Below, piece after piece: positions 1 to 64,000 of a stretch of 64,000 nucleotides of DNA. The stretch covers positions 3,272-67,271 of the forward strand of contig CAZYRT010000001.1 of NCBI GenBank assembly GCA_964650045.1, given 5' to 3'. This stretch comes from an uncultured Ruminococcus sp. (lineage in GTDB: Bacteria > Bacillota > Clostridia > Oscillospirales > CAG-382). The first letter of the stretch is position 1. Every line of letters starts with the position of its first letter. A program made the position numbers and the translations under genes. The notes beneath the pieces were generated by a model. That model was not told the DNA's origin and did not search any database. It was given only the letters and a program-made list of their open reading frames with translations.

Positions 1-1743
1 CATTATTGCGGCGATTTGAGAGAATCTAATATAGGCGAAACTGTCACAGTAATGGGTTGGGTAAAGAAGGCTCGCGATTTGGGCGGTCTCGTTTTCGTTG
101 ACCTTAGAGACAGAAGCGGTATCGTTCAGCTTGCTTTTGACGAAAACACCGAGAAAAGTGTTTTTGAAAAGGCATTGGAATTGAAAACAGAATTTGTTGT
201 TGCCGCAGAGGGTGTTGTTCGCGAACGCTCCAGCAAAAACCCCGATATTCCCACAGGCAATATTGAGATTTTCGCAGAAAAGGTTAAAATTTTGGGCGAA
301 AGCGAAACTCCTCCCTTTGATATAACCGACGATTGCAAAACCAACGAGGAATTGAGATTAACACACAGATATTTGGACCTTCGCCGTCCTGTTTTGCAGA
401 ATAATATTATTTTCCGCTCCAAGGTTGCAAAATCGGTTCGTGACTATCTTTGCGACCAAGGCTTTATTGAGCTTGAAACACCTATTCTTATAAAGAGTAC
501 CCCCGAAGGAGCAAGAGACTATTTGGTGCCTTCCCGTGTTCACAAGGGTTCCTTCTATGCTTTGCCTCAGTCTCCTCAGCTTTATAAGCAGCTTTCTATG
601 GTCGCAGGCTTTGATAAATATTTCCAGATAGCGCGTTGCTTCCGCGATGAAGACCTTCGCGCAGACAGACAGCCTGAATTTACTCAGATAGATATGGAAA
701 TGAGCTTTGTTGACACAGACGATGTTTTGGCTGTTGGCGAAGGCTTGATCAAGCATATCTTCAAGGATTGCATGGGTATCGATATCCCTACTCCTCTTCC
801 CAGATATACCTATAAAGAATGTATGGAGCGTTTCGGCTCCGATAAGCCCGATTTGAGATTCGGCATGGAAATAGTTGACCTTTCGGATGTTTTGAAGGGT
901 TGCGGTTTCTCTGTCTTCTCCAATGCTATCGAAGCAGGAGGAAGCGTTAGAGCAATCAACCTCAAGGGCTGTGCAGACAAGCTTTCCAGAAAAGACATTA
1001 CCAAGCTTGAAGAATATGCGAAGGGCTGTGGCGCAAAGGGTTTGGCTTGGTCCAAGAGAGCAGATACCGACAGCGGTTCCTTCCTTAAATTCATGAGTGA
1101 GGAGGAATTAAACGCAATTTACGCAAAAGCCGATGTTGAAAAGGGCGACGTTGTCCTTATTCTTGCTGACAGCGATAACAACAAGGTTCTCACACAGCTT
1201 GGTCAGCTTCGTGTTGAAGCGGCAAACAGATTGAATATCGAAAGAAGCGGTTTCAATTTCCTTTGGGTCGTTGAAATGCCCTTCTTTGAATATGATTACG
1301 AAAGCGGAGAATGGGTGGCGATGCACCATCCCTTCACAAGCCCCATGGATGAATGTCTCGAATATCTTGACAACGACAAGGGTAAAGTCAGAGCAAAGGC
1401 CTATGACCTTGTTCTGAACGGTATCGAGCTTTCCAGCGGTTCTATTCGTATAACAAATCCCGAGCTTCAATCCAAGATTTTCGACCTTTTGGGTCTTTCC
1501 AAGGAAGAAGCGCAGGTTAAATTCGGCTATTTGTTGGAAGCGTTCAGATACGGTGCGCCTCCTCACGGCGGTATGGGTATCGGCTTGGACAGATTGGTCA
1601 TGCAGATGCTGGGCGCAACCAGCTTGAGAGATGTTGTTGCATTCCCCAAAATGCAGAATGCCAAGGAATTGATGACAGATTGCCCTGCAGAGGTTCCCGA
1701 AGAAGCTATAGCTGAATTGGGGATCAAAATAGTTAAAGAATAA
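1..1743 (+). CDS. aspS: Aspartate--tRNA ligase, 5' end cut by window edge
   Basis: ORF stays open in frame to base 1 (HYCGDLRES...), so the N-terminus lies upstream of the window. Class II aaRS motifs FYALPQSPQLYKQ, FRDEDLRADRQPEFTQID and GGMGIGLDRL. Stop at 1741-1743. Confidence 0.95.
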   Translation, partial: HYCGDLRESNIGETVTVMGWVKKARDLGGLVFVDLRDRSGIVQLAFDENTEKSVFEKALELKTEFVVAAEGVVRERSSKNPDIPTGNIEIFAEKVKILGESETPPFDITDDCKTNEELRLTHRYLDLRRPVLQNNIIFRSKVAKSVRDYLCDQGFIELETPILIKSTPEGARDYLVPSRVHKGSFYALPQSPQLYKQLSMVAGFDKYFQIARCFRDEDLRADRQPEFTQIDMEMSFVDTDDVLAVGEGLIKHIFKDCMGIDIPTPLPRYTYKECMERFGSDKPDLRFGMEIVDLSDVLKGCGFSVFSNAIEAGGSVRAINLKGCADKLSRKDITKLEEYAKGCGAKGLAWSKRADTDSGSFLKFMSEEELNAIYAKADVEKGDVVLILADSDNNKVLTQLGQLRVEAANRLNIERSGFNFLWVVEMPFFEYDYESGEWVAMHHPFTSPMDECLEYLDNDKGKVRAKAYDLVLNGIELSSGSIRITNPELQSKIFDLLGLSKEEAQVKFGYLLEAFRYGAPPHGGMGIGLDRLVMQMLGATSLRDVVAFPKMQNAKELMTDCPAEVPEEAIAELGIKIVKE

Positions 1744-1887
1744 ACACATAGCCGAAAAAGCATTGCGGTTGACGCCCTTTTGGGTCGGTTCAAGTTACAA
1801 TGCTTCGGCTGCCCTTGGATAAATAATTCCCCCTTGCGGGAGCTTTGGGGCAAATATCCCCAAAAGCTGAAAAACGGGAGAAAAAAG

Positions 1888-2862
1888 ATGGTAGAAATTA
1901 CAGAACTTCGAAAAAGCTACGGCGATAAACGCGCAGTCGACGGTCTTACCTTTAAGGTTGAAGAAGGCGAGATATTGGGCTTTTTGGGGCCTAACGGCGC
2001 AGGCAAAAGCACAACACTTAATATGATAACCGGCTATCTTTCTGCCGACAGCGGCAGCGTTAAGATAGATGGTGTGGATATCCTTGAAGAGCCTATGAAG
2101 GCAAAAAAGGATATTGGCTTTTTGCCCGAAATACCGCCTCTTTATCTTGAAATGACGGTTTTGGAATACCTTAATTTCGTCTATGACCTAAAAGGCTGTA
2201 ATCTTCCCAGAAAGCAACACTTAAAGGAGATCTGCGAGGTTGTTAAGATTTGGGACGTTGGCAAGCGTTTGATCAAAAACCTTTCAAAGGGCTATCGCCA
2301 GAGAGTCGGTATCGCCCAAGCCTTGATAGGCAACCCCAAGGTTTTGATTTTTGACGAGCCTACCATCGGTTTGGACCCCAGACAGATTATCGAAATCAGA
2401 AATCTTATCAGAATGCTGGGCAGAGAGCATACTATCATCCTTTCTACCCACATTTTGCCTGAGGTTCAGGCGGTTTGCGACAGAATCGTAGTTATCAACA
2501 AGGGACAAATCGTTGCAAACGAAAAAACCGAAGACCTTATAAACGCAGTTGAGGGCTCCAGAAAGCTTGTTGCTAAAATCGTTGGTCCCGAGGATGAGGT
2601 TTTGAAGACCTTGCGTTCTATCGGCGGAATAAAGTCTGCCGATGTTTTGGGAAAGAGAGATACCGACAGCATCAGCTATCTTTTGGAATCTCAGGACAGA
2701 GTTGACATCAGAAAGCCCCTTTTCTATGCTCTTTCAAGCAAGGGCTGGCCCTTGATAGGCTTGGAAGGCGTTGAATTAAGCCTTGAGGATATTTTCATCC
2801 GCCTTGTAGGCAAGGAAAAAGAAAAGGAAGCCAACAAAAAAGGAAAGAGAGGCGGAAAATAA
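1888..2862 (+). CDS. ABC transporter ATP-binding protein (ABC-2 / GldA-like)
   Basis: Walker A GPNGAGKST, signature LSKGYRQR, Walker B LIFDEPTIGLD. ATG at 1888 follows GGGAG. The track start at 1780 is an unsupported 5' extension. Confidence 0.9.
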   Translation: MVEITELRKSYGDKRAVDGLTFKVEEGEILGFLGPNGAGKSTTLNMITGYLSADSGSVKIDGVDILEEPMKAKKDIGFLPEIPPLYLEMTVLEYLNFVYDLKGCNLPRKQHLKEICEVVKIWDVGKRLIKNLSKGYRQRVGIAQALIGNPKVLIFDEPTIGLDPRQIIEIRNLIRMLGREHTIILSTHILPEVQAVCDRIVVINKGQIVANEKTEDLINAVEGSRKLVAKIVGPEDEVLKTLRSIGGIKSADVLGKRDTDSISYLLESQDRVDIRKPLFYALSSKGWPLIGLEGVELSLEDIFIRLVGKEKEKEANKKGKRGGK

Positions 2863-3569
2863 TGCTGGCAATTTATATGCGTGAGTTAAAATCCTATTTT
2901 CTCACACCTATCGGATATATTTTCTGCGGTATGTTCCTTGTAATATCAGGTATGGCGTTCGCATCCTGTACTCTCCTTGAGCAATCTACAAGCAGTATCG
3001 GTCAATATTTTGTTTGGATGATGATTATTTTCGCCATTCTTATTCCTCTTTTGACCATGAAGCTTTTTGCTGATGACAAAAGGAACCGCACAGACCAAAT
3101 CCTTCTCACAAGTCCCGTTTCCATTTTTGGGATCGTTATGGGCAAATACTTTGCGGCTTTGACAGTTTTCGGCGTTACCTTTATTGTAAACAGCTTTAAC
3201 TTTGTTTTGCTTTTCAACTACGGTACGCCTAACCTTACTTCTATTTTTATGAATATTCTCGGCATTTTCCTTTTGGGTGCCGCTTTCATAGCAATCGGTA
3301 TTTTCCTTTCTTCCTTGACCGAAAACCAGCTTATTGCCGCTGTTTCGGCTATGGGCGTTAATGCCGCAATGCTTCTTTTAAGCACATTGGCAAGCGAAGT
3401 GGAATCTACTGTTTTGAGAACTATCATCAAATGGTTCTCGGTTATCGACCGTTTCACTCCTTTTACCAACCAAATGCTTGATGTTTCGGCAATAATTTAT
3501 TATATCAGTCTTGCGGCTATTGCCCTGTTTTTAACTACTCGCGTTATCGAAAAACGCAGATGGTCCTAA
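2862..3569 (+). CDS. ABC-2 type permease (GldF-like)
   Basis: 1-nt TAATG overlap with the upstream ATPase gene. Multiple hydrophobic helices throughout. Position and size fit an ABC-2 permease. Confidence 0.7.
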   Translation: MLAIYMRELKSYFLTPIGYIFCGMFLVISGMAFASCTLLEQSTSSIGQYFVWMMIIFAILIPLLTMKLFADDKRNRTDQILLTSPVSIFGIVMGKYFAALTVFGVTFIVNSFNFVLLFNYGTPNLTSIFMNILGIFLLGAAFIAIGIFLSSLTENQLIAAVSAMGVNAAMLLLSTLASEVESTVLRTIIKWFSVIDRFTPFTNQMLDVSAIIYYISLAAIALFLTTRVIEKRRWS

Positions 3570-3587
3570 GGAAAGGCGGTCTTTGAA

Positions 3588-5138
3588 ATGAACGAAAAAA
3601 TTAAGAATACCGCCGTCAAGGATAAGAGACGTTATAAATACGGCTCCCTCTCTGCGGCTTTTACCGTTGTTTTTATCGCACTGATACTCGTTATCAACCT
3701 TGTATTTTCCTCTCTTTCGCTTTCGGGCGACCTTACTGTTGACCTTACCAAAGAGGAATTTTCCGAAATCGGAGAGGAGACCCAGCGTTTGCTTACCGAT
3801 TTGGGCAAAGACCTTGATATTACCATATATTTTATGTCTGCAAGAGATATGTTTGACCTTGCGGCAAATGAATATAACGGCATTAACCTCACAGGTATAG
3901 TCCGCGACCTTGCGGAAAACTATGCTCAGAATTTTGACGGAAGCGGAGACAAAGGCATTATCCGAGTAGAATACAAGGAGCTTGACAAGGACCCTGAATT
4001 TGAAAAGAAATACCTTGAAGAATCCACAACTCAGCTTTCCAGCACAAGTGTTATCGTTCAAGGTAAATATCATTACCGTGTTCTTAACCTTGCGGCGTTC
4101 TTTGTTGCAGATGACAGCGGTAATTACACAGCTTTTAACGGCGAATACCGCCTTACAACAGCGATCCTTCAAAGCTCTCTTTCCGAGCCTCAGGTGGTTA
4201 CTTTGACCTATGGACACGGTGAGCCTATCGGTGCTGACGGTGTTATTCCTTCGGGAAGCAAGATTACAGCTCTTGTTAATCTTCTCACAAATGCAGGCTT
4301 TGAAGTAAAGACTGCAGATATTTCCCGTGAAGAGATCGATCCCCGTACAGAGGTTTTGATTTCTTACGACCCTGTTACCGATTTCAGCTATGGCGAGGTA
4401 GACAAGCTTAACGATTATCTCTCCGAGCGCAATGCTTTTATGGCATTTGTTGATTCGGGCACACCTGCTTTGCCCAATCTTCAATCCTGTCTTAACGATA
4501 ACTGGGGTATTAATTACAAGCCCTTCTACCGCGTAACAGACGAAACCCATTCCTTGGGCAGATATGATATTATCAATGCTTATTATCCCGAAATTTCTGC
4601 CGACCTTCAAAGCACATCTGCGGCATATCAGATTCGCAAAACTGTTGTAGATGCAGAAGGCTTCATAAACACAGCACTTCCCGAAAGCGTTGCCCTTGAG
4701 ATCAAGCCCAATATCACTCAAGACGGCTTCCTTGTGGAAACAGTTCTTTCTTCTCACAGCACAGCAGTTGCGGCATCAACCGAATCGGACGAAAGCATCA
4801 GCGGAGAAATGCCTCTTATCCTTCTTTCCACAAAGCAGGGCTACGGCGAAAACAACGCTTATGAATATTCTTATGTAATGCTTGTGGGCAGTACAGAATT
4901 TGCCGACAGCTATCTTTCCTCCGAAAGCTATGGAAACAAGCGCATCCTTCTTGCGGCACTGCGTAATTTCAGCACAAACAGATTAGCTCCCGATATTGAT
5001 GCAAAGACATTCGGCTCTGTTGCATTGGATATCGAAACAGGCACAGCAAGAACCCTCACTTGGCTTATCTGTACCATACTTCCCGGTGCAGTTATTATAA
5101 TGGGTATCGTTGTGTTTCTCAAACGCAGACATATGTAA
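3588..5138 (+). CDS. GldG-like ABC transporter auxiliary protein
   Basis: N-terminal and C-terminal TM helices flank a large extracytoplasmic region. It sits directly after an ABC-2 ATPase/permease pair, as GldG-type proteins do. Assignment is by architecture only. Confidence 0.55.
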   Translation: MNEKIKNTAVKDKRRYKYGSLSAAFTVVFIALILVINLVFSSLSLSGDLTVDLTKEEFSEIGEETQRLLTDLGKDLDITIYFMSARDMFDLAANEYNGINLTGIVRDLAENYAQNFDGSGDKGIIRVEYKELDKDPEFEKKYLEESTTQLSSTSVIVQGKYHYRVLNLAAFFVADDSGNYTAFNGEYRLTTAILQSSLSEPQVVTLTYGHGEPIGADGVIPSGSKITALVNLLTNAGFEVKTADISREEIDPRTEVLISYDPVTDFSYGEVDKLNDYLSERNAFMAFVDSGTPALPNLQSCLNDNWGINYKPFYRVTDETHSLGRYDIINAYYPEISADLQSTSAAYQIRKTVVDAEGFINTALPESVALEIKPNITQDGFLVETVLSSHSTAVAASTESDESISGEMPLILLSTKQGYGENNAYEYSYVMLVGSTEFADSYLSSESYGNKRILLAALRNFSTNRLAPDIDAKTFGSVALDIETGTARTLTWLICTILPGAVIIMGIVVFLKRRHM

Positions 5139-5151
5139 TAATCGAAATAAC

Positions 5152-5177
5152 TTCCGCGCGGGGAAACTCGCGCGGAA
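5152..5177 (+). other. GC-rich intercistronic hairpin (9-bp stem TTCCGCGCG/CGCGCGGAA)
   Basis: Perfect 9-bp stem with an 8-nt loop between the gldG-like stop and the next gene. No T-run follows, so it is not a classical terminator. Confidence 0.4.
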
Positions 5178-5213
5178 AAGCTTATAAAACCCAATCCCGA
5201 AGGGAGATTTTTG

Positions 5214-7667
5214 ATGAAAAAACAAATTATAACGGTAATTACGGTTGCATTGGCAGCAATAATTCTCTTTGTTGCCTATTCTTTGTTTTTCAAACCCAGC
5301 GATATCGAAGTTGATTTAGACGAATTTTATATACTCTATGCGGATGTAGCAACAGCATTGGGGGAAATCGAGGAAGATGCCGAGATAACTCTTTGCGGTT
5401 ATGATTCTACTGATGACAATTGGGTAATGATATATCGTTTTGCCGAATCGATTATGGGCGCAAACAAGAAATTCGACCTAACCACAGCCGACAGCGGTGA
5501 TTTCAAGGGCGTAAAGGTAACAGCACAGGGCAACACTAAGGAAATTCCCTTTGAAAGCTTTTTCAAATCCCTTTATGACGGCACATATTATGCTTTTGAC
5601 GGAGAAAATCTCATGGCGAACGCTATTCTTTCTCTCAACGGTAAGGAAGAATTGTCTGTAAATCTCCGTGCTTTAAGCGGATATGACACAAGCGGCGATA
5701 ATATAACCTCTACAGGAAACCCCTTTATTTTTACTGCCATCGACAGAAGCAAGATATCTTATCTTACCGTCACCAACGAACACGGAACCTATTCTGTCCT
5801 TCAAGAAAATAACGAATTTTATTTCGGCTCCTCTGTTGCGGTTATCTACGATGACGAAATGTTCTCTCAGGTAACAACAAGTATGCGTTATAATGTTGCC
5901 TACGGAAAAATGGCAATGCCCGAAGGAAAAACATGGGCTGATTATAAGCTTGACAAAATCGAAGAATCAACAGCAAACTATACTATTATCACCACAACAG
6001 ATGGCGACGGCACTTATAAGATGCACACAGTAGTTATCGGTGATAAATCCTCCACAGGTCTCTATTATTTCGCCCGTTATCTCGGTGCAGTTTATGAGGT
6101 TGACTCCACCGGCGATTATGAGGATAACAAAATGATCCATGATCTTAGCAAGGATATGATATATTTCATTCCTGTTTCTACAGTAGAAGAATCCATCATG
6201 CTACCTGAAACAGCAATGATGAAGCCTATTTTGATCAATTCCATTACCGATACCCAGGAAATATTTACTTTCGATAATATCCGAATAGATTATCTTGACA
6301 AAAATATCAGTGCATCGGTCAAAAACTTCAGTTCTCTTAATGCGGCAGACAATCTTGCGGCGTTGAACAGCTCTAAATTCGCAGATTGTATTTCCGATAA
6401 AAAGAGTGCAAGTGATTACAGCAGCTATTCCGACGGTTGGCAAAATCATACCGATGTTTTCGGCGCATTTACCAGCACCGACGGAAAATCCACCTATATC
6501 GAAGCCGCTTTAGCAAAGCAATGTACCACAGGTGATTATAAGGTGACTTTCGGCTTGCTTCGTGATGAGGCAAACGGCGCATATCTTCCTGCCAAGGTTA
6601 CTGTTACAATATCCTATGACGGCAACAACTGGCATCAATTAGAAAACGGCACAGTTAACCCCACTCAGTCGGATAAAACTGTTCAAGGCTATGAAATTTC
6701 CTTCCATAATGACAACAATGTGCGTTTTATCAGAGTATCTTTTGATGTTCCTCAGGTCGCAAAAACCTATGTTGTTTTTGATGAAATAAGGATTTTTGTT
6801 GACGATAATACGGACGCTCAGCCTGTTGATACCATAAACGGCGTTTGGAAGCTTGTTTCTCCTACCGAATATATTGCTGAGGGCAGAAATTATGCTCACT
6901 TGGATATGTCCAATTTCAACACTTTCCTTCAATCTGTTGCGGCACTTCAGGGTGATTCGGTAGTCGCCTGCGGATTCTCGGATAACGGTAATGCAACTTC
7001 TTCCCTTTTGGACAAGGAGCTTTTAGGCAAATTCGGTCTCACCGAGCCTGCAAGACACTATGCTTTCGAATATGACAGCATTGTCTGCGATATCTATGTT
7101 TCCGCCCCCAACGAAAACGGTAATTATTACGCTTATTCTACCTATTCGGGAACTATAGACGGCAAGGATCAGGTTATCACCACCGACGTTATTGTAGAAA
7201 TATCCAAGGAAACCGCAACCTGGCTGGATTGGGAATTTGTTGAATATCTGGACCATGCTCTTATAAGCGCATACATTTCCGAAATTCAAGATTTCACAAT
7301 ATCCTTTGACGGAAACGACTATCCCTTCCTTCTCACCTCCGATTCTGCAGGAGCAAACCTCCAAAGCGTTTCTCTCAACGGCAAGGATATGGATGCTACA
7401 AGCTTTAAATATATTTACAAATCCATTCTTTCCATTTATATGCAGGATGAATATGTTCTCCAGGAAGGCGAAACAGGAGAAGAATATCTCAGATTGAAAT
7501 ACACCACCGCAACCGACACAACCGAGATAGTATTCTACCGCGTTTCTTCCACAAAATGCTATTTCACGGTAGACGGTCAGGGCAGCTATTACGCTCTTGT
7601 TGAGCAGGCGAAAACTGTTCGCGAAAAGGTTCTTGATTACGTTTCGGGTGGAATTATTACAGAATGA
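5214..7667 (+). CDS. Large membrane-anchored protein, DUF4340-like position, with a discoidin-like internal domain
   Basis: ATG 5214 has a GAAGGGAG RBS; the track start 5211 is TTG. N-terminal TM ITVITVALAAIILFVAYSLFF. It sits where DUF4340 proteins follow gldG-like genes. The internal segment ...NNVRFIRVSFDV...YVVFDEIRIFV resembles the domain ends of the paralogs at 37-52 kb. Confidence 0.45.
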   Translation: MKKQIITVITVALAAIILFVAYSLFFKPSDIEVDLDEFYILYADVATALGEIEEDAEITLCGYDSTDDNWVMIYRFAESIMGANKKFDLTTADSGDFKGVKVTAQGNTKEIPFESFFKSLYDGTYYAFDGENLMANAILSLNGKEELSVNLRALSGYDTSGDNITSTGNPFIFTAIDRSKISYLTVTNEHGTYSVLQENNEFYFGSSVAVIYDDEMFSQVTTSMRYNVAYGKMAMPEGKTWADYKLDKIEESTANYTIITTTDGDGTYKMHTVVIGDKSSTGLYYFARYLGAVYEVDSTGDYEDNKMIHDLSKDMIYFIPVSTVEESIMLPETAMMKPILINSITDTQEIFTFDNIRIDYLDKNISASVKNFSSLNAADNLAALNSSKFADCISDKKSASDYSSYSDGWQNHTDVFGAFTSTDGKSTYIEAALAKQCTTGDYKVTFGLLRDEANGAYLPAKVTVTISYDGNNWHQLENGTVNPTQSDKTVQGYEISFHNDNNVRFIRVSFDVPQVAKTYVVFDEIRIFVDDNTDAQPVDTINGVWKLVSPTEYIAEGRNYAHLDMSNFNTFLQSVAALQGDSVVACGFSDNGNATSSLLDKELLGKFGLTEPARHYAFEYDSIVCDIYVSAPNENGNYYAYSTYSGTIDGKDQVITTDVIVEISKETATWLDWEFVEYLDHALISAYISEIQDFTISFDGNDYPFLLTSDSAGANLQSVSLNGKDMDATSFKYIYKSILSIYMQDEYVLQEGETGEEYLRLKYTTATDTTEIVFYRVSSTKCYFTVDGQGSYYALVEQAKTVREKVLDYVSGGIITE

Positions 7668-8443
7668 AAAAATTAATTTCTTTGATCTTAACCCTTTCCC
7701 TAATGTTACTTTGGGGATGCGACCAACAAAAGGATACAGCCGCGGTTTTGGAAAAAGCCCAAGCCGCGGTTGATAACACCAATTCGCAAAACCCTCTTTC
7801 GGGTGAATATGTTTTGGAAATAACCTTTGGAGAAGGCTCTGTTCTTTATTACGCAAAGGGCGATATTCTTTGGGACAGAGAGCAAACTCAAGCATACGGC
7901 TCATTTACCCAAACTTATTTGGGTTCTTCGGCAAAGTTGGAAAACTATTATTCTAACGGCACCATGGTAAGCGTTGAAGAAGGAAACGCTGTTGAGGTTC
8001 AGCGAACCGCAGAGGATGTTTTTTCAAAATTCCCCTATTTCAAGCTACCTTCTCCTCAAGGAAATATTACAAAAGGAACCAACACTCTGGGAGATTCCTA
8101 TAAATTCACAATAGATAACACAGAGAATCTTTCTAATCTTGTTATCGGGGATGATATTTTCTCTCTTGTAAATGTTTTGAAAAAGCCTCAGAAGGACAAG
8201 ACCGAATACAGCCAAGCCCAATGTATCTATACTGTTAAGGACGATAAGGTGATTTCGGCAAAATACGAATTTGACATCAAGCTTTTCGATACCCCTGCCT
8301 ATAATCCCAATTACAGCCAGCCCGAATCGGAATATACCATAACAGTTCATGTTTCCGCAAAGGTTTCCTATGATTTTTCAGCGGAAGATATATCCATTCC
8401 TCAATATTTCGAAGAAAGCTCGGAAAATTCCAAGGAAAATTAA
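7664..8443 (+). CDS. Lipoprotein, unknown function
   Basis: ATGA start/stop overlap with the upstream gene. Signal peptide with lipobox LLWGC. Confidence 0.6.
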   Translation: MKKLISLILTLSLMLLWGCDQQKDTAAVLEKAQAAVDNTNSQNPLSGEYVLEITFGEGSVLYYAKGDILWDREQTQAYGSFTQTYLGSSAKLENYYSNGTMVSVEEGNAVEVQRTAEDVFSKFPYFKLPSPQGNITKGTNTLGDSYKFTIDNTENLSNLVIGDDIFSLVNVLKKPQKDKTEYSQAQCIYTVKDDKVISAKYEFDIKLFDTPAYNPNYSQPESEYTITVHVSAKVSYDFSAEDISIPQYFEESSENSKEN

Positions 8444-8451
8444 AAAATCAC

Positions 8452-8480
8452 TTGACAAGTTGATAAATTCAATGTATATT
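8452..8480 (+). promoter_or_regulatory. Sigma-A type promoter for the thiT leader
   Basis: TTGACA (8452-8457), 17-nt spacer, TATATT (8475-8480), about 35 nt upstream of the riboswitch. Confidence 0.5.
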
Positions 8481-8516
8481 ATCAATAGCTTGCAAGCGAA
8501 ATAATTTTTCAAATAA

Positions 8517-8597
8517 CAATGGGGTGCTGTGCATATATATGTACGGCTGAGATCATACCCAAGGAACCTGACGCAGGTAATGCTGCCGTAGGGAGTA
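8517..8597 (+). promoter_or_regulatory. TPP (THI-box) riboswitch aptamer
   Basis: GGGGTGC...GGCTGAGA...ACCC...GAACCTGA..CAGGTAATGCTGCCGTAGGGA matches the conserved TPP riboswitch core (CUGAGA bulge and the ACCUGA/GGUAAUGC pyrophosphate arm). It lies upstream of a thiamine-transporter-like gene. Confidence 0.9.
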
Positions 8598-8697
8598 TAT
8601 AAACACCGTTTTTATGACAAGGGCGGTGTGATGGCTGATTGCCGTTTTATGCTTTTTCGGCTTTTGCGTCGGTTTCGGAAAGGAATTAACGTAAAAT

Positions 8698-9285
8698 ATG
8701 AACAAGAATAAGACGGCAAATATTTATGCCCTTTGCGAATCGGCGATACTTTTAGCTTTAGCAATTGTTTTCGGACTTTTAAAATTCCCCCCTTTCACCT
8801 TTGACCTTTGGATGAACGGCGGAAGTGTGGATTTTGTAATGGTTCCCCTTATAATCCTCGGTTGGAGAAGGGGCTTGAAATGGTCTGTTCCTGCCTGCCT
8901 TGCCTATGGCTTTATTAAATGTACCATCGGCGGCGGATTAAGCTGGGGCATTCTTTCCATCCTTTTTGACTATGTTCTTGCCTATGGCATGGTTGGACTT
9001 GCAGGTCTTTTTAAAGGAAAAGGCTTGAAGGGTCTTGTTTTCGGTACAATTGTTTCTTCTCTCGGAAGATTGTTTTTCCATTTTCTTTCAGGTGTTACCA
9101 TTTGGAAGATCGGCGTTGGAGAGGTACAGAATATTTTCGGAATGACATTTGATGAATCGGCAACCGCAATTTATTCCCTTATTTATAACGGAAGCTTTAT
9201 GTTAGGGGAATTTATCTATTGTCTTTTGATTTTGATGATAATTTATAAGCCGCTTTTCGGTCCCAACGGATTACTTAATAAATAG
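8698..9285 (+). CDS. thiT: Thiamine transporter, ECF S-component ThiT-like
   Basis: 195-aa multi-pass membrane protein directly downstream of the TPP riboswitch. N-terminal ...ESAILLALAIVFGLLKF and ...FDYVLAYGMVGLAGLF fit the ThiT pattern. Confidence 0.75.
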   Translation: MNKNKTANIYALCESAILLALAIVFGLLKFPPFTFDLWMNGGSVDFVMVPLIILGWRRGLKWSVPACLAYGFIKCTIGGGLSWGILSILFDYVLAYGMVGLAGLFKGKGLKGLVFGTIVSSLGRLFFHFLSGVTIWKIGVGEVQNIFGMTFDESATAIYSLIYNGSFMLGEFIYCLLILMIIYKPLFGPNGLLNK

Positions 9286-9300
9286 TTAGAGCACAAACAT

Positions 9301-9331
9301 AAAAGGCTCGGTTTTCTGACCGAGCCTTTTA
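9301..9331. terminator. Bidirectional rho-independent terminator (thiT / flavodoxin-like gene)
   Basis: AAAGGCTCGG-loop-CCGAGCCTTT 10-bp stem flanked by an A-run and a T-run, between convergent genes. Confidence 0.75.
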
Positions 9332-9826
9332 TTATTTCAAATAGTCAACAATTTCTTTTAGATTTTCCTTGGAAACAAAGGTTCCGCCCTCAGTCAAAGC
9401 TTTTTTCATAGCTATATCCGAAGATTTGGGCTGGGATATGGAATCGATTTTCTTTATCAAAGCCTTTGTTACAATTTTCATAAGGAATTTATAGATTCCC
9501 TTAAGCTTTTCGGGAGCATATCCCCCTTGAAGTGTGAACAGAGAAACATCTTCGGAGACAGAATTGGATTTTCTCACATCATCCACAATAGTTCCTGTTT
9601 CACATAGTCCCACAGCAACAACAGCTTTTATATTAAAGCGTTTTAACGCATTTTTGTATTCTGTTACCTTTCCTGCCATGAGCCAGCTCATAAACAAAAC
9701 CTCGTCGGTTTTGGAAAGGGTGTTCTTGGCCTCCTCATAAGAAATTGCGGTATAGCCTGTTTCTTGGGAAAGCAAATTTGCATATTGAGCTGTAAAGCCT
9801 GTGCTGGAGCAATATACTATTTTCAT
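9332..9826 (-). CDS. Flavodoxin-like protein
   Basis: MKIVYCSSTGFTAQYA... is a typical flavodoxin-fold N-terminus. ATG at 9826; the track start 9847 adds 7 codons with no RBS. Confidence 0.6.
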   Translation of the reverse strand: MKIVYCSSTGFTAQYANLLSQETGYTAISYEEAKNTLSKTDEVLFMSWLMAGKVTEYKNALKRFNIKAVVAVGLCETGTIVDDVRKSNSVSEDVSLFTLQGGYAPEKLKGIYKFLMKIVTKALIKKIDSISQPKSSDIAMKKALTEGGTFVSKENLKEIVDYLK

Positions 9827-9868
9827 AAAATACCTTTGTATGATCAAATTCGGAAAAAGTTGGTTTAT

Positions 9869-9919
9869 GTTACGCGGAATAGTTCTTTACACACAAGTGA
9901 CTACACCGCGGGAACTAAA
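9869..9919 (-). repeat. 51-nt dispersed repeat (family R2), copy H, reverse orientation
   Basis: The plus strand reads GTTACGCGGAATAGTTCTTTACACACAAGTGACTACACCGCGGGAACTAAA. This is the reverse complement of the R2 pattern TTTAGTTCC..CCGCGT.AG. It abuts the PPTase stop codon. Confidence 0.75.
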
Positions 9920-9920
9920 A

Positions 9921-10469
9921 TCAATCCACTCCGGCAATAGCAAAGATGTAGTTTTCGCAATCGGGGAATTTTATGCTGAACTTTTTAATAGAAACGCCGC
10001 TGACCTTGGAAAGGAAACGGGTATTGTCTACAACCGAGAAAAAGGGAAAATCTGCAAGAGTTTTGCCTGCTGCTTTGATATAAGCTTCCTTGCGAACCCA
10101 TATCTTTGCAAAGTTTTCAAGTTCTTGATCCTTTGCGCTGTCACGCAAAAATTCCGATTCTTCAATAGAAAAGAATTTTTCTGCGATCTGCTGATAATCC
10201 ACCTTATTGTCCTTGGAAAGGATTCGGGGAAGATATTCACCGTCGATACCGATAGGCTTTTCATAAAGAACCGCCATTGTAATATCTTTGGCGCAGGTTA
10301 CAGATAAATGAAGCTTTTTACCTGCATTTTCTACAGTAGGTTTTCCATTGCTGTCGTAATTGATATTGACCTCGTCATTATCAAGATATTTTCTCACAGC
10401 ATTTTGGATATCTTCTCTGCGTTTTCCTTGGTTTTCGTCATATTTAAACATAAAGGTTTTGAGTGCCAT
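9921..10469 (-). CDS. 4'-phosphopantetheinyl transferase (Sfp-type)
   Basis: PIGIDGE and WVRKEAYIKAAG motifs are typical of the PPTase superfamily. The start lies 3 nt after the gyrA stop. Confidence 0.75.
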   Translation of the reverse strand: MALKTFMFKYDENQGKRREDIQNAVRKYLDNDEVNINYDSNGKPTVENAGKKLHLSVTCAKDITMAVLYEKPIGIDGEYLPRILSKDNKVDYQQIAEKFFSIEESEFLRDSAKDQELENFAKIWVRKEAYIKAAGKTLADFPFFSVVDNTRFLSKVSGVSIKKFSIKFPDCENYIFAIAGVD

Positions 10470-10472
10470 TTA

Positions 10473-13016
10473 TTATTCCTCCCCTTCGTTGGGTTCTGTG
10501 GATAGGGTTTCTGTTTCTTCAGCTTGAGCTTCAGTTTCCTCTGCTCTGTCCTCGGCTTCTGTTTCAGGGTCCACCGCCGCAAATCTCGCAACCGATGTAC
10601 CTTCTTCAAGACGCATTACGATAACACCCGATGCGCTTCTGCCGTAAACGGGAATTTCCGAAACACGGGTTCTTATAATAATACCGCCGTCGGTTATGAG
10701 CATGATCTCGTCTGTAGCCTTAACCAAGCGGATGCCTGCCAATTCGCCTGTTTTATCGCTGACACCGTGACAGATCAATCCTCTGCCGCCGCGGTGCTGA
10801 CATTTATATTCACTTGTTATACTGCGCTTGCCATAGCCTTTTTCGGTTATTGTCAATACATAAAGGTCATTCTCATCGTTGCCCTCGGGAATTATTCCTG
10901 CGCCGACAACAAAATCGTCCTCGTCAAGAGTTATCGCTCTTACGCCGCGTGCCTGTCTGCCCATTTCGCGGACATCATCCTCGCTGAAGCGAATGGAAAT
11001 ACCGCGGTTTGTTGCAACCATAATATCATCGTTACCGTGAGAACGCAATACATAAAGCAATGCATCACCTTCATCAAGGTTTATAGCATAAAGACCGTTG
11101 GTACGCTTTGTCTTATAAGCCATAAGATTTATACGCTTAATAACGCCCTTTTGAGTTATAAGCACAAGATTTTCTTCATCGGAAAATTCTTTAACGGGAA
11201 CGATAGCAGTTATCTTTTCATCATTATCAAGAGAAAGAAGGTTAACAAGATTGGTTCCCTTAGCGGTTCTTGTGCTTTCGGGTATTTCAAAGCATTTTTT
11301 TATATAAACTCTTCCTGTATTGGAGAACATAAGAAGGAAATCATGGCTGTGAGAGATAATAACATCCTCAACATAATCTTCTTCTCTTGTTCCCATAGCA
11401 GTTATACCCTTACCGCCGCGGCGCTGAGCCTGATAGGTATCGCTGGGCAATCTCTTAACATAGCCTGCTCTTGTTGCGGTGATAACACAGGTTTCTCTTT
11501 GGATAAGATCCTCGATAAGAATATCGTTTTCGGCTTCTACAATATCGGTTCTTCTTGCATCGCCGTATTTTTCCTTAATAAAATCAAGATCTTCCTTGAT
11601 TATCTGGATGATTCTGCCTTCATCTCCAAGGATTTCCTTAAGGTCCTTAATAAGAGCATAAAGGGCAGCCAATCTGTCCTCGATCTTCTGTCTCTCCATG
11701 CCCGAAAGCTTACCGAGAGTCATGTCCACAATAGCCTGAGCCTGAATATCCGACAATCCGAAGCGTTCCATCAATTTAACTTTAGCATCGGCAATATTCG
11801 CGCTGGCGCGAATAATTGCAATAACCTCGTCAATATAGTCTATTGCAATTTTATATCCTTCATAAATATGAGCCTCATGTTCAGCCTTAGCCAAATCAAA
11901 CTTAACTCTTCTTGTAACAACCTCCTTGCGGTGATTGAGATAATGAGTAAGAATCTCTTTAAGATTCAAAAGCTTTGGAACACCGTTTACAAGGGCAACC
12001 ATATTAACAGCGCAGGTGTCCTGAAGCTGAGTATATTTATAAAGCAGATTAAGAACTATCTGTGCGTTAGCATCCTTCTTGACCTCGATAACGATACGCA
12101 TACCGTCCTTACCCGATTCATTACGGATATCGGAGATGCCTTCTACACGTTTATTCTTAACCAACTCAACCATGCTTTCCAAAAGCATGGAACGGTTTAC
12201 CTGATAAGGAAGCTCGGTTATAATAATACTCGTTCTGCCATGTTTTTCCTCAAAATGAGCCTTTGCGCGGACTCTCACCTTGCCTCGACCCGTCATATAA
12301 GCTTCATAAATTCCCGAGGTTCCATAGATAGTTCCCTTTGTGGGGAAATCGGGACCTTTTATATATTTCATCAAATCAGGAATAGAGCAATCGGGGTTAT
12401 CCATTAAATATTGAGTAGCTTCGATAACCTCACGCATATTATGGGTAGGAATGTTGGTAGCCATACCAACCGCAATACCCACACTTCCGTTTACCAAAAG
12501 GTTGGGAAAACGGGAAGGAAGCACAACAGGCTCCTTACGCATATTATCAAAGTTGGGAACGAAATCGACAACATCCTTTTCGATGTCTGTCATCATTTCG
12601 TCTGCAAGGCGGGACATTCTCGCTTCGGTATAACGGTATGCCGCAGGAGGGTCACCGTCGATATTACCGAAGTTACCGTGTTTATCTATAAGAACATATC
12701 TCAAGGAGAAATCTTGACCTAAACGTACCATTGCATCATAAACAGATGCGTCGCCGTGAGGGTGATAACGACCCAACACGTTACCGACGGTTGTCGCCGA
12801 TTTACGGAAGGGCTTATCATAGGTAAGTCTGTCCTCATACATTGCATAAAGTATTCTTCTGTGAACAGGCTTCATACCGTCGCGTACATCGGGCAAAGCT
12901 CTGCCTACGATAACGCTCATCGCATAGTCGATATAACAGCTTTTTATCTCGTTTTCTATGCCGATATTATGTATAACCTGTTCTTCGTGGTTACTGTAAT
13001 CATATTCGTGTGCCAT
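10473..13016 (-). CDS. gyrA: DNA gyrase subunit A
   Basis: 847 aa. GRALPDVRDGMKPVHRR, HPHGD, and AAYRYTEARM with the active-site Tyr. C-terminal beta-pinwheel repeats and an acidic tail. Confidence 0.97.
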   Translation of the reverse strand: MAHEYDYSNHEEQVIHNIGIENEIKSCYIDYAMSVIVGRALPDVRDGMKPVHRRILYAMYEDRLTYDKPFRKSATTVGNVLGRYHPHGDASVYDAMVRLGQDFSLRYVLIDKHGNFGNIDGDPPAAYRYTEARMSRLADEMMTDIEKDVVDFVPNFDNMRKEPVVLPSRFPNLLVNGSVGIAVGMATNIPTHNMREVIEATQYLMDNPDCSIPDLMKYIKGPDFPTKGTIYGTSGIYEAYMTGRGKVRVRAKAHFEEKHGRTSIIITELPYQVNRSMLLESMVELVKNKRVEGISDIRNESGKDGMRIVIEVKKDANAQIVLNLLYKYTQLQDTCAVNMVALVNGVPKLLNLKEILTHYLNHRKEVVTRRVKFDLAKAEHEAHIYEGYKIAIDYIDEVIAIIRASANIADAKVKLMERFGLSDIQAQAIVDMTLGKLSGMERQKIEDRLAALYALIKDLKEILGDEGRIIQIIKEDLDFIKEKYGDARRTDIVEAENDILIEDLIQRETCVITATRAGYVKRLPSDTYQAQRRGGKGITAMGTREEDYVEDVIISHSHDFLLMFSNTGRVYIKKCFEIPESTRTAKGTNLVNLLSLDNDEKITAIVPVKEFSDEENLVLITQKGVIKRINLMAYKTKRTNGLYAINLDEGDALLYVLRSHGNDDIMVATNRGISIRFSEDDVREMGRQARGVRAITLDEDDFVVGAGIIPEGNDENDLYVLTITEKGYGKRSITSEYKCQHRGGRGLICHGVSDKTGELAGIRLVKATDEIMLITDGGIIIRTRVSEIPVYGRSASGVIVMRLEEGTSVARFAAVDPETEAEDRAEETEAQAEETETLSTEPNEGEE

Positions 13017-13020
13017 ATTT

Positions 13021-13048
13021 TTTCTTAGTTCCGCGATAGAGTAAAACC
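13021..13048 (+). repeat. R2 repeat, partial copy G, abutting the gyrA start codon
   Basis: TTTCTTAGTTCCGCGATAGAGTAAAACC matches the 5' half of R2 (TTTAGTTCCCACGATGTACTCAC). It starts 5 nt from the gyrA ATG. Confidence 0.5.
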
Positions 13049-13140
13049 GTTTTTCACTTTCTTTTCGATTTTACTTCCTCACATTTTCCTCCTTGAATCC
13101 GTTATTTTATAAACCGACTAAAATCAAGCTTTAGCCAATG

Positions 13141-13269
13141 CCTCCCTTGTGTAAAGGGAGGTGGCTCGGCGTGTCCAACCGCCGAGTCGGAGGGATTGTT
13201 TTTTTAATCTTTGAAATACAATCAATCCCTCAGTCAGCTTCGCTGACAGCTCCCTTTACACAAGGGAGC
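13141..13269. repeat. 129-nt composite palindrome made of two inverted double-hairpin modules
   Basis: The left module (13141-13198) is CCTCCCTTGTGTAAAGGGAGG + TGGCTCGGCG..CGCCGAGTCG + GAGGGATTG. The right module (13223-13269) is CAATCCCTC + AGTCAGC..GCTGAC + AGCTCCCTTTACACAAGGGAGC. The spacer is 24 nt and AT-rich. Confidence 0.85.
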
Positions 13270-13305
13270 CATTTATAAGTCGCCTTATACTTCAAAGAAT
13301 TATTA

Positions 13306-13672
13306 CTACTGCAATTGCGCTATCCTAGATTCGATATATTCATCAAGATATTCGCAAACCCCATTGAAATTATTATTAATATTTTCATTAGGAATTCTTA
13401 ATACAACTAAACCATATTGGGATAAAAATTCGGTTCTTATTTCATCATTCTTCATACCTTGCTCGGTATAATGCTGTGAACCATCTAATTCAATCACTAA
13501 TTTTGCTTTCGCACAATAAAAATCTACAATATATTTTCCCAATACCTTTTTGCCGCAAAAATTTTCTAGGATGCAGGCGAAGGAAATCATACCATAAATG
13601 TTTTTCTTCCCTTGTCATGCTTTTTCGCAACATTTTTGCCGTAGGTACTATTGATTTATTATGCTTATTCAT
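13306..13672 (-). pseudogene. DUF559 (Vsr-like endonuclease domain) gene interrupted by a frameshift
   Basis: The N-terminal part MNKHNKSIVPTAKMLRKSMTREEKHLWYDFLRLHPRKFLRQK is in one frame. The C-terminal part VLGKYIVDFYCAKAKLVIELDGSQH...VVLRIPN is in another. The shift maps to the run CAAAAAGG near 13565-13572. Confidence 0.75.
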
Positions 13673-13682
13673 CAAAGGCTTC

Positions 13683-15635
<1,953 letters not shown>

Positions 15636-15678
15636 CTACCGGAAATATTTCGCCGCAATCCTTTCTATATACTGTCAA

Positions 15679-15951
15679 TTATCTTTTCCAAAGAGTCTTA
15701 ATTTCGGTATCAAGGCGTTTTTTTATACTTTCTGTTGAAATACCCGACAGATAAATTCTATCGTCAAATTCACCGTCGCAAACCAAAAAGCTTTTTGGCA
15801 GGTCATTGGAAAGGTTCACAACTCCTCTTTCCTCTTCCTTACGGCGGAACAGATCCTTGGTACCTTGGGAAATACTCGCTGTTTCTATATCAAATATCCC
15901 TATTATTTCCTTTTTATCAATACTTTCGCCTTTTTCTAACTGCAAATACAT
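15679..15951 (-). CDS. DUF370 / RemB-like small protein
   Basis: 90 aa with IIGIFDIET...PKSFLV...IYLSGISTESIKKR. It lies between recF and gyrB, the position of yaaB/remB in Bacillus. Confidence 0.7.
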   Translation of the reverse strand: MYLQLEKGESIDKKEIIGIFDIETASISQGTKDLFRRKEEERGVVNLSNDLPKSFLVCDGEFDDRIYLSGISTESIKKRLDTEIKTLWKR

Positions 15952-16043
15952 ATTATTAATGCCCGCGTTGTACTTTATACAAATTATTACCGCTTCTTCG
16001 CGAGGGTTGTAGCTTTTTAAAATTCAAATTCTTAATCTATTTT

Positions 16044-16108
16044 CAAAAACAGCTTTTGCTGTTTTTGCATTAAAAGTTTTTTCTCAAACTTTTTTAAAAA
16101 AAGTTTGG
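16044..16108. repeat. Double-hairpin repeat (family R1), copy 1, directly after the recF stop
   Basis: CAAAAACAGCTTTTGCTGTTTTTG + GCATTAAAAGTTTTTT + CTCAAACTTTTTTAAAAAAAGTTTGG. Same layout as the copies at 17351 and 18952. Confidence 0.8.
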
Positions 16109-16123
16109 AAAATAACCCAAAAA

Positions 16124-17212
16124 TCACATTTCAGTTACTTCGCCGCTTTTAACGAAGATTCTTTTTCCGTTACCCTTTTCAAAAACTTCGCTTTCACAGC
16201 CTGTTATAATAACCTGTCTATCTGTTATTCTGGACAAAATATAATTTTTTCTGTCCTTATCAAGCTCAGAAAGAATATCATCAAGCAAAAACACGGGATA
16301 CTCTCCTGTCAGCTTTGCCGAAAGTTCACCTTCAGCAAGCTTCAAAGCAAGAACTATGCTTCTCTGCTGACCTTGTGAACCGTACATTTTTGCGCTTTTT
16401 TTATTGATATAAACCAAAAAATCGTCTTTATGGGTACCGTAAACCGAAAGAAACTTTTCCTTTTCGGTCTCCATTTTTTCGGCAAACAGTTTTCGGTAAT
16501 TTTCTCTTATTTCCTCTTGCGTTTCGCCGTTACCGCCCTGAGAAGAATAATTTAAGCTCAATTCCTCTTTACCGTCACTCATATCTAAGAGAAACCTTCT
16601 CGCTTCTTCCTCAAGCCTTGTTATATATTTTTTTCTGTTTACAGTTATTATTGCCGCCAATGTTGCCAAACGTTCATTATAAACCTCTAAAAGCTCATTC
16701 TGAACATTTCCTCTTTTCAAAAGAGCATTTTTCTGAGCAATGATCCTATTATATTCCGACAACGTAGGAGCATATCTCGGGAAGGATTGGCATATTGCCA
16801 AGTCAAGAAAGCGTCTTCTATTTTCGGGAGAACCCTTTACTAAACTTAAATGGTCAGGTGTGAAAATAACAGCCCTGAACTGACCGATATATTCAGCCAA
16901 CCTCAAAGGAGCGCTTTCCCCAAGCTTTATAATCCTTCTGCCGCCCTTTGAAAGTGTGGCAGACATTTTCTTTTTTACATTACCGCTCGTAAACCCGATA
17001 GAAATAAACCCCTTATCGCATCCAAAGGATATAAGCTCTCTATCCTTACAATTTCGAAAGCTTTTTCCTGCGGCAAAGTAAAACACAGCTTCAAGTATAT
17101 TCGTTTTTCCTGCGGCATTGCTGCCGCAAATTACATTAATTCCCTTATCAAACGAAATTTCACTTTCATCTGCGTTTCGGAAATTCTTTAACCACAAACT
17201 TTCAACATACAT
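16124..17212 (-). CDS. recF: DNA replication and repair protein RecF
   Basis: N-terminal Walker A GSNAAGKTNILEA. Signature-like GSQGQQRS. Walker B-like VFLLDD (followed by ILSELD). Confidence 0.93.
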   Translation of the reverse strand: MYVESLWLKNFRNADESEISFDKGINVICGSNAAGKTNILEAVFYFAAGKSFRNCKDRELISFGCDKGFISIGFTSGNVKKKMSATLSKGGRRIIKLGESAPLRLAEYIGQFRAVIFTPDHLSLVKGSPENRRRFLDLAICQSFPRYAPTLSEYNRIIAQKNALLKRGNVQNELLEVYNERLATLAAIITVNRKKYITRLEEEARRFLLDMSDGKEELSLNYSSQGGNGETQEEIRENYRKLFAEKMETEKEKFLSVYGTHKDDFLVYINKKSAKMYGSQGQQRSIVLALKLAEGELSAKLTGEYPVFLLDDILSELDKDRKNYILSRITDRQVIITGCESEVFEKGNGKRIFVKSGEVTEM

Positions 17213-17214
17213 TT

Positions 17215-17265
17215 TTTAGTTCCCACGATGTACTCACTTAAGTGCATACACATATTCCGCGTGAG
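17215..17265 (+). repeat. R2 repeat, copy A, abutting the recF start codon
   Basis: TTTAGTTCCCACGATGTACTCACTTAAGTGCATACACATATTCCGCGTGAG. It begins 3 nt from the recF ATG. Confidence 0.8.
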
Positions 17266-17350
17266 TTTTTGATATAACAGATTACTACTATAGGGGCGTA
17301 CTCACAAAACTTATTTCGTGGGATTTATGGTTAATCACCTGTTTTTACCC

Positions 17351-17415
17351 CAAAAACAGCATTTGCTGTTTTTGCATTTAAAGTTTTTGGCACACCTTTT
17401 CACAAAAAGTTGTGT
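17351..17415. repeat. R1 double-hairpin repeat, copy 2, directly after the dnaN stop
   Basis: CAAAAACAGCATTTGCTGTTTTTG + CATTTAAAGTTTTTGG + CACACCTTTTCACAAAAAGTTGTG. Confidence 0.8.
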
Positions 17416-17426
17416 AAAATCAAAAA

Positions 17427-18545
17427 TTAATCCTTCAATTTGCAGGGAAGAACCAAATAGGTATAGCTGCTGTTAGGGTCCTTTTCTGCAGGTTCTATTA
17501 TCATACTCATCAAGGGTGTTGACATAGATGCCATTATTTTTTCGTCTTTGCAAGCTCTTAAAGCATCCAAAAGGTATTTATTATTGAAGCCGATCTCAAT
17601 ATCGTCCCCTTCCTTCTGGATTCTTATATTATCGTTTACGGTACCGTATTGAGTGTTACACGAAATATTAAGGCTGTTATCCTCAAATCTGCAGCGCAAG
17701 GGTGTTCTCAATTTTTCATCAACAAGCAGACTTGCTCTTTCTGCGCTTTCAATAAAGGAAAGTCTGTCGATTTTCGCGAAAATTCTGTTTGATGTAGGCA
17801 AAGCTCTCTTATAATCCAAATATTCGCCTTCCAACAATCTGGAAAAGAACACAGTATCATCAATTTTGAAAATAATATATTTTGCCGTAAATTCAACTCT
17901 CAAGGGTTCCTCGCTGTCATCAAGAAGTTTTGCAAGGTCTGTCAAAGCCTTGCCGGGAACAACAAAAGAAAATCTGTTATCGTTATCAAATACACAGTTC
18001 TTTTCTTCTCTCATTGCCAATCTGAAATTATCCAGAGCAACAACAGTAAGGGTCCTGTTTTCTATCATGAAAAGCATACCTGTCAAAATAGGTCTTGCTT
18101 CACTTTGTGCAACAGCAAAAACAGTTGAATTGATGATATCCTTCATCAAAGGTCTTGAAATATGGAAAGCATTGTCACCGCCCAATTCGGGAAGATTTGG
18201 AAACGCTTCCGCGGTAACACCGTGAATTGTAAAATCACTCATTCCGCCGCTTATTCTCACCATATTTCTTTCATCGGATTCTATACAAATATCACAGTCG
18301 GGAAAATTACGGACTATTGAAGTTATTTTCTGAGCATTGATAATAACGGCACCGCTTTCCATAGGCACAACTGTTCCGATAGTTCTTACACCTTTCTCAA
18401 GATCATAACCGCAAACAGTCAATGTCTCACCGTTTAATTTAAAAAGCAAGCCTTCCAACGCAGGTAATGTACTCTTATTAGATGCCGCTGTTGCAGCAGG
18501 CACTATTAATGACAACAATGTTTTCTTGTCTGATACAAACTTCAT
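17427..18545 (-). CDS. dnaN: DNA polymerase III beta subunit (sliding clamp)
   Basis: 372 aa. Position after dnaA. Three-domain beta-clamp pattern (MKF...SNKSTLPALEGLLF..., ...LVLPCKL C-terminus). Confidence 0.93.
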   Translation of the reverse strand: MKFVSDKKTLLSLIVPAATAASNKSTLPALEGLLFKLNGETLTVCGYDLEKGVRTIGTVVPMESGAVIINAQKITSIVRNFPDCDICIESDERNMVRISGGMSDFTIHGVTAEAFPNLPELGGDNAFHISRPLMKDIINSTVFAVAQSEARPILTGMLFMIENRTLTVVALDNFRLAMREEKNCVFDNDNRFSFVVPGKALTDLAKLLDDSEEPLRVEFTAKYIIFKIDDTVFFSRLLEGEYLDYKRALPTSNRIFAKIDRLSFIESAERASLLVDEKLRTPLRCRFEDNSLNISCNTQYGTVNDNIRIQKEGDDIEIGFNNKYLLDALRACKDEKIMASMSTPLMSMIIEPAEKDPNSSYTYLVLPCKLKD

Positions 18546-18640
18546 TTTTTCTCTTTACGGTTTTATCAGTTACCGATAAAATAACATGATTTCCGCTTTT
18601 CCTTCCTTAAGTATCTTGTCAATTAGTAAATCTAAAATAG

Positions 18641-18880
18641 GTTTCCACAAGGTTTTCCAAAGCTTTCCACAAAACTTCCACAAATATGGACAACTTTTCT
18701 GTTTTCCACAGCCTGTCCTTTTTGTTTCCACATAAAAATCACGATTTTTAAAAGATTGTTTTTTGTCGAATCCCTTGCAAAACCTGCTTTGTAGGGGATT
18801 TCCACATTTCCACGCCCCCTACTATATACTATTATCACTATTAAATAATATAATCTAATAGTTTTATTTTTTTATTCTCA
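18641..18880. other. oriC core: DnaA-box cluster, GC cluster, AT-rich unwinding region
   Basis: TTTCCACA-type boxes lie on the plus strand at 18641, 18653, 18663, 18674, 18702, 18724, 18798 and 18806, with one inverted box at 18685. A CCCCCT cluster (18815-18820) follows. After it comes a 3-nt-periodic TA-rich run and an AT-rich stretch to about 18880. Confidence 0.75.
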
Positions 18881-18920
18881 CGGCATGCTTACTTGTATGC
18901 GAATACATATTCCGCGTAAG
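18871..18920 (+). repeat. R2 repeat, copy B, between oriC and the dnaA 3' end
   Basis: TTTATTCTCACGGCATGCTTACTTGTATGCGAATACATATTCCGCGTAAG. Confidence 0.75.
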
Positions 18921-18951
18921 AATTAAACATAACGAATTTATAAAATTTTTC

Positions 18952-19017
18952 CAAAAACAGCATTTGCTGTTTTTGAACTTGAAATTTTTGGTCACACCTT
19001 TTTACAAAAAAGTGTGA
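18952..19017. repeat. R1 double-hairpin repeat, copy 3, directly after the dnaA stop
   Basis: CAAAAACAGCATTTGCTGTTTTTG + AACTTGAAATTTTTGG + TCACACCTTTTTACAAAAAAGTGTGA. Confidence 0.8.
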
Positions 19018-19028
19018 AAATTATTAAA

Positions 19029-20375
19029 TTAACTTAATTCTGCTATTAAAGCCTTGATTTCCCTATCAAAATTAGCTTCTTCCTGCATTTTGCGTTCAAT
19101 AAAGCCAACAGAATTGATAACTGTTGTATGGTCTTTTTTATTAAAAAGCTTTGCAATGGATTTTTGAGAAAGATTGGTGCATTTTCTTATAAGATAGATA
19201 GCATAATGTCTTGCAATGATTATTTCGGCATTACGCTTTGAGCTTTTCATTTCCTCTTGTGTAACACCGAAACGTTTTTCGGCACATTCAAAAATACGTT
19301 CAATAACAGATTCCTCGCTTTTTGCGTTAACGAAAAAGGCATTCAAAACCTCTTTTGCCGTATAAAGGTCACAAACCTGACCAGTTATCAAAGAATGAGC
19401 TCTCAGCTTTTTCAAAGCACCTTCTATTTGACGTATATTGCTTGTTATGTTCTTTGCAAGGTAATAAAGAATTTCAATATCAAGGTCAAAACCGAAATCA
19501 TCGGCTTTTCTTTTGAAAATTGCAACTCTCAATTCAAGATCCGGCGGTTGAATATCGGCAACCAGCCCCATTTCAAATCTTGATTTAAGTCTGTCCTGCA
19601 AATTATCCATTGCCTGAGGAGGACAGTCTGCTGCAAGAATTATTTGCTTATTCATTTGAAACAAAGCATCGAATGTATGGAAGAATTCCTCCTGTGTTGA
19701 CATTTTTCCTGCAATAAACTGAATATCGTCAACCAATAAAACATCAACATTACGGAATTTTTCTCTGAATTGTGTTGTAGTTCTGTCTGCCAAGGCTTTT
19801 ACAAGACCGTTTGTAAATTCTTCGCCTGTTACATAGAGCACGTTATAATCGGGATGGTTCTTTCTTATTTCAGTAACAATAGCAAACATCAAATGAGTTT
19901 TGCCCAAACCGCTGGGACCGTATAAAAACAGAGGGTTATTAAGCTGTGCAGGATGCTTTGCAACAGCCAAAGCGGCAGATTGTGCAAGCTGATTAGATTT
20001 ACCCACAACGAAATTTTCAAAAGTATAATTAGGATTGAAGCGCATCTTATATGCCGACATATCCTTATCAATATCATTGTTTCCGCTTTCCTCGCTTTTG
20101 AAAAGCTTTATCATTTCGGCTTCTTCTTCATCGGTTATAAGTTTTAAATTAACATCAAAACCGAGAATTTCCGAAAATTTATTTTTCAATGCATCGTAAT
20201 ATTGAGTTTCTACAAAAGCCTTTTTACTTCTGGGAATAGAAACTGTTATACATTCATCCACAAGCTCAACAACTCTCATGGAGGAAAACCATAAATTAAA
20301 TGTTGCCGAGGAATAGTTTTTTTTCAGTTCCTCAAATACAAATTCCTTTATTTGTTTTAATTCTTCGTTGCTCAT
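19029..20375 (-). CDS. dnaA: Chromosomal replication initiator protein DnaA
   Basis: 448 aa. AAA+ Walker A GPSGLGKTHL, Walker B LLVDDIQF, and a C-terminal DNA-binding helix ...KKDHTTVINS. Confidence 0.97.
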   Translation of the reverse strand: MSNEELKQIKEFVFEELKKNYSSATFNLWFSSMRVVELVDECITVSIPRSKKAFVETQYYDALKNKFSEILGFDVNLKLITDEEEAEMIKLFKSEESGNNDIDKDMSAYKMRFNPNYTFENFVVGKSNQLAQSAALAVAKHPAQLNNPLFLYGPSGLGKTHLMFAIVTEIRKNHPDYNVLYVTGEEFTNGLVKALADRTTTQFREKFRNVDVLLVDDIQFIAGKMSTQEEFFHTFDALFQMNKQIILAADCPPQAMDNLQDRLKSRFEMGLVADIQPPDLELRVAIFKRKADDFGFDLDIEILYYLAKNITSNIRQIEGALKKLRAHSLITGQVCDLYTAKEVLNAFFVNAKSEESVIERIFECAEKRFGVTQEEMKSSKRNAEIIIARHYAIYLIRKCTNLSQKSIAKLFNKKDHTTVINSVGFIERKMQEEANFDREIKALIAELS

Positions 20376-20461
20376 CTCTATCTTTTCCGCAAAGGCGGTT
20401 TTTCCTTTTAATTATTTTATCTGAAAACAAAATGTATTTTTGACGAAATTATATCACAATG

Positions 20462-20490
20462 ATTATAACATAAATAAATAAAAATGTAAA
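20462..20490 (-). promoter_or_regulatory. Candidate dnaA promoter
   Basis: On the minus strand: TTTACA, 17 nt, TATAAT, about 85 nt upstream of the dnaA ATG. Confidence 0.4.
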
Positions 20491-20551
20491 CACTTTTTCC
20501 TACATTATTATTATATAATTTCAATTTTTAAGGTGTTTTTTTCACATATTG

Positions 20552-20580
20552 TTGACAATACTTTTTATTTGAATTATAAT
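20552..20580 (+). promoter_or_regulatory. Candidate promoter of the GT-C-like gene
   Basis: TTGACA (20552-20557), 17-nt spacer, TATAAT (20575-20580). Confidence 0.5.
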
Positions 20581-20613
20581 CAAAAAAACAACTCTGCTTC
20601 AGGAGGATTTTTT

Positions 20614-22143
20614 ATGTCGAATCAAGAAAAATTTATTTTCAAATATCGATATGCCATTTTGTTTATTTGCTGTCTTTTTACTTGTTTTTTTAACATTTTT
20701 CCTTCATGGCAAGAAATTTTTAATTATTCCAATCAAATTATTTTGATTTTTGGCATTATCATAACTCTTTTTCTTTATTTGATTATTTTTTGGAAAAAGC
20801 CTGGATTTTCAGAAAGAAATATTATTTTTCTTCTTTTTGCAATAGGCTTTGTTTTCCGTTTGACCTATGTTCAGTCAACAGGTCATCTTTCCCGTCAGCA
20901 TGATGTAGGCGGTAAAATGGGGCATTTGGAATATATTATGACATTAGTTGAAGGAAAAGGGCTTCCCCAAACTGATGTTTCAAAGCTTTGGCAATATTAT
21001 CAGCCGCCTCTTTGGCACACTATCTGTGCTGTATGGATAAAGATCCAGTTTGCTTTCGGTGTTGCAGAGGAGGCTGCTCTTGAAAATCTTCAGCATATTT
21101 CACTTTTTTGTTCCACAGCTATCATGTTTATTTCTCACAAGCTTTTCCGTTTGTTTAATCTTGAAAAAGCTCCCTTGGTAATAGCTTGTGCTATTGTAGC
21201 CTTTCATCCTACATTCATTATTCTTTCGGGAAGCATTAACAATGATGTTATGTCATTAATGCTGGCTCTTTTGGCTGTTGTTCTTGCAATTCAATGGTAC
21301 CGTGATCCGAAATTTTCAAATATAATTCCTCTTGGCTTTGTATTGGGTATTTCAATGGGTGTAAAAGTTTCGGGAGGCTTGGTTGCGGTTGGTATTGCAA
21401 CATTGTTTGCTGTCCGTCTTTTTGGTAAAAAATATCCAAACAAGCTTAATCTTGTAGGACAGTTTGCTTCCTTCGGTGTTATTTGTGTTCCTCTTGCTCT
21501 TTGGTGGCAGATACGTAATTTTGTTAAATTCGGAATTCCCTTGACATATATTCCGGGTCTTTCTGATACTCATAGCCAATATGTAGGTTTTCGTTCTGTT
21601 TTTGAACGCTTTTTCGATTTTTCGTCTCTTCGAACAGCGGGAGTTTATCCTGCAAGAATACCCCGAGATTATGATTTCTATGAATATAATATTCCCTTGG
21701 GAGCATTAAAAAGCTCGGTTTTCGGTGAATATTATATAGGCAAGGATACCGGAATCGAAATTTTCTCGGTAATACTTTTCTATTCTGCTGCTATTTTGGC
21801 TGTTTTATCTGTTATTTCCGCTGTTTATGTTGTTGTTAAAGCTGTTAAAGATTATAAAAATAACGGTGAAATTACCGCGACTGAATACATTTATCCCTTG
21901 ATTTGCGGTGCAACGATGATAGGTTCTTATATAAAATTCTGCTTTGATTTTGCTCATTTTTGCACAATGGATTTCCGTTATATTGCTATGACGATTGTTT
22001 TTGGTGCTCTATATCTTGGGCTTTTTACAAAATTGACACATAAAAACAACAAAATATTAGGTATATTTACTTTTGAATTGATCATCGTTTGTACTGTGAG
22101 TCTTTGTGTTTCCTCTCTCATGTTATATGGCACAATAGGTTAA
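20614..22143 (+). CDS. Multi-pass membrane protein, GT-C fold glycosyltransferase-like (ArnT/PMT family)
   Basis: ATG 20614 after AGGAGG. About 12 or more hydrophobic helices. A loop after TM1-2 carries RQHDVGG..GHLEY. Size and topology fit GT39/GT83-type enzymes. Family assignment not verified. Confidence 0.5.
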   Translation: MSNQEKFIFKYRYAILFICCLFTCFFNIFPSWQEIFNYSNQIILIFGIIITLFLYLIIFWKKPGFSERNIIFLLFAIGFVFRLTYVQSTGHLSRQHDVGGKMGHLEYIMTLVEGKGLPQTDVSKLWQYYQPPLWHTICAVWIKIQFAFGVAEEAALENLQHISLFCSTAIMFISHKLFRLFNLEKAPLVIACAIVAFHPTFIILSGSINNDVMSLMLALLAVVLAIQWYRDPKFSNIIPLGFVLGISMGVKVSGGLVAVGIATLFAVRLFGKKYPNKLNLVGQFASFGVICVPLALWWQIRNFVKFGIPLTYIPGLSDTHSQYVGFRSVFERFFDFSSLRTAGVYPARIPRDYDFYEYNIPLGALKSSVFGEYYIGKDTGIEIFSVILFYSAAILAVLSVISAVYVVVKAVKDYKNNGEITATEYIYPLICGATMIGSYIKFCFDFAHFCTMDFRYIAMTIVFGALYLGLFTKLTHKNNKILGIFTFELIIVCTVSLCVSSLMLYGTIG

Positions 22144-22169
22144 AAGTATTGAAAAATCAAGAAAAATGC

Positions 22170-22199
22170 TTGACAAAATGGGAAAAATGAGTATATAAT
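22170..22199 (+). promoter_or_regulatory. Candidate rpmH promoter
   Basis: TTGACA (22170-22175), 18-nt spacer, TATAAT (22194-22199). Confidence 0.5.
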
Positions 22200-22322
22200 A
22201 TACAATGCCTTGCCATGCGAGGGACAACCATAACCAAAGCATTGTAATACTTTGGCTAACCACGGACGTGTGGCAAAATAATCATTACTAATGTTTTAAA
22301 TCTCATAGGAGGTGTAATACCA

Positions 22323-22457
22323 ATGCTCAGAACATATCAACCTAAGAAAAGACACAGAAAGGCCGAACACGGCTTCAGAAAGAGAATGGCTACCACAAAC
22401 GGCAGAAAGGTTCTCAAGAGAAGACGTGCAAAGGGCAGAGCAAGACTCACTTATTAA
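22323..22457 (+). CDS. rpmH: 50S ribosomal protein L34
   Basis: Not in the ORF track (44 aa): [53 protein letters not shown]. Confidence 0.95.
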
Positions 22458-22474
22458 TTTGTACCAAATCCTTT

Positions 22475-22819
22475 ATGAATAAACCAAAAAGGATACAGAT
22501 GCTGAAGGAAAATCACCTGTTCACAAAGGCGTATCGCAAGGGCAGGTGCTTTTCTGGACGGTACATTGCTCTGTATATTCTCAAGAATAACGACAAAAAT
22601 TCAAAAAAATTCGGAATAACCGTGTCAAAAAACCGCGGAAACGCTGTTAAACGCAACCGTTGCAAGCGTGTCATCCGCGAGTCTTACCGAACCTTTCATC
22701 CATTTATAAAAGATGGATACATTATTGTTATTGTCGCACGTCAACCTTGTGTTGAGGCTCCTGTTTCCGTGGTAACAAGTGAGTTGGAATCTTTATTGGA
22801 AAAAGCGGCACTTTTATAA
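22475..22819 (+). CDS. rnpA: Ribonuclease P protein component
   Basis: 114 aa. Follows rpmH. The RNR motif is present as [14 protein letters not shown]. Confidence 0.9.
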
Positions 22820-22827
22820 ATATTAAA

Positions 22828-23070
22828 ATGAAAAAGATTATAATTAAACTGATACGGTTTTATCAAAAGAACATCTCATCACAAAGGCCCCGTTGTTGCC
22901 GTTTTTATCCCACCTGCTCGGCTTATGCTATTGAAGCTATGGAAAAACGCGGCTTATTCGTAGGGCTTTTACTTGCGTTGTACCGAATTTTGCGTTGTAA
23001 CCCCTTTTCCAAGGGAGGTTATGACCCTGTACCTGAAAAGAAAGAACGCAGGAAAAAATTAATTAGATAG
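22828..23070 (+). CDS. yidD: Membrane protein insertion efficiency factor YidD
   Basis: [27 protein letters not shown] is the hallmark YidD motif. Confidence 0.9.
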
Positions 23071-23202
23071 AATAACAGAAAATTGTTATTTATTATCTAA
23101 AAGCTATTGAGTCAAGGTTGATGAATAATCTTGGCTGTGTTTTGCGCGGTAAAGGCTTTATTTTGAAATTGAATAATACCGTGCTTTTTGAAAAGGAGTA
23201 TT

Positions 23203-24408
23203 ATGAACTTTTTATATGTACCTTTTTCTTGGATTATGAAGCTTTGTTTGACTATGGCAGGCAATTCTTATTTGTTTGCATTGCTGTTTTTTGCGCTTAT
23301 AATCCAAATTATTTTGCTTCCTCTTGCAATCAAACAGCAAAAATCTCAGATCAAAATGGCTTCAGTAAAGCCTAAAGAAATGGCTATACGTGAAAAGTAC
23401 AAGGGCAGAAACGATAATGTTACCCGCCAGAAGATGCAGATGGAGATACAGGAAATGTATCAGCAGGCAGGTGCAAGTCCTTTTTCAGGCTGTCTTCCTT
23501 TGCTCATTCAGCTTCCCATCATTTTTATACTTTTCACAATTGTAAGAAACCCTATAAGCTATGCAACTAATATTGAAAATTTCGATTCCGAAGCTCAGGC
23601 AAATGCTGCTGTTGAGTTTTATGAAAAGGAAAAGGAATTGCTTATTGCCGACCAATTTGAGGAAGGCGAATATGATAAGCTTATAGAAACTATCGACGGT
23701 TATATCACATCGCTTAAAAGCCAAAGCTTGCGCGAAATGGAAATTTCCCGTCTTATTATTGACGGTGAAGATACTATGAATCAGCTTGTTGAAGAAGGCA
23801 AGCTTAACAGCGAGATAGTAGCTCTTTACAGCGAAAAGAATTTTGCACAATACAGAAGCGAGCTTCCTGATTATACTGTAGGTCCCATTAATCTTATTGA
23901 TGAACCTGATTTTGACGGTGATCCTTGGCTTCTCTTGATTCCTCTTCTTGTTTTCTTGACATCCTTTATTTCTACAAAGCTTACAAGACGTTTTTCCGGT
24001 GCAACTCAGCAGACCGACGAAAACGGAAATCCTATCGGCGGCGGTTTGTTTATGGAAGTGGGTATGCCCTTGATGTCTGCAATATTCACTTTCTCCTTTT
24101 CCGCAGCTATCGGCGTTTACTGGATTTGGAGAACCTTGATCAGTATGATCCAATCCTTCGCTATGGCAAAGCTTCTTCCCATTCCTAAGGTTACCGAGGA
24201 AGACATTGCTGCTGCAAAAAAAGAATTGAAGATTTCTCAAAAATCCAAGAAAAAGAAGGTCATCACCATTGAAGTTGACGAGGATGATAATAGCTATGAC
24301 GATTTGGTGGTAAACAAAGACGGTACCCGTACAAAAACAATTGATGTAACCCAAAGAACACCCAGAAAAATCGAAATGCTCACCGATGACGATGAGACTG
24401 AAGAATAA
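23203..24408 (+). CDS. yidC: Membrane protein insertase YidC/SpoIIIJ family
   Basis: ATG 23203 after AAGGAG; the track start 23188 is TTG inside the RBS region. QQKSQIKMASVKPKEMAIREKYK and PLLIQLPI motifs. Long inserted helical region and a C-terminal charged tail. Confidence 0.9.
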   Translation: MNFLYVPFSWIMKLCLTMAGNSYLFALLFFALIIQIILLPLAIKQQKSQIKMASVKPKEMAIREKYKGRNDNVTRQKMQMEIQEMYQQAGASPFSGCLPLLIQLPIIFILFTIVRNPISYATNIENFDSEAQANAAVEFYEKEKELLIADQFEEGEYDKLIETIDGYITSLKSQSLREMEISRLIIDGEDTMNQLVEEGKLNSEIVALYSEKNFAQYRSELPDYTVGPINLIDEPDFDGDPWLLLIPLLVFLTSFISTKLTRRFSGATQQTDENGNPIGGGLFMEVGMPLMSAIFTFSFSAAIGVYWIWRTLISMIQSFAMAKLLPIPKVTEEDIAAAKKELKISQKSKKKKVITIEVDEDDNSYDDLVVNKDGTRTKTIDVTQRTPRKIEMLTDDDETEE

Positions 24409-24444
24409 TTTGTTTTTAATTGAATTAATTGAAAGGTAAGGAAT

Positions 24445-25071
24445 ATGTTAAAACAAACCGTTGCAACTGCTTCAACTATCGAAGCGGCAGTAAATGCGGC
24501 TTGCGTAGAGCTTGGTGTTGAAAGCACTGAGGTTGATTATGTTGTTCTCGAAGAACCCAAAAAGGGATTCCTCGGATTCGGCGCAAGCGATGCTAAGGTT
24601 CAGGTTACTGTTAAATCCACTCCTGCGCTTAAAGCAGTTGAATTTATCGAAAATATTATTAAAAATATGGGTCTTAAGGCTGAAATTGAAATTCAGTCTA
24701 AGGATGATGAGGGTGTAACCCTTAACATAAAGGGCGAAGGTCTCGGCGCTTTAATCGGCAGACGAGGCGATGTTCTTGATTCTCTTCAGTATCTTGCAAC
24801 TCTCGCTGCAAATATCAACAGAAGCGGTTTTTACCGTGTTACAGTTGATGTTCAGGGTTACCGTGAGAAGAGAGCGGAAACTCTCCGCGGTGTTGCAAAG
24901 AGAATGAGTGAAAAGGTTCTTAAATACAAAAAGAGTTTTGCTCTTGAGCCTATGAACGCTTATGAAAGACGTATCATTCATTCAGCTTGTCAGGATATCC
25001 CCGGTGTAACCACGCGTTCCATCGGCGAAGGCGCTGAACGTAAGATCGTAATTTCCCCTGAGAAAAAATAA
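24445..25071 (+). CDS. jag: Jag/KhpB RNA-binding protein (Jag_N-KH-R3H)
   Basis: Follows yidC. KH-like GLGALIGRRG. R3H motif YERRIIHSA. Confidence 0.85.
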   Translation: MLKQTVATASTIEAAVNAACVELGVESTEVDYVVLEEPKKGFLGFGASDAKVQVTVKSTPALKAVEFIENIIKNMGLKAEIEIQSKDDEGVTLNIKGEGLGALIGRRGDVLDSLQYLATLAANINRSGFYRVTVDVQGYREKRAETLRGVAKRMSEKVLKYKKSFALEPMNAYERRIIHSACQDIPGVTTRSIGEGAERKIVISPEKK

Positions 25072-25087
25072 CATAGAAGATAAAGAA

Positions 25088-25126
25088 AATATGCTTCCCG
25101 TTTTTTCGAGAAGCATATTCTTTTTT
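25088..25126. terminator. Bidirectional terminator (jag / ybaK)
   Basis: AATATGCTTC-loop-GAAGCATATT 10-bp stem followed by TTTTTT, between convergent genes. Confidence 0.75.
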
Positions 25127-25137
25127 ATATCTATTAT

Positions 25138-25626
25138 CTATTTTCTAGTCAACGGGTACAACTCAAATTCAATAACCTTTTTCAGTTCATCAAGGCTTAT
25201 TTCAATATGTCTGCCTATTTTTCCCCCAGAAAATATTATTTTTTCGTGGTTTTGCGCTGATATATCAAAAACTGTTCGAAAGAATTTTTTCATTCCGATA
25301 GGAGAACATCCTCCGTGAATATATCCTGTTAAAGGCAGTAATTCCGCTTGCTTTATCATAGAAATTGATTTTTCTCCAACAGCGCAGGCGGCTTTTTTTA
25401 AATCAAGCTCCTCTGCCACGGGAATAACAAAAACATAATTTTTCTTTGATGGAGCAACCGTTACAAGAGTTTTAAAGGCAGAGCTTTCGTCTACACCAAG
25501 CATTTTTGCGATTTCCACACCGCTGTGGGCAACCTTAGTTTCATAGCAATGAGGGATATATTGAGCTTTTGCAAAATCAAGCTGGCGCATTGCATTGGTT
25601 TTTTCGTCATTTTTCAAGTGAATCAC
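25138..25626 (-). CDS. ybaK: Cys-tRNA(Pro)/Cys-tRNA(Cys) deacylase YbaK
   Basis: 162 aa. TNAMRQLD..., KTLV, GYIHGGCSPIGMKK are typical of the YbaK/EbsC editing domain. Confidence 0.85.
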   Translation of the reverse strand: MIHLKNDEKTNAMRQLDFAKAQYIPHCYETKVAHSGVEIAKMLGVDESSAFKTLVTVAPSKKNYVFVIPVAEELDLKKAACAVGEKSISMIKQAELLPLTGYIHGGCSPIGMKKFFRTVFDISAQNHEKIIFSGGKIGRHIEISLDELKKVIEFELYPLTRK

Positions 25627-25747
25627 ATCCTTTTGTATGTTTTATATTACCATAAATTGCAGTTATAAGCAATTATATCTTGAAATATTTTTTTATTTAT
25701 GTATAATGAAAGTGTATGACAAAAAATTAACCAAAGGGGACTTTTAA

Positions 25748-27562
25748 ATGAAAAAGTGGAATTTTTATACTACTAATGAAATCAAACCCTCGGGATGGAT
25801 CAAAAGACAGCTTGAAATTCAAGCAGAGGGCTTGAACGGTAACCTTGATAAAGTTTGGCGCGATGTTCGCGACAGTAAATGGATCGGCGGAGATGCCGAA
25901 GGCTGGGAAAGAGTTCCCTATTGGTTGGATGGATTTATTCCTCTTGCTTATCTTCTTGAAAACGAGGATATGATCGCAAGAGCAAAGAAATATATCGATG
26001 CTATCATTTCCTTCCAAAAGCCCGATGGCTGGCTTTGCCCCTGTGATGACGATAAGAGGGCAACCTATGATACCTGGGCGGTTCTTCTTCTTTCCAAGGT
26101 TTTGACAGTTTATTACGAATGCTCCAAGGATGAAAAGATTCCCGATGTTCTCTATCGCACTCTTAAAAATTATTATGATCTTCTCGTAAAGGGTGAGGTA
26201 AAGCTTTTTGATTGGGGTAAATACCGTTGGTATGAAGGCTTTATTGCAATCGATTTCCTTTACAAGAGATATAACGAGGAATGGCTCCTTGATTTGGCAA
26301 AGCTTCTCAAAGCTCAGGGTATGGATTACAATACAGTTATAGACCAATGGAAGCGTCCTCTTAATAAATGGACTTTCGATACTCACATCGTTAACCTTGT
26401 TATGACAATGAAGCATGAGGCTGTTTCCTGTGACCTTCTCGGTCAGGAATACACAGACGATGCGGAAAAGCTTGTTTCTGTTCTCGAACGTTACAACGGT
26501 ATGCCTGTCGGTATGTTCACAGGTGACGAATGCCTTTCCGGTCTTTCTCCCATTCAGGGCGCAGAGCTTTGTTCTGTTGTTGAATTGATGTATTGCTATG
26601 AAATCCTTTATGCATACACAGGTGACAGAAAATGGGCAGAACGCTTGGAATTGCTTGCATTTAACGCTCTTCCTGCAACAATAAGCGATGATATGTGGGC
26701 GCACCAATACGGTCAGATGTCCAACCAGATCGCTTGTATCCGCTTCCCCGGCAAGTCTATTTTCCGTACAAACAACAGCGAAGCTCACATGTTCGGTCTT
26801 GAGCCTAACTTCGGCTGCTGTACCGCAAACTTTGGTCAAGGCTGGCCCAAGCTTACCCTTTCCACCTTCATGCACAACGGCAACACAGTTATCAGCGCAG
26901 TTCCGGTTCCCTCTGTTCTTAATGCTGACGGAAAGAATATCAAGCTTGAAACAAATTATCCCTTCGAAAACAGCTTCAAATACACAATCAATGCCGAAAA
27001 TCCCTTTGAATTTAAGGTTCGTGTTCCTTCCTTTGCAAAGAATCTTACAGTAAACGGTGCTTCTGCTGACGGCGAAATGCTTTCCTTCGATATTTCCGCA
27101 GGCGAAACTGTTATTGAAATCAGCTTTGATGTTAAGCCCTATTTTGAAAAGCGTCCTTATGATTTGAACACAGTTAAATGCGGTTCTCTTGCCTTTGCGG
27201 TTAATATCGGCTATGAGCCTAAAATGCGTGAATATGAAGCAGACGGAATCGAAAGAAAGTTCCCCTACTGCGACTATGAATATTATCCCACAACAGATGA
27301 ATGGAATTATGCATATTGCGGCGATACCGAGCTTGTTGTGGAAAGAAGAGAAATTTCGGATATTCCTTTCTCCTCCAAGAATCCTCCTGTTGTTGTAAAA
27401 GCGGGTGTTAAGAAGATTTCTTGGGGCTTGCAGGACGGTTACGAAACCGTTTGCGCTAAGGTTCCCGAATCCAGAACCCCCGTTTCCGATGAAAAGGTTA
27501 TCGAGCTTTATCCCTATGGCTGTGCTAAGCTCAGAATGACCGAGCTTCCCTTCACCGTTTGA
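25748..27562 (+). CDS. DUF1680 / GH127-like beta-L-arabinofuranosidase family protein
   Basis: 604 aa. The N-terminus ...GWIKRQLEIQAEGLNGNLDKVW...GWERVPYWLDG and a Cys-rich CCTANFGQGWPK segment recall the GH127 family. From memory, not searched. Confidence 0.55.
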   Translation: MKKWNFYTTNEIKPSGWIKRQLEIQAEGLNGNLDKVWRDVRDSKWIGGDAEGWERVPYWLDGFIPLAYLLENEDMIARAKKYIDAIISFQKPDGWLCPCDDDKRATYDTWAVLLLSKVLTVYYECSKDEKIPDVLYRTLKNYYDLLVKGEVKLFDWGKYRWYEGFIAIDFLYKRYNEEWLLDLAKLLKAQGMDYNTVIDQWKRPLNKWTFDTHIVNLVMTMKHEAVSCDLLGQEYTDDAEKLVSVLERYNGMPVGMFTGDECLSGLSPIQGAELCSVVELMYCYEILYAYTGDRKWAERLELLAFNALPATISDDMWAHQYGQMSNQIACIRFPGKSIFRTNNSEAHMFGLEPNFGCCTANFGQGWPKLTLSTFMHNGNTVISAVPVPSVLNADGKNIKLETNYPFENSFKYTINAENPFEFKVRVPSFAKNLTVNGASADGEMLSFDISAGETVIEISFDVKPYFEKRPYDLNTVKCGSLAFAVNIGYEPKMREYEADGIERKFPYCDYEYYPTTDEWNYAYCGDTELVVERREISDIPFSSKNPPVVVKAGVKKISWGLQDGYETVCAKVPESRTPVSDEKVIELYPYGCAKLRMTELPFTV

Positions 27563-27614
27563 TTTAGCTCCCGCGGCGTACTCGACTCAAACTGCAAGCA
27601 CTCATCCGCGTGAG
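27563..27614 (+). repeat. R2-related repeat, copy E (E/F subfamily), in the 3' UTR
   Basis: TTTAGCTCCCGCGGCGTACTCGACTCAAACTGCAAGCACTCATCCGCGTGAG begins right after the stop codon. Its downstream tail ATGTAGTTTATTAAATCAAAATA parallels copy F. Confidence 0.65.
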
Positions 27615-27661
27615 ATGTAGTTTATTAAATCAAAATAAATACCATTCCTATAAAGATATTG

Positions 27662-27697
27662 AAACCTCGATGAATTTCATCGAGGTTTTGTTCTTTT
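27662..27697 (+). terminator. Rho-independent terminator of the GH127-like gene
   Basis: AAACCTCGATGAA-TT-TCATCGAGGTTT stem followed by TGTTCTTTT. Confidence 0.8.
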
Positions 27698-27748
27698 AAT
27701 CTATAAGCACAAACATTTTTTGTATTATACAACATAAAATAAATGCCA

Positions 27749-27858
27749 AGTGATATTCTTTGTTACGCAAAGAGTGATATTTTCTTACGAAATGATATTA
27801 CTCCCTTTGGTCGTAGTGATATTTTATTCGCCTTATATACCTGCGAAGCAATATCACT
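27749..27858. repeat. AGTGATAT-plus-hairpin array downstream of tpiA
   Basis: AGTGATAT at 27749, 27773 and 27815, AATGATAT at 27791, and an inverted ATATCACT at 27851. Spacing is 18-24 nt. Each spacer holds a different short palindrome, for example CTTTG..CAAAG. Confidence 0.8.
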
Positions 27859-27879
27859 CGCCAAATATATTATTTGGCG

Positions 27880-27915
27880 AATAAAACTGCGAGACTTCCC
27901 ATAAGGAAGTCTCGC
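27880..27915 (-). terminator. tpiA terminator
   Basis: GCGAGACTTCC-CATAA-GGAAGTCTCGC is a perfect 11-bp stem. On the minus strand it is followed by AGTTTTATT. Confidence 0.8.
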
Positions 27916-27957
27916 AACGAGGCTCTTTAATATTCTCTATGGGAGATTTATTCTCAA

Positions 27958-28731
27958 TTAGAGAGCTGCGGAGATGATTGTTGCGAAATCGGGAGCCTTA
28001 AGAGAAGCGCCGCCGATAAGACCGCCGTCAACATTTTCCTTGGAAAGGAGCTCTTCACAGTTCTTAGCGTTCATTGAACCGCCGTACTGGATTGTAGTAG
28101 CCTTAGCAACACAGTCGTTGTAAAGACCTGCAACAACGTTACGGATGATACCGCAAACCTCGTCAGCCTGGTCAGAAGTAGCAGTTTTGCCGGTACCGAT
28201 AGCCCAAACAGGCTCGTAAGCGATGATGATGTTCTTCATCTGTTCTTCGGAAACACCCATAAGAGCGATCTTTGTCTGCATAGCAACGATTTCGCCGGTG
28301 ATGCCCTGTTCGCGTTCTTCAAGAAGCTCGCCAACACAGAGGATAACCTTCAAGCCTGCTTCGAGAGCGGCGAGAACGCGCTTGTTAACGGTAACATCGG
28401 TTTCACCGAAATACTGTCTGCGTTCGCTGTGACCGATGATAACATAGTTAACACCGCAAGCTACGAGCATATCAGCGCTGATTTCGCCTGTGTATGCACC
28501 ACTCTTTTCCCAGTGGCAGTTTTCTGCGCCGATCTGGATAGGAGAACCTGCTGCTGCCTTAACAGCCGCATCAATATCAACATAAGGTACGCATGCGATG
28601 ATACCGCATCCGGATGTATCCTTGCCCGCAAGCTCTGCTTTGATAGCTTCGATAAGTTCAACGGCTTCAGCAGGAGTCTTGTTCATTTTCCAGTTACCTG
28701 CGATAATTGCTTTTCTAAATTGCTTGTTCAT
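27958..28731 (-). CDS. tpiA: Triosephosphate isomerase
   Basis: AGNWKMN, IGHSERR, AYEPVWAIGTG. Confidence 0.96.
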   Translation of the reverse strand: MNKQFRKAIIAGNWKMNKTPAEAVELIEAIKAELAGKDTSGCGIIACVPYVDIDAAVKAAAGSPIQIGAENCHWEKSGAYTGEISADMLVACGVNYVIIGHSERRQYFGETDVTVNKRVLAALEAGLKVILCVGELLEEREQGITGEIVAMQTKIALMGVSEEQMKNIIIAYEPVWAIGTGKTATSDQADEVCGIIRNVVAGLYNDCVAKATTIQYGGSMNAKNCEELLSKENVDGGLIGGASLKAPDFATIISAAL

Positions 28732-28789
28732 AATTTATTGATCCTTTATTAATATTTTATATTATTTTTCCAAGAAAAATATACATTTA

Positions 28790-28873
28790 CTTTGTGCAAA
28801 GCACAAAATATCACTTCCGCAAATCGGAAATATCACTACGAAGTAATATCACTTCGCGAAGCGAAATATCACT
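28790..28873. repeat. ATATCACT-plus-hairpin array between pgk and tpiA
   Basis: ATATCACT at 28808, 28830, 28846 and 28866 (spacing 22, 16 and 20 nt). Each is preceded by a different small palindrome (TTTGTGC-AAA-GCACAAA, TTCCG..CGGAA, CTTCGCGAAG). Orientation is opposite to the 27749 array. Confidence 0.85.
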
Positions 28874-28894
28874 GTAAAATGCCCGAAAGGTATT

Positions 28895-30100
28895 TTACTT
28901 ATCTGTCATTGCAGCGATACCGGGAAGCTCTTTGCCTTCGAGGTATTCAAGAGAAGCGCCGCCGCCTGTGGAGATGTGGCTCATCTTGTCGCCGAAGCCG
29001 AGGGTGTTTGCTGCAGCAGCAGAGTCACCGCCGCCGATGATTGTTGTAGCATCTGCTTCAGCAAGAGCCTTAGCAACTGCGATAGTACCTGCAGCGAGGA
29101 TGGGGTTTTCGAAAACGCCCATAGGTCCGTTCCAAACAACGGTCTTTGCGTTTTTGATCTTGTCTGCGTAAAGTTCACGGGTCTTGGGACCGATATCGAG
29201 AGATTGCATATCAGCAGGAATGCTGTCTGCATCTACACAAGAAATTTCGATTTCAGCATCGATGGGGTTGGGGAATTCCTTGGTGATAACACAGTCAACA
29301 GGGAGAAGTATTTCAACACCCTTTGCCTTTGCTCTGTCAAGCATTTCCTTGCAGTATTCGAGCTTTTCATCATCAACAAGAGAAGTGCCGATTTCTTTGC
29401 CCTGAGCCTTAAGGAAGGTATAAGCCATACCGCCGCCGATAATAAGAGCATCAGCCTTGTTAAGAAGGTTTTCGATAACAGCGAGCTTATCAGCAACCTT
29501 TGCGCCGCCGAGAATGGTAACGAAAGGTCTTACAGGATTGTTAACAGCATCGCCGAGGAATTTGATTTCCTTAGCCATAAGGTAGCCGTTTGCAGATTCT
29601 TCAACATAGGAAGCTACGCCAACGGTAGAGCAGTGAGCTCTGTGAGCCGCACCGAAGGCATCGTTAACAAACAATTCACAGAGAGAAGCCAATTCCTTGG
29701 AGAAAGCTTCGCCGTTCTTTGTTTCTTCTGCGCGGTAACGGGTGTTCTGGAGAAGAACAACATCGCCGTCCTTCATTTCAGCAACAGCCTTCTTTGCATT
29801 TTCGCCAACAACGCAATCGTCAGCAGCGAAAACAACATTTAAGCCGAGCTTTTCGGAAAGACGTTCGGCAACGGGAGCGAGAGAATATTCAGGCTTGGGT
29901 TCTCCCTTAGGCTTGCCGAGGTGAGAACAAAGGATAACCTTTGCGCCTTGGTCAAGAAGGTATTTGATCGTGGGAAGTGCGGCAACGATACGGTTTTCGT
30001 CGGTGATAACGCCGTTCTTCAAGGGAACATTGAAATCGCAACGAACAAGAACTTTTTTGCCGGCTACTTTAAGATCTTCAACAGACTTTTTAACGTTCAT
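28895..30100 (-). CDS. pgk: Phosphoglycerate kinase
   Basis: [10 protein letters not shown]...[14 protein letters not shown] 30100 after GAGGAG; the track start 30157 is an extension. C-terminal STGGGASLE. Confidence 0.96.
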
Positions 30101-30165
30101 TTTGGAAATCTCCTCGTTTTTTATGATTATTTTTTTATTAGCAAAAACAATTCGCATACATGGGT

Positions 30166-30194
30166 ATTATATACCAAATATCCCCTTAAATCAA
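30166..30194 (-). promoter_or_regulatory. Candidate pgk promoter
   Basis: On the minus strand: TTGATT, 17 nt, TATAAT, about 65 nt upstream of the pgk ATG. Confidence 0.55.
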
Positions 30195-30199
30195 GGGTT

Positions 30200-31744
30200 T
30201 TATTGGAAAAATACCGCGCTGTCTTCATCAAAATAATATTTTCTTCTTCTAAAGCTTTCTCTTATGCTGTTACCAACTGTCAAATGCTCGTTTATTGCAT
30301 TGGTCGTACAGTCGGCTATGTCAAAATAGAGATTGCCGATGATATATGAAAAATCAAAGTAAACGCTGTCGCATATTGTGTTCAGTATCATGGTTTCGGT
30401 GTTGTCGTAAAGGTACATCATTATGAATGAATTTATAAATTCGTCTTTTACTGTAGCGTTGCCTAAAGCGCAGGTTGCTGTTATGATTGTGGAAACAAAT
30501 TGACGTTTTGATTCGCCTGCTGTTTGAAGAGTTTTAGGTACCGATATAACTCTTGCTCGGTTATCTGCCATACAATAATAACTTTCCTGAGTTTCGCTGG
30601 ATTTGGGCATAGGAAGAAAACCATATTTGCTTTCATTACCTGTTCCGTCTCTTAAAGCATAGAAGTAATCGAAGGTATTGCAGAAAAATATTGTTTTGTT
30701 GTTTTCGAACGATTCTAAAGCTTTTGCGCCATCAAAAGGATATCTTCCGTTAGTGTCATAGATATCCAAAAGCTGATTGCAAATATTTTCTGCGGTGTCG
30801 TAATCTATAGTTATTTCTACAGCTTTTTTATACGTGTTGCCAACGATACTTTCACCGCTTGAAGCAAACATTGCAAGAGGGAAGGTGTTATCATCTGCGT
30901 AAGCTGTGAAACCAAACAAATCATTTTCCAAATCGGCAGCGATTTTGTTATAAACCTCACTTGCGGAGAGCCGAACGACCTCGTTGAATTTATCCCATGT
31001 CCATTTACCTTGCAGGGTAAGTGTTTCCAAATCGGTTGTTCCTTCGGGCAATTGCAAAAGTTCTCGATTATAGAACATTACATATATATCCTCATATACC
31101 ATTGCTGTAGGGTCAGGAAGAAGATATAACGTGCTGTTTGTTGCCAATTTTGTAGCATACTGTTGATTGAAAAAATCGCTTGTTGCATCAAAACCCGGAA
31201 GGGAATTTAAATCCTCTAAAAGCCCATTCTTATAAAGATTTGCGCTTTCTACAGCCGAAATTGCAAGCATATCGCAAAATTCGGTTTCTGATTCGATAGC
31301 TGTGCGTAACTCTTTTGTGAGGTCATCTCCCGACATTTCTTTTACATTGATTGACGCGCCGTATTGCTTTTCGAGAAATTCATTTCTTTCCTTCACTGCG
31401 GTTCCGATCATTGAAACAGATTCTTCATCATAAGAAAACGCAGACAACTCATCTGTAATTATTGTAAACGACGTTTCTTTTGGCACTTGAACTTCTGATT
31501 CGGTTGATGCCTCAGCTGATATTCCCGCAGAATTTTCTGCCGACATTTCTTCTGAAATTTCCGATTCCGAAGGAGTTTCTAATGACAATACGGGTAGATT
31601 AGAAGCTAGAGTATCGTAAATATTTGTTGATGATTCCGCAGAGGATACTGCTACCGAGCTGTTGTCTTGCTCATAACTGACGTTTTCACATCCTGCAAGG
31701 AATAAAAGCGTAAAAACAATTATGATTGCTAAAATTTTTTTCAT
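30200..31744 (-). CDS. Lipoprotein, possibly solute-binding-protein-like
   Basis: Signal peptide with lipobox FLAGC. Ser/Glu-rich linker. Roughly 400-aa globular part. GGAGA RBS. Confidence 0.5.
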   Translation of the reverse strand: MKKILAIIIVFTLLFLAGCENVSYEQDNSSVAVSSAESSTNIYDTLASNLPVLSLETPSESEISEEMSAENSAGISAEASTESEVQVPKETSFTIITDELSAFSYDEESVSMIGTAVKERNEFLEKQYGASINVKEMSGDDLTKELRTAIESETEFCDMLAISAVESANLYKNGLLEDLNSLPGFDATSDFFNQQYATKLATNSTLYLLPDPTAMVYEDIYVMFYNRELLQLPEGTTDLETLTLQGKWTWDKFNEVVRLSASEVYNKIAADLENDLFGFTAYADDNTFPLAMFASSGESIVGNTYKKAVEITIDYDTAENICNQLLDIYDTNGRYPFDGAKALESFENNKTIFFCNTFDYFYALRDGTGNESKYGFLPMPKSSETQESYYCMADNRARVISVPKTLQTAGESKRQFVSTIITATCALGNATVKDEFINSFIMMYLYDNTETMILNTICDSVYFDFSYIIGNLYFDIADCTTNAINEHLTVGNSIRESFRRRKYYFDEDSAVFFQ

Positions 31745-31767
31745 TGAGTTCTGTCTCCAATTAGAAA

Positions 31768-31783
31768 TGTTTCACGTGAAACA
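31768..31783. promoter_or_regulatory. parS site (ParB/Spo0J binding)
   Basis: TGTTTCACGTGAAACA is a perfect 16-bp palindrome matching the Firmicute parS consensus TGTTNCACGTGAAACA. Confidence 0.9.
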
Positions 31784-31806
31784 TTTCATTTTGTATTTAT
31801 TTCAAT

Positions 31807-31822
31807 TGTTTCACGTGAAACA
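31807..31822. promoter_or_regulatory. parS site (ParB/Spo0J binding), second copy
   Basis: Identical TGTTTCACGTGAAACA, 39 bp centre-to-centre from the first copy. Confidence 0.9.
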
Positions 31823-31823
31823 A

Positions 31824-33236
31824 TCAAAGGGGTTTGACGTATGTAGGTGTGTTTTCGTCACCTAAGGCGATTATAGAAAACAATTCTTGCTTGCATCCGT
31901 TAAAACTATAATTTTGAGCATATACTAAAGGTATCAACACTCTTGCGCCGCATTCAAGAGCAACAATTATCTCTCCGCTGTCGATGCGCTTAACTGCAAT
32001 ACCGTTTAATAGGGTCTCTCCGCTATCCTTTATATATTTAAGTGCGGTTAATTTTGCATAACGGTTAACAGTTTTTTCAAAATTAATGGCAAGATCATTG
32101 GAAAGATCACAAACTTCATGAATGGTTTTATGAAAACGGTTTGAATTTATATTAGAGGGATTTCCTTTTGCTTTTGCAACTGTTTTCAAAACCTGTAGAA
32201 CAAGAAGGTTTGTGTAGTTAGTGGCAGGTGTAAAGAATGAAACGATTAGTTTGCTTGCACAAAGTGAATTGTAAATAGGTGCAGAAGAATATACGGGGCG
32301 GGGAACGCTGCTTTTGAGAACGTCACAAACAAAGTCGTAGTAATCCTTGCCTTTCGCTTCCTCTGCTATAAGTGCGGTGAGCTTTCCGGGGTCGGTTTCT
32401 TCGGGATTGATTCCAAGGAGACTTGTCAGCATATCAAGTATGTTTATGTCAACAGAACTTCTGCCGTTATAAATGGCAGGAATATTATGCTCGCACATAA
32501 ATCTGCCTACGGCTTCTGCAGTCAAATAGCCTATTTCGCGTATCATTGCACGGGAATCTGATTCTGGGACACGGCTGAATGAAATTATCTTACCCGTTTC
32601 ATCGGTTTTATATACTCGTTTAAAGTTGGTGCAATCAAGACCGCCTCTGTCTCTACGGTTGGCGCAATAGGTTGCCGCGATTTCGTACATATCAATAACT
32701 GTATCCATAATCGGAGCATATTTTTTTCTTAAAGACATAACAGAAGAAGCATCTGTGGTCAAACCCAACTGATCTATTTCACCGAAAATACAGTTAGCAG
32801 AGATTTGAATTACGGTTTCCTCAAAGCTTACATCGATAACATTACCTTTGCTGTCAATATCCATAAAAACCGAAAGAGCGAGCTTGTCACCTGAAGTTGC
32901 AAGGTTACAGAGGTCGTAGCGAATGATTTCGGGAAGCATTTCCTTGACAGATGAACCGTCGTTGAATGCGGCTATCCTTGTTCGAGCTTCTTTATCCATA
33001 GGAGAGCCTTCACAGACATATTCCGCTACATCGGCAACGTGTACTCCCAATTTCCAGCCATTACCGTTGGGATAGAGAGAAAAAGCATATTCCGCAGGGG
33101 AATTATGACTTTCCGAAAAGGAGAAGACCATCTTTCCGCGCAGATCGGAACGCTTGGCAAGATAAGAGGATGTTCTTATACGCCCGGCGATAGCCGCCTG
33201 CTCCAAAACATTGCTTGGGAATTGTGTATGGTGCAT
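31824..33236 (-). CDS. RNB (RNase II/R)-like protein with a degenerate catalytic motif
   Basis: GVHVADVAEYV..GSPMDKEA..R and ...MLPE...CNL...DKLALSV..DIDSKGNV align with the RNB core. The position of the IDxxxxxDxDDA motif reads FSESHNSPAEYA. Confidence 0.6.
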   Translation of the reverse strand: MHHTQFPSNVLEQAAIAGRIRTSSYLAKRSDLRGKMVFSFSESHNSPAEYAFSLYPNGNGWKLGVHVADVAEYVCEGSPMDKEARTRIAAFNDGSSVKEMLPEIIRYDLCNLATSGDKLALSVFMDIDSKGNVIDVSFEETVIQISANCIFGEIDQLGLTTDASSVMSLRKKYAPIMDTVIDMYEIAATYCANRRDRGGLDCTNFKRVYKTDETGKIISFSRVPESDSRAMIREIGYLTAEAVGRFMCEHNIPAIYNGRSSVDINILDMLTSLLGINPEETDPGKLTALIAEEAKGKDYYDFVCDVLKSSVPRPVYSSAPIYNSLCASKLIVSFFTPATNYTNLLVLQVLKTVAKAKGNPSNINSNRFHKTIHEVCDLSNDLAINFEKTVNRYAKLTALKYIKDSGETLLNGIAVKRIDSGEIIVALECGARVLIPLVYAQNYSFNGCKQELFSIIALGDENTPTYVKPL

Positions 33237-33350
33237 ATTTAAACCTCTTTTCTATATAAAAATACATTTTAATTGTACTATATCAACACTTTTGATGTCA
33301 AGAAGTATTTATATTATTTATGTAACAAAACCGTTAATTTCAAATAAAAG

Positions 33351-33383
33351 AGGTTTATCGATATGCGGCGTATCGATAAACCT
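33351..33383. repeat. Perfect 13-bp inverted repeat (AGGTTTATCGATA-N7-TATCGATAAACCT)
   Basis: Read directly from the sequence. It lies in a divergent intergenic region. On the minus strand the hairpin is followed by CTTTTATTTG. Confidence 0.8.
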
Positions 33384-33566
33384 CGCGCATCAATGAATTT
33401 TTTCTCTCATACAATATATTGAAAGGGAAATAATGCACTCCCAAATTATGGTACTTGACAATATGTGGTATAATATAAGCAGGGAATCTTTGGTTTCCCA
33501 AGCCTTTAACCTCTCAGCTTTCGGTATTTGCCTAAAAATTCTTGGGAATTTGGTTAAAACGCATAT

Positions 33567-33600
33567 TTTTCCACGAGGCGGTGGAAAAGTGTGTGGAAAA
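33567..33600. promoter_or_regulatory. Cluster of three DnaA-box-like 9-mers
   Basis: TTTTCCACG (33567, +), GGTGGAAAA (33580, inverted) and TGTGGAAAA (33592, inverted). They have the same TTTTCCACA flavour as the oriC boxes and lie just upstream of a promoter. Confidence 0.5.
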
Positions 33601-33606
33601 TCTACA

Positions 33607-33635
33607 TTGACATTCAGAATTGCTTCCTATATTAT
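33607..33635 (+). promoter_or_regulatory. Candidate promoter of the 33654-35742 operon
   Basis: TTGACA (33607-33612), 17-nt spacer, TATTAT (33630-33635). Confidence 0.5.
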
Positions 33636-33653
33636 TTTAAGGAGAATTTACTT

Positions 33654-34154
33654 ATGAAAAAACGTATTACTGTTGTGCTGGCGTTTGTCCTTGCATCAAT
33701 AATGGTTTTCGTTGGTACAGCGCAAATCTCCGCATCTGGAGAGGAAACCTTTATCATTCCCGACAACACTCCCGTAACCTATGGCTATCTTAAGGAATAT
33801 ATGGATGAGATCAAGGCTGAGGTCAAAGCCGAGATTATCGCCCAATTAACTTCCGACGGTGTGTTTGATACAAAGCAGACCTATGAGGAGGTTTCGGCAT
33901 CCAAGGGGCAGATGATAATCCTTTCTGCCGATACCGAAATTATTTATCGGGGCGGAGGTGCAGTTGCGGTAACATCCTCGTTCACCGAAGGCAACGGTAT
34001 CACCGATATGTCTATGGGTAAAGAGATATTTTCGGGAGAATCACTCCAATACGGAAGAATATATTATTCTTCTGCCGGAGATTCCAAGAAAGCTATTCTT
34101 ATAATAGGCGAAACAGCCTATTTTACAATAAGGGGTAATTATGAGATTATCTAA
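33654..34154 (+). CDS. Small secreted protein, unknown function
   Basis: ATG 33654 after AAGGAG. Signal peptide ...VGTAQISA. It overlaps the next gene by 14 nt. Confidence 0.5.
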   Translation: MKKRITVVLAFVLASIMVFVGTAQISASGEETFIIPDNTPVTYGYLKEYMDEIKAEVKAEIIAQLTSDGVFDTKQTYEEVSASKGQMIILSADTEIIYRGGGAVAVTSSFTEGNGITDMSMGKEIFSGESLQYGRIYYSSAGDSKKAILIIGETAYFTIRGNYEII

Positions 34155-35742
34155 ATTAAAACGATTACTAAGCTTCGCTCTGGCACTTGTTTTTTGTTTG
34201 GGTATTACAATTTTTCCCGATTCACCTTTTAACGAGGAAGCTTACGCATATAATGAACCCGATATTAGGGTGGGAATATATGTAGGCAGTAATGTGAGAT
34301 TTTCCTCTCTTAATCAATCTGCATCAGGCTCTTTTGAAATAGGATATTCCGATAACGGCTTTTCTAAGCTTTTTGATCTTGGAAAAGGTCAGATCCTTAT
34401 AATTCCTCAGGTAAATGCGTATTATGATCCTGCTTCAAAGAGCTGTTCTCCTTCCTCAAATGGAAATATCGGAGCATACAGCGCGGTCATCAGCCGTCAC
34501 AACAGCTATTCCGAGGCTTATAATGTTGCAAAAACCATAAAGGACGGTTTTGTGGCTGTTGTTAACGGTGGATTTGAGGCAAGAGGATTTTCGGGAACAA
34601 GCGCGTATTCAGTTCAAAATGAATCCTCGGGTCGAAAGGTTGCGTCTCCCGTTTCCTGCGGTTTGACTGTTATTGACCCTGCTACGGGTAAAATAATCTT
34701 CACATACGAGGATTCCTCCAAAAGACTTGCAATAAGAGCAACAGGCGGCAGTACGGTAAGCCTTCCTTTTAAATCAGACACCTATTCATATTACGGTTAT
34801 TTTGAATATGTAAACGAGGGAAGTTACCTTAAAATGGTAAACTGTGTTCCTCTTGAGACCTATGTTGTCTGTGTTATGGGTATGGAAATTGGTATGGGAT
34901 ATTATTCCGCCGAAACCTGCAAGGCATTTTCTATTATGGTCCGTACCTTTGTTTTGAGACATAAGCACGGCGATGATTATTATGTTTGTTCTACCGATTG
35001 CTGTCAGGTTTATTTGGGAACCTACCGCTGGAGCGATGTAAACGTTAAATATGTTAATGCCACAAAAGGTCAATATTGCGCCTATAACGGTGAGCCGATT
35101 TTGGCGGTTTACCATAATTCAAACGGCGGTGCAAGCTGTTCTTCTATAGCGGCATGGGGCGGAAGCGACCTTCCTTATTTGAAAACCGTTTATTCCAATG
35201 AAAAGGGCGAAACCGAAATTTGGAATTATGAGTTTACCAAGGATGAATTTTTTGATTACATCTCCTCACGTTCCAAGTTTTCCTCTATTTCCGATTCGGA
35301 TATAAAATTCGAAATATTGGCAACCGACCCTTACGGCTCCAATTATATTACCCAGCTTTCGGTTACCGACGGAAATGGTAATAATGTGGTTATCAACACA
35401 GCGGAAAGCGTCCGTGTTGCCTGTGGATTCGAAAGCGCCAACTTTGATGTTGAATATTCCACCCAAATGGAGGTTCTCACCAAGGAGGGCAAGGTTGAGA
35501 CCGCTGAGGTAAAGGGAATCCTTACCGCAGACGGCTATAAGCCCTTCCAAAGCTTTGATGACAGCTATAAAACAACCGCAGGAACCGAAATAACTCCCGA
35601 AAAAATTATAATTAACGGCAAGGGAACAGGTCACGGTGTTGGATTCTCGGTTTACGGCAGCGAGGAATTGGCAAAGGACGGATATAATTATCAATATATC
35701 CTTACCCATTATTTCTCGGGAACCAAGATTTTATCACTTTAA
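34141..35742 (+). CDS. SpoIID/LytB domain-containing protein
   Basis: Signal peptide. VPLETYVVCVMGMEIG...AETCKAFSIMVRTFVLRH...CSTDCCQVYLG...AVYHNSNGG fits the SpoIID/LytB amidase-enhancer domain. Confidence 0.8.
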   Translation: MRLSKLKRLLSFALALVFCLGITIFPDSPFNEEAYAYNEPDIRVGIYVGSNVRFSSLNQSASGSFEIGYSDNGFSKLFDLGKGQILIIPQVNAYYDPASKSCSPSSNGNIGAYSAVISRHNSYSEAYNVAKTIKDGFVAVVNGGFEARGFSGTSAYSVQNESSGRKVASPVSCGLTVIDPATGKIIFTYEDSSKRLAIRATGGSTVSLPFKSDTYSYYGYFEYVNEGSYLKMVNCVPLETYVVCVMGMEIGMGYYSAETCKAFSIMVRTFVLRHKHGDDYYVCSTDCCQVYLGTYRWSDVNVKYVNATKGQYCAYNGEPILAVYHNSNGGASCSSIAAWGGSDLPYLKTVYSNEKGETEIWNYEFTKDEFFDYISSRSKFSSISDSDIKFEILATDPYGSNYITQLSVTDGNGNNVVINTAESVRVACGFESANFDVEYSTQMEVLTKEGKVETAEVKGILTADGYKPFQSFDDSYKTTAGTEITPEKIIINGKGTGHGVGFSVYGSEELAKDGYNYQYILTHYFSGTKILSL

Positions 35743-36412
35743 ATAATAAGAAAAGGAATGGTCGAAGCCATTCCTTTTTGTATTTTGAGAGTTTTTGAAA
35801 AGAGAGCTTGAGAGAAAGACTTTTTGCAAAAAGTTTTTCTCTCACTAATTTTGAGGTCTGAAGGTCGTAATATTTTGAATTATAGAGCAAAATCGGGCGG
35901 GTGGGGCGCTTTTTGGCGACAATTACATAGAAAATATCGCCTTCGCTGTTTGTGCTGACCTCCTGAAGGGATATAACCACACGTCCGCAGGTGGAAAGGT
36001 ACATTGCGTGCTCCATGTGGTAGGTTACTCCGTGACGGGTGTAACGCCGTATAACCTTATCATCCTCCACGACTCTTTCAACCTTATCGGCAATTATATC
36101 GTAATCCTCTTTTGCCATTTTCTTGAGAGTGATGTAATAATGAAACACATTGCCGACTGCAATTAAAACGGGAAGGGCTGCCAACGCTATTTTTATTATT
36201 TTTGTCCAGGTTTCGTTTAAGGGTGTGTCCATAGAAAAAATGAATATAAACAACCCCGAGAAGAGGACGCAGACACCGCTGACAACAAACCAGCCTACAA
36301 GGTCAACCTTTGCCATAGCTGCAAGCTCGTTATAAATTGTTTGGGGGGTTACGGTTCTTTTTCCCTCTGCCTGCTGGTCTGCCATTGTGCTTTTGCTAAC
36401 ATAATTTCCCAT
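35702..36412 (-). CDS. Membrane protein, unknown function (two TM helices plus a cytosolic domain)
   Basis: ORF with two hydrophobic helices. Its last roughly 40 codons run through the convergent terminator and overlap the SpoIID-like gene by 41 nt. Confidence 0.45.
   Translation of the reverse strand: MGNYVSKSTMADQQAEGKRTVTPQTIYNELAAMAKVDLVGWFVVSGVCVLFSGLFIFIFSMDTPLNETWTKIIKIALAALPVLIAVGNVFHYYITLKKMAKEDYDIIADKVERVVEDDKVIRRYTRHGVTYHMEHAMYLSTCGRVVISLQEVSTNSEGDIFYVIVAKKRPTRPILLYNSKYYDLQTSKLVREKLFAKSLSLKLSFQKLSKYKKEWLRPFLFLLFKVIKSWFPRNNG
35752..35779. terminator. Terminator after the SpoIID-like gene
   Basis: AAAGGAATGG-TCGAAG-CCATTCCTTT 10-bp stem followed by TT. Confidence 0.7.
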
Positions 36413-36426
36413 TTAACAAACTCCTG

Positions 36427-37281
36427 TTAAGGCTGTTTACAGCTTTCCAAAAATTCCAAAAGCCTTGGAATAGCATTTCTTCCATCGGATGCGCCTCTGT
36501 CATAGGTTGCTTGGATACGTTCAGGGTCATGCTCAAGCCTTGCGGCAGGGAGAGGAGAATCGGGTCGGATAATGAAAATATCGCCGTTTTTCTCTAATTC
36601 CAAAAGTGATTCAACCGTTTTGTTATAAACCTCTGCACGTCTTTCCATGGCTTCGACAAACTTTGGATATTTTCGGTAGATAAGCTTGGAGAAAAGCTTG
36701 GATTCGGGCTTTTTAACATAATCTGCAGGTCTGGTCAACACAACAACATTCTTTTCAAATCCCATTTTGCGGAATTGATGAATGGGTATTGCATCACAGC
36801 AACCGCCGTCCAGATATTTTTTGTTGCCTATCTCCACAATTCTCGAAAAATAGGGGAGAGATGCCGACGCACGCAAAAAATCGATTTCGGCAAGCATATC
36901 GGTTATTTGGAGATATTCGGCTTCACCTGTTTCCACATTGCTTACTACAACATAAAAGGGAGTTTTGTTGACTTTGAAGCCCTCGTAATCATAAACATCA
37001 AGCTTTTCGGGGAGCTGGTGATAGGAAAATTCCACTTCCACAATGTCCCCTGTCTTAATCCAGCTTTTCAGGCTCATAAAACGTGGATCGGCACAATAAT
37101 TACGGTAGTAACGGATGCTTCTGCCCTTTTGTCCCGAAAGGTAGGAGCATCCGTGGACTGCTCCTGCGGAAACTCCTATCAATCCGTCAAAGGTGATTCC
37201 GTTTTCCATGAAAACGTCTAAAACACCTGCTGTATATATTCCGCGGAAGCCTCCGCCCTCTAAAACAATTCCTGTTTTCAA
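36427..37281 (-). CDS. Patatin-like phospholipase
   Basis: Oxyanion GGGFRG, nucleophile elbow GVSAG, and Asp of the dyad in LDGG. Confidence 0.85.
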   Translation of the reverse strand: MKTGIVLEGGGFRGIYTAGVLDVFMENGITFDGLIGVSAGAVHGCSYLSGQKGRSIRYYRNYCADPRFMSLKSWIKTGDIVEVEFSYHQLPEKLDVYDYEGFKVNKTPFYVVVSNVETGEAEYLQITDMLAEIDFLRASASLPYFSRIVEIGNKKYLDGGCCDAIPIHQFRKMGFEKNVVVLTRPADYVKKPESKLFSKLIYRKYPKFVEAMERRAEVYNKTVESLLELEKNGDIFIIRPDSPLPAARLEHDPERIQATYDRGASDGRNAIPRLLEFLESCKQP

Positions 37282-37302
37282 TTGGTTTTCCTTCTTTGGG
37301 GT

Positions 37303-39651
37303 TTACTTTTTCTTGGATTTGAGAATAAGGATAACTGCAACCGCGATTACAACAACTGCAACTGCTACAATAATGATAACGATGGTATTGCTGCCGTTAT
37401 CTTCATCAGCTTGGCTGTTATCGGCAGATTGTGTATTTTCGGATACAGTTGCTTCAACAGAGCTTTCTGCTTCCTGAAAAACGGTTCCTTCTTCGGAAGA
37501 TTCGGGCTCTTGAGAGGAAACCTCCTGCTGAACAGGCTCCTTCATGGGAAGATTTTCGTCCAAAGCTATCTCTATCTCATCTGCCCAGAGGAAATTGCCG
37601 TTTATGGTAAGAGTGAGCTTGATATATCGGTAATCGTTGAGATAATCGCTTTTTACTGTAAGGGAATGGAGGGTGCTTTGATCGGAGTCAACGGCATCGC
37701 CGTTACCCAAATTTGCAACCTCTTGGGTTTCACCGATAGGGAAGAAGCTTTCCTTGTCATTTGAGCCTTCAACCGAAATGCCTGCGCAAGAAGCAACACC
37801 CCAGAAGCCTGCAGAAGTATAAACTGTGTAGGAATTGGATTTTGCGCCTTCGCCAAGGTCAAATACAACGGTCACCTTATCTGATTGGTCCTTTTTCCAT
37901 GCGGAATAGGCATTTGTTAAAACACCGCTGTTGGATTTCAAGCCGTCGGACAGACGCACACCGTCATCGTGAAGAAGCTTTGTATCAGCCCAATAGCTGT
38001 AATTTTTCTCGGCGGTAACCTCATAAGATGCGCCAACAGAAATTATTTGATATTTAGAAAGAGCCAAAGCATCGGAGATTGCGGTTATTGCATTTTTAAT
38101 TGTTTCTCCGTCTGCATCATCTGCAGAAACCAAGGCTTTGCCGTTGTCCAATGCGGTTGTAAGGGTAGAATAATCCTCGGCAGCATAGTGAGCTTCATCA
38201 GCCTTTTCTCCTTGGGTGATAACATCCGAAAGAACAGCCTTTAAATCAAGACCCGAAAGGGCTTTTTTCAATTCGCCTTGGGTAGGTGTATCATCGGAAA
38301 GAACCTTTTCTGCGTATACAATTGCATTTTTTAGGTTAATATCGTCGGTTTTGATTTCTTTTGCGTTTTGGAGAGAGGACTCCAATTCAGTCTTCAATTC
38401 ATCGTCGGAAAGAGAGGATTTCTTTACAATGAGAAGGGTATCGCAAACCATACGTCCGTTTTCCTCGGGACGTTCGGCAAGATAAACGATTCCGTTTGTT
38501 TCGGTGTAAACTGCGCTTGATCCGCCGCCGTCAAGACGGATAACGTCGGTACAGCCCATTTGTATCATTGCCGCGGCAACATCCTTGAGGGTGAGACCGT
38601 ATTCTTCATTAACAAAGTAAACGAAGGTGCCATCGGCTTTAACACCGAATGCCGTCCATGCTCTTTCTAATGTAACGCTGTGGATAATGGTGCTGTTTTT
38701 GTTTGTTTGGTCAACACCGTCTTTTACAAGCCAATATGCGCTGCTTATTGCGCTATAGGCATTTTCCAATTCGGTAACATAGCCCTGAGCTTCGGCTCCT
38801 ATTTCAACCGAATCTCCTTCCTTCAATCCGCTAACAGCAGTTGCATAGGGCGAATCAGTCTTTACGAAAAGGATAAATTGGCTGTCATTTTCGGGAATCG
38901 TTGCGCCAAAGGTGGATTCAGAGACCGAAACAACCTTACCTTTAAGAGTTCTTCCGACTGCGATTTCGGTGTTGTCCAGTTTATCGCAAAGAATTTCGTA
39001 ACCGCTTATATCGGATTTCGCGATGGGCGAATAGCAATTTAGTACATGGCGGTCATAATAGAAAAATTCGCCTAATTTTGAAGATGTGGAGGACTTTCCT
39101 TCAATATATGTATATTTCTTGTTTACAGAAACAAGGCTTCCTGTTTCCTCTCCGTTGAGAGAGACGGGATATTTAATGGAAGGGTTGCTTACATGGCTCA
39201 TAACGCCCTTTGCATCAAAGCAAGCCAAGGCTTCCATTGCTCCCGAATCACCGATTATTATTCTGCCGTTGGATATAAGCATACCTGTCATTGTGCTGGT
39301 GGCACCCTGGAAGAAAGAGCCGTTTATTGCGCCCACGACCTCATATCCTTCGTCAGCGGCATAATTCATGTGCTTTTCCATGAATGTAACTCCGCCTGCT
39401 GTGCCTGTAAAGGCGAGAGGGATATTACCGTCCGCAGGAGAAAATTCGAAAACATAGGATCTTGCGCTGTCTTCGCAAACGCTTCCTGTTATATCATAGG
39501 TAGTGAAAAGTGTGTTGTTAGAGAGAGTTTCGGAGGAAACTGTAGAAAATTCAACTGTTGCAGTTTGAGTCTCTGCAAAAACAGTTATTCCCAAGGATAA
39601 TACTACCGATACTACGGTCAACACAGAAATAAAGCTTCTAAAAGCCTTCAT
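37303..39651 (-). CDS. Surface protein paralog 1: phosphodiester glycosidase (NAGPA/DUF2233-like), FIVAR-like helices, discoidin-like domain, C-terminal TM anchor
   Basis: ATG 39651 after GAGGAG; the track start is TTG. Signal peptide. AINGSFF and IRLDGGGSSAVY motifs. FIVAR-like ...TQGELKKALSGL. YRYIKLTL...FLWADEIEI. C-terminal IVIIIVAVAVVVIAVAVILILKSKKK. Confidence 0.6.
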   Translation of the reverse strand: MKAFRSFISVLTVVSVVLSLGITVFAETQTATVEFSTVSSETLSNNTLFTTYDITGSVCEDSARSYVFEFSPADGNIPLAFTGTAGGVTFMEKHMNYAADEGYEVVGAINGSFFQGATSTMTGMLISNGRIIIGDSGAMEALACFDAKGVMSHVSNPSIKYPVSLNGEETGSLVSVNKKYTYIEGKSSTSSKLGEFFYYDRHVLNCYSPIAKSDISGYEILCDKLDNTEIAVGRTLKGKVVSVSESTFGATIPENDSQFILFVKTDSPYATAVSGLKEGDSVEIGAEAQGYVTELENAYSAISSAYWLVKDGVDQTNKNSTIIHSVTLERAWTAFGVKADGTFVYFVNEEYGLTLKDVAAAMIQMGCTDVIRLDGGGSSAVYTETNGIVYLAERPEENGRMVCDTLLIVKKSSLSDDELKTELESSLQNAKEIKTDDINLKNAIVYAEKVLSDDTPTQGELKKALSGLDLKAVLSDVITQGEKADEAHYAAEDYSTLTTALDNGKALVSADDADGETIKNAITAISDALALSKYQIISVGASYEVTAEKNYSYWADTKLLHDDGVRLSDGLKSNSGVLTNAYSAWKKDQSDKVTVVFDLGEGAKSNSYTVYTSAGFWGVASCAGISVEGSNDKESFFPIGETQEVANLGNGDAVDSDQSTLHSLTVKSDYLNDYRYIKLTLTINGNFLWADEIEIALDENLPMKEPVQQEVSSQEPESSEEGTVFQEAESSVEATVSENTQSADNSQADEDNGSNTIVIIIVAVAVVVIAVAVILILKSKKK

Positions 39652-39688
39652 GATAATCAACTCCTCATTTTAATTTATTATCATGTTC

Positions 39689-39717
39689 ATTATACAAAAT
39701 ACCTAAATATCTGTCAA
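39689..39717 (-). promoter_or_regulatory. Candidate promoter of paralog 1
   Basis: On the minus strand: TTGACA, 17 nt, TATAAT, about 35 nt upstream of the ATG. Confidence 0.55.
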
Positions 39718-39724
39718 TCCTTTT

Positions 39725-39777
39725 TTTAGTTCCTGCAATGTACTAACCAATATGCATTACACATATTCCGCGAGTGG
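39725..39777 (+). repeat. R2 repeat, copy C
   Basis: TTTAGTTCCTGCAATGTACTAACCAATATGCATTACACATATTCCGCGAGTGG. Confidence 0.75.
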
Positions 39778-39863
39778 ATTAAAGACAACAAGCCTCTTAC
39801 CCATACATTTGAAAATTTACCGATTCGCGTAGTAAGGTTTAATAAAAAATTTTGATTAGGGTA

Positions 39864-39892
39864 TTGCAAAGTTGCAAAAATAATAGTATAAT
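39864..39892 (+). promoter_or_regulatory. Candidate promoter of the yerC-like gene
   Basis: TTGCAA (39864-39869), 17-nt spacer, TATAAT (39887-39892). Confidence 0.55.
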
Positions 39893-39933
39893 AGTTTAAC
39901 ATATTAAAGTATAAAACTATCAGGAGGAAAAAT

Positions 39934-40221
39934 ATGATAGATAAGATAAAGGATTCCACAACAGACAAGCTTGCCGAAGCGTTTGTCAGCGTTCGTACAG
40001 TTGAAGAGGCTTATCGTTTTCTCAGCGACCTTTGCACCATTTCCGAAATTACCGAAATGAGCAAGCGTTTGACTGCGGCAGAAATGCTTCGCGAGGGCAA
40101 TACATATAACGAAATTGCAGAAAAGACTCATCTTTCCACAGCTACCATTACCAGAGTAAACCGCGCACTTCGCTACGGAAGCGACGGTTATTCTATGGTT
40201 CTTGACAGAATTTCGGAATGA
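39934..40221 (+). CDS. yerC: TrpR-related YerC/YecD family protein
   Basis: 95 aa. ...LSDLCTISEITEMSKRL..A..L..G.TYNEIAEKT..STATITRVNRALRYG matches the YerC/YecD family. Confidence 0.8.
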   Translation: MIDKIKDSTTDKLAEAFVSVRTVEEAYRFLSDLCTISEITEMSKRLTAAEMLREGNTYNEIAEKTHLSTATITRVNRALRYGSDGYSMVLDRISE

Positions 40222-40943
40222 GCTTCTTTGCAATATCCGAGCTTTATGACCAAATAAACGGAAGCTCTTATGCACCTTATGCGGATTTTTTGGCTTCGGC
40301 TTTTGAAAAAGCTGATATTAAGGTAAACGAGGTTTTGGACCTTGGCTGCGGTACAGGCGGGATCTGCGCCCTTCTTGCAGACAAAGGGTATGATATGATC
40401 GGGCTGGATGCTTCTCCCGAAATGCTTAATATAGCAATGGAGAAGAATTTCGGCAAAAATACTCTTTTGCTTTGTCAGGATATGCGCGAGTTTGAATTGT
40501 ACGGAACGGTTCAAGGAGTATATTCATCCTTTGATTGCCTTAATTATTTAACTGAAAAGGGCGATTTGGAAAAGGTTTTTGCCTTGGTGCATAATTATCT
40601 TGAACCCGGCGGTATTTTTGTTTTTGATGTTAACACCGAATACCGCTATCGGAATGTTCTTGACGGAAAGAGCTATGTTTATGATTTTGACGGTGCTTTT
40701 GCCGTTTGGCGAAGTGCATTTTCCGAAAGTGACGGTCTTTGTGAATTTACTATAGATTTATTTACCGAGGACTCTGACGGTCTTTATTCAAGAGACGGAG
40801 AAACCCAGCTTCAAAAGCTTCATAAGCCCAAAGATATCGAAAATGCCGCGAAAGGCTTTGCTCTTCTGGAGAAATCGGGAGGCAAGGGCTTTGACGGTTG
40901 TACTCAAGACGAAAAGGTTTATTATATCTTCAAAAAAATATAA
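40218..40943 (+). CDS. Class I SAM-dependent methyltransferase
   Basis: ATGA overlap with the yerC-like gene. SAM motif I is VLDLGCGTG. Confidence 0.8.
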   Translation: MSFFAISELYDQINGSSYAPYADFLASAFEKADIKVNEVLDLGCGTGGICALLADKGYDMIGLDASPEMLNIAMEKNFGKNTLLLCQDMREFELYGTVQGVYSSFDCLNYLTEKGDLEKVFALVHNYLEPGGIFVFDVNTEYRYRNVLDGKSYVYDFDGAFAVWRSAFSESDGLCEFTIDLFTEDSDGLYSRDGETQLQKLHKPKDIENAAKGFALLEKSGGKGFDGCTQDEKVYYIFKKI

Positions 40944-40949
40944 TCACCG

Positions 40950-40980
40950 GTTGTGCCTTGTCGATAAGATAAGGCATAAC
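40950..40980 (+). terminator. Terminator-like hairpin after the methyltransferase gene
   Basis: GTTGTGCCTT-loop-AAGGCATAAC 10-bp stem (one G-U pair), followed by a T-rich tract. Confidence 0.55.
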
Positions 40981-41053
40981 TAATTTATATGGAAATTTAT
41001 AGAAAAATTAAGAAAGGAGCAGCAAGTGTAAAGCGCTTGTATGTAGCTTTAAA

Positions 41054-41908
41054 ATGAAAATCAGTGAAATTATAAAAAGCAAGGAAATAACAGTTTCCTG
41101 TGAAGTGTTTCCCCCAAAGCTGGGAACAGAATTGGAGCAAAGCCGAAAGATAGTTTCGGATATGGCAAAGCTCAAGCCCGATTTTATCAGCGTTACATAC
41201 GGTGCTGCAGGTTCAACTGCTAAATTTACAGCAGAGTTGGCTGATGAGGTGGAAAAGAACGGAATCGCCGCATTGGCTCATGTTACCTGCGTTTCTTCCG
41301 ACGAGGAAAGCCTTGATGAATATTTGAGTTCTCTTAAATCTCATGGAATCGAGAATATTCTCGCTTTGCGCGGAGATATGCCCCAAGGCAGAGATCCGAA
41401 AAGGGTTTATGCCCATGCAAGTGACCTTGCTGCGGCGATTAAGGAAAAGGGTGATTTTTGTATAGGCGGCGCTTGCTATCCCGAGGGGCATCCCGAGGCT
41501 GTCAGCGTAAGCGCGGATATTGATGCTTTGAAGATAAAAGCCGAAAGCGGTTGCGAATTTTTCACCACACAGATGTTTTTTGATAACGATATAATGTATT
41601 CCTTTATGACCAAATTCCAAAGAAAGGGCATTAATATCCCCGTTATTGCAGGTATAATGCCCATAACCAATGCTAAACAGCTTGGCAGAAGCGTTTCTCT
41701 TTCGGGAACAATGGTTCCCAGAAGATTCAGAGAAATCGTGGAGCGCTTTGGAGACAAGCCCGAGGCTATGCGTCAGGCGGGAATTGCTTTTGCAACTGAG
41801 CAGATAATCGACCTTATTGCAAACGGTGTTAATAATATTCATATTTATGCTATGAATAAGCCCGATGTGGCGGCGGCAATTTTAAATAATATTTCGGCTA
41901 TACGTTAA
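41054..41908 (+). CDS. metF: 5,10-methylenetetrahydrofolate reductase
   Basis: 284 aa. ...SCEVFPPK..., ALRGD, and a typical MTHFR TIM-barrel pattern. Confidence 0.9.
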   Translation: MKISEIIKSKEITVSCEVFPPKLGTELEQSRKIVSDMAKLKPDFISVTYGAAGSTAKFTAELADEVEKNGIAALAHVTCVSSDEESLDEYLSSLKSHGIENILALRGDMPQGRDPKRVYAHASDLAAAIKEKGDFCIGGACYPEGHPEAVSVSADIDALKIKAESGCEFFTTQMFFDNDIMYSFMTKFQRKGINIPVIAGIMPITNAKQLGRSVSLSGTMVPRRFREIVERFGDKPEAMRQAGIAFATEQIIDLIANGVNNIHIYAMNKPDVAAAILNNISAIR

Positions 41909-41922
41909 AAAGGAGCTCTTTT

Positions 41923-44298
41923 ATGAGTGAATTCAAGAATATTTTATCTGCCTTAAATGGCGAAGGACGTCCCTTGGTTGTTGACGGTGCAATGGGAACC
42001 ATGCTTCAGAGTATGGGATTAAAGCCGGGTGCTCTTACCGAAACCATGAATACTCTTGACCCATCTTCGGTTATGGCGGTACACAAAGCATATATCGAGT
42101 CAGGCGCCGATATTATTACCACAAACAGTTTCAGTTCTAACAGCGTGAAGCTTTCTCCCTATAGAATGAACCCGAGGGAAGAAATGTTAAAGGCGGTTAA
42201 AATAGCCAAGGAAGCGGCAGGCTATGGTCAAAGAAAGGTTTTTGTGGCAGCGGATCTTGGGCCCACGGGCAAATTGATGCCTCCCTTGGGAGATTTTGAA
42301 TTTGAGGATGCGGTAAATGCATTTAAGCCTGCTGTGGCTGCTGCCGAAGAAGCAGGGGCGGATTTGGTATTTTTCGAAACCTTTTCCGACCTTTATGAGT
42401 GTAAGGCGGCGGTTATTGCCGCAAGAGAGGTTTCCTCCCTTCCTGTTGCGGTTTCATTGACCTTTGACGAAAGCGGAAGAACTCTAACAGGAGCCGATGC
42501 AGAAACAGCGGCTATCTATCTTTCCCGTTTGGGTGTAGATGCTATCGGTATAAATTGCGGCTTAGGCCCCGATGCTATGGAGCCTATAGCCATAGCGTTA
42601 GCAAAATTCAGCGGACTTCCTGTTATAGTAAACGCAAATGCAGGTCTGCCCAAAATAAATGAAAACGGAGAAACTTACTTTGATGTAAGCCCCGAAAGAT
42701 TCCTAAGCTTTGCCAAAAAGCTTGGAGAAAACGGAATCAGATGTATCGGCGGATGCTGCGGTACAACCCCCGAATATATCGAACAGGTTGCTAAGGGTGT
42801 AAATAATTGTGATTATAAAAAGGTATCATCAACAGAAAAGCGAGTTTCGGTTTGCTCGGGCACAAGAATGTTCACCTTTGGTGGAAAAACTGCGGTTATC
42901 GGTGAAAGACTTAATCCTACGGGCAAATCCAAATTAAAAGAGGCTTTGCGTACCGGCGACATGGATTATCTTTGTGCCGAGGCTGTTTCTCAGCAGGGGG
43001 CAGGTGCGGATATTCTTGACGTTAATGTTGGTATTCCCGAAATAAATGAGGTAGAAATGCTTCCTAAGGCTGTTTTGGCGATACAAAAGGTAACCGACCT
43101 TCCTCTCCAATTGGATTCTGCCGACCCCGATGCATTGGAAGCTGCGGCGAGAGTTTACAACGGTATTCCTATAATCAATTCGGTTAACGGAAAAAAAGAA
43201 AACCTTCAAAAGGTGCTTCCCATAGTTAAAAAATACGGCGCAGTTTGCGTTGGTCTGCTTTTGGATGAGGAGGGAATCCCCGATTCGCCTAAAGAAAGAT
43301 TGGAAATTGCCGAAAAAATAAGAGAAACCGCGGAAAATGATTTTTCGTTCACTCCCGATTTTCTCTTTGATGCTCTGACCTTAACGGTTGCCACCGATGA
43401 AAAAAGCGGTGAAAAAACCCTCGAATGTGTAGAAAGCCTTTCGAATCAAGGCTTTATGACGGTTTTGGGCGTTTCCAATATTTCCTTTGGTATGCCGAAC
43501 CGCGATGCTATTAATGCTTCATTCCTCGGTGCGGCTATGTCGAGAGGGCTTTCGGCGGCGATTATCAATCCTTCCAGCGAAAACATGAGGCTGGTAATTA
43601 ACGACCCTTCGCCAAATCCGGATTTTGTTTTCTCTAATGAGCCTGCCGAAGCGGTTCAATCTGTATCTGAAAAAAAGGAAATGACGCTTTTTGATGCCGT
43701 TTATTCGGGACTTTCCAAAAAATCGGCAGAATGCGCAAAAGTTCTTCTTTCCCAGTTCAAGCCCTTGGAGGTTATTGAAAATCATCTTGTGCCTGCATTA
43801 AATGCTTTGGGCGAGGATTATGAGGCGAAAAAGCTGTTCCTTCCCCGACTTTTGGGCGGTGCCGAAGCGGCAAAAGCAGCATTTAAGGTTATAAATGAAT
43901 CTCTTTCGGGTGAAAAGACCCAAAAGGGTATGAAGATAGTTATAGCAACAGTAAAGGGCGATATCCATGATATCGGAAAAAATATTGTGGCAACGCTTCT
44001 TTCCAATTACGGCTTCGATGTTATTGACTTGGGCAAGGATGTTGCCCCTCAGGCAATCGTTGATGCCGCAATAGCAAACAACGCGAAAATCGTTGGCTTG
44101 AGCGCATTGATGACAACTACAGTTCCTGCAATGGCAGAAACTATCAAGCTTATTAAAGAGCAATGCCACGAGGTTAAAACAATGGTAGGCGGCGCGGTTC
44201 TTACTCAGGACTATGCTGACACAATGGGCGCAGATTTCTATGGCGTTGACGCAATGGCATCTGTCCGCTACGCTCTTTCTTTAATTCCCGCGATGTAG
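41923..44298 (+). CDS. metH: Cobalamin-dependent methionine synthase (Hcy, pterin and B12 domains; no activation domain)
   Basis: Hcy S-methyltransferase GGCCGTTPE. Pterin-binding region. B12 motif GDIHDIGKNIV. Ends after the B12 domain at 791 aa. Confidence 0.9.
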   Translation: MSEFKNILSALNGEGRPLVVDGAMGTMLQSMGLKPGALTETMNTLDPSSVMAVHKAYIESGADIITTNSFSSNSVKLSPYRMNPREEMLKAVKIAKEAAGYGQRKVFVAADLGPTGKLMPPLGDFEFEDAVNAFKPAVAAAEEAGADLVFFETFSDLYECKAAVIAAREVSSLPVAVSLTFDESGRTLTGADAETAAIYLSRLGVDAIGINCGLGPDAMEPIAIALAKFSGLPVIVNANAGLPKINENGETYFDVSPERFLSFAKKLGENGIRCIGGCCGTTPEYIEQVAKGVNNCDYKKVSSTEKRVSVCSGTRMFTFGGKTAVIGERLNPTGKSKLKEALRTGDMDYLCAEAVSQQGAGADILDVNVGIPEINEVEMLPKAVLAIQKVTDLPLQLDSADPDALEAAARVYNGIPIINSVNGKKENLQKVLPIVKKYGAVCVGLLLDEEGIPDSPKERLEIAEKIRETAENDFSFTPDFLFDALTLTVATDEKSGEKTLECVESLSNQGFMTVLGVSNISFGMPNRDAINASFLGAAMSRGLSAAIINPSSENMRLVINDPSPNPDFVFSNEPAEAVQSVSEKKEMTLFDAVYSGLSKKSAECAKVLLSQFKPLEVIENHLVPALNALGEDYEAKKLFLPRLLGGAEAAKAAFKVINESLSGEKTQKGMKIVIATVKGDIHDIGKNIVATLLSNYGFDVIDLGKDVAPQAIVDAAIANNAKIVGLSALMTTTVPAMAETIKLIKEQCHEVKTMVGGAVLTQDYADTMGADFYGVDAMASVRYALSLIPAM

Positions 44299-44331
44299 TT
44301 TGTTCAAATTGTTATCGCTCATTCGCGTGAG
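44281..44331 (+). repeat. R2-related repeat, copy F (E/F subfamily), overlapping the metH stop
   Basis: TTAATTCCCGCGATGTAG...CGCTCATTCGCGTGAG. It is flanked by the direct repeats TGTAGTTTGTTCAAATTG and TGTAGTTTGCTCAAATCG. Confidence 0.6.
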
Positions 44332-44376
44332 CTGTAGTTTGCTCAAATCGAAAATATTACATCTTTACAACACAAA

Positions 44377-44402
44377 AAGACCATCGGTTTTCCGATGGTC
44401 TT
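44377..44402. terminator. Bidirectional terminator (metH / paralog 2)
   Basis: AAGACCATCGG-TTTT-CCGATGGTCTT is a perfect 11-bp stem flanked by A and T runs. Confidence 0.85.
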
Positions 44403-44418
44403 GATTTGTTTATAAGCC

Positions 44419-46743
44419 TTATGCGAAAATAGACTTTTTAAGCATGAAATAGTCGATAGCGGTCAATTTGCCGTCGCCGTTCATGTCGCAACGTGCAAAC
44501 GCGTTATCGGGATCCTTCAAGGAGCTGACGGAAATAACGTTCATAACTACTTTTTTGAGAATCAAATAGTCTGTTGCGGTCATTTTACCGTCGTTATTTA
44601 CGTCGCCCACGCCCTGAGAAATAACAGGAGTGTCACTTTCGGGAAGAAGTGTGCCGTTAAGAGCCGCTTCAACCTCATCAAGCCAGAGGAACGCGCCGTT
44701 GGAATATGCGGCAAATCTGATATAACGGTAATTCTGAACATCCTCGCTGACAACAGTCATTTTGGAAAGCTCGGTGATAACTCCGTCTATGGGAATGCCT
44801 TCGCCAACCTTAACCAATGTATCGGTATATCCGATCTCGGTAAAGTTAACACCGTCGTTAGAACCGGAAACATTCAACCAATAGGGAGGATTAACGCCCC
44901 ATTGCTTGCTTGCAGAATAGATGTTATAGGTATTGGTCTGAACATTTGCGCCAAGGTCAACGATAACCTCAACATATTCGATGCTGCCCACATTCTTATT
45001 AAACGCAGAATAGGTGGAGGAGAAGGGATCCGAGGTGCTCTTAAAGCCATCGGTAAGACGGATTTCGTCGTCAAAGAGGGAGCTTCCGTTTTGATAGGTA
45101 TAATCGGAATCGCTTGCGGTGTAGCTTGCACCGATAGATACTATTGAAAATTCGGAAAGGGAAAGAGCATCCGAAAGCTCACTGATAGAATTTGCATATT
45201 GGGTCTGGGTAGCGGAAGCATTCGCCAAAACCTTGTTTGCATTTTCAATGGCAGTCCGGAGTATAGAATAATTGCTGTCGCGGTAGTGTGTGGAGTCCTC
45301 TGCTTCAGCCTGTGCAACAAGCTTGGTAAGAACATTGTTGAGAGAAAGGGCAGAAAGGAGCTTTTTAACATCGCCGTCGGAAGGATAAGTTTCTTTAAGA
45401 AGAGCTTCTGCCTTTGCGATATTTGTTTTAAGCTCTGCATCGGGCTTTTCAACTGTTTTTGCTGTTGCAACAGCAGCTTCAAGCTCGGCTGCAAGGTCTT
45501 CGTCATAGGTGCTTTCTTTGGAAACTACCAAAAGAACATCACAGATGGGACGTCCGCTTGTATACTGTGTTGTTTCAGCAAGGTAAACAACGCCGTCGGT
45601 TTCGTTATACATAGCGCTGGATCCGCCGCCGTCCAAGCGATAAACGTGGATACAGCCCAATTCGATCATTGCCGCGGCAACATCCTTAAGCGTGAGACCG
45701 TATTCTTCATTAATGAAGTAGACAAAGGAACCGTCTTCCTTAACGCCGAAGGCTGTCCAAGCACGGCTGAGGCTGACGCTGTGTGTACCGATCTGAGATT
45801 GGGTATTTGTTTGGTCAACACCGTCTTTTACAAGTGCATAGCAGGAGGAGATAGCGCTGTAAGCATTATTCATAGCTTCCTTTGCGGCACTATTCTGTTC
45901 ATCAACAGAAATAGAAATGATATCGCCTGCGGAAAGACCTGTTGCATAGGATACCTTATTGGAAGCTGCAGGCATAAAGAGGGTGAAATATTGATGTTCG
46001 GTAGGACGGTTTGCGCCGTAAGTAGCTTCGGTAACCGAAATTACTCTGCCTTTCAAGGTGTGACCGACCGAAAGCTCACTGTCATCAAGCTTTTCGCAGA
46101 GTATTTCGTAGCCTTCAACAGTACCGGAAACACCGGATTTTGCATAAGCATCATAATAGAAGAAACGGTTAACGAAATCAGAATTTCTTCCCAAAACATA
46201 GGAATACTTTTTGTTAACGGAAGCCAATGCACTTACAAGCTTTTCGCCGTTTATTTCTACAGTATAGGAAAGATTGGTAAGAGCATGGGTAAATTCGCCG
46301 TTGGAGGAGAAGATGCCCACAGATTCACCTGCACAAGCGGCATCGGCAGCGATGATTCTTCCGCCGGAAATATTGATACCGCACATATTAACACCGTTGA
46401 AGAAGGAGCCGTTTATTGCGCCGATAACATGATAGCCTTCGGCATTAGCCTGATTAACATGTGTGCTGAAAAAAGGGAGGTTTGCACCGCCGTATGCGGC
46501 ATAAGCTAAGGGAATAGCGCCATCGGCAGGGTCAAATTCCAAAACATAGGATGTGGAAGTCTTTCCGCTGTCGGAACCGTAAATGCTGTAGGTTGAATAG
46601 GTTGCGGAATTGCTCAAGGTTTTTGAGGTAGAGGTGTTTTTGGTCAATTCCACGGTAGAGGTAGCCGCATTGGCTATCACACAGGAGGACACAAGCATTA
46701 CTGCCATAACCAAAAGAGCAATCAATCGTTTTGCACTTTTCAT
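44419..46743 (-). CDS. Surface protein paralog 2: phosphodiester glycosidase-like, FIVAR-like, discoidin-like domain, type I dockerin
   Basis: Signal peptide. AINGSFF and YRLDGGGSSAMY. YRYIRFAAYSNGAFLWLDEVE. C-terminal dockerin pair GDVNNDGKMTATDYLILKK...CDMNGDGKLTAIDYFMLKK. Confidence 0.65.
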   Translation of the reverse strand: MKSAKRLIALLVMAVMLVSSCVIANAATSTVELTKNTSTSKTLSNSATYSTYSIYGSDSGKTSTSYVLEFDPADGAIPLAYAAYGGANLPFFSTHVNQANAEGYHVIGAINGSFFNGVNMCGINISGGRIIAADAACAGESVGIFSSNGEFTHALTNLSYTVEINGEKLVSALASVNKKYSYVLGRNSDFVNRFFYYDAYAKSGVSGTVEGYEILCEKLDDSELSVGHTLKGRVISVTEATYGANRPTEHQYFTLFMPAASNKVSYATGLSAGDIISISVDEQNSAAKEAMNNAYSAISSCYALVKDGVDQTNTQSQIGTHSVSLSRAWTAFGVKEDGSFVYFINEEYGLTLKDVAAAMIELGCIHVYRLDGGGSSAMYNETDGVVYLAETTQYTSGRPICDVLLVVSKESTYDEDLAAELEAAVATAKTVEKPDAELKTNIAKAEALLKETYPSDGDVKKLLSALSLNNVLTKLVAQAEAEDSTHYRDSNYSILRTAIENANKVLANASATQTQYANSISELSDALSLSEFSIVSIGASYTASDSDYTYQNGSSLFDDEIRLTDGFKSTSDPFSSTYSAFNKNVGSIEYVEVIVDLGANVQTNTYNIYSASKQWGVNPPYWLNVSGSNDGVNFTEIGYTDTLVKVGEGIPIDGVITELSKMTVVSEDVQNYRYIRFAAYSNGAFLWLDEVEAALNGTLLPESDTPVISQGVGDVNNDGKMTATDYLILKKVVMNVISVSSLKDPDNAFARCDMNGDGKLTAIDYFMLKKSIFA

Positions 46744-46820
46744 AATTTATCTCCTTAATAATTTTGTTCTTGAAATATTATATAAGATTAATAATTTTAT
46801 GTCAACAATTCAATAAACTT

Positions 46821-47405
46821 TTATATTTCATCTTTTTGCCATTGTGGCAGTATGCCCAATTCCTTGAGAATGGGATAAAGCCCTGCTACAGGAAGCCCGA
46901 TTATGTTATAAAAATCGCCTTGGAAATGCTCCGCAAAAAGACTTGCCTTTTCCTGAATACCGTAGGCTCCTGCTTTGTCCATAGGCTCTCCTGTGGCGAT
47001 ATAATGCTTTATTTCTTCGTCCTCAAGGTTTCGGAATTTCACTTTGCTTTCACATGAAAATTCCCGTATTCCCTTTTGAGATATAACGCAACAGCCTGTT
47101 ATCACCGAATGATAGGTTCCCGAAAGTCTTTTCAGCATATCAAAAGCATCAGTTTCATCCTTGGGTTTGCCGAAAATATTGTTTTCCACACAAACCACAG
47201 TATCGGCACCTATAACAACACAATCATCTCCTAAACGGGAAAATACCTCTTGGGATTTGGCTCTTGCATTACAAACAGCCAGCTCCGACGGAGCCATTCC
47301 TTGGGTGATCTCATCAGCATCCGAGGGAACTGCATTATATTCATAGCCTGCCAAGGTCAAAAGCTCACGTCTTCTGGGAGAATTTGAAGCGAGAATTAAT
47401 TTCAT
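46821..47405 (-). CDS. maf: Maf-like nucleoside triphosphate pyrophosphatase
   Basis: MKLILASNSPRRRELL...; GAYGIQ. ATG at 47405. Confidence 0.9.
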   Translation of the reverse strand: MKLILASNSPRRRELLTLAGYEYNAVPSDADEITQGMAPSELAVCNARAKSQEVFSRLGDDCVVIGADTVVCVENNIFGKPKDETDAFDMLKRLSGTYHSVITGCCVISQKGIREFSCESKVKFRNLEDEEIKHYIATGEPMDKAGAYGIQEKASLFAEHFQGDFYNIIGLPVAGLYPILKELGILPQWQKDEI

Positions 47406-47500
47406 TACATTGCTCCTTTTTTGGGAAAACACTTGATTATTCTAACGCATTTCATTATAATAACAAATTGATAATATGTAAATAGCGCAGGTAGGAAAAA

Positions 47501-48298
47501 ATGAAAATATCCACAGAAAACATAAAAAGAGTTGTGGTAAAAATAGGAACCTCTACTCTTACACACAACTCGGGTTTTATTAATATTCGCAAGATAAACA
47601 AGCTTATCGAAGCTCTTGCCGACCTTCACAACAGCGGAAAGGAAATTGTTTTTGTGTCCTCGGGCGCAGTTGCATGCGGTCTTGCGAAAATAGGCTTTTC
47701 CAGAGATACATTAACAACAGAGCAAAAGCAGGCTGCCGCCGCTGTGGGTCAATGCCAGCTTATCGATATGTATGCCCGCGGTTTTGCCGATTACGGCGCA
47801 ACGATTGCTCAGATACTCATTACAAGAAGCGTTATTGATGACCGTGAGCTTCGCGCTCATGCCAGCACAACCTTGGAAACGCTCCTTGCTCAGGGGATCA
47901 TTCCTATTGTTAATGAAAATGATACTATTTCCAATGAGCAGATCAAGATAGGAAGTAACGATACTCTTGCGGCAACCGTTGCAAGGCTTTCCAATGCAGA
48001 CCTGCTTATCAATATGTCGGATATCGACGGTCTTTATGATTCCGACCCCAGAAAGAACCCCGATGCAAAATTCATCGAATTTGTGCCCGAGGTTTCCGAT
48101 GAGGTTTATTCTTATGGTACTGGCGCAGGTACATCAAGAGGTACCGGCGGAATGGCAACAAAGCTTGAAAGCGCAAAATATGTTACCGAGCGCGGAATCC
48201 CCATGATAATCGTAAACGGTGCCGATACATCGATACTTTACGATATTTTTGACGGTGAATTTAAGGGAACCTATTTCGCCGCCAAGAATGTAAAATAA
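47501..48298 (+). CDS. proB: Glutamate 5-kinase (no PUA domain)
   Basis: VVKIGTSTLT..., VSSGAV, NENDT, and a GTGGM motif. Confidence 0.9.
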   Translation: MKISTENIKRVVVKIGTSTLTHNSGFINIRKINKLIEALADLHNSGKEIVFVSSGAVACGLAKIGFSRDTLTTEQKQAAAAVGQCQLIDMYARGFADYGATIAQILITRSVIDDRELRAHASTTLETLLAQGIIPIVNENDTISNEQIKIGSNDTLAATVARLSNADLLINMSDIDGLYDSDPRKNPDAKFIEFVPEVSDEVYSYGTGAGTSRGTGGMATKLESAKYVTERGIPMIIVNGADTSILYDIFDGEFKGTYFAAKNVK

Positions 48299-48994
48299 TT
48301 ATTTAAGAGTATTTTCTGTAGTCAGGAATTTAATGGAGCGTTCCACCGAATCCTTGGATTCACCCCAAGGGAGAGAATCGAATCGGTAATCAAATTTTTT
48401 GCAGAAAAGGGACACATCATCCTTAAGGCTGTTTAAATATACCGTTACCTTTTCGTTAGCTGCTTTTACAAATTCGGCATAATTTTCCTTTGTTAATGCG
48501 TTCTTTGCGGCAATAACATATTCACGGTAATGGGGCAGACAAAAATAGCGAACCTCTGAAAAAGATTGACGGAAATCCTTTTCTTCTGCATAAAGCTTTG
48601 ATGCGGTGGAAAGCATTTTTGAAAATTTATCCTCGATTCTTTCACAGATATAGCAATGTTCATTTAATCTTCCGATTCTTTCAACGCTTTTTGCGCCAAT
48701 GTCTTTGGAGAAAAAGTTCCCTGTTTTGATTTCCTTTTTCAGGGATTCAAGATGGCTTTCCAGCATAAGGGCAAGTTCAAGACGGTGCTTCATGCCGTAC
48801 ATCTTCTGAAAATGCTCGGCACAGAAGCCCTTTTCGTTGGTTTCGCTTCTTATATCGGGTTCCATCATAGATGCACCCAAAATTATTTCCAATTCGTCCT
48901 TTTCCAGCTTTTCTTTCAAAGCGCAAAAGGGACAGCGGGTTTTGTGCTGTTCAAAGGCTTCGGTAACGGGAATCGTATAAATATGTTCTTTCAT
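48299..48994 (-). CDS. Cys-rich hypothetical protein (two CxxC motifs)
   Basis: 231 aa with CPFC and CYIC motifs plus conserved-looking CAEH and CLPH. Its stop abuts the proB stop with zero spacing. Confidence 0.5.
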   Translation of the reverse strand: MKEHIYTIPVTEAFEQHKTRCPFCALKEKLEKDELEIILGASMMEPDIRSETNEKGFCAEHFQKMYGMKHRLELALMLESHLESLKKEIKTGNFFSKDIGAKSVERIGRLNEHCYICERIEDKFSKMLSTASKLYAEEKDFRQSFSEVRYFCLPHYREYVIAAKNALTKENYAEFVKAANEKVTVYLNSLKDDVSLFCKKFDYRFDSLPWGESKDSVERSIKFLTTENTLK

Positions 48995-49064
48995 TGCGGC
49001 TCCTTAACTTTTATTGGATTCATTATACATTATTTCTACCTAAAATACAAGAGGCATAAATTCT

Positions 49065-49904
49065 ATGAAACTCACTCAGCAGGGAAACGATTTGATATTA
49101 TCCGAAATCTCAAATTTCGACCCTTTTGTGTCTGCGGAATGCGGTCAATGCTTTCGGTTTGAGAAAATCAGCGAAGATGAATATTTTTTAATAGCCTGCA
49201 ACAGAGGTCTTAATGTAAAAAGGCTTTCCGACGGTTGGCTTTTTGCCGATATGAGCGAAGCGGAATTTAACGAAGGCTTTGTTTCCTATTTTGATTTGGA
49301 AAGAGATTACGGAAAAATAATCCAAGGCTTTTCCTTTGATGAAAATATTTCAAGAGGGGCAAAAGCAGGAAACGGAATAAGAATATTCCGCCAAGACCCT
49401 TGGGAAACACTTATATCCTTCATTATTTCTCAAAATAACAATATCCCCAGAATCAAAAAAATAATTTCTTCACTTTGTGCTCTCCTCGGTCAAAAGATTG
49501 CTGACGGTGTTTATTCCTTCCCCTCGGCAGAATGTATTTTAGACGCAGGATTGGAAGGCATTGCACCGATAAAAAGCGGGTTCCGCGGAAAATACATAAT
49601 CGATGCGGCAGAAAAGGTGGTTTCCAAGGAAATCGACCTTGACGAAATCGCGAACGTGGGATATGAAAAAGCATTGGAAAAGCTGAAAACCATAAAAGGT
49701 GTGGGCGATAAGGTTGCAAATTGCGTTCTCCTTTTCGGGTTCGGTTATTATAATGCCTTCCCTGTTGACGTTTGGGTAAAGAGGGTTATAGAAAAATACT
49801 ATGGCGGTTCCTTTGACTCGAAAGCATTGGGAGAATATGCAGGCATTGCTCAGCAATATCTTTTCCATTATGAAAGAAATATGACTAATAAACAAGACGT
49901 CTGA
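49065..49904 (+). CDS. ogg: 8-oxoguanine DNA glycosylase / AP lyase (OGG, HhH-GPD)
   Basis: ECGQCFRF N-domain. WETLISFIISQNNNIPRI. HhH-GPD loop IKGVGDKVANCVLLFG...PVDVW. Confidence 0.8.
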   Translation: MKLTQQGNDLILSEISNFDPFVSAECGQCFRFEKISEDEYFLIACNRGLNVKRLSDGWLFADMSEAEFNEGFVSYFDLERDYGKIIQGFSFDENISRGAKAGNGIRIFRQDPWETLISFIISQNNNIPRIKKIISSLCALLGQKIADGVYSFPSAECILDAGLEGIAPIKSGFRGKYIIDAAEKVVSKEIDLDEIANVGYEKALEKLKTIKGVGDKVANCVLLFGFGYYNAFPVDVWVKRVIEKYYGGSFDSKALGEYAGIAQQYLFHYERNMTNKQDV

Positions 49905-50020
49905 TACAAATCTGGCGTCTTATTTTTGTGTAATGTTCACAAAAAAACACAGAATCATTGACATAAAGAAATAAATTTTGTATAATGTACGAAGAAAAAT
50001 ACAATAAGGAGAAAAGTTTA

Positions 50021-52345
50021 ATGAAAATCACCAAAAGATTTCTTGCTCTTGGTCTGGTCGTTCTTATGCTGTTTTCAACATGTGTGGTTGCTAATGCAGC
50101 AAGCGGAAGCGCTACCTTGACCAAGGGAAGCACCTACACTATCGACAATGCAGTGTACTATTCTACTTATACTGTAAAAGGTACAAGTGCAAGTACAACT
50201 GCTCACGTTCTTGAATTTAATCCCGATGACGGTTATGTTCCCATGGCGTTCACCGGCGCGGCAGGTGACGTTCTTTCCGTTTCCGAGCAATATGCTGCGG
50301 CTGTTGCTCAGGGTTATGAGGTTGCAGGCGTTATCAACGGTTCCTTCTTTGATATGAACCGCGGTTCCTTGAACCAGGTTTTGATCAGTGAAGGAAGATT
50401 GATTTCCGCTGATATAAGCAATAGCGTAGGCGAAGTTGCTACCTTTGACACAGAAGGTAACATGGGTCACGGCTATAGCGTTCTTCATTTCGATATAACC
50501 TTTAACGGCACAACAGTTAAGGATTCCCTTGTTTCGGTTAACAAGAGATATCAATATATTGCCAATGCAAGCTCAACAAAGAGTTACACAGATCGTTTCT
50601 TCTATTATGACAGCAAGGTTGGAAGCGATGGATATTACGGCTTCACCAGCACCTCTGCAAACGGCTACGAAATTCTTTGTGAAAAGCTTGATTATACCGA
50701 AATCGCTGTAGGCAAGACCTTGAAGGCAAAGGTTATCAGCGTAAGCTCCGGCAGAAATTACGGTACCACAATTCCCACAAGCGATAATCAGTTTGTTCTT
50801 TTTGTAAAGAGCAGCTCTTCTTATGCATCCTATGCATCCAGCCTTTCCGCAGGCGCCTCTATCACCGTTTATTCCTACGAATCCAGCTCTACTCAGGCGA
50901 TGAACGATGCATATTCCACAATGAGTTCTGCTTATTACCTTGTTCAGAACGGTGTTGACAAATGTGCATCTTCTTCAAGCATCGGCGGACACAGCGTTAA
51001 CAGCTATGGAAGACCTTGGACTGCATTCGGTCAAAAGGCAGACGGTTCTTTTGTATATTTCATTTCCACAGGCGAAAAGATCGACCTTGCGGATGTTTCT
51101 GCAGCTATGATAAAGCTTGGCTGTGTAAATGTTATCCGTCTTGACGGCGGCGGATCCACCGCTATGTATGTAAACGGCAAGGGCTCTGTTTACACTCAGG
51201 GCAGAGATGTTGCCGATGCTCTTCTTATCGTAAAGAAATCCAGCCTTGAAGATACCGCTCTTACTGCAAAATTGGAAGAATCTGTTGCTCTTGCAAAGAC
51301 AATTTCCAATCCTACTGCTGAAATTTCCGCGGCAATCACCGAAGCTGACGCAGTTTTGGCAAACGCTTATCCTGCAAAGGGTCTTGTTAAGGTAGCTCTT
51401 TCCAAGGTTAACAACAAGGCAATACTTGGCAATCTTATTTCTCAGGCACAATCCGAATCCTCCTCTCACTATTCTACTGAGGATTACGCGACACTTCAAA
51501 CTGCTATCACCAACGGTAACAGTGTTTTGAATAATTCAAGTGCTACCGATGCACAAGTTTCTTCTGCTATCACTCAGCTTACTTCTGCTCTTGAGCTTTC
51601 CAATTATAATATGCTTTCCACAGGCAAATCCTACACAGTAGGCGGAGCAACAGCTTACACCGCTGATACAACCGATGACGGTGTGCGTTTGACAGACGGT
51701 GCTAAATGCAGTCTTGATCCCTTGACTTCTGATTATTCTGCATGGAAAGGCAATTATATTGATGACGGCGCAGGCGGAAAATATCAGACAATCACCGTTG
51801 ATTTGGGCGAATCCACCGTTTCCAATGTTTACAAGATCTATATGGCAAGCAACTTCTGGGGTGTTTCCGCTTCCGGATTCGTAAGTGTTTGGGGTTGTAA
51901 CACCAAAGACGGCACTTATACTCTTATCGGTTACGATGAAAGTCTTGAACAGGAAGCATCAGGTGTTTGTGCTTCTGTAGATAATTCCACAGTTATATCC
52001 TCTTCTATGACTATCTCCAGCGAAACAGCGCAGAATTACCGTTATATCAGATTCAATGTTTACCCCGGCGGATCCTTCCTTTGGGTAGATGAAGTTGAAG
52101 TAATTCGTGACGATTCTCTCCTTCCCGAAGAAGAACCTGCTCCTGCAACAGGCGTGGGCGACGTAAACAATGACGGCAAATTGACCGCGACCGACTATTT
52201 GATGCTCAAGAAAGTGGTTATGGACGTTATTTCCGTCAGCTCCTTGAAGGACCCCGACAACGCGTTTGCACGCTGTGACTATAACGGCGACGGCAAATTG
52301 ACCGCTATCGACTACTTCATGCTTAAAAAGGCTATGTTTGCATAA
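50021..52345 (+). CDS. Surface protein paralog 3: phosphodiester glycosidase-like, FIVAR-like, discoidin-like domain, type I dockerin
   Basis: ATG 50021 after AAGGAG. Signal peptide. VINGSFF and IRLDGGGSTAMY. YRYIRFNVYPGGSFLWVDEVE. Dockerin GDVNNDGKLTATDYLMLKK...CDYNGDGKLTAIDYFMLKK. Confidence 0.65.
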   Translation: MKITKRFLALGLVVLMLFSTCVVANAASGSATLTKGSTYTIDNAVYYSTYTVKGTSASTTAHVLEFNPDDGYVPMAFTGAAGDVLSVSEQYAAAVAQGYEVAGVINGSFFDMNRGSLNQVLISEGRLISADISNSVGEVATFDTEGNMGHGYSVLHFDITFNGTTVKDSLVSVNKRYQYIANASSTKSYTDRFFYYDSKVGSDGYYGFTSTSANGYEILCEKLDYTEIAVGKTLKAKVISVSSGRNYGTTIPTSDNQFVLFVKSSSSYASYASSLSAGASITVYSYESSSTQAMNDAYSTMSSAYYLVQNGVDKCASSSSIGGHSVNSYGRPWTAFGQKADGSFVYFISTGEKIDLADVSAAMIKLGCVNVIRLDGGGSTAMYVNGKGSVYTQGRDVADALLIVKKSSLEDTALTAKLEESVALAKTISNPTAEISAAITEADAVLANAYPAKGLVKVALSKVNNKAILGNLISQAQSESSSHYSTEDYATLQTAITNGNSVLNNSSATDAQVSSAITQLTSALELSNYNMLSTGKSYTVGGATAYTADTTDDGVRLTDGAKCSLDPLTSDYSAWKGNYIDDGAGGKYQTITVDLGESTVSNVYKIYMASNFWGVSASGFVSVWGCNTKDGTYTLIGYDESLEQEASGVCASVDNSTVISSSMTISSETAQNYRYIRFNVYPGGSFLWVDEVEVIRDDSLLPEEEPAPATGVGDVNNDGKLTATDYLMLKKVVMDVISVSSLKDPDNAFARCDYNGDGKLTAIDYFMLKKAMFA

Positions 52346-52365
52346 AAGTTAAACATCCAATAAGA

Positions 52366-52395
52366 AAGACCATCGGTTGCCCGATGGTCTTTTTG
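52366..52395 (+). terminator. Terminator of paralog 3
   Basis: AAGACCATCGG-TTGC-CCGATGGTCTT followed by TTTT. The stem is identical to the 44377 terminator. Confidence 0.85.
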
Positions 52396-52400
52396 TGTGA

Positions 52401-52451
52401 TTTAGTCCTCTCGGTGTGCTTACTTATAAGCAAATAAATATTCCGCGTGGG
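52401..52451 (+). repeat. R2 repeat, copy D
   Basis: TTTAGTCCTCTCGGTGTGCTTACTTATAAGCAAATAAATATTCCGCGTGGG. Confidence 0.75.
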
Positions 52452-52552
52452 TTTTAAACATAACAAATCCCCTATAGTTGTATTATTAGTACAGTCTATA
52501 TGGGCGCACATAAGGAATTAAAATATATAAAACCATAAATGCTTTTCAAACC

Positions 52553-52592
52553 ACCGAAAAAAGAGGACAGAGAACACAAAATTCTCTGTCCT
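52553..52592 (-). terminator. Terminator of the VTC operon
   Basis: AGGACAGAGAA-CACAAAA-TTCTCTGTCCT is an 11-bp stem. On the minus strand it is followed by CTTTTTT. Confidence 0.8.
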
Positions 52593-52639
52593 TTTCTCAC
52601 CGGTATGCATTATATAATATACTTTAAGTCAAGATTTTT

Positions 52640-54430
52640 TTAAAAAGGTCTGCCCATACCGCCGCTCGGCTTTTGGTGACCGCCGCCGAATCCGGGCGTT
52701 CCGCCCATACCGCCTGAGGCGCTGTATATCAAGGAATCCATTGTAATGGCGTAGGATTCTGTTCCTCCTGTATAAGCGGAATTTTGTGCGAAGCCGTGGC
52801 TGTCAGCGTTTGCTATTTCGGCACCTGTGATTATTTTATAGGAGCCGCCTTGCTGTATCTCGGGAGCTGTTATAACTGCACATTGATAGGATTTTTCGGG
52901 AGCAAAGGAAACGATGACATTTCCTTTTTCGTCGCAAACTGCAAAGGATTGCTTCGCGTTGCCTGAAACATTAATAAGCATTGCACCTTGGTTTTCTGCC
53001 TGAGTAAAGTTTTGCGCCATTCCCACAGCACCCGTGGCAATGAGCACTCCTCCTGTTACAGCGGCAGAGCCGTCAAAGTCAAATGCGCCGTTTCCGCTAT
53101 TGGTGGGACCCGAAACCAAAGTAACACCGCCCGAAACGGCAATCGTTCCGTTAGAGTCAATACCGTCGCCCGAAGCATTTACATACAGATAACCGCCTGT
53201 TATATAGATTTCTCCAACACCGTTTGAGAAACCACCCATGCCGGGACGTCCTCCCATAGCGGAGTTGTCGTTGCCGCCTGCGGCGTTCAAACCGTCATCG
53301 GAAGCAACAAGAGCGATATTTCCGCCGGTTACAAAAATACGGCTGCCCTCGATACCTTCATAGCTTTTTGAAATATTTATGTTGCCGCCCGAAATCGAAA
53401 GGTCTGTGTCGGCATGGATGCCGTCATCTCCGGAGGAAAGGGCGAAGGCTCCGTTTGTAATGGAAATAGTATTGTTGGAATGGATGCAGTCATCCATGGA
53501 TTGGATATCAAAGGTTCCGCCGTCTATAAGAATATCCGATGCCGCCTTGATGCCTTTTGCGGATTCACTTGATGCAGTAAGACCGTTTCCGCTTCCGCCT
53601 CCGGATACTATTGTAATATTTCCGTCTGTTATTTTAATAGCGGTTTCCGCTTGGATGCCGTCGTTTGCCGAGGTTATGGAAAGATCGCCGCTTTCAATAT
53701 AAACGAAACCTCTGTCCGTATCTTCGGCGTTGTCCGAACGAATACCGTCGGTTCCCGAATTGACAGTAATGCTGCATTGACTTAATTTAACACAGTCCTT
53801 GCCGTTCAAGCCTACGTTTTGGGAATTTACATTGAGAGAGAGGGATGAAACAACCAAATCGTCTTTCGAACAGATACCGTGCTTTGTGTTGCCGTTTACT
53901 GTTAATTTACCTGTGCCGTTGATAGTAAGGTCTGCACGGGAGAATATCGCCGCATCGATATCGGTTTCGTCAACATAGGAATATCCGTTCCCGTCGGAAA
54001 TGGTGTTTTCGGTGCCATCCTTGGCAGTTATAAATACCTTGTCGGCTGATTTTATATAAATTGCGGGTCCTTTTGAATTTTGGAGATTAACTTTATCCAG
54101 AACTATTTGTATTTTGTCTGTGTCTCCTGCTTCTACCAAAACCATTTGGTCGGTTATATCACCCGAAAGGATATAGGTTCCTTCGGTGGTTATATGATAA
54201 CCCTCGTCAGTTTTTTCTGCTTCGGAAACTTCGCTTTCGTCAACAGAATTTTCCTGATCACGGTTTGTCAGACTGAAATCCATTCCGCTTGTGTCTGCTG
54301 TGGAAAGGTTTTCAGGTACAGAGCCTTCCTCTATAGAAGGAACCGAAATGACCCCAGTCTCCTCCTCGTTTGAGCAGGCACAAAGTAAAAGTAATGAGAT
54401 GATCAGAACAAACGATAACAAGCGTTTCAC
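52640..54430 (-). CDS. Lipoprotein with Cthe_2159-like beta-helix repeats and a Gly-rich C-terminal tail
   Basis: GTG start overlaps the upstream TAG. Lipobox LLLCAC. ...GTYILSGDITDQMVLVEAGDTDKIQIVLDKVNLQNSKGPAIYIKSADKVFIT... followed by repeated DGI(H/Q/R/D)S turns. The tail is GGMGGTPGFGGGHQKPSGGMGRPF. Confidence 0.65.
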   Translation of the reverse strand: MKRLLSFVLIISLLLLCACSNEEETGVISVPSIEEGSVPENLSTADTSGMDFSLTNRDQENSVDESEVSEAEKTDEGYHITTEGTYILSGDITDQMVLVEAGDTDKIQIVLDKVNLQNSKGPAIYIKSADKVFITAKDGTENTISDGNGYSYVDETDIDAAIFSRADLTINGTGKLTVNGNTKHGICSKDDLVVSSLSLNVNSQNVGLNGKDCVKLSQCSITVNSGTDGIRSDNAEDTDRGFVYIESGDLSITSANDGIQAETAIKITDGNITIVSGGGSGNGLTASSESAKGIKAASDILIDGGTFDIQSMDDCIHSNNTISITNGAFALSSGDDGIHADTDLSISGGNINISKSYEGIEGSRIFVTGGNIALVASDDGLNAAGGNDNSAMGGRPGMGGFSNGVGEIYITGGYLYVNASGDGIDSNGTIAVSGGVTLVSGPTNSGNGAFDFDGSAAVTGGVLIATGAVGMAQNFTQAENQGAMLINVSGNAKQSFAVCDEKGNVIVSFAPEKSYQCAVITAPEIQQGGSYKIITGAEIANADSHGFAQNSAYTGGTESYAITMDSLIYSASGGMGGTPGFGGGHQKPSGGMGRPF

Positions 54431-55095
54431 TATATCGCCTCCGTACCTTCGGGAGCATCGAAAATGGAAATTTCAAGGTTGCCGTTTCGGCAACGAAGCT
54501 TGTCAATAAACTCTTGAATTTTAGCTTTGTCATTCATTTGTATTTTGTAGTGGAGCATATAAAGACTGCCCATATTGCTTGTCTTTACTTTGGTAAGAAT
54601 GTGCTTTTTGGTGTATGTTTTGAAAAGGTCATCGAAGCAATCGGAAAAATTAAGAGATTCGGGAATCATAATGTGAAGTTCCATATATCTTTCATCGCCT
54701 AAGGGGAGTACAGACAAAACGACCAGAACCAAGGAAACCAAAAATGTAAATATGACTGCGATTCCCAAAAATCCTGCGGCGCAGGCTATACCCGATGTCA
54801 TTGCAAGGAAAAGTGCTGCAATATCCTTTGCTTTTCCGGGAACCGAACGGAAACGAACCAATGAAAATGCACCCATGACAGCCACACCTGTTCCGATGTT
54901 TCCGTTTACCATGGTGATGACTAATTCAACTATCATAGGAAGGAGTACCAAGGATATCACAAAGCTTTTTGTAGGGGTATTTTTTATAGATGCGGCAACT
55001 GCAACAATAATTCCGCAGATCAATGCTGCACAGAGGCAATAGAGTTGGGTGGCGAAGGTTATTTCACCTTGTATTATTGAATCAAGTAAGGACAT
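54430..55095 (-). CDS. DUF4956-like multi-pass membrane protein
   Basis: ATG 55095 after AGGAG; the track start 55200 is an extension into the upstream gene. Four to five TM helices. GAFSLVRFRSVPG motif. Soluble C-terminal domain. Confidence 0.65.
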   Translation of the reverse strand: MSLLDSIIQGEITFATQLYCLCAALICGIIVAVAASIKNTPTKSFVISLVLLPMIVELVITMVNGNIGTGVAVMGAFSLVRFRSVPGKAKDIAALFLAMTSGIACAAGFLGIAVIFTFLVSLVLVVLSVLPLGDERYMELHIMIPESLNFSDCFDDLFKTYTKKHILTKVKTSNMGSLYMLHYKIQMNDKAKIQEFIDKLRCRNGNLEISIFDAPEGTEAI

Positions 55096-55822
55096 ATTCT
55101 TTTTCTCCTGTTTCTGTATTTTGTTGTGTATTTTCAAAAATGTGTGTGCGGTATGCTGTTCCGTATTTTGAGAAGGAAGCAGGCAATATTTTAAGGTCAT
55201 CTAGAGCATGGGAAAGCCAGACAGGCATTGCTCCGTCGGTTTTTATCTCCATTATAAATGTTTCTTTGGGAAGAAGCAAGGTTCCTTGGTTACCTTTTTC
55301 AAGAAAAAGGTTATCGGTGCGGAAGCGCACATTTGTATCAAAGGTTATTCTGAGGTTCGGCATATCTTTTATAAAATATGCTTCCCGTTCATAGGATATC
55401 ATGGCTTTGGGAACAGGCTTTTTGTAAAGCTCCATAGCATAATCGATCTCCGACATTATCTGGGATTCCTCGGGTTTGGTTCCATTTTCCAGATAATCCT
55501 CTGCTTGCTTTAATGTCATTGCAACTCTGCGTTTGTAAACAACGCCCTTGAATTTCTTTTTAATTTCAAGAAACACCTTTGTGTCAGAGTCGGGAACCCC
55601 GTAACAGCGAAGGCGAAGCTTTTCTTTGTATGTTTTCGCTTCCAGGGATCTTCGGATTATATAGAAATCGGGAGTATCAAGATAAAGGCTGGAAATTGTG
55701 CTTTTTCCGTACTTGTCGGGAATAAGATATTGAGATATCAGCCCCATAAGCTTTTCTTTTTCGTCATTTGAGATAATATATTTTTTCTCTATCCGCTTGA
55801 AAATGCAAATGTCCTTTGCCAT
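55082..55822 (-). CDS. VTC-domain (polyphosphate polymerase-like, CYTH/triphosphate tunnel) protein
   Basis: ATG 55822 after GGGAGGAAGG. N-terminal FKRIEKKYII (R-x-E-x-K-Y signature). About 246 aa and Lys/Arg/Glu-rich beta strands, typical of VTC-domain proteins. Confidence 0.7.
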   Translation of the reverse strand: MAKDICIFKRIEKKYIISNDEKEKLMGLISQYLIPDKYGKSTISSLYLDTPDFYIIRRSLEAKTYKEKLRLRCYGVPDSDTKVFLEIKKKFKGVVYKRRVAMTLKQAEDYLENGTKPEESQIMSEIDYAMELYKKPVPKAMISYEREAYFIKDMPNLRITFDTNVRFRTDNLFLEKGNQGTLLLPKETFIMEIKTDGAMPVWLSHALDDLKILPASFSKYGTAYRTHIFENTQQNTETGEKEYVLT

Positions 55823-56003
55823 ATCCTTCCTCCCTTCTTTAGAGTATAACATTACGTTTACATTATATTCGAATTTCTTAAATGAACCTAAAAGCTTTTG
55901 AAAAAATTTCTATAAAAAACTTTAGGGTTAGCGTTTGCTAACCTATTGAAATTCCATTTTGTTTGTGATATTATCTAATTAACAAAAACGGAGGTACTTA
56001 ATT

Positions 56004-56177
56004 ATGGCTTATACTATTAACAATGATGTTTGTCTCGGCTGCGGCGCTTGTGAAGCAGAATGTCCTGTAAGCGCAATTGCAGTTAACGAAGAAGGCAAAT
56101 ATGTTATCGACCCCGATACTTGTGTAGAATGCGGCGCATGTGCAGGTGTTTGCCCTGTTGATGCTCCCCAGGCATAA
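56004..56177 (+). CDS. 2x[4Fe-4S] ferredoxin
   Basis: Not in the ORF track (57 aa): MAYTINNDVCLGCGACEAECPVSAI...DPDTCVECGACAGVCPVDAPQA. Two CxxCxxCxxxCP motifs. GGAGG RBS. Confidence 0.93.
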   Translation: MAYTINNDVCLGCGACEAECPVSAIAVNEEGKYVIDPDTCVECGACAGVCPVDAPQA

Positions 56178-56191
56178 AGGGATTTTAAAAG

Positions 56192-56233
56192 AGCGCTGTT
56201 GTAAGCCAACGCTTGCGGCAGCGCTGTTTTTTT
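56192..56233 (+). terminator. Ferredoxin terminator
   Basis: AGCGCTG...CAGCGCT stem followed by GTTTTTTT. Confidence 0.75.
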
Positions 56234-56346
56234 GTTCAATGGGAGTTAATAGACATAATTTAAGAGTTAATTTTGCAAAGCGTTAATAGATTCATAATAA
56301 ATGTATGTTATAATTAAAATTGACAATGATTTAAGGATATAATGTT

Positions 56347-57090
56347 ATGGACGTAAAAAAGGAATCTGTAACAAATGAAATAAATGCAGGCATCACCTTA
56401 AAGGAGCCAAAGGGCGGCATCCGCTTCGGCACAGATGCTCTTTTGTTGGCAGATTTTGCTTTGTCTGTTATTAAAAAGGGCTTGTGTATCGATTTGGGTA
56501 CAGGCTCGGGTGTTATTCCTCTTTTAATGCTCGGCGCAGGCTGTAAGGCGGATTTTTGGGGATTGGAGCTTCAGCAGGAATATGCTGTTGCTGCTCAGGA
56601 AAATGCAGAACGAAACGGTTTTTCTCAACGGTTTCGGGTTATAAACGGCGATGCTTTTGATTATAAGAAGCTTTTTCCCTCGGGAGGAGCCGATCATGTT
56701 ATAACAAATCCTCCCTATATGCGTGCCGATTGCGGTTACAACAACGATTCTCCTGCCTTGGATATTGCAAGAAGGGAAATTTCAGGCGGTGCCGAGATAT
56801 TTTGCAAGGCGGCTTCTTGGGCTTTAAAAAGCGGAGGAAGCTTTTTCGCGGTTTACCGTCCCGATAGATTAGTTCATCTGTTTTGTGCTATGAGAAACAA
56901 CGGAATAGAACCGAAACGTCTTCGCGCTGTTGTGCCTTCTTCCTCCAAAAAGCCCTCTCTTGTTCTTGTAGAGGGAAGAAAGGACGGCAAGGAAGGGCTT
57001 AATTACGAAAACGATCTTTATATTTATACCGACCAAGAACACAAAAACGAGACTTCGGAATTAAAGGAAATATACGAAAGGTTCGGCTAA
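56347..57090 (+). CDS. N6-adenine methyltransferase, tRNA1(Val) m6A37 (TrmN6/YfiC)-like
   Basis: DLGTGSG SAM motif and NPPY catalytic motif (ITNPPYM). Its stop is immediately followed by the next ATG. Confidence 0.7.
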   Translation: MDVKKESVTNEINAGITLKEPKGGIRFGTDALLLADFALSVIKKGLCIDLGTGSGVIPLLMLGAGCKADFWGLELQQEYAVAAQENAERNGFSQRFRVINGDAFDYKKLFPSGGADHVITNPPYMRADCGYNNDSPALDIARREISGGAEIFCKAASWALKSGGSFFAVYRPDRLVHLFCAMRNNGIEPKRLRAVVPSSSKKPSLVLVEGRKDGKEGLNYENDLYIYTDQEHKNETSELKEIYERFG

Positions 57091-60000
57091 ATGAAGAAAG
57101 CTTTAGTTTCTTTAATATTAACGGTTTGCCTGCTTCTTCCCGTTGGAGTTATCAACGGGGCTGTTCTTTTTGCGCCCGAAACACCGTTTGCTCATTTAGA
57201 CGAATTGAGAGAAAAGGCTTTAGAGCAGTCTTTGGAGGATTTTTCGGGAAGAGAAAAGAAAGACGGCGCTGTTCAGGGAAAAGAACGTTATATTGTGAAA
57301 TTCAAGGATTCTGTTTCTTTGCATGATATACAAAAGGTATTGGAGGACGTTTCCTATGAGCTTCTTGCCGAAAGCGATCAACGTCTTTTTGCTTTGGTTT
57401 TGAATGATTCGGCATTTATTAATGAAAATTCGGATATTATTGAATATTCCGAAGCTGACCTTGTGAGAACTTCTCTTGCTGTTGTTGATGACCCTATGGT
57501 TATCCAAGGGTATGAAAAAATGGATGTTTACGGAGCTTGGGATATTGCAACGGGAAACGAATCGGTTATCGTTGCGGTTCTTGACACAGGTGTTGACCGA
57601 ACACACGAGGATTTGAAAAATGTAAAAATACTTTCGGGCTATGATGCAGTTTCGGGAATTGCGGATGTAAACGAGGATACTGCAGGACACGGAACCGGCG
57701 TTATCGGTCTTATAGCCGCAACGGCCAATAATAATATTGGAATTGCAGGAATCGCCCACGGTGTTTCGATTCTTCCCATAAAGGTTGCGGTCAGCAACAC
57801 GACTATCTATTCCTCTGACCTTATTAAGGGTATACGTTTTGCTGCCGATGCAGGAGCGAAGGTTATAAATATGTCTATCGGAGGCTATGCTTCCTCTTAT
57901 GCCGAGCAGGCGGCTGTGGACTATGCTGTTTCCAAGGGCTGTATTCTTATATCTGCCGCAGGTAACGGAGGAAAAGGAGAATTTGCAGGTCAAAAAAGTT
58001 ATCCTGCTTCTTATGACGGAGTTATTTCGGTTGCTTCGGTTGATGCTTCCGGAACCCCCAGCAGCTTCTCTCAATATAACGATTCCGTGGATGTTGCCGC
58101 TTACGGAGAAAAGCTTCCTCTGCCTTATGTTGACGGGGATAGAAATTCTCTTTATAAAGAGGATTCGGGAACCAGCTTTTCCTGTGCCTTTGTAAGCGGT
58201 ATTGCCGCGCTTGCCGTTTCCTTAACAGGAGACAGCGCAAGGTTGGAAAGCGAGGAATTCCTCTCTCTGATAATCGAATCCTGCGGTGAAGACCGCAATG
58301 ACCGTGTGGGTTACGGCATAATCAACGCGAAAGAGATATTAAACCTTGCGACCAAGCCTATTATAACAGGTGTTTCAAACGGAAAAAACTATTCGGACAG
58401 CGTGAATATAGGTTTTAACCGAGGCACGGCAACTCTTGACGGAGAATCGATCGAGGATGGACAAATTGTTATTGCCAACGGCAAGCATACCTTGGTGGTT
58501 ACAGACGGCGAAAACAAAAAAACGGTTACCTTCCGTTTGGAATACGATCCTATCTCATATAAATTTTATGAGTTCCCCAGCTATGCCTATTTTGAATTTT
58601 CCAAGGGAACAGCCTTTTTGGACGGTTTTCCTTATGTATCGGGTGAACGTATAACAGAATCGGGACGTCATTTGTTTGTTTTGACCGATGGGGATCAGCG
58701 TTTGGAGAAAAGCATTGATCTGTCTTACACTCTGCCCACAGTTTACGGTGTTGAAGAGGGAAAGACCTATAACCGTCCCATAGAAATCTCGGTTATAGGT
58801 GACGGCAGCGCAGAGCTTGACGGCAAGCAGATTTACGGCAAAACGGTTATATATACTAACGGTGACCATAAGCTTAAGCTTATAAGCGGAAACGGTGCCA
58901 TAATCCAAGAAATACAGTTTTCTCTCAACTGCAAAGATATGGAATTTATCGACAACGATTATGCCAACGGCAGCGCTTTTGTTGATGAAGAAAACGGATT
59001 TGTCTGCCTTTACGGCGAAACCTTGGTGGGCGCCCGTATTTATGATATTTCGGCTTTGAATAAATATTTGTGCTTCCTTCCCGTTGGGGAGGTTTACGGT
59101 CATGCCGTTCGCGGAGACGAATTGCTTCTTTTCGGTGTCGAAGGTGTTACTGTTATTGACAGAGCTTCTGCAAAAAACGGAAAGGATTCTGTAAAAGAGG
59201 TTTATAAATTTGACGATATAAGCTATTATACCTATTTTCAGGATACGGTTTACGGGTTCGGAAACGGAAATATGTATTTCCTTGATGAATTTGGTATTCC
59301 TGCCTTGGCTGCCGAGCTTGGCTTCAATTGTGAAAAAGCCTTTTTCCAAGAAGGAAAATTTCTCCTTCTCAACCCTTCCGCGGACAATATTCTCAGAATT
59401 TTCGATCCCGTTACAAGTGAGATTCAAAATATCGACCTTCCCGTTGCATTAAAGGATGAAAAAATCGTCTTCGGAGAGGGGAAGCTTGCTGTAGGCAATA
59501 AGCTGTTTGATATTTTCAGCGGTGAAGCTTTGCTTGAATTCAGCTCTAATTTTGCGGTTGCCGTAAAGGACAATAGGGTTTATACCGGTAACAGCATCAT
59601 TGACATTGAAAGCGGAAGGATTTTGGGAGTTTTCCCCTTCCAAATTTCAGATATATCGGTTACCGAAAGCGGAAATTATCTTTTCGGTACTGAGAAAAAG
59701 GCGGCTGTTATAAAAACCAAAAACGGTGATGTGTCGGATTTTGGAGTTGCGGAAAACCTAGAATATGTTTTCTCGGAAACCTATTCGATGAATCCTTATC
59801 ATATAAACGGTTATTATGACAGATATTCTTCTCTTATCTCCACCTCGGTTTCGGGAAATAAAATGTTTTTGCTGTTTCAAGGAAAGCCTATGCTATACAG
59901 CTTTGACGGTGAAACATTTACTGAGGGCAAGCCTTTGGAATTGAAATATATGCCTTCTCGGGTAAATTGCTCCAACGGTTATGTGGCTGTATCCTTTGTC

Positions 60001-62601
60001 AACGGCAAAGCGCTGTATATCGCTCCGGCGGATTCGCCTGCCGAGGGAAGATATATCTCTCTTTCCTATGCTTGTGACGATGCAGCATCGGCGAACCGAA
60101 ATATATATTTTACTTCGGGCGGAAAGCTTTTTGTCTATACACTCGACACAGATGTCCTTTTGGAGACAGATATATCTGCCTTTGAAGTAGAAACAGGAGA
60201 AAATGGATTGTTTGTTGTTGCAAACAGTAATATTTATCATTATGATTACAGTCTTTCTCTCCTTTCTTCGGCTTCCTGCGGAAACGGAAAATTGGTTTTG
60301 GATGAATATTATGCCGCAGTAGGCAAGGATGTATTCAATATTCAGAATTTGTCTAAAATCGGCTCGACCGATTCGGATATTCTTGCCATAAAGGGAGCTT
60401 ACGGTGTTACCTCCGACGGTATTTTCAAATTGGATGTTAACCGATATGCAGGTGATACTGCTATAAAATATTCTGCTTCGGCGGCTATTATTGAAAATAA
60501 TACCGTTGTAACCTTCGGCGGCGGCGACGTTTGCTTCTGCGCCTACGGAGACGGAACCGATGTTATTCTGAATCCCGAAATTACGGGGATAACAGACGGC
60601 GGTGTTTATGAAGGCAGCGCTTTAATAAGCTATACAAACGGCTTTGGCTATCTTGACGGAAAGAGCTTTCAATCAGGCGGTGAAATAAAGGATGTGGGAC
60701 GCCATGAATTTGTTCTGTCGTTGCCTTGTTCGAGAAATATCGTTATAAGCTTTTATGTTTCCGCGCCGTTATCAAAAATAGAATTTGCATCCGGCAACCG
60801 TACTCTTTCGGTAGGCGAAAGCTTCACTCTTTCTCTCAGCTATCTGCCTGCAGGCGCAACCTCTGTTAAAGCGGAATTTCAATGGGATTCTGAAGGTTTG
60901 TCTATAACCGAGGATGGTGTGGTTACTGCCGTTGGTCCGGGAAAATATGCGGTCAAGGCTATTGTAAGAACCGAAACCAGCGTTTTGGAAGCCAACTGTA
61001 TTATAACCGTCGAGGAATCGCCTGCGGTATTCCCTGATGAAAGCGGAATTGTTATCGACCGCAACAGTAATTTTGTCGTGGGAGCAGAATCGGGAAAAAC
61101 CGCTTCAGAGCTTTTGGAACTGTTGGAAACAGAAAGGGTTGCTGAAATAGTAAACGAAAAAGGCGAAGCTGTTACAGGAAGGCTTTTCACAGGACATAAG
61201 CTTATTATCCACGGTTCAAACGGCGGTCCCGATGATGAGTTGACGATTATAGTAAAGGGTGATACCGACGGAGACGGATATATTTCTTCAATGGACCTTT
61301 ATGTTTTAAAGAGCATATTGGGCGGCAAGACATTTGAGCCTATGTATGTCCGCGCCGCTGACTTAAACGGCAGCGCTTCGGTTACTGATAAGGATTACAG
61401 AATTCTTGAAAATATCCTTTTGGGCAAAACTCAGGTGTCCATGGCGGCTCCTGAAAATCTCTATTTCGGTGCATTTGATGTGCAGACCCATACAAAAGCC
61501 GAAAGCGGAGGATTTATTGATGCTGCTGTTATCCTTTCCGGCTGTAAGCACGCTCAGGGGGTTTACGGTAAGCTGAATTACGGAAGCGGATTGGAATTGA
61601 CCGAGTTTTCGGCAGAGGGCTGGGAATTTGAATATCATGATTTCGGCGGAGAGATCGGTTTTTATGCCTATTCTCCTCAAGGAGAGGAATGCGGAACCGC
61701 TTTCAAGGTACTTTTGAACCTTCGCTTCAAGGTGGTTGCAGCTGCCGATGAGATCGTTTCGATATCCTCCGAGGGATTGAATGTTTCCATGCACGGTGAA
61801 TGCCGTAAGGTTAAGTTCAATTCTATGGAAAGAACTGTTGCCGAATCTGTGGACGGTGATTTCAAGATCGAAATATCCAATGCTTACGGATATTATTTCT
61901 CCCGTGATGTTTATGAATATAGCATAACTGTGCCGTACAACAGCGCATTGGTGGATATATGGACAATTTGCGGTGAGCTTCAATCAGCTTCGGTTTCCTC
62001 TTGCGTGGTTCCCGATTCGGGAGAAACACAGATAAATGTGAAATTTTCGGATCGGCTCACCGGTACATTCTATTATACCTTTAATATAAAAAGAGAGGAA
62101 ACGCCGAGAATCGATGCGAATTGCAGGCTTTCGGATCTGGAAATACAGGGATTCCAGTTCAAACCTGTATTTTCTCCCGATTTTCATGAATATTATCTTA
62201 CTGTTCCCTATGGAACCCAAAAGCTTGAAATATATGCAATTGCCGAAAGCAGCTCGGCTTCGGTATATATAAGCGACAGCAATCTGTCTGTGGGAGAAAA
62301 TGTTATAAAAGTAACAGTTTATGCTCCTGACGGCGAGGCTATGGAATATATTATAAATGCCGAACGCTCGGCTCCTCCTCAGCAATCGGAGCCTTCTGAC
62401 GAATCTTCTGAAGTATCCGAACCGATTTCCTACGAGGTTTCCGAGATAAGCTCTTATGAAGAATCTTCGTTATCGTCTTTAGATATTCAGGAAGAAAAGG
62501 GTTATGTAGGTACAACCATTGCAGTTGTTTGTGTTGTTGCGGCTGCTGTTCTTGTGGTTTTGACTTACAGAAGAAAAAACGGCGGTTCTGTTGAGAGATG
62601 A
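57091..62601 (+). CDS. 1836-aa membrane-anchored S8 subtilisin-like protease with repeat, Big_2-like, dockerin-like, cohesin-like and cadherin-like modules
   Basis: Signal peptide. I9-like propeptide. Catalytic triad contexts VAVLDTGVD, GHGTGVIG, SGTSFSCAFVSG. Four modules of about 60 aa (G..Y...A.LDG...G.H.L.V). Big_2-like at about 60.77-60.97 kb. GDTDGDGYISSMDLYVLK...ADLNGSASVTDKDY at about 61.26-61.43 kb. Cadherin-like ...LSDLEIQGFQFKPVFSPDFHEYYLTVPY. C-terminal TM. Confidence 0.8.
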   Translation: MKKALVSLILTVCLLLPVGVINGAVLFAPETPFAHLDELREKALEQSLEDFSGREKKDGAVQGKERYIVKFKDSVSLHDIQKVLEDVSYELLAESDQRLFALVLNDSAFINENSDIIEYSEADLVRTSLAVVDDPMVIQGYEKMDVYGAWDIATGNESVIVAVLDTGVDRTHEDLKNVKILSGYDAVSGIADVNEDTAGHGTGVIGLIAATANNNIGIAGIAHGVSILPIKVAVSNTTIYSSDLIKGIRFAADAGAKVINMSIGGYASSYAEQAAVDYAVSKGCILISAAGNGGKGEFAGQKSYPASYDGVISVASVDASGTPSSFSQYNDSVDVAAYGEKLPLPYVDGDRNSLYKEDSGTSFSCAFVSGIAALAVSLTGDSARLESEEFLSLIIESCGEDRNDRVGYGIINAKEILNLATKPIITGVSNGKNYSDSVNIGFNRGTATLDGESIEDGQIVIANGKHTLVVTDGENKKTVTFRLEYDPISYKFYEFPSYAYFEFSKGTAFLDGFPYVSGERITESGRHLFVLTDGDQRLEKSIDLSYTLPTVYGVEEGKTYNRPIEISVIGDGSAELDGKQIYGKTVIYTNGDHKLKLISGNGAIIQEIQFSLNCKDMEFIDNDYANGSAFVDEENGFVCLYGETLVGARIYDISALNKYLCFLPVGEVYGHAVRGDELLLFGVEGVTVIDRASAKNGKDSVKEVYKFDDISYYTYFQDTVYGFGNGNMYFLDEFGIPALAAELGFNCEKAFFQEGKFLLLNPSADNILRIFDPVTSEIQNIDLPVALKDEKIVFGEGKLAVGNKLFDIFSGEALLEFSSNFAVAVKDNRVYTGNSIIDIESGRILGVFPFQISDISVTESGNYLFGTEKKAAVIKTKNGDVSDFGVAENLEYVFSETYSMNPYHINGYYDRYSSLISTSVSGNKMFLLFQGKPMLYSFDGETFTEGKPLELKYMPSRVNCSNGYVAVSFVNGKALYIAPADSPAEGRYISLSYACDDAASANRNIYFTSGGKLFVYTLDTDVLLETDISAFEVETGENGLFVVANSNIYHYDYSLSLLSSASCGNGKLVLDEYYAAVGKDVFNIQNLSKIGSTDSDILAIKGAYGVTSDGIFKLDVNRYAGDTAIKYSASAAIIENNTVVTFGGGDVCFCAYGDGTDVILNPEITGITDGGVYEGSALISYTNGFGYLDGKSFQSGGEIKDVGRHEFVLSLPCSRNIVISFYVSAPLSKIEFASGNRTLSVGESFTLSLSYLPAGATSVKAEFQWDSEGLSITEDGVVTAVGPGKYAVKAIVRTETSVLEANCIITVEESPAVFPDESGIVIDRNSNFVVGAESGKTASELLELLETERVAEIVNEKGEAVTGRLFTGHKLIIHGSNGGPDDELTIIVKGDTDGDGYISSMDLYVLKSILGGKTFEPMYVRAADLNGSASVTDKDYRILENILLGKTQVSMAAPENLYFGAFDVQTHTKAESGGFIDAAVILSGCKHAQGVYGKLNYGSGLELTEFSAEGWEFEYHDFGGEIGFYAYSPQGEECGTAFKVLLNLRFKVVAAADEIVSISSEGLNVSMHGECRKVKFNSMERTVAESVDGDFKIEISNAYGYYFSRDVYEYSITVPYNSALVDIWTICGELQSASVSSCVVPDSGETQINVKFSDRLTGTFYYTFNIKREETPRIDANCRLSDLEIQGFQFKPVFSPDFHEYYLTVPYGTQKLEIYAIAESSSASVYISDSNLSVGENVIKVTVYAPDGEAMEYIINAERSAPPQQSEPSDESSEVSEPISYEVSEISSYEESSLSSLDIQEEKGYVGTTIAVVCVVAAAVLVVLTYRRKNGGSVER

Positions 62602-62662
62602 TGTATATATCTTGACTTATTTCGAAAAAAGAAGTAAAATAAGTAGAATAAAGAGGAATATT

Positions 62663-63682
62663 ATGATTTTAGAGGGCTTTATGAAAAGAATTATCAGTAT
62701 TTTTACAGTTTTACTTATGATACTCTGCCTTTTTGTTCCCGTTGTAGCGAATGCCGAGGAAACAAGCACGCAGGAAAAGATACAAGGCGACTATGGTGTT
62801 GACCTTTCGGTTTGGAACATAGGGGGAAGCAAGGTAATGGATTATTCCCTCATTGATTTCAAAAAAGCCAAGGAGGCGGGCTGTGAATATGCCATTCTCC
62901 GAATAGGCTTTGAGGGTTCTTCCACAAGAGAGGATACATTGGACCTTGCTTTTCTTGAATATTACAAAATGGCAAGAGAAGCGGGAATGAAGCTTGGGAT
63001 TTATTTCTATGCCTTGGCAACAACTTATGATCAGGCTGTTAACGATGCAGAATGGGTCATCAAGGTTATCGAAGATAATGATCTTTATTTCGAATATCCT
63101 CTTTACTATGATGTTGAAACAGGACCCCATTATGCTTTGAGCGCTGTTCAGATGACAAGCCTTTGCAACGGTTGGTGCCAGACTCTCGAAAAAGCAGGCT
63201 ATTACGGCGGTGTTTACGGTCGTGCCGACATTCTCGATAAGCTTGACGACGAGTTCAAATCAAAATACAGCCTTTGGCTCAGATACATAAAGACCGATTC
63301 ACCTCTCGGTAAGCAATATGACCCCGATACTTTGGACAAGAGTGCAGATTGCCAGCTTTGGCAATATACAATGTTCCAAAAGTTCGACGGTATTCAAAAC
63401 GATGAGCTTGACGGCAATTTCTGCTATATAAACTATGCCGAATTTATGGCTCAAAACGGTTATAATAATTACACATTGGAGCTTTATAACGAAGCCGAGG
63501 GCATCGAATCCGAAGAGGTTTTCGAAGGAACAGAAAGCCTTGATCCTGTTAGTGATGCTGTGGAGGCAGAAGGCGGCATCAGCGTTATGGGAATCGTTTT
63601 CATAGCGTTGGGAGCAGTTGCCGGATTGGCGGCTGTTATCGTTTTGATAGTGGTTTTGTGTAAAAAAGAAAATAAAATGTGA
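62663..63682 (+). CDS. GH25 muramidase (lysozyme) with a C-terminal TM helix
   Basis: ATG 62663 after AGAGGA. Signal peptide. YGVDLSVWNIG...AILRIGFEG...GIYFYA...PLYYDVE fits the GH25 barrel. C-terminal IVFIALGAVAGLAAVIVLIVVL. Confidence 0.7.
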   Translation: MILEGFMKRIISIFTVLLMILCLFVPVVANAEETSTQEKIQGDYGVDLSVWNIGGSKVMDYSLIDFKKAKEAGCEYAILRIGFEGSSTREDTLDLAFLEYYKMAREAGMKLGIYFYALATTYDQAVNDAEWVIKVIEDNDLYFEYPLYYDVETGPHYALSAVQMTSLCNGWCQTLEKAGYYGGVYGRADILDKLDDEFKSKYSLWLRYIKTDSPLGKQYDPDTLDKSADCQLWQYTMFQKFDGIQNDELDGNFCYINYAEFMAQNGYNNYTLELYNEAEGIESEEVFEGTESLDPVSDAVEAEGGISVMGIVFIALGAVAGLAAVIVLIVVLCKKENKM

Positions 63683-63760
63683 ATTTAACATTTTATGTCT
63701 TTACAAAAGGGTTATTTATAATTATAATATGTAAGAAAAAATTGCTGACAGGAGGATAAT

Positions 63761-64000
63761 ATGACAAGGAAAAAGCATATAGGACTTTTGCTGATAGTTG
63801 CGGCTGTGCTTTCGGTTTTGAGAACTGTTATCGTAATATGCGGTATGGAAAAGAATGTTTATGAAACCGACACATATTATCTTTCCGACAGTATTGTAAA
63901 CGATATTTTTACCGTTATATTTGTGGCGGCGCTTTTGGTGTTTTTGCTCATCGCTGTAAAGATAGGAAAAGGCTGTCGTTTTGAATTCGATTTGAAAAAC
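63761..64000 (+). CDS. Membrane protein, 3' end beyond the window
   Basis: ATG after AGGAGG. MTRKKHIGLLLIVAAVLSVL... has two hydrophobic helices. The ORF is still open at base 64000. Confidence 0.4.
   Translation, partial: MTRKKHIGLLLIVAAVLSVLRTVIVICGMEKNVYETDTYYLSDSIVNDIFTVIFVAALLVFLLIAVKIGKGCRFEFDLKN

Follow-up and report, generated by a model that had tools for sequence, protein, structure and literature searches.

The repeats described here, which we call R2, probably represent a new, narrowly distributed family of non-coding mosaic elements, comparable to BOX, BIME and REP, that colonised the intergenic DNA of sister species. R2 is a genuine multicopy family, with eight copies in the window, by which we mean the whole 64-kb stretch of DNA analyzed. 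Two relatives at ~90% nucleotide identity, the MAG JAZSFY01 and the ENA contig L025, hold 43 further copies. An earlier note had picked out seven clear copies (A to F and H), and a repeat search of the window recovered every one of them at the same coordinates. The check that the note proposed, an HMM scan set against shuffled sequence, bore this out: a profile HMM built from the seven scored 50 to 63 bits per copy, none of 20 Markov shuffles of the window exceeded 8.9 bits, and further copies came to light. A degenerate R2 pattern matched four copies where 0.00 were expected. The eighth copy, G, lay outside the training set of the HMM, which found it at 15956-16026 on the minus strand (25.9 bits, E 4e-7). 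A covariance model gave 38 to 85 bits across all eight.

Anatomy of the Element

The note had put the length of R2 at ~51 nt. The true length is ~75 nt, conservation extending 5' on the minus strand. Read on that strand, each element consists of at least one X unit of 39 nt (ATTTGAATAAACTAC-GACTCTCGCGAATGAGCGGTAACA) followed by a terminal Y unit of ~33 nt (ATTTGAATAAACTAC-AT-CGCGGGAACTAAAA, with CTAC before the AT). There are two subfamilies. Copies A, B, C, D and H form subfamily I, known from this genome only; E and F, rightly recognized in the note as a sister group, are joined by G in subfamily II, which is common to this genome and the two relatives. The two CGCG-containing segments, 34 to 35 nt apart, and their spacing are kept in both subfamilies, and the loop between them is replaced.

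The build of R2 is modular. Up to three X units stand in tandem (L013) and two or three Y units likewise, with solo Y tandems at a spacing of 16 to 20 nt; tandem arrays occur in L010, L008, L005, L004 and L019, and the MAG ortholog of copy C has a perfect 16-nt duplication. Other modules accompany R2, always arranged and oriented alike: D2 comes first, Z and then (CCTATTA)n follow, and R2 closes the series. D2 is a double A/T-flanked hairpin on the 5' side, and a co-oriented R2 follows 10 out of 10 D2 modules at a distance of -3 to 98 nt. Z modules, which lie between R2 units, are REP-like GC hairpins that end in CTAC and carry compensatory changes.

Does R2 itself fold? An 8-bp stem can be drawn (UCUCGCGR with YCGCGGGA) around a loop of ~30 nt that differs between the subfamilies. 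The cells of this stem are paired in 87.5% of cases, against 28 to 55% with the partner columns slid, and one of the eight pairs covaries (Fisher p = 0.03). Because the covariation rests on one base pair and CGCG is self-complementary, we treat the stem as possible only. RNAalifold gave -4.85 kcal/mol. The element strand has a mean fold z of -1.55 versus -0.73 for the opposite strand, and the stem contains U-G pairs that would become A-C mismatches on the complementary strand. The compensatory change that the note saw between copies A and B turns out to be ambiguous, since one 5' segment pairs with two 3' segments and copies C and D break the stem. Rfam returned no match to R2, either at the gathering score or at E <= 1.

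A hairpin followed by ACUAAAA, with AACUAC on its 5' side, recalls the direct repeats of type VI CRISPR systems, and Cas13d systems originate from Ruminococcus and Eubacterium. Might R2 copies be solitary CRISPR-repeat-like units, acting as mimics or regulators? The likeness was to the Cas13a repeat GATTTAGACTACCCCAAAAACGAAGGGGACTAAAAC, a repeat confirmed in the literature (e.g. PMC10864651). Local alignment of R2 to three hand-picked type VI repeats was, however, not above shuffles (p = 0.03-0.43), the conserved terminal C is absent, the sequences between tandem copies are themselves repeats rather than unique spacers, no cas genes occurred in 183 kb, and none of the CRISPR-DR families in Rfam matched. 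R2 has the makings of neither a CRISPR array nor a solitary CRISPR repeat, and we consider this explanation extremely unlikely.

A relic or live micro-ORF in subfamily I, of the form M-F-K/N-T/S-H/Y-A-E-Y-V/L-F-A-Y-K-stop, strikes us as every bit as hard to believe. The in-frame peptides that the note read in A, B and D are there, in an open frame ending AEY(V/L)(Y/F)A(L/Y)K-stop, and in B and D an ATG lies in the same frame, 13 codons before the stop. But A has ATA in place of that ATG, the frame closes early in C (AEYV-stop) and H (YAE-stop) and is not kept in subfamily II, an SD-like patch occurs in D only, and the variable sites among A, B and D divide 3:3:4 over codon positions 1, 2 and 3, with no excess at the third.

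The Copies and Their Surroundings

R2-H (9847..9926, plus strand, subfamily I; 54.2 bits with the HMM, 41.9 with the covariance model) is antisense to the minus-strand genes on either side of it, and its 3' end (..GGGAACTAAAA) falls 1 nt short of the stop codon of an ACPS gene (9921-10469, minus strand). The remaining copies are all on the minus strand. R2-G (15948..16024, subfamily II; HMM E 4e-7, covariance model 74.5 bits), which the note did not have, ends in ..CGCGGGCATTAATAAT and abuts, within 4 nt, the ATG of a remB-like gene (15679-15951, minus strand); it has positional orthologs in the MAG (L015a, 88% identical) and in L025. A double hairpin of the D2 type, terminator-like, sits 3 nt upstream of it and just past the recF stop codon (16029..16112, minus strand). 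R2-A (17208..17283, subfamily I; HMM 63.3 bits, and found by the covariance model) ends in ..CGTGGGAACTAAAAA directly before the recF ATG at 17212, as the note had said. Fifty nucleotides upstream is the second D2 double hairpin, just past the dnaN stop codon (17337..17419, minus strand). At the recF site the relatives have a subfamily II copy where the window has R2-A.

R2-B (18863..18938, subfamily I; HMM 53.6 bits, and covariance model) lies past the dnaA stop codon and short of oriC, with a conserved AT-rich stretch and a cluster of DnaA boxes adjoining its 3' end. Directly upstream is the third D2 double hairpin, just past the dnaA stop codon (18940..19020, minus strand) and called terminator-like in the consensus scan. 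L025 has two subfamily II copies with the same end point at this boundary.

The copies farther along, each found by both the HMM and the covariance model, have quite different neighbors. R2-E (27556..27632, subfamily II) is in the convergent spacer between tpiA on the minus strand and a GH127 gene on the plus strand; in plus-strand reading it starts 1 nt past the GH127 stop codon (TGA-TTTAGCTCCCGCGG), and its ortholog in the MAG (L010c) is 78% identical and is accompanied there by two further copies. R2-C (39718..39794, subfamily I) is immediately upstream of a conserved TTGACA-17-TATAAT promoter of an NAGPA gene (37303-39660, minus strand), a site where the MAG combines a subfamily II copy with a large expansion of modules. 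R2-F (44273..44349, subfamily II), again in a convergent spacer, overlaps the metH stop codon, as claimed: its 3' end covers the TAA at 44296-44298. Its MAG ortholog, L016b, is 96% identical. R2-D (52394..52469, subfamily I) is in a convergent spacer and is itself followed by the terminator hairpin of the gene at 49985-52345. In the MAG, this spacer holds an oppositely oriented R2 that supplies the TAG stop codon of a Cthe_2159-like gene.

Start Codons of Replication Genes

The two readings offered in the note were a REP- or MITE-like element, which holds in the broad sense of a dispersed intergenic repeat, and a leader RNA, which does not. On the latter reading recF, gyrA, gyrB and dnaN would have a cis-regulatory leader in common, R2, which would co-regulate their translation and supply their ribosome-binding sites. 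There is something to be said for it: R2-A and R2-G end right at the recF and remB start codons, an R2-type 3' end precedes both of these in three genomes, and A-rich contexts of the form ..AAAAAATG recur at the five replication genes. Yet recF and remB are the only two genes whose start codons are abutted by R2. The copies that had been proposed at gyrB (15612-15656) and dnaN (18546-18598) match neither the full HMM, nor an HMM of the 3' unit, nor the covariance model. At gyrA, a possible decayed 3' unit (..TATCGCGGAACTAAGAAAAAAT-ATG; 13017..13059, minus strand) is the best non-member match of the covariance model, at 13.5 bits and E ~1.9; it cannot be separated from chance, the 3'-unit HMM giving 3.9 bits there versus 6 to 12 bits in shuffles, and is at most an undetectable R2 relic. 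The 5' region of gyrB is ~100% identical to its ortholog in the MAG, which marks it as a leader or promoter conserved in its own right, in contrast to the R2 repeats, which change fast.

Nor is the repeat a conserved source of Shine-Dalgarno sequences, as the note had it. The MAG has ~105 nt of other modules from R2 to the recF ATG and reads ..CGCGCTTTAAAAAAATG before that codon, with no SD-like patch. Orientation with respect to the downstream gene is random (20 copies same, 24 opposite; two-sided p = 0.65), so that 24 of 44 point away from it. R2-C sits ahead of its gene's promoter; the placement of D, E, F and H is convergent or antisense. The genes flanking R2 are unrelated in function, those in the relatives including GH3, Dxs, FtsK, Obg, Asd, a sigma factor and a response regulator. 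The outgroups have the dnaN-recF-remB-gyrB-gyrA genes and lack any such sequence. What we found, in short, is neither one position and orientation at a defined set of genes across species nor a structure backed by covariation or a match to a curated family, and we rate a leader RNA as very unlikely.

Placement, Turnover and Possible Constraint

R2 behaves as intergenic filler and not as a gene-linked signal. ORFs make up 87% of the sequence, yet 45 of the 47 copies fall between genes (p = 3e-38). A gene boundary falls within 10 nt of the 3' end in 14 of the 47 and within the same distance of the 5' end in one. Turnover, judged by comparing sites between genomes, is fast. At sites A, B and C the relatives hold the other subfamily, and positional orthologs are 53 to 57% identical; subfamily I copies inside this genome are 70 to 78% identical to each other. 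Orthologous spacers differ in copy number, and at site D the orientation is inverted between the window and the MAG.

Some copies are different. Orthologs of R2-F are 96% identical and those of R2-G 88%, versus 69% at nearby four-fold degenerate sites (p = 1e-6 and p = 1e-3, respectively), which hints at constraint, and hence function, on at least some of them. In addition, the MAG has 27 exact pattern matches, of which six fall in the region syntenic to the 64-kb window (p ~1e-4), and such clustering is not expected from purely random spread.

These observations bear on two readings that give R2 a job. In the first, R2 would be a domesticated recognition element, CNCGCGR-(34/35 nt)-YCGCGGGAAYTAAAA, to which a host protein or nuclease binds, either in the DNA or in a hairpin of the RNA; it would mark gene boundaries or organize the origin-proximal chromosome, with solo Y units as extra binding sites. 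The constraint on F and G and the origin-proximal matches in the MAG speak for it, as do the retention of the CGCG segments and their spacing while the loop is replaced, the tandem occurrence of solo Y units, the stronger folding of the element strand with its U-G pairs, and a 3' boundary that stays fixed at recF, remB and the AT-rich region of oriC while the 5' content changes. Against this, close outgroups have the same genes and no R2, so it cannot be an essential conserved system. Orientation and neighboring genes are random, copy number at orthologous sites varies freely, a spacing of 34 to 35 nt does not correspond to whole helical turns, no protein emerged as a candidate binder, and the apparent enrichment near the origin comes from one fragmented MAG. 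We think such a role unlikely. The second reading, which we also doubt, and slightly more so, is that R2 is more than junk-like repeat DNA: a young domesticated gene-boundary element, made of a bipartite CGCG hairpin or recognition site plus an A-rich tail and concentrated around oriC, which a host factor reads to set mRNA ends or translation starts. One copy abuts the AT-rich unwinding region at oriC; subfamilies would be swapped by gene conversion with the boundary position kept. If true, this would be an unusually clear and datable takeover of a repeat family for a chromosome-wide function in a few sister species.

Spread Through a Few Sister Species

How might a mosaic repeat, the explanation that we prefer, have come to fill so many spacers? 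Locally, units would multiply by slippage or by being duplicated in tandem. New spacers may have been reached, and resident copies overwritten, through ectopic recombination or through gene conversion that takes hold at the conserved ends; alternatively, some enzyme could act in trans on the R2 hairpin. Gene boundaries rich in A/T would be where the A-rich 3' end comes to rest. On one strand it would then lead into start codons (recF, remB); on the other, where it reads TTTTAG or TTAA, it would come right after the stop codon of a convergent gene or provide that codon. Whatever R2 does to the host would be secondary and local: it might place a hairpin in a UTR (5' or 3'), provide a stop codon or change the spacing on the upstream side of a promoter.

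We found no transposase, integrase or Y1/RAYT-like gene in the 183 kb examined, using Pfam scans of 46 repeat-adjacent MAG ORFs and 17 window ORFs and, for RAYT, tblastn with an IS200 TnpA sequence. The first 20 nt of the consensus match the reverse-complemented last 20 nt at 7 to 8 of 20 positions, so there are no terminal inverted repeats. Target-site duplications were not seen either: the longest word common to the two flanks has a mean length of 3.64 nt versus 3.69 +/- 0.11 in mismatched pairs, a comparison in which short duplications could be missed, the 5' boundary being uncertain. With neither hallmark present, transposition is no more than a candidate route, and the same goes for spread by recombination only.

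The MAG has at least 38 copies in 119 kb of loci and L025 has five, which score 56 to 82 bits and were outside the training set of the model. Of 185,579 species genomes (GTDB), one carries R2, and phages, plasmids, viral contigs and JGI metagenomes gave no match. The outgroups L031 and L032, at ~75% nucleotide identity, have neither R2 nor D2, and their dnaN-recF spacers are 3 to 9 nt long. The family is thus derived and lineage-specific, having spread recently among a small set of sister species, uncultured Clostridia of the gut or rumen. The dnaA-gyrA cluster, normally compact, is among the places where R2 has filled the spacers.

Relation to Known Repeats

BOX elements of Streptococcus pneumoniae are intergenic, multicopy repeats of the form boxA-boxB(n)-boxC, the outer parts of which can pair into a stem-loop; they are found in a narrow group of related species and do not have a transposase of their own. 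R2 resembles BOX in architecture. It too is intergenic and narrow in host range, has short modules in fixed order with variable tandem internal units (X one to three times, then Y one to three times, the pattern of a BOX- or BIME-type mosaic), has outer parts able to pair, and shows no transposase of its own in the 183 kb. It differs in its shorter units (39 and ~33 nt), its link to a separate D2 double hairpin, and its sharp A-rich 3' end against start or stop codons. Homology to BOX sequences is unlikely given the host and the composition.

The STAR elements of Staphylococcus aureus are short GC-rich direct repeats in AT-rich intergenic DNA, with a copy number that varies between strains. 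R2 shares with them short GC-rich repeats, here CGCGGGAAC, at short intervals, but differs from them in sequence and in having a defined architecture of two units with the potential to pair. Like MITEs (Correia/NEMIS, RUP), R2 is a small, non-autonomous intergenic repeat that overlaps gene ends and could alter expression of its neighbors; unlike them, it is without terminal inverted repeats, target-site duplications or any related IS that we could find.

With REP and BIME, R2 has in common that it is extragenic and reaches a high copy number (at least 38 in the MAG loci, where REPs run to tens or hundreds), in tandem or mixed clusters with flanking DNA. The ends of REPs often supply the stop codon of a neighboring ORF, as described for the GTAG-tagged REP superfamily (Di Nocera et al. 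2013, PMC3733652), and R2 does the same via TTTTAG or TTAA. Firmicutes and Clostridia occur 0 times in the text of that study. At ~75 nt, with an 8-bp stem around a ~30-nt loop, R2 does not form the tight palindrome of 20 to 40 nt typical of a REP; its CTAC words (GTAG on the other strand), conserved twice, beside the arms and in the loop, are internal and not terminal; and the 183 kb yielded no RAYT gene. In the strict sense, then, R2 is neither a REP nor a MITE, having the defining features of neither. The Z module, by comparison, does form such a tight palindrome and fits the REP description: on the other strand it reads GTAG and then a GC-rich palindrome, with compensatory changes.

The repeat and its modules

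R2, the dispersed intergenic repeat family with copies A to H in the window, is real. The copies listed in the earlier note were recovered by a repeat search of the window, and a profile HMM built from seven of them scores 50-63 bits on each, against a best score of 8.9 bits in 20 Markov shuffles of the window. A further copy, G (15956-16026, minus strand), lay outside the HMM training set and was found at 25.9 bits (E 4e-7). A degenerate pattern covering both subfamilies of the repeat matched four copies in the window where 0.00 were expected, and all eight score 38-85 bits with a covariance model. Conservation continues 5′ of the 51 nt first assigned to the repeat, so that the full unit is ~75 nt.

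Relatives, among them the metagenome-assembled genome (MAG) Eubacteriales bacterium JAZSFY01, show R2 to be built from units: a terminal Y (ATTTGAATAAACTAC-AT-CGCGGGAACTAAAA) is preceded by at least one 39-nt X (ATTTGAATAAACTAC-GACTCTCGCGAATGAGCGGTAACA). There are three tandem X units on locus L013, and two or three tandem Y units on L010, L008, L005 and L013; the MAG ortholog of copy C carries a perfect 16-nt duplication. R2 is joined to other modules in fixed order and orientation. In 10/10 cases D2, a double A/T-flanked hairpin, precedes a co-oriented R2 lying -3 to 98 nt away. Z modules, GC hairpins ending CTAC (n = 15 in relatives), show a compensatory change from GGGCGGAG/CCCCGCCC to GGGAGGAG/CCCCTCCC; the window has no intact Z, only a degenerate trace at ~17285-17300. 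Runs of (CCTATTA)n are also found among the linked modules.

D2 is itself a family of ~85 nt, with compensatory changes in the stems of its two A/T-flanked hairpins and variable tetraloops. Its copies in the window, all on the minus strand, directly follow the stop codons of recF (16029-16112), dnaN (17337-17419) and dnaA (18940-19020). At these junctions R2 always comes next, and in the more distant relative L028 D2 is inverted there. Z reads CGGG(C/A)GGAG-CAAG-CCCC(G/T)CCC-CTAC, so that its other strand is GTAG and then a GC palindrome; in relatives its copies sit between R2 units (L008, L010, L025 and other loci).

Two subfamilies can be told apart. Subfamily I (A, B, C, D and H) is found only in the window, with ~70% mutual identity and 55% identity to MAG copies. 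Subfamily II (~76% mutual identity) comprises E, F, G and every copy of the relatives. The two have in common a pair of CGCG-containing segments spaced 34-35 nt apart and the 3′ tail, and differ in the loop and the 5′ flank.

Sequences upstream of three gyrase and clamp genes, which the earlier note had counted as related, fared less well. Those of gyrB and dnaN match neither the HMM, a 3′-unit HMM nor the covariance model. The gyrB 5′ region is ~100% identical to its MAG ortholog and, judged on that identity, is a distinct conserved leader or promoter, unlike the fast-changing R2. Upstream of gyrA, 13017-13059 is the top match among non-members but not significant (13.5 bits, E ~1.9, covariance model), and with the 3′-unit model it scores 3.9 bits, below the shuffle maxima of 6-12 bits. 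The corresponding sequence in L025, a second R2-bearing relative, has CGCGG and then, 35 nt on from start to start, CGCGGAACTAAGAG. This spacing is R2-like, with a score of only 11 bits, and a decayed R2 relic is possible upstream of gyrA.

The gyrB 5′ region (15612-15700, minus strand) is more conserved against the MAG than coding sequence is. It shares TAATTGACA..AAGGA..GCGGAAAT with the dnaN 5′ region (18546-18625, minus strand), and the two may contain a common promoter or operator.

A narrow distribution

A scan of one genome per species (185,579 species) with the pattern CGCGRAN{21,26}TACNNCGYGGGARYTAAA returned 27 matches on 22 contigs, all from the single MAG JAZSFY01, and one more elsewhere. 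That one, in a yak-rumen MAG, is put down to chance: its genome has 56% GC, it escapes the HMM, and we estimate that ~6 chance matches are to be expected. A pattern search of JGI metagenomes gave no match. Neither did a search of viral contigs, phages and plasmids, and an origin from any of these was rejected. Rfam has no match on R2 at E <= 1, its sole gathering-score match being a TPP riboswitch elsewhere, and the idea of a known RNA family was rejected on that search.

The MAG is 84-94% identical to the window in nucleotide sequence across syntenic blocks, and its loci hold 38 HMM-detectable R2 copies in 119 kb. L025 and the outgroups L031 and L032/L033 were found by a RecF homolog search with contig look-ups. 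L025, whose RecF is 98% identical as protein and ~90% as nucleotide sequence, has five strong R2 copies (56-82 bits). The outgroups, at ~73-77% nucleotide identity, lack both R2 and D2 entirely and have compact junctions, with 3 and 9 nt from the dnaN stop to the recF start. Therefore the R2 cassettes are, on this comparison of sequences, recent insertions in a narrow subclade and not an ancestral leader. In L028/L029 (RecF 81%), the same junctions have D2-like hairpins in the opposite orientation and (GATAATA)n, with no R2.

Short-read contigs tend to end at an R2 copy or ~100-300 nt from one, as at the end of L034 (from Logan SRR14307658) and at the ends of many MAG contigs (L009, L014, L017, L020, L023).

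Turnover and possible constraint

Orthologous spacers keep their outer boundaries and differ in the interior. At recF, at the candidate replication origin (oriC) and at site C, subfamily I in the window stands opposite subfamily II in L025 and the MAG, and these positional orthologs are 53-57% identical, versus 70-78% among subfamily I copies within the window genome. Numbers change too: on the oriC side, where the window has a single copy, L025 has two; at site E the MAG has three to the window's one; and the MAG has two extra modules upstream of recF. At site D, the MAG copy is inverted relative to that in the window.

Same-subfamily copies have been kept at G (88% identical), F (96%) and E (78%), against 59-84% identity at four-fold degenerate sites in nearby genes. 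Conservation exceeds that of four-fold sites at F (p = 1e-6) and G (p = 1e-3) and does not at E. Some copies may therefore be under constraint, which is the chief argument against taking the family as purely neutral. Six of the 27 exact MAG matches lie in the region syntenic to the 64-kb window (p ~1e-4, for a 2-3.5 Mb genome); the clustering could mean a true preference for the origin region or be an accident of the MAG's fragmentation.

Gene boundaries

Almost all R2 copies (45/47) are intergenic, in sequence that a crude gene call makes 87% ORF (p = 3e-38). The earlier note had raised the possibility of a leader RNA shared by the replication and repair genes. Co-oriented copies do lead with their 3′ end into a start codon at recF, at the RemA-like small gene that we call remB, and in two MAG cases. 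Relative to the downstream gene, though, 20 copies have the same orientation and 24 the opposite (p = 0.65), and the flanking genes are diverse (GH3, Dxs, SIR2, LytTR, a sigma factor, FtsK, Obg, Asd and an OmpR-type regulator, among others); transposase, integrase and cas genes are absent from them. On orientation, neighboring genes and outgroups, we reject the shared leader.

What R2 does have is polarity. Its A-rich 3′ end falls <=10 nt from a gene boundary in 14/47 copies, its 5′ end in 1/47. The other strand of an opposed copy reads [stop]TTTTAG-TTCCCGCG or TTAATTCCCGCG and so follows, or supplies, a stop codon; E, F and H in the window and ~8 MAG copies are such cases. At site D, R2 contains the TTT-TAG end of the MAG gene, whereas the window gene ends TTT-TAA without it. 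GTAG-type REPs have been reported to supply stop codons (PMC3733652), a trait that R2 has in common with them. Copies D, E and F lie in convergent spacers, H is antisense between two genes, and C sits just upstream of a conserved TTGACA-17-TATAAT promoter.

One R2 pair on L013 (1028-1104 and 4401-4477), 93% identical and inverted with A-rich ends outward, flanks 3.3 kb between a kinase gene and dnaJ. A phage replisome-organiser-like protein, a dockerin/LRR protein and an HTH regulator are encoded there, possibly on an islet with R2 at its borders. The interval was discounted as an autonomous element, no transposase being encoded in the 3.3 kb.

Folding and coding potential

RNAalifold finds only a long-range stem in R2, at -4.85 kcal/mol. 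Pairing of the 8-bp stem UCUCGCGR / YCGCGGGA holds in 87.5% of cells, versus 28-55% with the partner columns slid, and covariation is limited to one pair (AU 16, GC 13; Fisher p = 0.03). Because the core CGCG is self-complementary, direct and inverted repetition are inseparable in R2. R2 folds modestly, and more strongly on the element strand (mean z -1.55 vs -0.73), which fits the U-G pairs of the stem, these being mismatches on the complementary strand. The compensatory change seen earlier between A and B is real, but ambiguous as to structure, as the 5′ segment pairs with either of two 3′ segments; copies D and C break the stem proposed from it.

Nor does the reading frame noticed in some copies support a micro-ORF: A has no start codon, the frame ends early in C and H and is not kept in subfamily II, and there is no third-position bias. 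No consensus promoter lies inside R2 or D2, and only the second D2 hairpin resembles a terminator. Two likenesses were dropped: R2 resembles type VI CRISPR repeats no more than shuffled controls do, and the likeness of the subfamily II loop to cre or the lac operator, judged by eye, covers only one half-site and is put down to coincidence.

A familiar class of repeat

The best-supported reading takes R2 for a mosaic repeat of the BOX/BIME/REP kind, young and specific to its lineage. The REP/MITE-like reading offered at first thus stands in its broad sense and fails in its specific ones. R2 lacks the terminal inverted repeats and target-site duplications of a MITE, and its palindrome is both too weak and too long for a classical REP; it is the associated Z module that resembles a GTAG REP. 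No RAYT gene was found in 183 kb by a weak IS200/RAYT screen and by Pfam scans. The finding is real, but it adds a member to a known class. Local expansion would proceed by slippage, and spread or overwriting by ectopic recombination on the conserved ends or by some enzyme acting on the hairpin. Effects on genes would be local only, through UTR hairpins, stop codons and the spacing at starts and promoters.

Repeats dispersed between genes, familiar from Proteobacteria and streptococci, have barely been described in gut and rumen Clostridia. R2 is young and datable, being absent at ~75% identity and present at ~90% with different subfamilies at the same sites, and this youth and swapping make it a convenient system for asking how repeats invade even the most compact, conserved cluster, dnaA-dnaN-recF-gyrB-gyrA, how stop codons and start-adjacent sequence arise from them, and how they turn over. 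There are practical matters too. With many copies at contig ends, R2 appears to disrupt short-read assemblies of these organisms, and beside start codons it could mislead the annotation of leaders and ribosome-binding sites.

The genomic setting

The window has 41% GC. On its minus strand are dnaA (19029-20375), dnaN (17427-18545), recF (16124-17212), remB (15679-15951), gyrB (13683-15611) and gyrA (10473-13016), with rnpA, yidC and jag on the opposite side of dnaA. DnaA-box-like words are grouped at 18640-18810 and the cumulative GC skew has its minimum at ~20 kb; oriC is probably between dnaA and dnaN. The candidate (18640-18862) combines an AT-rich stretch, nearly identical in L025, with six or more TGTGGAAA DnaA-box-like words. 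Copy B ends exactly at this stretch, and the boundary between the two is conserved in L025.

The gyrB-gyrA spacer (13017-13682) measures 666 nt in the window and only 296 nt in L025; it holds a frameshifted DUF559 pseudogene (~13300-13660) and a long GC-rich inverted repeat (~13120-13275). The TPP riboswitch (8510-8611, plus strand, 62.2 bits) is upstream of a YuaJ-type thiamine transporter gene (8698-9285). In the pgk-tpiA spacer (28825-28900, minus strand) there is a match resembling Gut-1 RNA (RF01706) at 42.2 bits, under the gathering score of 50, with E 3.7e-7 computed in a 351-nt search; the orthologous MAG place has one too (L010 88-163, 37.8 bits). At 27740-27900, in the tpiA-GH127 spacer, the word AATATCAC is present ~5 times; this spacer has no MAG counterpart, and the MAG has D2-R2-Z arrays there.

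Exact protein look-ups found copies of the window's proteins only on two short Logan contigs of SRR14307658. Several genes of the window have dockerin domains, and therefore the host is probably a fibre-degrading member of Clostridia. Three NAGPA (phosphodiester glycosidase) paralogs lie at 37303-39660, 44419-46743 and 49985-52345, with a dockerin detected in the second and third. They come with a 195-nt, 89% inverted repeat (44419-44613 / 52151-52345) and near-identical terminator hairpins (44370-44402 / 52366-52398).

Follow-up and report, generated by a model that had tools for sequence, protein, structure and literature searches.

Three paralogous genes in an uncultured Ruminococcus sp. 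encode proteins that belong, by sequence, motif and fold, to the phosphodiester glycosidase (NAGPA/DUF2233) family, a membership that we regard as confirmed. Each protein joins an N-terminal catalytic domain to a helical region, a CBM32-like β-sandwich and one of two alternative anchors. On balance, we lean towards these proteins being surface-displayed sugar-1-phosphate phosphodiester glycosidases that act on teichoic-acid-like wall polymers, with the substrate inferred from the enzymes that share their modules.

The genes lie in a 64-kb stretch of DNA, here called the window, at the coordinates given in an initial annotation of the same DNA, and their translations measure 782, 774 and 774 aa. 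P1 (37303..39651, minus strand; from the ORF and its translation) comprises NAGPA, helical and CBM32-like regions followed by a C-terminal membrane anchor. P2 (44419..46743, minus strand; from the ORF, Pfam and an AlphaFold model) carries the same first three regions followed by a dockerin and sits downstream of maf. P3 (50021..52345, plus strand; from the ORF and Pfam), downstream of ogg, has the order NAGPA, FIVAR-like, CBM32-like, dockerin. All three begin with a signal sequence, recognisable from a K/R-rich N-terminal part, a hydrophobic stretch and A-x-A. An exact-sequence look-up of P0001, a 100% match to P2, gave no record. As initially described, the paralogs are interleaved with housekeeping genes. 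Between P1 and P2 lies a block encoding a SAM methyltransferase, MTHFR and MetH (40218..44298, plus strand); between P2 and P3 (46821..49904) are maf (46821-47432, minus), an amino-acid kinase gene (47501-48298, plus), a DUF6062 gene (48299-48994, minus) and ogg (49065-49904, plus).

Each gene is preceded by a perfect sigma-70 consensus promoter, TTGACA-17-TATAAT, at 39689..39717 (minus strand) for P1, 46777..46805 (minus strand) for P2 and 49958..49986 (plus strand) for P3. Only four such sites occur in the window against 0.02 expected, and the P2 promoter is kept 5′ of orthologs or homologs in five other loci (L001, L005, L007, L009 and L012). Judged from the consensus alone, the three genes appear strongly promoted. 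The annotated starts gain support from the same regions, with the ATG codons at 39651, 46743 and 50021 each following an AAGGAG/GAGGAG site and lying about 35 nt 3′ of the promoter. For P3, an upstream ATG at 49985 sits within the −10 box, and we therefore favour 50021. Downstream of P2, a terminator hairpin (44377..44402, minus strand) is homologous to that of P3 (52363..52394, plus strand).

Evidence from HMM searches, profiles and predicted fold upholds the NAGPA/DUF2233 assignment of the N-terminal domain. The Pfam NAGPA model (PF09992; cut-off 25 bits) scores 70.9 bits in P1 (E 2e-19), 57.6 in P2 and 67.6 in P3, and the family profile matches NAGPA structures, with 6pku at 3e-12. By alignment, the P1 domain spans approximately residues 30-412 (38416..39564, minus strand) and contains INGSFF and RLDGGGSSA; in P2, alignment, fold and profile place it at approximately the same residues (45508..46656, minus strand), with the motif D371-G-G-G-S375. 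The AlphaFold model of P2 has a pLDDT of 89, and Foldseek relates it to the bacterial DUF2233 protein 3ohg (E 3.4e-12, TM-score on target 0.68), to 6pkg and 6pku (1e-7 to 5e-9) and to 5h3k and 6ozd (around 1e-17). In alignment with guinea-pig NAGPA, the INGSFF and RLDGGGS motifs of the paralogs correspond to NGGFF and NLDGGGS. Across 62 aligned homologs, P1-P3 included, the DGGGS motif, which aligns with that of 6pku, is invariant, as are N111, D198, H321, R369, R398 and D402. In human NAGPA the equivalent DGGGS (D286-S290) is strictly invariant and essential for catalysis (PMC13474241). R398 follows S375 by 23 residues and the human phosphate-binding R316 follows its motif by 26; the sequence alignment with 6pku ends before R398. 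Counterparts of E226 and T227, which bind GlcNAc in the human enzyme, could be placed only with low confidence. Relative to vertebrate NAGPA, the P2 domain has an insertion of about 110 residues that is common to 5h3k and 6ozd. Though the family is large, our literature searches turned up no member from bacteria whose substrate is known, so that both NAGPA activity and a wall substrate are extrapolations here.

Following the catalytic domain, the P2 model has six helices at approximately residues 413-527 (45163..45507, minus strand), as defined by its secondary structure. The second three-helix unit is FIVAR-like, and the family profile matches the NagH FIVAR-dockerin pair 2jnk at 6e-5. The Pfam FIVAR model reaches 27.0 bits in P3 against a cut-off of 29.2 and has no match in P1 or P2. 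Taken with the profile match and the helices of the model, these results make FIVAR-like, as the linker had been called, a fair label. The β-sandwich, residues 528-700 in P2 (44644..45162, minus strand), is of the CBM32/F5_F8 or discoidin-like type by both profile and fold, as proposed. The family profile matches the C-terminal region of BT0459 (6q63, residues 624-773) at 2.7e-11, and Foldseek superposes the P2 sandwich on CBM32 modules with TM-scores on target of 0.6-0.77. The Pfam F5_F8_type_C model scores in P1 alone, below threshold (17.6 bits versus 28.2), and most homologs carry PF00754. The sandwich would target the catalytic domain to a glycan through putative binding. A related discoidin-like motif had also been reported in a DUF4340-like protein elsewhere in the window; hhalign gives it weak support (probability 75%, E 2.5e-5), and BLASTP against P2 returned nothing.

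The three proteins differ in how they end. P1 closes as the initial annotation said, with a transmembrane helix and KSKKK: a 21-residue hydrophobic helix (residues 757-777; 37321..37383, minus strand) follows an acidic, Ser/Glu/Gln-rich linker (approximately residues 700-756) and precedes KSKKK (37306-37320, minus strand), both assigned from sequence. This tail is kept in the orthologs P0007-P0010; it contains no LPXTG-type motif and matches no NCBIfam sorting-signal model. A G(G/S)NT motif recurs immediately ahead of the helix in P1, P0007, P0010, P0070 and P0075. P2 and P3 instead carry type I dockerins at residues 711-774 (44422..44613, minus strand, and 52151..52342, plus strand), assigned by Pfam Dockerin_1 at 50.3 bits (2.7e-13) and 48.1 bits against a cut-off of 22.9; P1 has none. 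The earlier description of a type I dockerin pair holds as to type, whereas the pair is one module with two Ca-binding repeats. In P2 these DxNxDGxxxxxD repeats read DVNNDGKMTATD and DMNGDGKLTAID, and both loops fall in the Dockerin_1 matches. A Pfam scan of all ORFs of at least 150 aa, repeated leniently for unannotated ORFs and an 1836-aa S8 protein, found no cohesin in the window.

The idea that the same enzyme can be membrane-tethered or docked is right about the alternate anchors but overstates the sameness of paralogs that are 41-49% identical. Across the wider family, tails alternate between transmembrane, dockerin, choline-binding-repeat and SLH types. At least 74 of the 120 homolog clusters listed carry both NAGPA and Dockerin_1, and several of those listed already bear the automatic name 'phosphodiester glycosidase family protein'; the architecture is thus common in databases, not rare. 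That dockerin-borne phosphodiester glycosidases are undescribed nonetheless fits the literature searched, which held no paper combining both.

The dockerins of P2 and P3 are more alike than the proteins that bear them. They are 89% identical in nucleotides and 75% at third positions, compared with 54% and 41% for the bodies, and form the two arms of a 195-nt inverted repeat with 89% complementarity. The similar tract begins close to the first codon of the dockerin, and similarity (85%) is seen again in the terminator stem downstream. The within-genome pair is 86-89% identical in three genomes. Compared between the window and JAZXSP, the dockerins reach only about 60% nucleotide identity, yet the protein bodies are 65-69% identical. 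As far as nucleotide comparison goes, the 75% third-position identity shows a more recent shared ancestry of the two dockerins, short of a formal gene-conversion test. Gene conversion may keep these two remaining dockerins alike. We regard the homogenisation as a clear, small case of module-level concerted evolution, which would match several cargo proteins to one cohesin.

Over their full length, P1 and P2 share 43% identity, P1 and P3 41%, and P2 and P3 49%; in the catalytic cores, P1 and P2 are the closest pair, as first noted, at 61% versus 52-55% for the others. Orthologs of P2 and P3 occur in the same order in JAZSFY010000208, and those of P1 and P2 in JAZOKD010000031. We therefore reject assembly duplication: three similar genes inside 15 kb are the sole support for an artefact or recent duplicate copies, and proteins only 41-49% identical (about 54% in DNA), differing flanks and the recurrence of the multi-copy arrangement in independently assembled MAGs leave that explanation with almost no probability. 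In a tree of the protein bodies, P1, with its transmembrane tail, is sister to the dockerin-bearing P2, P3 with its dockerin falls outside, and the outgroups mostly carry dockerins, a topology from which we conclude that the transmembrane tail replaced a dockerin in P1. A maf gene followed by a NAGPA-dockerin gene is found in seven contexts, down to 34% identity, and near oriC both here and in one relative. Neighbours from the P2-P3 block also flank homologs in L001, L005, L007-L010 and L013, and in L013 the methyltransferase/MTHFR/MetH block likewise separates the orthologs of P1 and P2. On synteny, the maf and NAGPA-dockerin gene pair is an old, conserved core position and the P2-P3 block the ancestral neighbourhood. 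The family may have started as a single core gene downstream of maf that was then duplicated locally, with one duplicate later exchanging its dockerin for a membrane anchor.

The sandwich bears on the likely substrate class. An exhaustive phmmer search among 1.84 billion representatives gave 107 representative relatives of the P2 sandwich, 100 of which we rescanned. Dockerin_1 was present in 61 and PF00754 scored in 71, and the catalytic partners were GDPD (13), GH25 (12), GDSL/SGNH (11), NAGPA (9) and CHAP (8); seven further relatives, outside the 100, are NAGPA matches. The dockerin-bearing relatives carry wall-hydrolase domains, not GH5, GH9, GH48 or GH13. The argument is one of guilt by association, and the partners stem from metagenomes that are unannotated and of unspecified kinship. 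Both the sandwich (34% over 225 aa, E 2e-22) and the dockerin (89%) recur in a GH25 protein of SGB_554, the MAG that contains L001. CHAP-dockerin and Metallophos-dockerin proteins adjoin homologs, and in the window itself an S8 protease with a dockerin is followed by a GH25 gene. In Bacillota, a comparative analysis has placed NAGPA alongside NlpC/P60 domains and domains that bind the cell wall (PMC12419801). The cellulosome or amylosome frame of the initial annotation is probably the wrong context, as these module associations point to cell-wall hydrolases.

By analogy with vertebrate NAGPA, the catalytic domain would cut a sugar-1-phosphate diester at its glycosidic C-O bond, so that the sugar is freed and the polymer keeps a phosphomonoester. 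The helical FIVAR-like spacer and CBM32-like sandwich would keep the catalytic domain off its anchor and aim it at the glycan. P1 would be held by its C-terminal transmembrane helix, and P2 and P3 by the docking of their dockerins to a cohesin on a surface protein whose gene would lie in another part of the genome. The likeliest substrates would be phosphodiester-linked wall glycopolymers of Gram-positive bacteria, either teichoic-acid-type polymers that contain sugar-1-phosphate links, or else the GlcNAc-1-P linkage unit. Putative partners in action are dockerin-borne muramidases, CHAP peptidases, SGNH esterases and GDPD phosphodiesterases with the same sandwich, and the wall attacked could be the cell's own, for remodelling, or foreign, for scavenging or antagonism. 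More tentatively, and with greater doubt, the cohesin-dockerin system of this lineage could build a cell-wall-degrading rather than a fibre-degrading surface complex, directed against other Gram-positives for food or antagonism. Such a complex might unite GH25 muramidase, CHAP peptidoglycan peptidase, SGNH de-O-acetylase, GDPD teichoic-acid phosphodiesterase and NAGPA-type sugar-1-phosphate glycosidases, all targeted by one specialised CBM32-like module.

Host or dietary glycans are an unlikely alternative target. The proteins would then belong to a cohesin-dockerin complex that harvests nutrients, mucinolysome-like or otherwise, and their CBM32 would bind Gal, GalNAc or GlcNAc. These sugars would be carried by mucins or by phosphoglycans of eukaryotes, for example yeast phosphomannan, protozoal phosphoglycans or GlcNAc-P-Man on glycoproteins. 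The sandwich does match the CBM32 of C. perfringens GH89 and GH84 enzymes and that of GH29 fucosidases, and the profile matches the NagH pair 2jnk; MucBP was present in 4 of 55 sandwich relatives in one scan, strong promoters would suit a nutrient-acquisition enzyme, and complexes that use dockerins to degrade mucin have been reported from MAGs of gut Clostridia (PMC12997984). Neither NAGPA nor the related MAG accessions appear in the supplements of the Limousia mucinolysome paper. Mucin glycans, however, are without sugar-1-phosphate diesters, the close sandwich relatives attach to GH25, CHAP, GDPD and SGNH and not to mucin-active GH families, and the gene occupies a conserved core position beside maf, not a carbohydrate-utilisation cluster.

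Somewhat less probable still is that the proteins process the cell's own exopolysaccharide or capsule, trimming or releasing, at the cell surface, a self-made polymer that contains sugar phosphate. We take the COG4632 name, 'exopolysaccharide biosynthesis protein related to the uncovering enzyme', to be the older label behind this idea; the label is not experimental, and genes for exopolysaccharide or capsule biosynthesis adjoin none of the ten contexts examined. Core status, strong promoters and transmembrane, dockerin, SLH and choline-binding anchoring across the family would fit a self-envelope role, but such a role overlaps action on the cell's own wall, the main difference being the polymer cut. 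There is, finally, a slight chance that the proteins are mainly adhesive or structural, with a NAGPA-like domain that binds a ligand and no longer catalyses, as three abundant-looking paralogs with lectin-like modules, in a family with activity known for no bacterial member, might suggest. Against this, DGGGS and the other conserved polar residues are invariant throughout the alignment of 62 homologs, P1-P3 among them, the pattern expected from purifying selection on an active site.

P1-P3 share their Pfam family, fold and NG(S/G)FF and DGGGS motifs with vertebrate NAGPA (the uncovering enzyme, EC 3.1.4.45) and with BACOVA_00430 (3OHG), although sequence identity is below about 20%. Like P1, human NAGPA is a type I membrane protein with a catalytic head on a stalk, a C-terminal transmembrane helix and a short cytoplasmic tail (PMC13474241). 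Its stalk is EGF-like, where those of P1-P3 are helical and CBM32-like, and P2 and P3 use a dockerin in place of the helix. A propeptide or furin-type control is not evident in P1-P3, and the lysosomal-enzyme tag that NAGPA acts on cannot be their substrate. CBM32 and FIVAR modules are most familiar from C. perfringens enzymes that break down host glycans, a point that we counted against the wall as target. The GH84/GH89-type enzymes of that species (NagH, NagJ and CpGH89) carry CBM32, FIVAR, dockerin or cohesin (X82) modules, and share with P2 and P3 a CBM32-like sandwich, a FIVAR-like bundle and a type I dockerin on a secreted, non-cellulosomal, glycan-cleaving domain. That domain is a CAZy GH rather than NAGPA, the module order differs, with FIVAR before the sandwich in P1-P3, and the sandwich of P1-P3 belongs to a small subgroup tied to wall hydrolases. 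The Ruminococcus champanellensis cellulosome, as reported in PMC13463774 from Morais et al. 2016, includes a GH25-fused ScaK and an SGNH-fused ScaH, placing in a cohesin-dockerin system two families that share sandwich and dockerin here. As portrayed there, these are scaffoldin fusions in a fibre-degrading cellulosome, whereas plant-fibre enzymes are not evident in our window. Other Bacillota NAGPA surface proteins, with SLH, choline-binding-repeat or TelC/NlpC-P60 fusions, combine the same catalytic family with interchangeable anchoring or wall-binding modules; P1-P3 differ in their dockerin or transmembrane anchors and in forming a triplicated core locus rather than polymorphic conflict-type proteins. 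In the literature searched we found neither NAGPA and GDPD as phosphodiester-cleaving partners nor the shared CBM32-like module.

The promoters, maf position, dockerin homogenisation and sandwich associations of P1-P3 are new here. Core, conserved in position, triplicated and provided with two alternative anchors, these proteins look a good entry to the substrate of bacterial NAGPA enzymes, and the rare sandwich that they share ties them to enzymes of known wall-cleaving chemistry. If they do act on wall polymers, phosphodiester-glycosidase activity would join the known wall hydrolases, and the roles of cohesin-dockerin systems would widen past cellulose, starch and mucin. Should they also be parts of a wall-degrading complex, a substrate class, the teichoic-acid-type polymers, could for the first time be assigned to bacterial NAGPA enzymes.

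The three genes were found where the initial annotation placed them: P1 at 37303–39651 (−), P2 at 44419–46743 (−) and P3 at 50021–52345 (+), with ORFs that translate to 782, 774 and 774 residues, respectively. The chosen ATG of each is preceded by a GGAG-type ribosome-binding site and, approximately 35 nt upstream, by a perfect TTGACA-17-TATAAT promoter. Longer mechanical ORFs, from TTG 39660 and ATG 49985, are unlikely to be in use; ATG 49985 falls within the −10 box of the P3 promoter. The perfect consensus occurs at four sites in the 64-kb window, against 0.02 expected, and three of these are the sites upstream of P1, P2 and P3. It recurs 35–60 nt 5′ of orthologs or homologs on five related contigs (L001, at both genes, L005, L007, L009 and L012). 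P2 and P3 each have their own terminator hairpin. From the sequence, we infer that transcription of the three genes is independent and strong. A patatin/DUF6363 phospholipase gene (36427–37281, −), which starts 22 nt beyond the stop codon of P1, probably shares a transcript with P1; on contig L008, a patatin/DUF6363 gene also adjoins a single-copy homolog, but in the opposite orientation. The fourth perfect promoter, at 20552–20580, lies slightly inside the GTG start of an ORF for a 536-residue membrane protein (20533–22143, +), directly upstream of dnaA, with a weak match to PMT_2 (glycosyltransferase 39-like). Since the promoter falls inside this mechanical ORF, the true start is probably further downstream.

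The three proteins align end to end, with identities of 43% (P1/P2), 41% (P1/P3) and 49% (P2/P3). As had been proposed, the catalytic cores of P1 and P2 are the closest, at 61% identity versus 52–55% for the other pairs. All three score far over the Pfam threshold for NAGPA (PF09992), and a family profile made from 62 homologs matches vertebrate NAGPA structures (3e-12) and the bacterial DUF2233 structure 3OHG (2.8e-8). In an AlphaFold model of P2 (pLDDT 89, pTM 0.71), residues ~30–410 match 5h3k, 6ozd, 3ohg and NAGPA catalytic domains. By alignment, the INGSFF and RLDGGGS motifs pair with NGGFF and NLDGGGS of guinea-pig NAGPA, although the bacterial domain is ~110 residues longer between the two motifs. 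The DGGGS loop, which is essential and strictly invariant in human NAGPA (PMC13474241), is conserved in 62 of 62 aligned homologs, as are N111, D198, H321, R369, R398 and D402 (P2 numbering), and because of this invariance the catalytic machinery of all three paralogs appears intact. A 189-nt direct repeat links the P1 and P2 cores (38473–38661 and 45574–45762), with 79% identity against ~54% gene-wide and third-position identity of 55% versus 39% elsewhere; the cause could be gene conversion at an earlier time or strong constraint.

Outside the catalytic domain, FIVAR scored slightly below the Pfam threshold in P3, and F5_F8_type_C was sub-threshold in P1. The 62-homolog profile matches the C-terminal region of BT0459 (residues 624–773; 2.7e-11) and the FIVAR–dockerin pair of C. 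perfringens NagH (6e-5), and in the P2 model the C-terminal β-sandwich resembles CBM32 modules. A related discoidin-like motif had been noted in a DUF4340-like protein, whose gene (5211–7667, +) follows genes for ABC transporters and for an ABC_transp_aux protein. Residues ~440–535 of this protein match the sandwich profile weakly (hhalign probability 75%, E 2.5e-5), but BLASTP returned no similarity.

The paralogs differ in how they are held at the surface. The tail of P1 consists of an acidic linker rich in Ser, Glu and Gln, then a hydrophobic helix of 21 residues and a final KSKKK, a design retained in the P1 orthologs P0007–P0010; it lacks an LPXTG motif, and a search of sorting-signal models gave no match. 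P2 and P3 exceed the Pfam threshold for Dockerin_1. What had been described as a dockerin pair is a single module with two canonical Ca-binding repeats, near-symmetrical in both proteins (TA(T/I)DY..LKK in each repeat). A neighbour-joining tree built on columns of the protein body separates P3-type (dockerin), P2-type (dockerin) and P1-type (TM) members into three clades. Because P1 is sister to P2 in this tree and most outgroups carry dockerins, the TM anchor of P1 is derived. Elsewhere in the family, tails alternate between acidic-linker–TM–basic, dockerin, choline-binding repeats and SLH, which supports the central idea of swapped anchors; such swapping is habitual in the family. Directly before the TM helix, a G(G/S)NT motif occurs in P1 (residues 753–756; 37384–37395) and in the TM-anchored homologs P0007, P0010, P0070 and P0075, which come from different clades. 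It has no match among known sorting signals; it may cap the helix or be a processing motif not yet recognised. The P2 signal peptide (46666–46743) carries Cys 21 in a lipobox-like L-V-S-S-C, followed by an A-N-A site for signal peptidase I, and a weak NCBIfam lipoprotein match (E 0.006) was also obtained. A lipobox-like Cys is also present in many dockerin-type homologs; the P1 signal peptide has no Cys and that of P3 reads F-S-T-C. P2 might undergo lipoprotein processing.

No DNA repeat of the region is longer or more similar than a 195-nt inverted pair (44419–44613 and 52151–52345; 89% identity) that coincides exactly with the dockerin-coding DNA of P2 and P3. The similarity sets in close to the first codon of the dockerin; downstream, the terminator stem is alike too (85% over 34 nt). 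At third codon positions, the dockerins are 75% identical and the bodies 41%, and identical residues share identical codons in 78% versus 55% of cases. Nucleotide identity of the P2/P3 dockerin pair within one genome is 89% (window), 88% (JAZSFY MAG) or 86% (GCA_052844235). When the window is compared with JAZSFY, orthologous dockerins share 80–86% identity; between the window and GCA_052844235, dockerins are ~60% identical in nucleotides (~50% in amino acids) and protein bodies 65–69% identical. Since within-genome pairs are 86–89% alike versus ~60% between these two genomes, the dockerins appear to follow the genome, not the gene. Such a pattern is what gene conversion would be expected to produce, or else repeated replacement of the module, so that different cargo proteins stay compatible with a single cohesin.

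Assembly duplication is ruled out as the origin of the paralogs by their DNA identity of only ~54%, their unlike flanks and the multi-copy order in related MAG contigs. JAZSFY010000208 reads VTC, DUF4956, Cthe_2159, P3 ortholog, ogg, DUF6062, kinase, maf, P2 ortholog, and JAZOKD010000031 reads ogg, DUF6062, kinase, maf, P2 ortholog, MetH, MTHFR, methyltransferase, P1 ortholog. The trio of VTC-domain, DUF4956 and Cthe_2159-domain (596 aa) proteins adjoins P3 in the window (52640–55852, −) and its ortholog in the related MAG (L001, 931–4110). A maf-then-NAGPA-dockerin pair recurs in JAZXSP and at homologs only 34–38% identical (P0023, P0017, P0032 and P0055); one distant context reads DUF6062, ogg, maf, NAGPA, and in another the homolog adjoins jag, yidC, rnpA and dnaA. 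The window's own origin region (10473–25071) has gyrA, gyrB, recF, dnaN and dnaA on the minus strand, within 10.4–20.4 kb, and yidC and jag/khpB on the plus strand; at 20–22 kb, GC drops to 0.33 and GC skew switches sign, so the paralogs lie 17–30 kb from the origin. In the simplest history, one core gene downstream of maf would have undergone a local inverted duplication that placed P2 behind maf and P3 behind ogg, and P1 would have arisen by another duplication. The MAGs that supplied the related loci are labelled 'Eubacteriales bacterium' or 'Clostridia bacterium', and animal-gut samples are among their sources. All named relatives of the window's GyrB are unclassified Clostridia or Firmicutes MAGs (best match 93% identical), with no cultured relative identified among them.

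An exhaustive phmmer search of 1.84 billion representative proteins with the P2 sandwich (residues 528–700) returned only 107 relatives, the weakest being unrelated discoidin proteins. Among the 100 covered by Pfam scans, 61 carry Dockerin_1, and the catalytic partners are GDPD glycerophosphodiesterase (13), GH25 muramidase (12), GDSL/SGNH esterase (11), CHAP (8), Peptidase_C39_2 (3), DUF4434 (3) and Metallophos (2), with NAGPA in 9, plus 7 NAGPA proteins already known and not rescanned. GH25 cuts peptidoglycan glycan strands, CHAP peptidoglycan peptides, SGNH O-acetyl groups and GDPD teichoic-acid backbones; certain teichoic acids contain sugar-1-phosphate links, and so does the GlcNAc-1-P linkage unit to MurNAc. 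In MAG SGB_554, also the source of L001, a 790-residue GH25 protein (L002, 8062–10434) carries a FIVAR-like region, the sandwich, an extra domain and a dockerin; its sandwich is 34% identical to that of P2 over 225 residues (E 2e-22) and its dockerin 89% identical. Near other homologs lie a CHAP-dockerin protein (L009, 1140–2357) and a 968-residue dockerin protein with a Metallophos (calcineurin-like phosphoesterase) domain (L011, 2110–5016). Within 57091–63682 (+), the window encodes a 1836-residue S8 subtilase with an internal dockerin (residues 1389–1444) and a C-terminal cadherin-like domain, followed and overlapped by a gene for a 363-residue GH25 muramidase; the S8 dockerin is of another type, ~30% identical to those of P2 and P3.

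NAGPA with Dockerin_1 occurs in at least 74 of the 120 homolog clusters listed, an architecture common in sequence databases, where some members are auto-named 'phosphodiester glycosidase family protein'. Our literature searches found no paper joining a dockerin with phosphodiester glycosidase, DUF2233 or PF09992, and those on phosphodiester glycosidase returned no reported substrate for a bacterial member. According to comparative papers (including PMC12419801), NAGPA domains of Bacillota occur in fusions with cell-wall-binding, NlpC/P60, TelC and extracellular calcineurin-like domains. Wall-active components of cellulosomes have been described before, namely ScaK (fused to GH25) and ScaH (fused to SGNH) of R. 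champanellensis, as cited in PMC13463774, and non-fibre cohesin–dockerin systems, among them the amylosome (PMC4611034) and the mucinolysome (PMC12997984), are under active study.

The initial observation and most of its interpretation stand. Within a known enzyme family, P1–P3 represent new architectural variants, as yet uncharacterised and assembled from modules that are all known. With moderate confidence, we favour their reading as putative sugar-1-phosphate phosphodiester glycosidases, held at the surface, that would act on glycopolymers of the wall; a dedicated wall-digesting cohesin–dockerin complex directed at other bacteria is a more speculative and rather doubtful proposal. To the initial picture, our analysis adds a conserved core locus, consensus promoters and apparent module-level concerted evolution of dockerins. 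It also ties the sandwich to a dockerin-borne set of wall hydrolases, to which, by association, an NAGPA-type enzyme would contribute cleavage of sugar-1-phosphate links.

Follow-up and report, generated by a model that had tools for sequence, protein, structure and literature searches.

A giant membrane-anchored subtilase of uncultured gut bacteria with adjacent dockerin and cohesin modules: a probable surface enzyme that may also serve as a scaffoldin

The locus described here raises the question of what a subtilisin-type protease does with both a dockerin and a cohesin in its own chain. It lies in a 64-kb window (the whole stretch of DNA that was analysed) from an uncultured Ruminococcus sp., in which a preliminary description, made from the sequence alone, had noticed an ORF of 1836 aa at 57091-62601 whose product could both dock and be docked. 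The analysis reported here indicates that this 1,836-residue protein probably acts at the cell surface both as an enzyme and as an assembly point for other proteins. The best-known assemblies of the cohesin-dockerin type are cellulosomes and, lately, the amylosome of Ruminococcus bromii, and the protease family would represent a third setting. The family is distinguished by a dockerin and a cohesin placed side by side in the apparently rigid stalk of a strictly conserved, single-copy, predicted surface protease of uncultured Clostridia from animal guts.

The gene, its family and its surroundings

The ORF at 57091..62601 is a real gene. Full-length orthologues were recovered (n=118, 30-86% identity), so that the reading frame recognized earlier is not a product of chance. 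The members of this family (~1800 aa) occur as one copy per genome and only in metagenome-assembled genomes (MAGs) of uncultured gut Eubacteriales/Oscillospiraceae; their domain lengths are near-invariant over the 118 sequences, the stalk being the sole segment of variable length. As had been pointed out, the protease starts at the base that follows the stop of a tRNA-methyltransferase-like gene, its ATG directly abutting the TAA. The product of this upstream gene aligns over its full length with the NCBIfam TrmN model, albeit with 50 bits against a cut-off of 350. A promoter-like site (56314-56343) follows a strong terminator (56192-56225) and, since the two coding sequences abut, the operon probably begins with the methyltransferase. 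The features of the operon as far as the catalytic domain are the following.

56347..57090, + strand: small NPPY-type class I methyltransferase, 247 aa, TrmN/PrmC-like (Pfam MTS, NCBIfam)
57091..62601, + strand: protease ORF, 1836 aa
57091..57171, + strand: signal peptide, aa 1-27 (MKK, hydrophobic core, ING/AV; read from the sequence)
57172..57507, + strand: propeptide-like region, aa 28-139 (position and alignment to pro-subtilisin E)
57508..58350, + strand: S8 subtilase catalytic domain, aa 140-420, thermitase-like (Pfam, PDB profile matches)

In 43 related loci, the methyltransferase gene immediately precedes that of the protease, and it is the only neighbor conserved there: GH25, VTC, DUF4956, Cthe_2159 and NAGPA genes are not conserved beside the protease in these loci. 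The TM-anchored GH25 muramidase that had been placed downstream is indeed present, with a signal peptide and a TM anchor, and it most likely starts at 62663 and not at the overlapping TTG at 62591. However, because its adjacency is not conserved, a functional link with the protease based on adjacency was rejected. A role in sporulation, for which SpoIID and an M23 peptidase encoded downstream had been considered, was dropped for the same reason, as that adjacency is not conserved either.

Domain architecture from the signal peptide to the membrane anchor

The N-terminal pattern MxKR...L...LxLP is kept in the family consensus. The region that follows (aa 28-139) is probably an I9-type intramolecular chaperone, an assignment that is tentative: the I9-like propeptide proposed earlier holds as regards its position and the alignment of the family profile to pro-subtilisin E (3whi_A, from profile position 65 and chain residue 5), but the region gave neither a Pfam match at E<=10 nor a PDB phmmer match of its own. 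The identity of the catalytic domain is far clearer. Pfam Peptidase_S8 (PF00082) matches residues 158-409 with an E-value of 1.1e-45, spanning profile positions 3-288 of 288, and the best PDB matches in a profile search were AK.1 protease (1e-58) and thermitase (2e-55). The Asp, His and Ser contexts noted before are those of D165 (LDTG), H200 (GHGT) and S362 (GTS), which form the triad in the expected order and, together with the oxyanion N292, are invariant in 118 of 118 orthologues. The S8 domain is predicted from these residues to be active as a protease. It is compact in all orthologues, with 275-281 aa. Two known groups of S8 proteases were considered and discarded for this family: the mycosins of type VII secretion, whose model (TIGR03921) gives 188.1 bits, below its equivalog cut-off of 278.75, and the lactocepin-type cell-envelope proteinases, with which the compact catalytic domain, the lack of PA or LPXTG model matches and the plain TM C-terminus do not agree.

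Between the protease and the dockerin region, the chain is made up of the following parts.

58357..58926, + strand: three tandem ~62-aa beta-sandwich modules, aa 423-612 (alignment, AF2)
58927..60570, + strand: tandem beta-propeller, aa 613-1160, about 13-14 four-stranded blades (AF2, Foldseek)
60571..60762, + strand: fourth copy of the ~62-aa module, aa 1161-1224 (HMM of modules 1-3, alignment)
60763..61014, + strand: Big_2 Ig-like domain, aa 1225-1308 (Pfam, via orthologues)

The ~62-aa modules display the pattern P..G..Y...G.A.LDG...G.H.L. and are modelled by AF2 as six strands each; their length varies by no more than one residue (62 +/-1 aa) across orthologues, and no Pfam family matched them. 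Four such modules had been counted in the preliminary description, and four copies do exist, with P, Y, G, LDG and G-H invariant in their alignment, but they are not consecutive: three lie at 423-612 and one after the beta-rich region, where an HMM built from modules 1-3 matches residues 1162-1225 with an E-value of 1.6e-7. The beta-rich region itself (~550 aa), which had been left unassigned, can be assigned by AF2 and Foldseek as a tandem beta-propeller. A model of 881 aa including it reached a pLDDT of 91.9 and a pTM of 0.80, and its Foldseek matches (E-values from 1e-15 to 1e-12) were the double-propeller proteins BT4673/BT4663, Utp21, Aip1 and Apaf-1. Residues 613-1160 have no Pfam match, and the tandem propeller is a new sequence family. 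For the Big_2-like domain, the Pfam match at 1234-1294 falls under the cut-off (18.2 bits versus 22.8), yet orthologues P0084 (36 bits) and P0119 (28.7 bits) exceed it at the same position, in agreement with the earlier reading.

The cohesin is followed by the elements that connect the protein to the membrane.

61876..62376, + strand: two cadherin-like beta-sandwich domains, aa 1596-1675 and 1676-1762 (Pfam, AF2)
62377..62499, + strand: acidic Ser/Glu-rich stalk, aa 1763-1803 (composition)
62500..62601, + strand: C-terminal TM helix and basic tail, aa 1804-1836, plus stop (hydrophobic 19-mer)

The two cadherin-like modules, the acidic Ser-rich stalk and the TM helix had all been foreseen. The Pfam Cadherin-like family matches in two stretches with 45.8 bits, one module being at 1680-1759 and the second copy before it, and both are beta-sandwiches in the AF2 model. 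The stalk ranges from 9 to 47 aa across orthologues and is modelled with a pLDDT of 54-57; it is probably a flexible spacer through the cell wall. Of the 118 orthologues, 116 have the hydrophobic 19-mer of the TM helix, and no motif is conserved ahead of it; LPXTG is absent and no sortase or other C-terminal sorting-signal model of NCBIfam matched.

The dockerin-cohesin tandem

The central portion of the C-terminal half contains four consecutive elements.

61018..61254, + strand: small beta-beta-alpha-beta-beta-beta domain, aa 1310-1388 (AF2)
61255..61425, + strand: dockerin, aa 1389-1445, two Ca-binding loops and three helices (Pfam, AF2)
61426..61452, + strand: short structured linker, aa 1446-1454, ending in P1454 (alignment, AF2)
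61453..61875, + strand: cohesin domain, aa 1455-1595 (orthologue Pfam matches, Foldseek, custom profile)

The first of them joins the dockerin without a linker and occupies the position of an X-module (it is denoted here as X-like). It is modelled by AF2 with a pLDDT of ~90, its D1323 and R1324 are invariant, and a PDB phmmer search with it returned nothing meaningful. The dockerin is matched by Pfam Dockerin_1 (PF00404) at 1389-1444 with 32.2 bits, above the cut-off of 22.9 and over profile positions 1-57 of 57. It contains two predicted 12-residue Ca-binding loops with the Asp/Asn pattern at positions 1, 3, 5 and 12 (D1391, D1393, D1395 and D1402 in loop 1; D1424, N1426, S1428 and D1435 in loop 2), as well as helices at 1400-1410, 1417-1423 and 1433-1444 in the AF2 model. 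D1391, D1402, D1424 and D1435 are invariant in the 118 orthologues, and D1393, D1395 and N1426 are nearly so. The linker has a median length of 9 aa in the orthologues and a pLDDT of 88-95, and P1454 is present in 108 of the 118.

The cohesin had been regarded as the weakest of the earlier assignments, and a direct Pfam scan of this segment (1453-1592) found no family at E<=10. However, the Cohesin family (PF00963) was matched by orthologues P0105, P0110 and P0119 with 25.6-29.3 bits, above the cut-off of 24.1, aligning to residues 1471-1578, and by 10 of 30 aligned orthologue segments, with a best E-value of 3.2e-7. In addition, a profile made from five unrelated cohesins ranked residues 1461-1562 first in the window (E 0.004). 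The AF2 model, with a pLDDT of ~95 over the domain, is a jelly-roll that Foldseek superimposes on solved cohesins, the matches including 2xdh (E 1.5e-7, TM 0.76), 2vo8 (TM 0.82 with an rmsd of 2.1 A over 135 columns) and numerous cohesins of type II. A profile of the segment gave only weak matches against PDB sequences (E 0.09-0.4), six out of seven being cohesins. Residues 1455-1595 are, in this manner, indirectly confirmed as a cohesin by the orthologue Pfam matches, the predicted structure and an independent profile. The HMM and structure-prediction check suggested earlier for residues ~1380-1600 yielded neither of the two outcomes that would have refuted the earlier reading: it showed this region to be cohesin-like, by orthology and structure, and the dockerin to keep its Ca-binding pattern, which is also maintained in the orthologues along with the tandem itself, as seen from the near-invariant domain lengths.

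Within the family, only the core Gly and aromatic residues of the cohesin are kept, while the outward residues of the putative binding strands are variable. This variability would fit a specificity that co-evolves with a partner and, equally, the absence of any conserved partner. In an AF2 model of the C-terminal 481 aa (pTM 0.84, pLDDT ~92), the five C-terminal domains adopt one confident arrangement. Taken with the linker of ~9 residues, P1454 and the near-invariant lengths, this arrangement suggests that the dockerin and the cohesin do not move freely relative to each other and that the dockerin may be packed in cis.

Known relatives and possible roles of the tandem

A parallel in overall design is provided by the cell-envelope proteinases of lactic acid bacteria and streptococci, such as lactocepin PrtP and the C5a peptidase ScpA. 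These are giant S8 proteins (~1100-2000 aa) with a signal peptide and a propeptide, in which a beta-sandwich stack bears the catalytic domain at its distal end and a hydrophilic wall-spanning spacer precedes a C-terminal anchor, and they fulfil nutritional or surface-processing roles. Their catalytic domain contains an inserted PA domain, and they have A/B domains of the Fn3 type and a sortase anchor with LPXTG. The protein described here shares with them its giant size, the S8 domain, the signal peptide, the stack, the spacer, the C-terminal anchor and, tentatively, the propeptide, but its catalytic domain (~280 aa) has no insertion, there is no LPXTG, and the stalk includes a propeller, a dockerin and a cohesin.

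The notion of an unusual scaffold-enzyme hybrid, put forward in the preliminary description, is a fair one, even if such hybrids are already known. In Acetivibrio cellulolyticus, the scaffoldins ScaP and ScaO contain an S8 peptidase, and an X-dockerin lies beside the cohesin of ScaP (PMC3413522, PMC4217186). ScaP (Dassa et al. 2012, PMC3413522; Hamberg et al. 2014, PMC4217186) resembles the present protein, on the basis of shared domain types, in having an S8 subtilisin-like peptidase and a cohesin in one chain and an X-preceded dockerin that adjoins the cohesin. In contrast, ScaP is described as cell-free and has a C-terminal X60-dockerin following the cohesin, whereas here the order is X-like, dockerin, cohesin, all of them internal, the protein is TM-anchored and includes a tandem beta-propeller and cadherin-like domains, and the host belongs to a non-cellulosomal gut lineage. 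The cohesin of ScaP bound the dockerin of an enzyme, while its XDoc bound none of the cohesins tested (PMC4217186). Another enzyme that is also a scaffoldin is Amy4/Sca1 of the R. bromii amylosome (PMC4611034; bioRxiv 10.1101/2025.03.31.646359). Like our protein, Amy4 has its catalytic module on the same polypeptide as a single cohesin and a single dockerin, in a gut host of the Oscillospiraceae/Ruminococcaceae group (Ze et al. 2015, PMC4611034). However, Amy4 is an amylase of family GH13 whose dockerin is C-terminal, and it is anchored indirectly via the sortase-linked Sca2, in contrast to a protease with an internal dockerin that abuts the cohesin and a TM helix of its own; the self-binding of Amy4 was shown experimentally, whereas the present protein is known from sequence and models.

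With regard to the cohesin itself, the best structural matches were those of Archaeoglobus fulgidus (2xdh) and of the Clostridium perfringens GH33/NagJ proteins (2vo8, 2w1n, 2jh2, 2ozn), with TM values of 0.76-0.82. These non-cellulosomal cohesins were also the best, though weak, PDB sequence matches, with an identity of only 12-15%. They act outside cellulose degradation, as would be the case here, but they reside in glycoside hydrolases or a small archaeal protein and not in a protease and, according to the PDB entries examined, none is directly preceded by a dockerin.

What is established comprises the gene and the conservation of its family, the residues of the active site, the propeller, the folds of both dockerin and cohesin, and the signals for topology; activity as a protease, location at the surface, rigidity and any binding are inferred from these. 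The elements could be integrated in a model in which an uncultured, spore-forming gut Clostridia bacterium displays an active subtilisin-type protease on its cell surface. The signal peptide would direct export, the propeptide would aid folding, and the C-terminal TM helix and the flexible Ser/Glu-rich spacer would hold the protein in the membrane. The ectodomain between protease and spacer would be long and largely rigid, and consists of three Ig-like modules, the tandem beta-propeller (probably a ligand- or substrate-binding platform), the fourth Ig-like module, the Big_2 domain, the X-like/dockerin/cohesin triad and the two cadherin-like domains. Since a cohesin (1455-1595) and a TM anchor with a wall spacer coexist in one chain, as in an anchoring scaffoldin, the protein may double as one, its single cohesin capturing the C-terminal dockerins of secreted, unanchored enzymes, which would be held at the cell surface beside the protease. 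The candidates are two NAGPA glycosidases encoded 5-13 kb upstream.

44419..46743, - strand: NAGPA (phosphodiester glycosidase) protein of 774 aa, secreted and ending in a dockerin (Pfam NAGPA and Dockerin_1, 50 bits)
49985..52345, + strand: second NAGPA protein, of 786 aa, also secreted, which has FIVAR and ends in a dockerin (Pfam NAGPA, FIVAR and Dockerin_1, 48 bits)

The 774-aa protein has a signal peptide, and both paralogues lack an anchor; their dockerins occupy residues 713-774 and 725-786, respectively. A third NAGPA paralogue has a stalk-plus-TM anchor like that of the protease, and the FIVAR domain found in one of the NAGPA proteins is also carried by dockerin-bearing enzymes of C. 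perfringens. Three dockerins are present in the window, and no cohesin besides that of the protease, so both NAGPA-dockerin proteins can be proposed as ligands of the latter. Their dockerins score 18-23 bits against the dockerin profile of the protease family, compared with 86 bits for the protease's own, which indicates a different dockerin class. Synteny of the NAGPA genes with the protease is lacking in other genomes, which speaks against the proposed pairing. Within +/-6 kb of the orthologues, almost no other cohesins or dockerins were found, and the remaining genome may hold other cohesins. The internal dockerin would play a structural, Ca-dependent part within the rigid triad; for a protein that already has a TM anchor, docking elsewhere is not an evident requirement. 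This model, a surface protease that is also an anchoring scaffoldin for dockerin-bearing enzymes and whose own dockerin is structural, is the one that we tentatively prefer, crediting it almost as readily as doubting it. If recruitment takes place, a minimal TM-anchored scaffoldin with one cohesin would be defined, offering a handle on how uncultured gut bacteria organize their surface enzymes.

One uncertainty concerns the internal dockerin: if it covers the binding face of the cohesin, partners in trans would be excluded or would have to compete with it. The dockerin might bind the cohesin of its own chain in a closed, Ca-stabilised unit that stiffens or lengthens the stalk and recruits nothing. 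The short, structured linker ending in a nearly invariant Pro would agree with this, and a 57-residue domain that moves freely would be incompatible with the pTM of the C-terminal model; moreover, anchoring is already provided by the TM helix, with no need of the dockerin. The dockerin-then-cohesin dyad also recurs in unrelated architectures that have separate terminal dockerins (P0232, P0219, P0235), suggesting that the internal dockerin is not the docking one. However, with only nine residues in between, helix 3 of the dockerin may be unable to reach the binding sheet, which in cohesins lies opposite strand 1. Covariation (MI/APC) computed for the dockerin and cohesin columns of 118 sequences (Meff 96) did not exceed that of control domain pairs and is uninformative on this point. 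In the literature searched, no natural cis-bound pair on adjacent modules is documented, and the ScaP cohesin still bound a foreign dockerin despite adjoining the XDoc (PMC4217186). We consider this intramolecular pairing somewhat unlikely, although, if true, it would represent a natural self-closed cohesin-dockerin unit, useful for protein engineering.

Alternatively, the dockerin could bind the cohesin of the next molecule, giving rise to a protease chain or lattice on the surface. The protease family is single-copy and strongly conserved, which would suit such a head-to-tail assembly, and the A. fulgidus parent protein of the closest structural match presumably carries a dockerin too. That match, 2xdh, is a non-cellulosomal cohesin (entry title), and the A. 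fulgidus system is cited among the cohesin-dockerin pairs thought to multimerise, as is documented for Amy4, whose cohesin binds the dockerin of Amy4 itself, with the formation of species of high molecular mass (PMC4611034). Since both modules are here internal and seemingly locked, and pairing in trans between membrane-tethered neighbors would be geometrically demanding, we regard self-assembly as decidedly unlikely. It is very improbable, in turn, that the dockerin serves to attach the protease to a different, cohesin-bearing scaffoldin encoded elsewhere in the genome, with the cohesin-like domain being only a structural beta-sandwich. Dockerin-bearing peptidases are common in ruminococcal systems (PMC4611034, Table 4) and the cohesin segment itself is below the Pfam threshold, but a TM anchor is already present in the protein, the dockerin lies inside the chain instead of at a terminus, several independent lines back the cohesin fold and family membership, and the window contains no second cohesin.

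A broader version of the preferred scaffoldin model, which we deem unlikely, would make the protease the single membrane-anchored hub of an unrecognised non-cellulosomal cohesin-dockerin system in an uncultured Oscillospirales lineage of the gut, in which the cohesin recruits secreted, dockerin-tagged enzymes of the NAGPA type to the side of the protease and of a double propeller that binds ligands, and the dockerin either links hubs or acts as a Ca switch on the cohesin, leading to a self-organising multi-enzyme surface layer.

Domain layout and family of the protease

The protease is encoded, as the preliminary description had proposed, by a single ORF in the window (57091..62601, + strand, 1836 aa), whose ATG, with GAAAGG a few bases 5' of it, directly abuts the TAA stop of a 247-aa methyltransferase ORF. 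The signal-peptide coding region contains, some 50 nt into the protease ORF, a hairpin that resembles a terminator with its T-run (57138-57160, +); it is probably a chance match, since terminator-type sites are no commoner than in shuffled sequence. Pfam recognized four domains in the whole protein.

Pfam matches in the whole protease
aa 158-409, Peptidase_S8, E 1e-45
aa 1234-1294, Big_2, weak
aa 1389-1444, Dockerin_1, 32.2 bits (cut-off 22.9)
aa 1680-1759, Cadherin-like, match

Scanning the protein piecewise revealed a second Cadherin-like stretch, completing the anticipated pair; the ~60-aa modules, the 550-aa middle and the propeptide region gave no match at E<=10. The Big_2 domain, also anticipated, was recovered, but weakly. 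Four ~60-aa modules do exist, not in a row as described, but as three tandem copies at aa 423-612 and a fourth at aa 1161-1224, the latter detected by an HMM of the first three (E 1.6e-7); P, Y, G, LDG and G-H are invariant among all four in an alignment. The beta-rich stretch between them (613-1160), previously left unassigned, is predicted to be a tandem beta-propeller: the AF2 model of aa 420-1300 (pLDDT 91.9, pTM 0.80) shows about 13-14 four-stranded blades, and Foldseek matched the region to the double-propeller proteins BT4673/BT4663 (B. thetaiotaomicron sensors), Utp21, Aip1 and Apaf-1.

A protein search returned 572 relatives, and 118 of the best 120 were full-length (1759-1872 aa, 30-86% identity, 91-100% of the query covered). 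When one genome per species was scanned, near-full-length matches were found in roughly 35 genomes, at one copy per genome, all of them uncultured MAGs labelled Eubacteriales, Oscillospiraceae, Clostridia or Ruminococcus sp.; for several of them the source was the gut of sheep, buffalo, deer or rabbit. Because none of the 118 orthologues departs from D165, H200, S362 or the oxyanion N292, these are, judging from sequence, probably active enzymes and not pseudo-proteases. The family profile best matches thermitase-type subtilases (AK.1 protease, 1e-58; thermitase, 2e-55). It also aligns with pro-subtilisin E, starting at profile position 65, and this single alignment suggests the I9-like propeptide that had been proposed, whereas Pfam found none.

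The predicted acidic stalk and membrane anchor are likewise present: aa 1763-1803 are rich in Ser/Glu, and after them come a hydrophobic helix and then a basic tail. The helix occurs in 116 of the 118 orthologues with no conserved motif ahead of it, and models of sortase and other sorting signals had no match in the protease. Lactocepin-type envelope proteinases share the overall design; in contrast to them, the protease has neither their defining PA insertion nor their LPXTG anchor.

The dockerin and the cohesin

The suspected Ca-binding pair is a dockerin whose pattern is intact (D1391, D1393, D1395 and D1402 in loop 1; D1424, N1426, S1428 and D1435 in loop 2) and which adopts the expected three helices in the AF2 model. 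The pattern is under strong selection, with no exception at position 1 or 12 of either loop in 118/118 sequences. At recognition positions 10-11 the first half carries S-M (family consensus A-Y) and the second D-K (consensus D-N), and therefore the module is not internally symmetrical. A ~78-aa beta-beta-alpha-beta-beta-beta domain (aa 1310-1388), for which no recognizable relatives were found, joins the dockerin without a linker in the AF2 model, in the same place as the X-modules of X-dockerin dyads.

The cohesin had been named the weakest assignment, and both HMM analysis and structure prediction of the region upheld it. The segment around 1453-1592 is a genuine cohesin fold according to five lines of evidence, even if this segment of the protease itself gave no Pfam match at E<=10. 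Three more distant orthologues (P0105, P0110 and P0119) pass the Pfam Cohesin cut-off (25.6-29.3 bits vs 24.1) in a region corresponding to residues 1471-1578 in the family alignment, and 10 of 30 orthologue segments scanned alone matched Cohesin. The segment profile gave weak matches only against PDB sequences, but six of the seven were cohesins (C. perfringens NagJ, ScaB, C. thermocellum anchoring cohesin). The AF2 model of aa 1300-1780, built from a 54-sequence alignment, reached pLDDT 92.2 and pTM 0.84, and Foldseek placed at the top of the PDB the non-cellulosomal cohesin of A. fulgidus (2xdh, TM 0.76), closely followed by the C. perfringens GH33 cohesin (2vo8, TM 0.82, rmsd 2.1 A over 135 columns) and then by many type II cohesins. 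Finally, an independent profile of five Pfam-verified cohesins, all from unrelated proteins, ranked residues 1461-1562 top among the 683 six-frame ORFs of the window (E 0.004).

The dockerin-cohesin tandem is kept in the orthologues, and domain lengths are nearly invariant across the 118, with free variation in the stalk only.

Lengths in the protease family
S8 domain, 275-281 aa
~60-aa modules, 61-71 aa (medians 62-66)
Dockerin, 57-58 aa
Dockerin-cohesin linker, median 9 aa
Cohesin, 132-144 aa
Stalk, 9-47 aa

P1454, which closes the linker, is kept in 108 of 118 sequences. The disordered ends make up about 7% of the 481-residue model and, given how pTM is computed, a value of 0.84 would therefore rule out a 57-residue domain that moves freely. 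Thus, the dockerin and the cohesin look like fixed parts of a single body, in contrast to classical scaffoldins, whose modules are carried on flexible Pro/Thr linkers. Covariation between dockerin and cohesin columns was no stronger than between control pairs of domains, and so speaks neither for nor against contact between the two.

Possible partners and modes of action

Three paralogous phosphodiester glycosidase (NAGPA) proteins of ~780 aa each are encoded within 15 kb of one another in the window.

NAGPA proteins
37303..39660, - strand, acidic stalk, TM helix and basic tail, design as in the protease
44419..46743, - strand, signal peptide, C-terminal dockerin (50 bits), no anchor
49985..52345, + strand, signal peptide, C-terminal dockerin (48 bits), no anchor

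Their ends look like a natural swap between two routes to the cell surface. The NAGPA dockerins are internally symmetrical and score 18-23 bits with the protease-family dockerin profile, against 86 bits for the protease's own. Together with the dockerin and cohesin of the protease, these two bring the window to three dockerins, against a single cohesin.

The gene, its intact active site, the dockerin and cohesin folds, the propeller, the export and anchor signals and the conservation of the family are established, and they can be read in several ways. The earlier idea of a protease that could both dock and be docked is partly supported, in that both of its modules are real. The protease would be exported by Sec to the surface and held by one C-terminal membrane anchor, with a rigid stalk keeping the catalytic domain off the membrane. 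It may also be an anchoring scaffoldin, whose cohesin would capture dockerin-tagged secreted enzymes, the NAGPA proteins being candidates, and whose internal dockerin would be a structural, Ca-dependent piece of an X-like-dockerin-cohesin triad; we hold this tentatively, at somewhat less than an even chance. The dockerin-cohesin pair may be locked together, and a clasp in cis, in which the internal dockerin occupies the protease's own cohesin, is the likeliest of the alternatives, if still rather unlikely.

The scaffoldins ScaO and ScaP of A. cellulolyticus "uniquely contain putative peptidases", S8 subtilisin-like per the figure legend; in ScaP an X-dockerin adjoins a cohesin that bound an enzyme's dockerin, and the XDoc bound none among the cohesins tested (PMC3413522, PMC4217186). 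Classical docking of the protease onto another scaffoldin seems very improbable. R. bromii Amy4 combines a catalytic module, a cohesin and a dockerin, recognizes its own dockerin and works as a scaffoldin (PMC4611034; bioRxiv 10.1101/2025.03.31.646359); a similar head-to-tail self-assembly of the protease is improbable, though likelier than docking onto another scaffoldin.

When 1.84 billion representatives were searched with a profile, the dockerin-then-cohesin order also turned up in other architectures, and it thus recurs as a unit. The carriers P0223 (CHAP, PG_binding, Listeria-Bacteroides repeats, C-type lectin, dockerin, cohesin), P0235 (the dyad with LRR), P0232, P0219 and P0196 are unrelated extracellular proteins with about 13-31 residues between dockerin and cohesin, small dockerin-cohesin-dockerin proteins among them; the dyad may itself be an independently mobile unit. 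Whether taken as an enzyme-scaffoldin hybrid or as a cell-envelope subtilase, the protease is of a known kind, and its architecture should be no great surprise to a specialist; its family is uncharacterized and without a cultured member, and it offers a clean, testable case of cohesin-dockerin biology beyond fibre and starch degradation.

Gene neighbourhood

Features around the protease gene
41923-44298, + strand, cobalamin-dependent methionine synthase (S-methyl_trans, Pterin_bind, B12-binding) between NAGPA paralogues
52640-55852, - strand, cluster of a VTC domain protein, DUF4956 and a Cthe_2159-type beta-helix carbohydrate-binding protein
56004-56177, + strand, 57-aa 2x[4Fe-4S] ferredoxin gene, upstream of the methyltransferase-protease pair
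56192-56225, strong terminator after the ferredoxin gene
56314-56343, promoter-like site
62663-63682, + strand, GH25 muramidase, 339 aa

In 43 related loci the protease gene is immediately preceded by a small NPPY-type methyltransferase gene, with stop and start abutting or overlapping, down to a protease identity of about 27-30%; conservation of the methyltransferase is far higher (42-92%), and the pairing has no obvious functional rationale. The name "tRNA-methyltransferase-like" is plausible but unproven, because the full-length NCBIfam alignment with TrmN (50 bits) is far below the cut-off of 350. The ferredoxin gene keeps its position in loci L001, L002 and L083.

The downstream GH25 muramidase, described as TM-anchored, does have a signal peptide, and its C-terminal TM anchor carries a KKENKM tail, but its place is not conserved in the 43 loci. 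Gene calling puts its start at 62663 and not at the TTG 62591, which overlaps the protease stop. With it, three proteins in the window share this type of anchor. Past the 3' end of the window (L083, 11477-14069), GH25 is followed by a 276-aa protein without a Pfam family, SpoIID and an M23 peptidase; this indicates a spore-forming host, and the arrangement is not conserved beside the protease in other genomes.

Two other scanned loci encode proteins with a dockerin or a match to one: a different S8 protease of ~1028 aa with a C-terminal dockerin (L044, 5908-8991) and, just downstream of the protease orthologue, a ~1196-aa ORF that weakly matches dockerin at its C-terminus (L006, 11625-15212). 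The methionine synthase appears to be an ordinary housekeeping gene, and the VTC/DUF4956/Cthe_2159 grouping is reminiscent of polyphosphate- or CotH-associated clusters.
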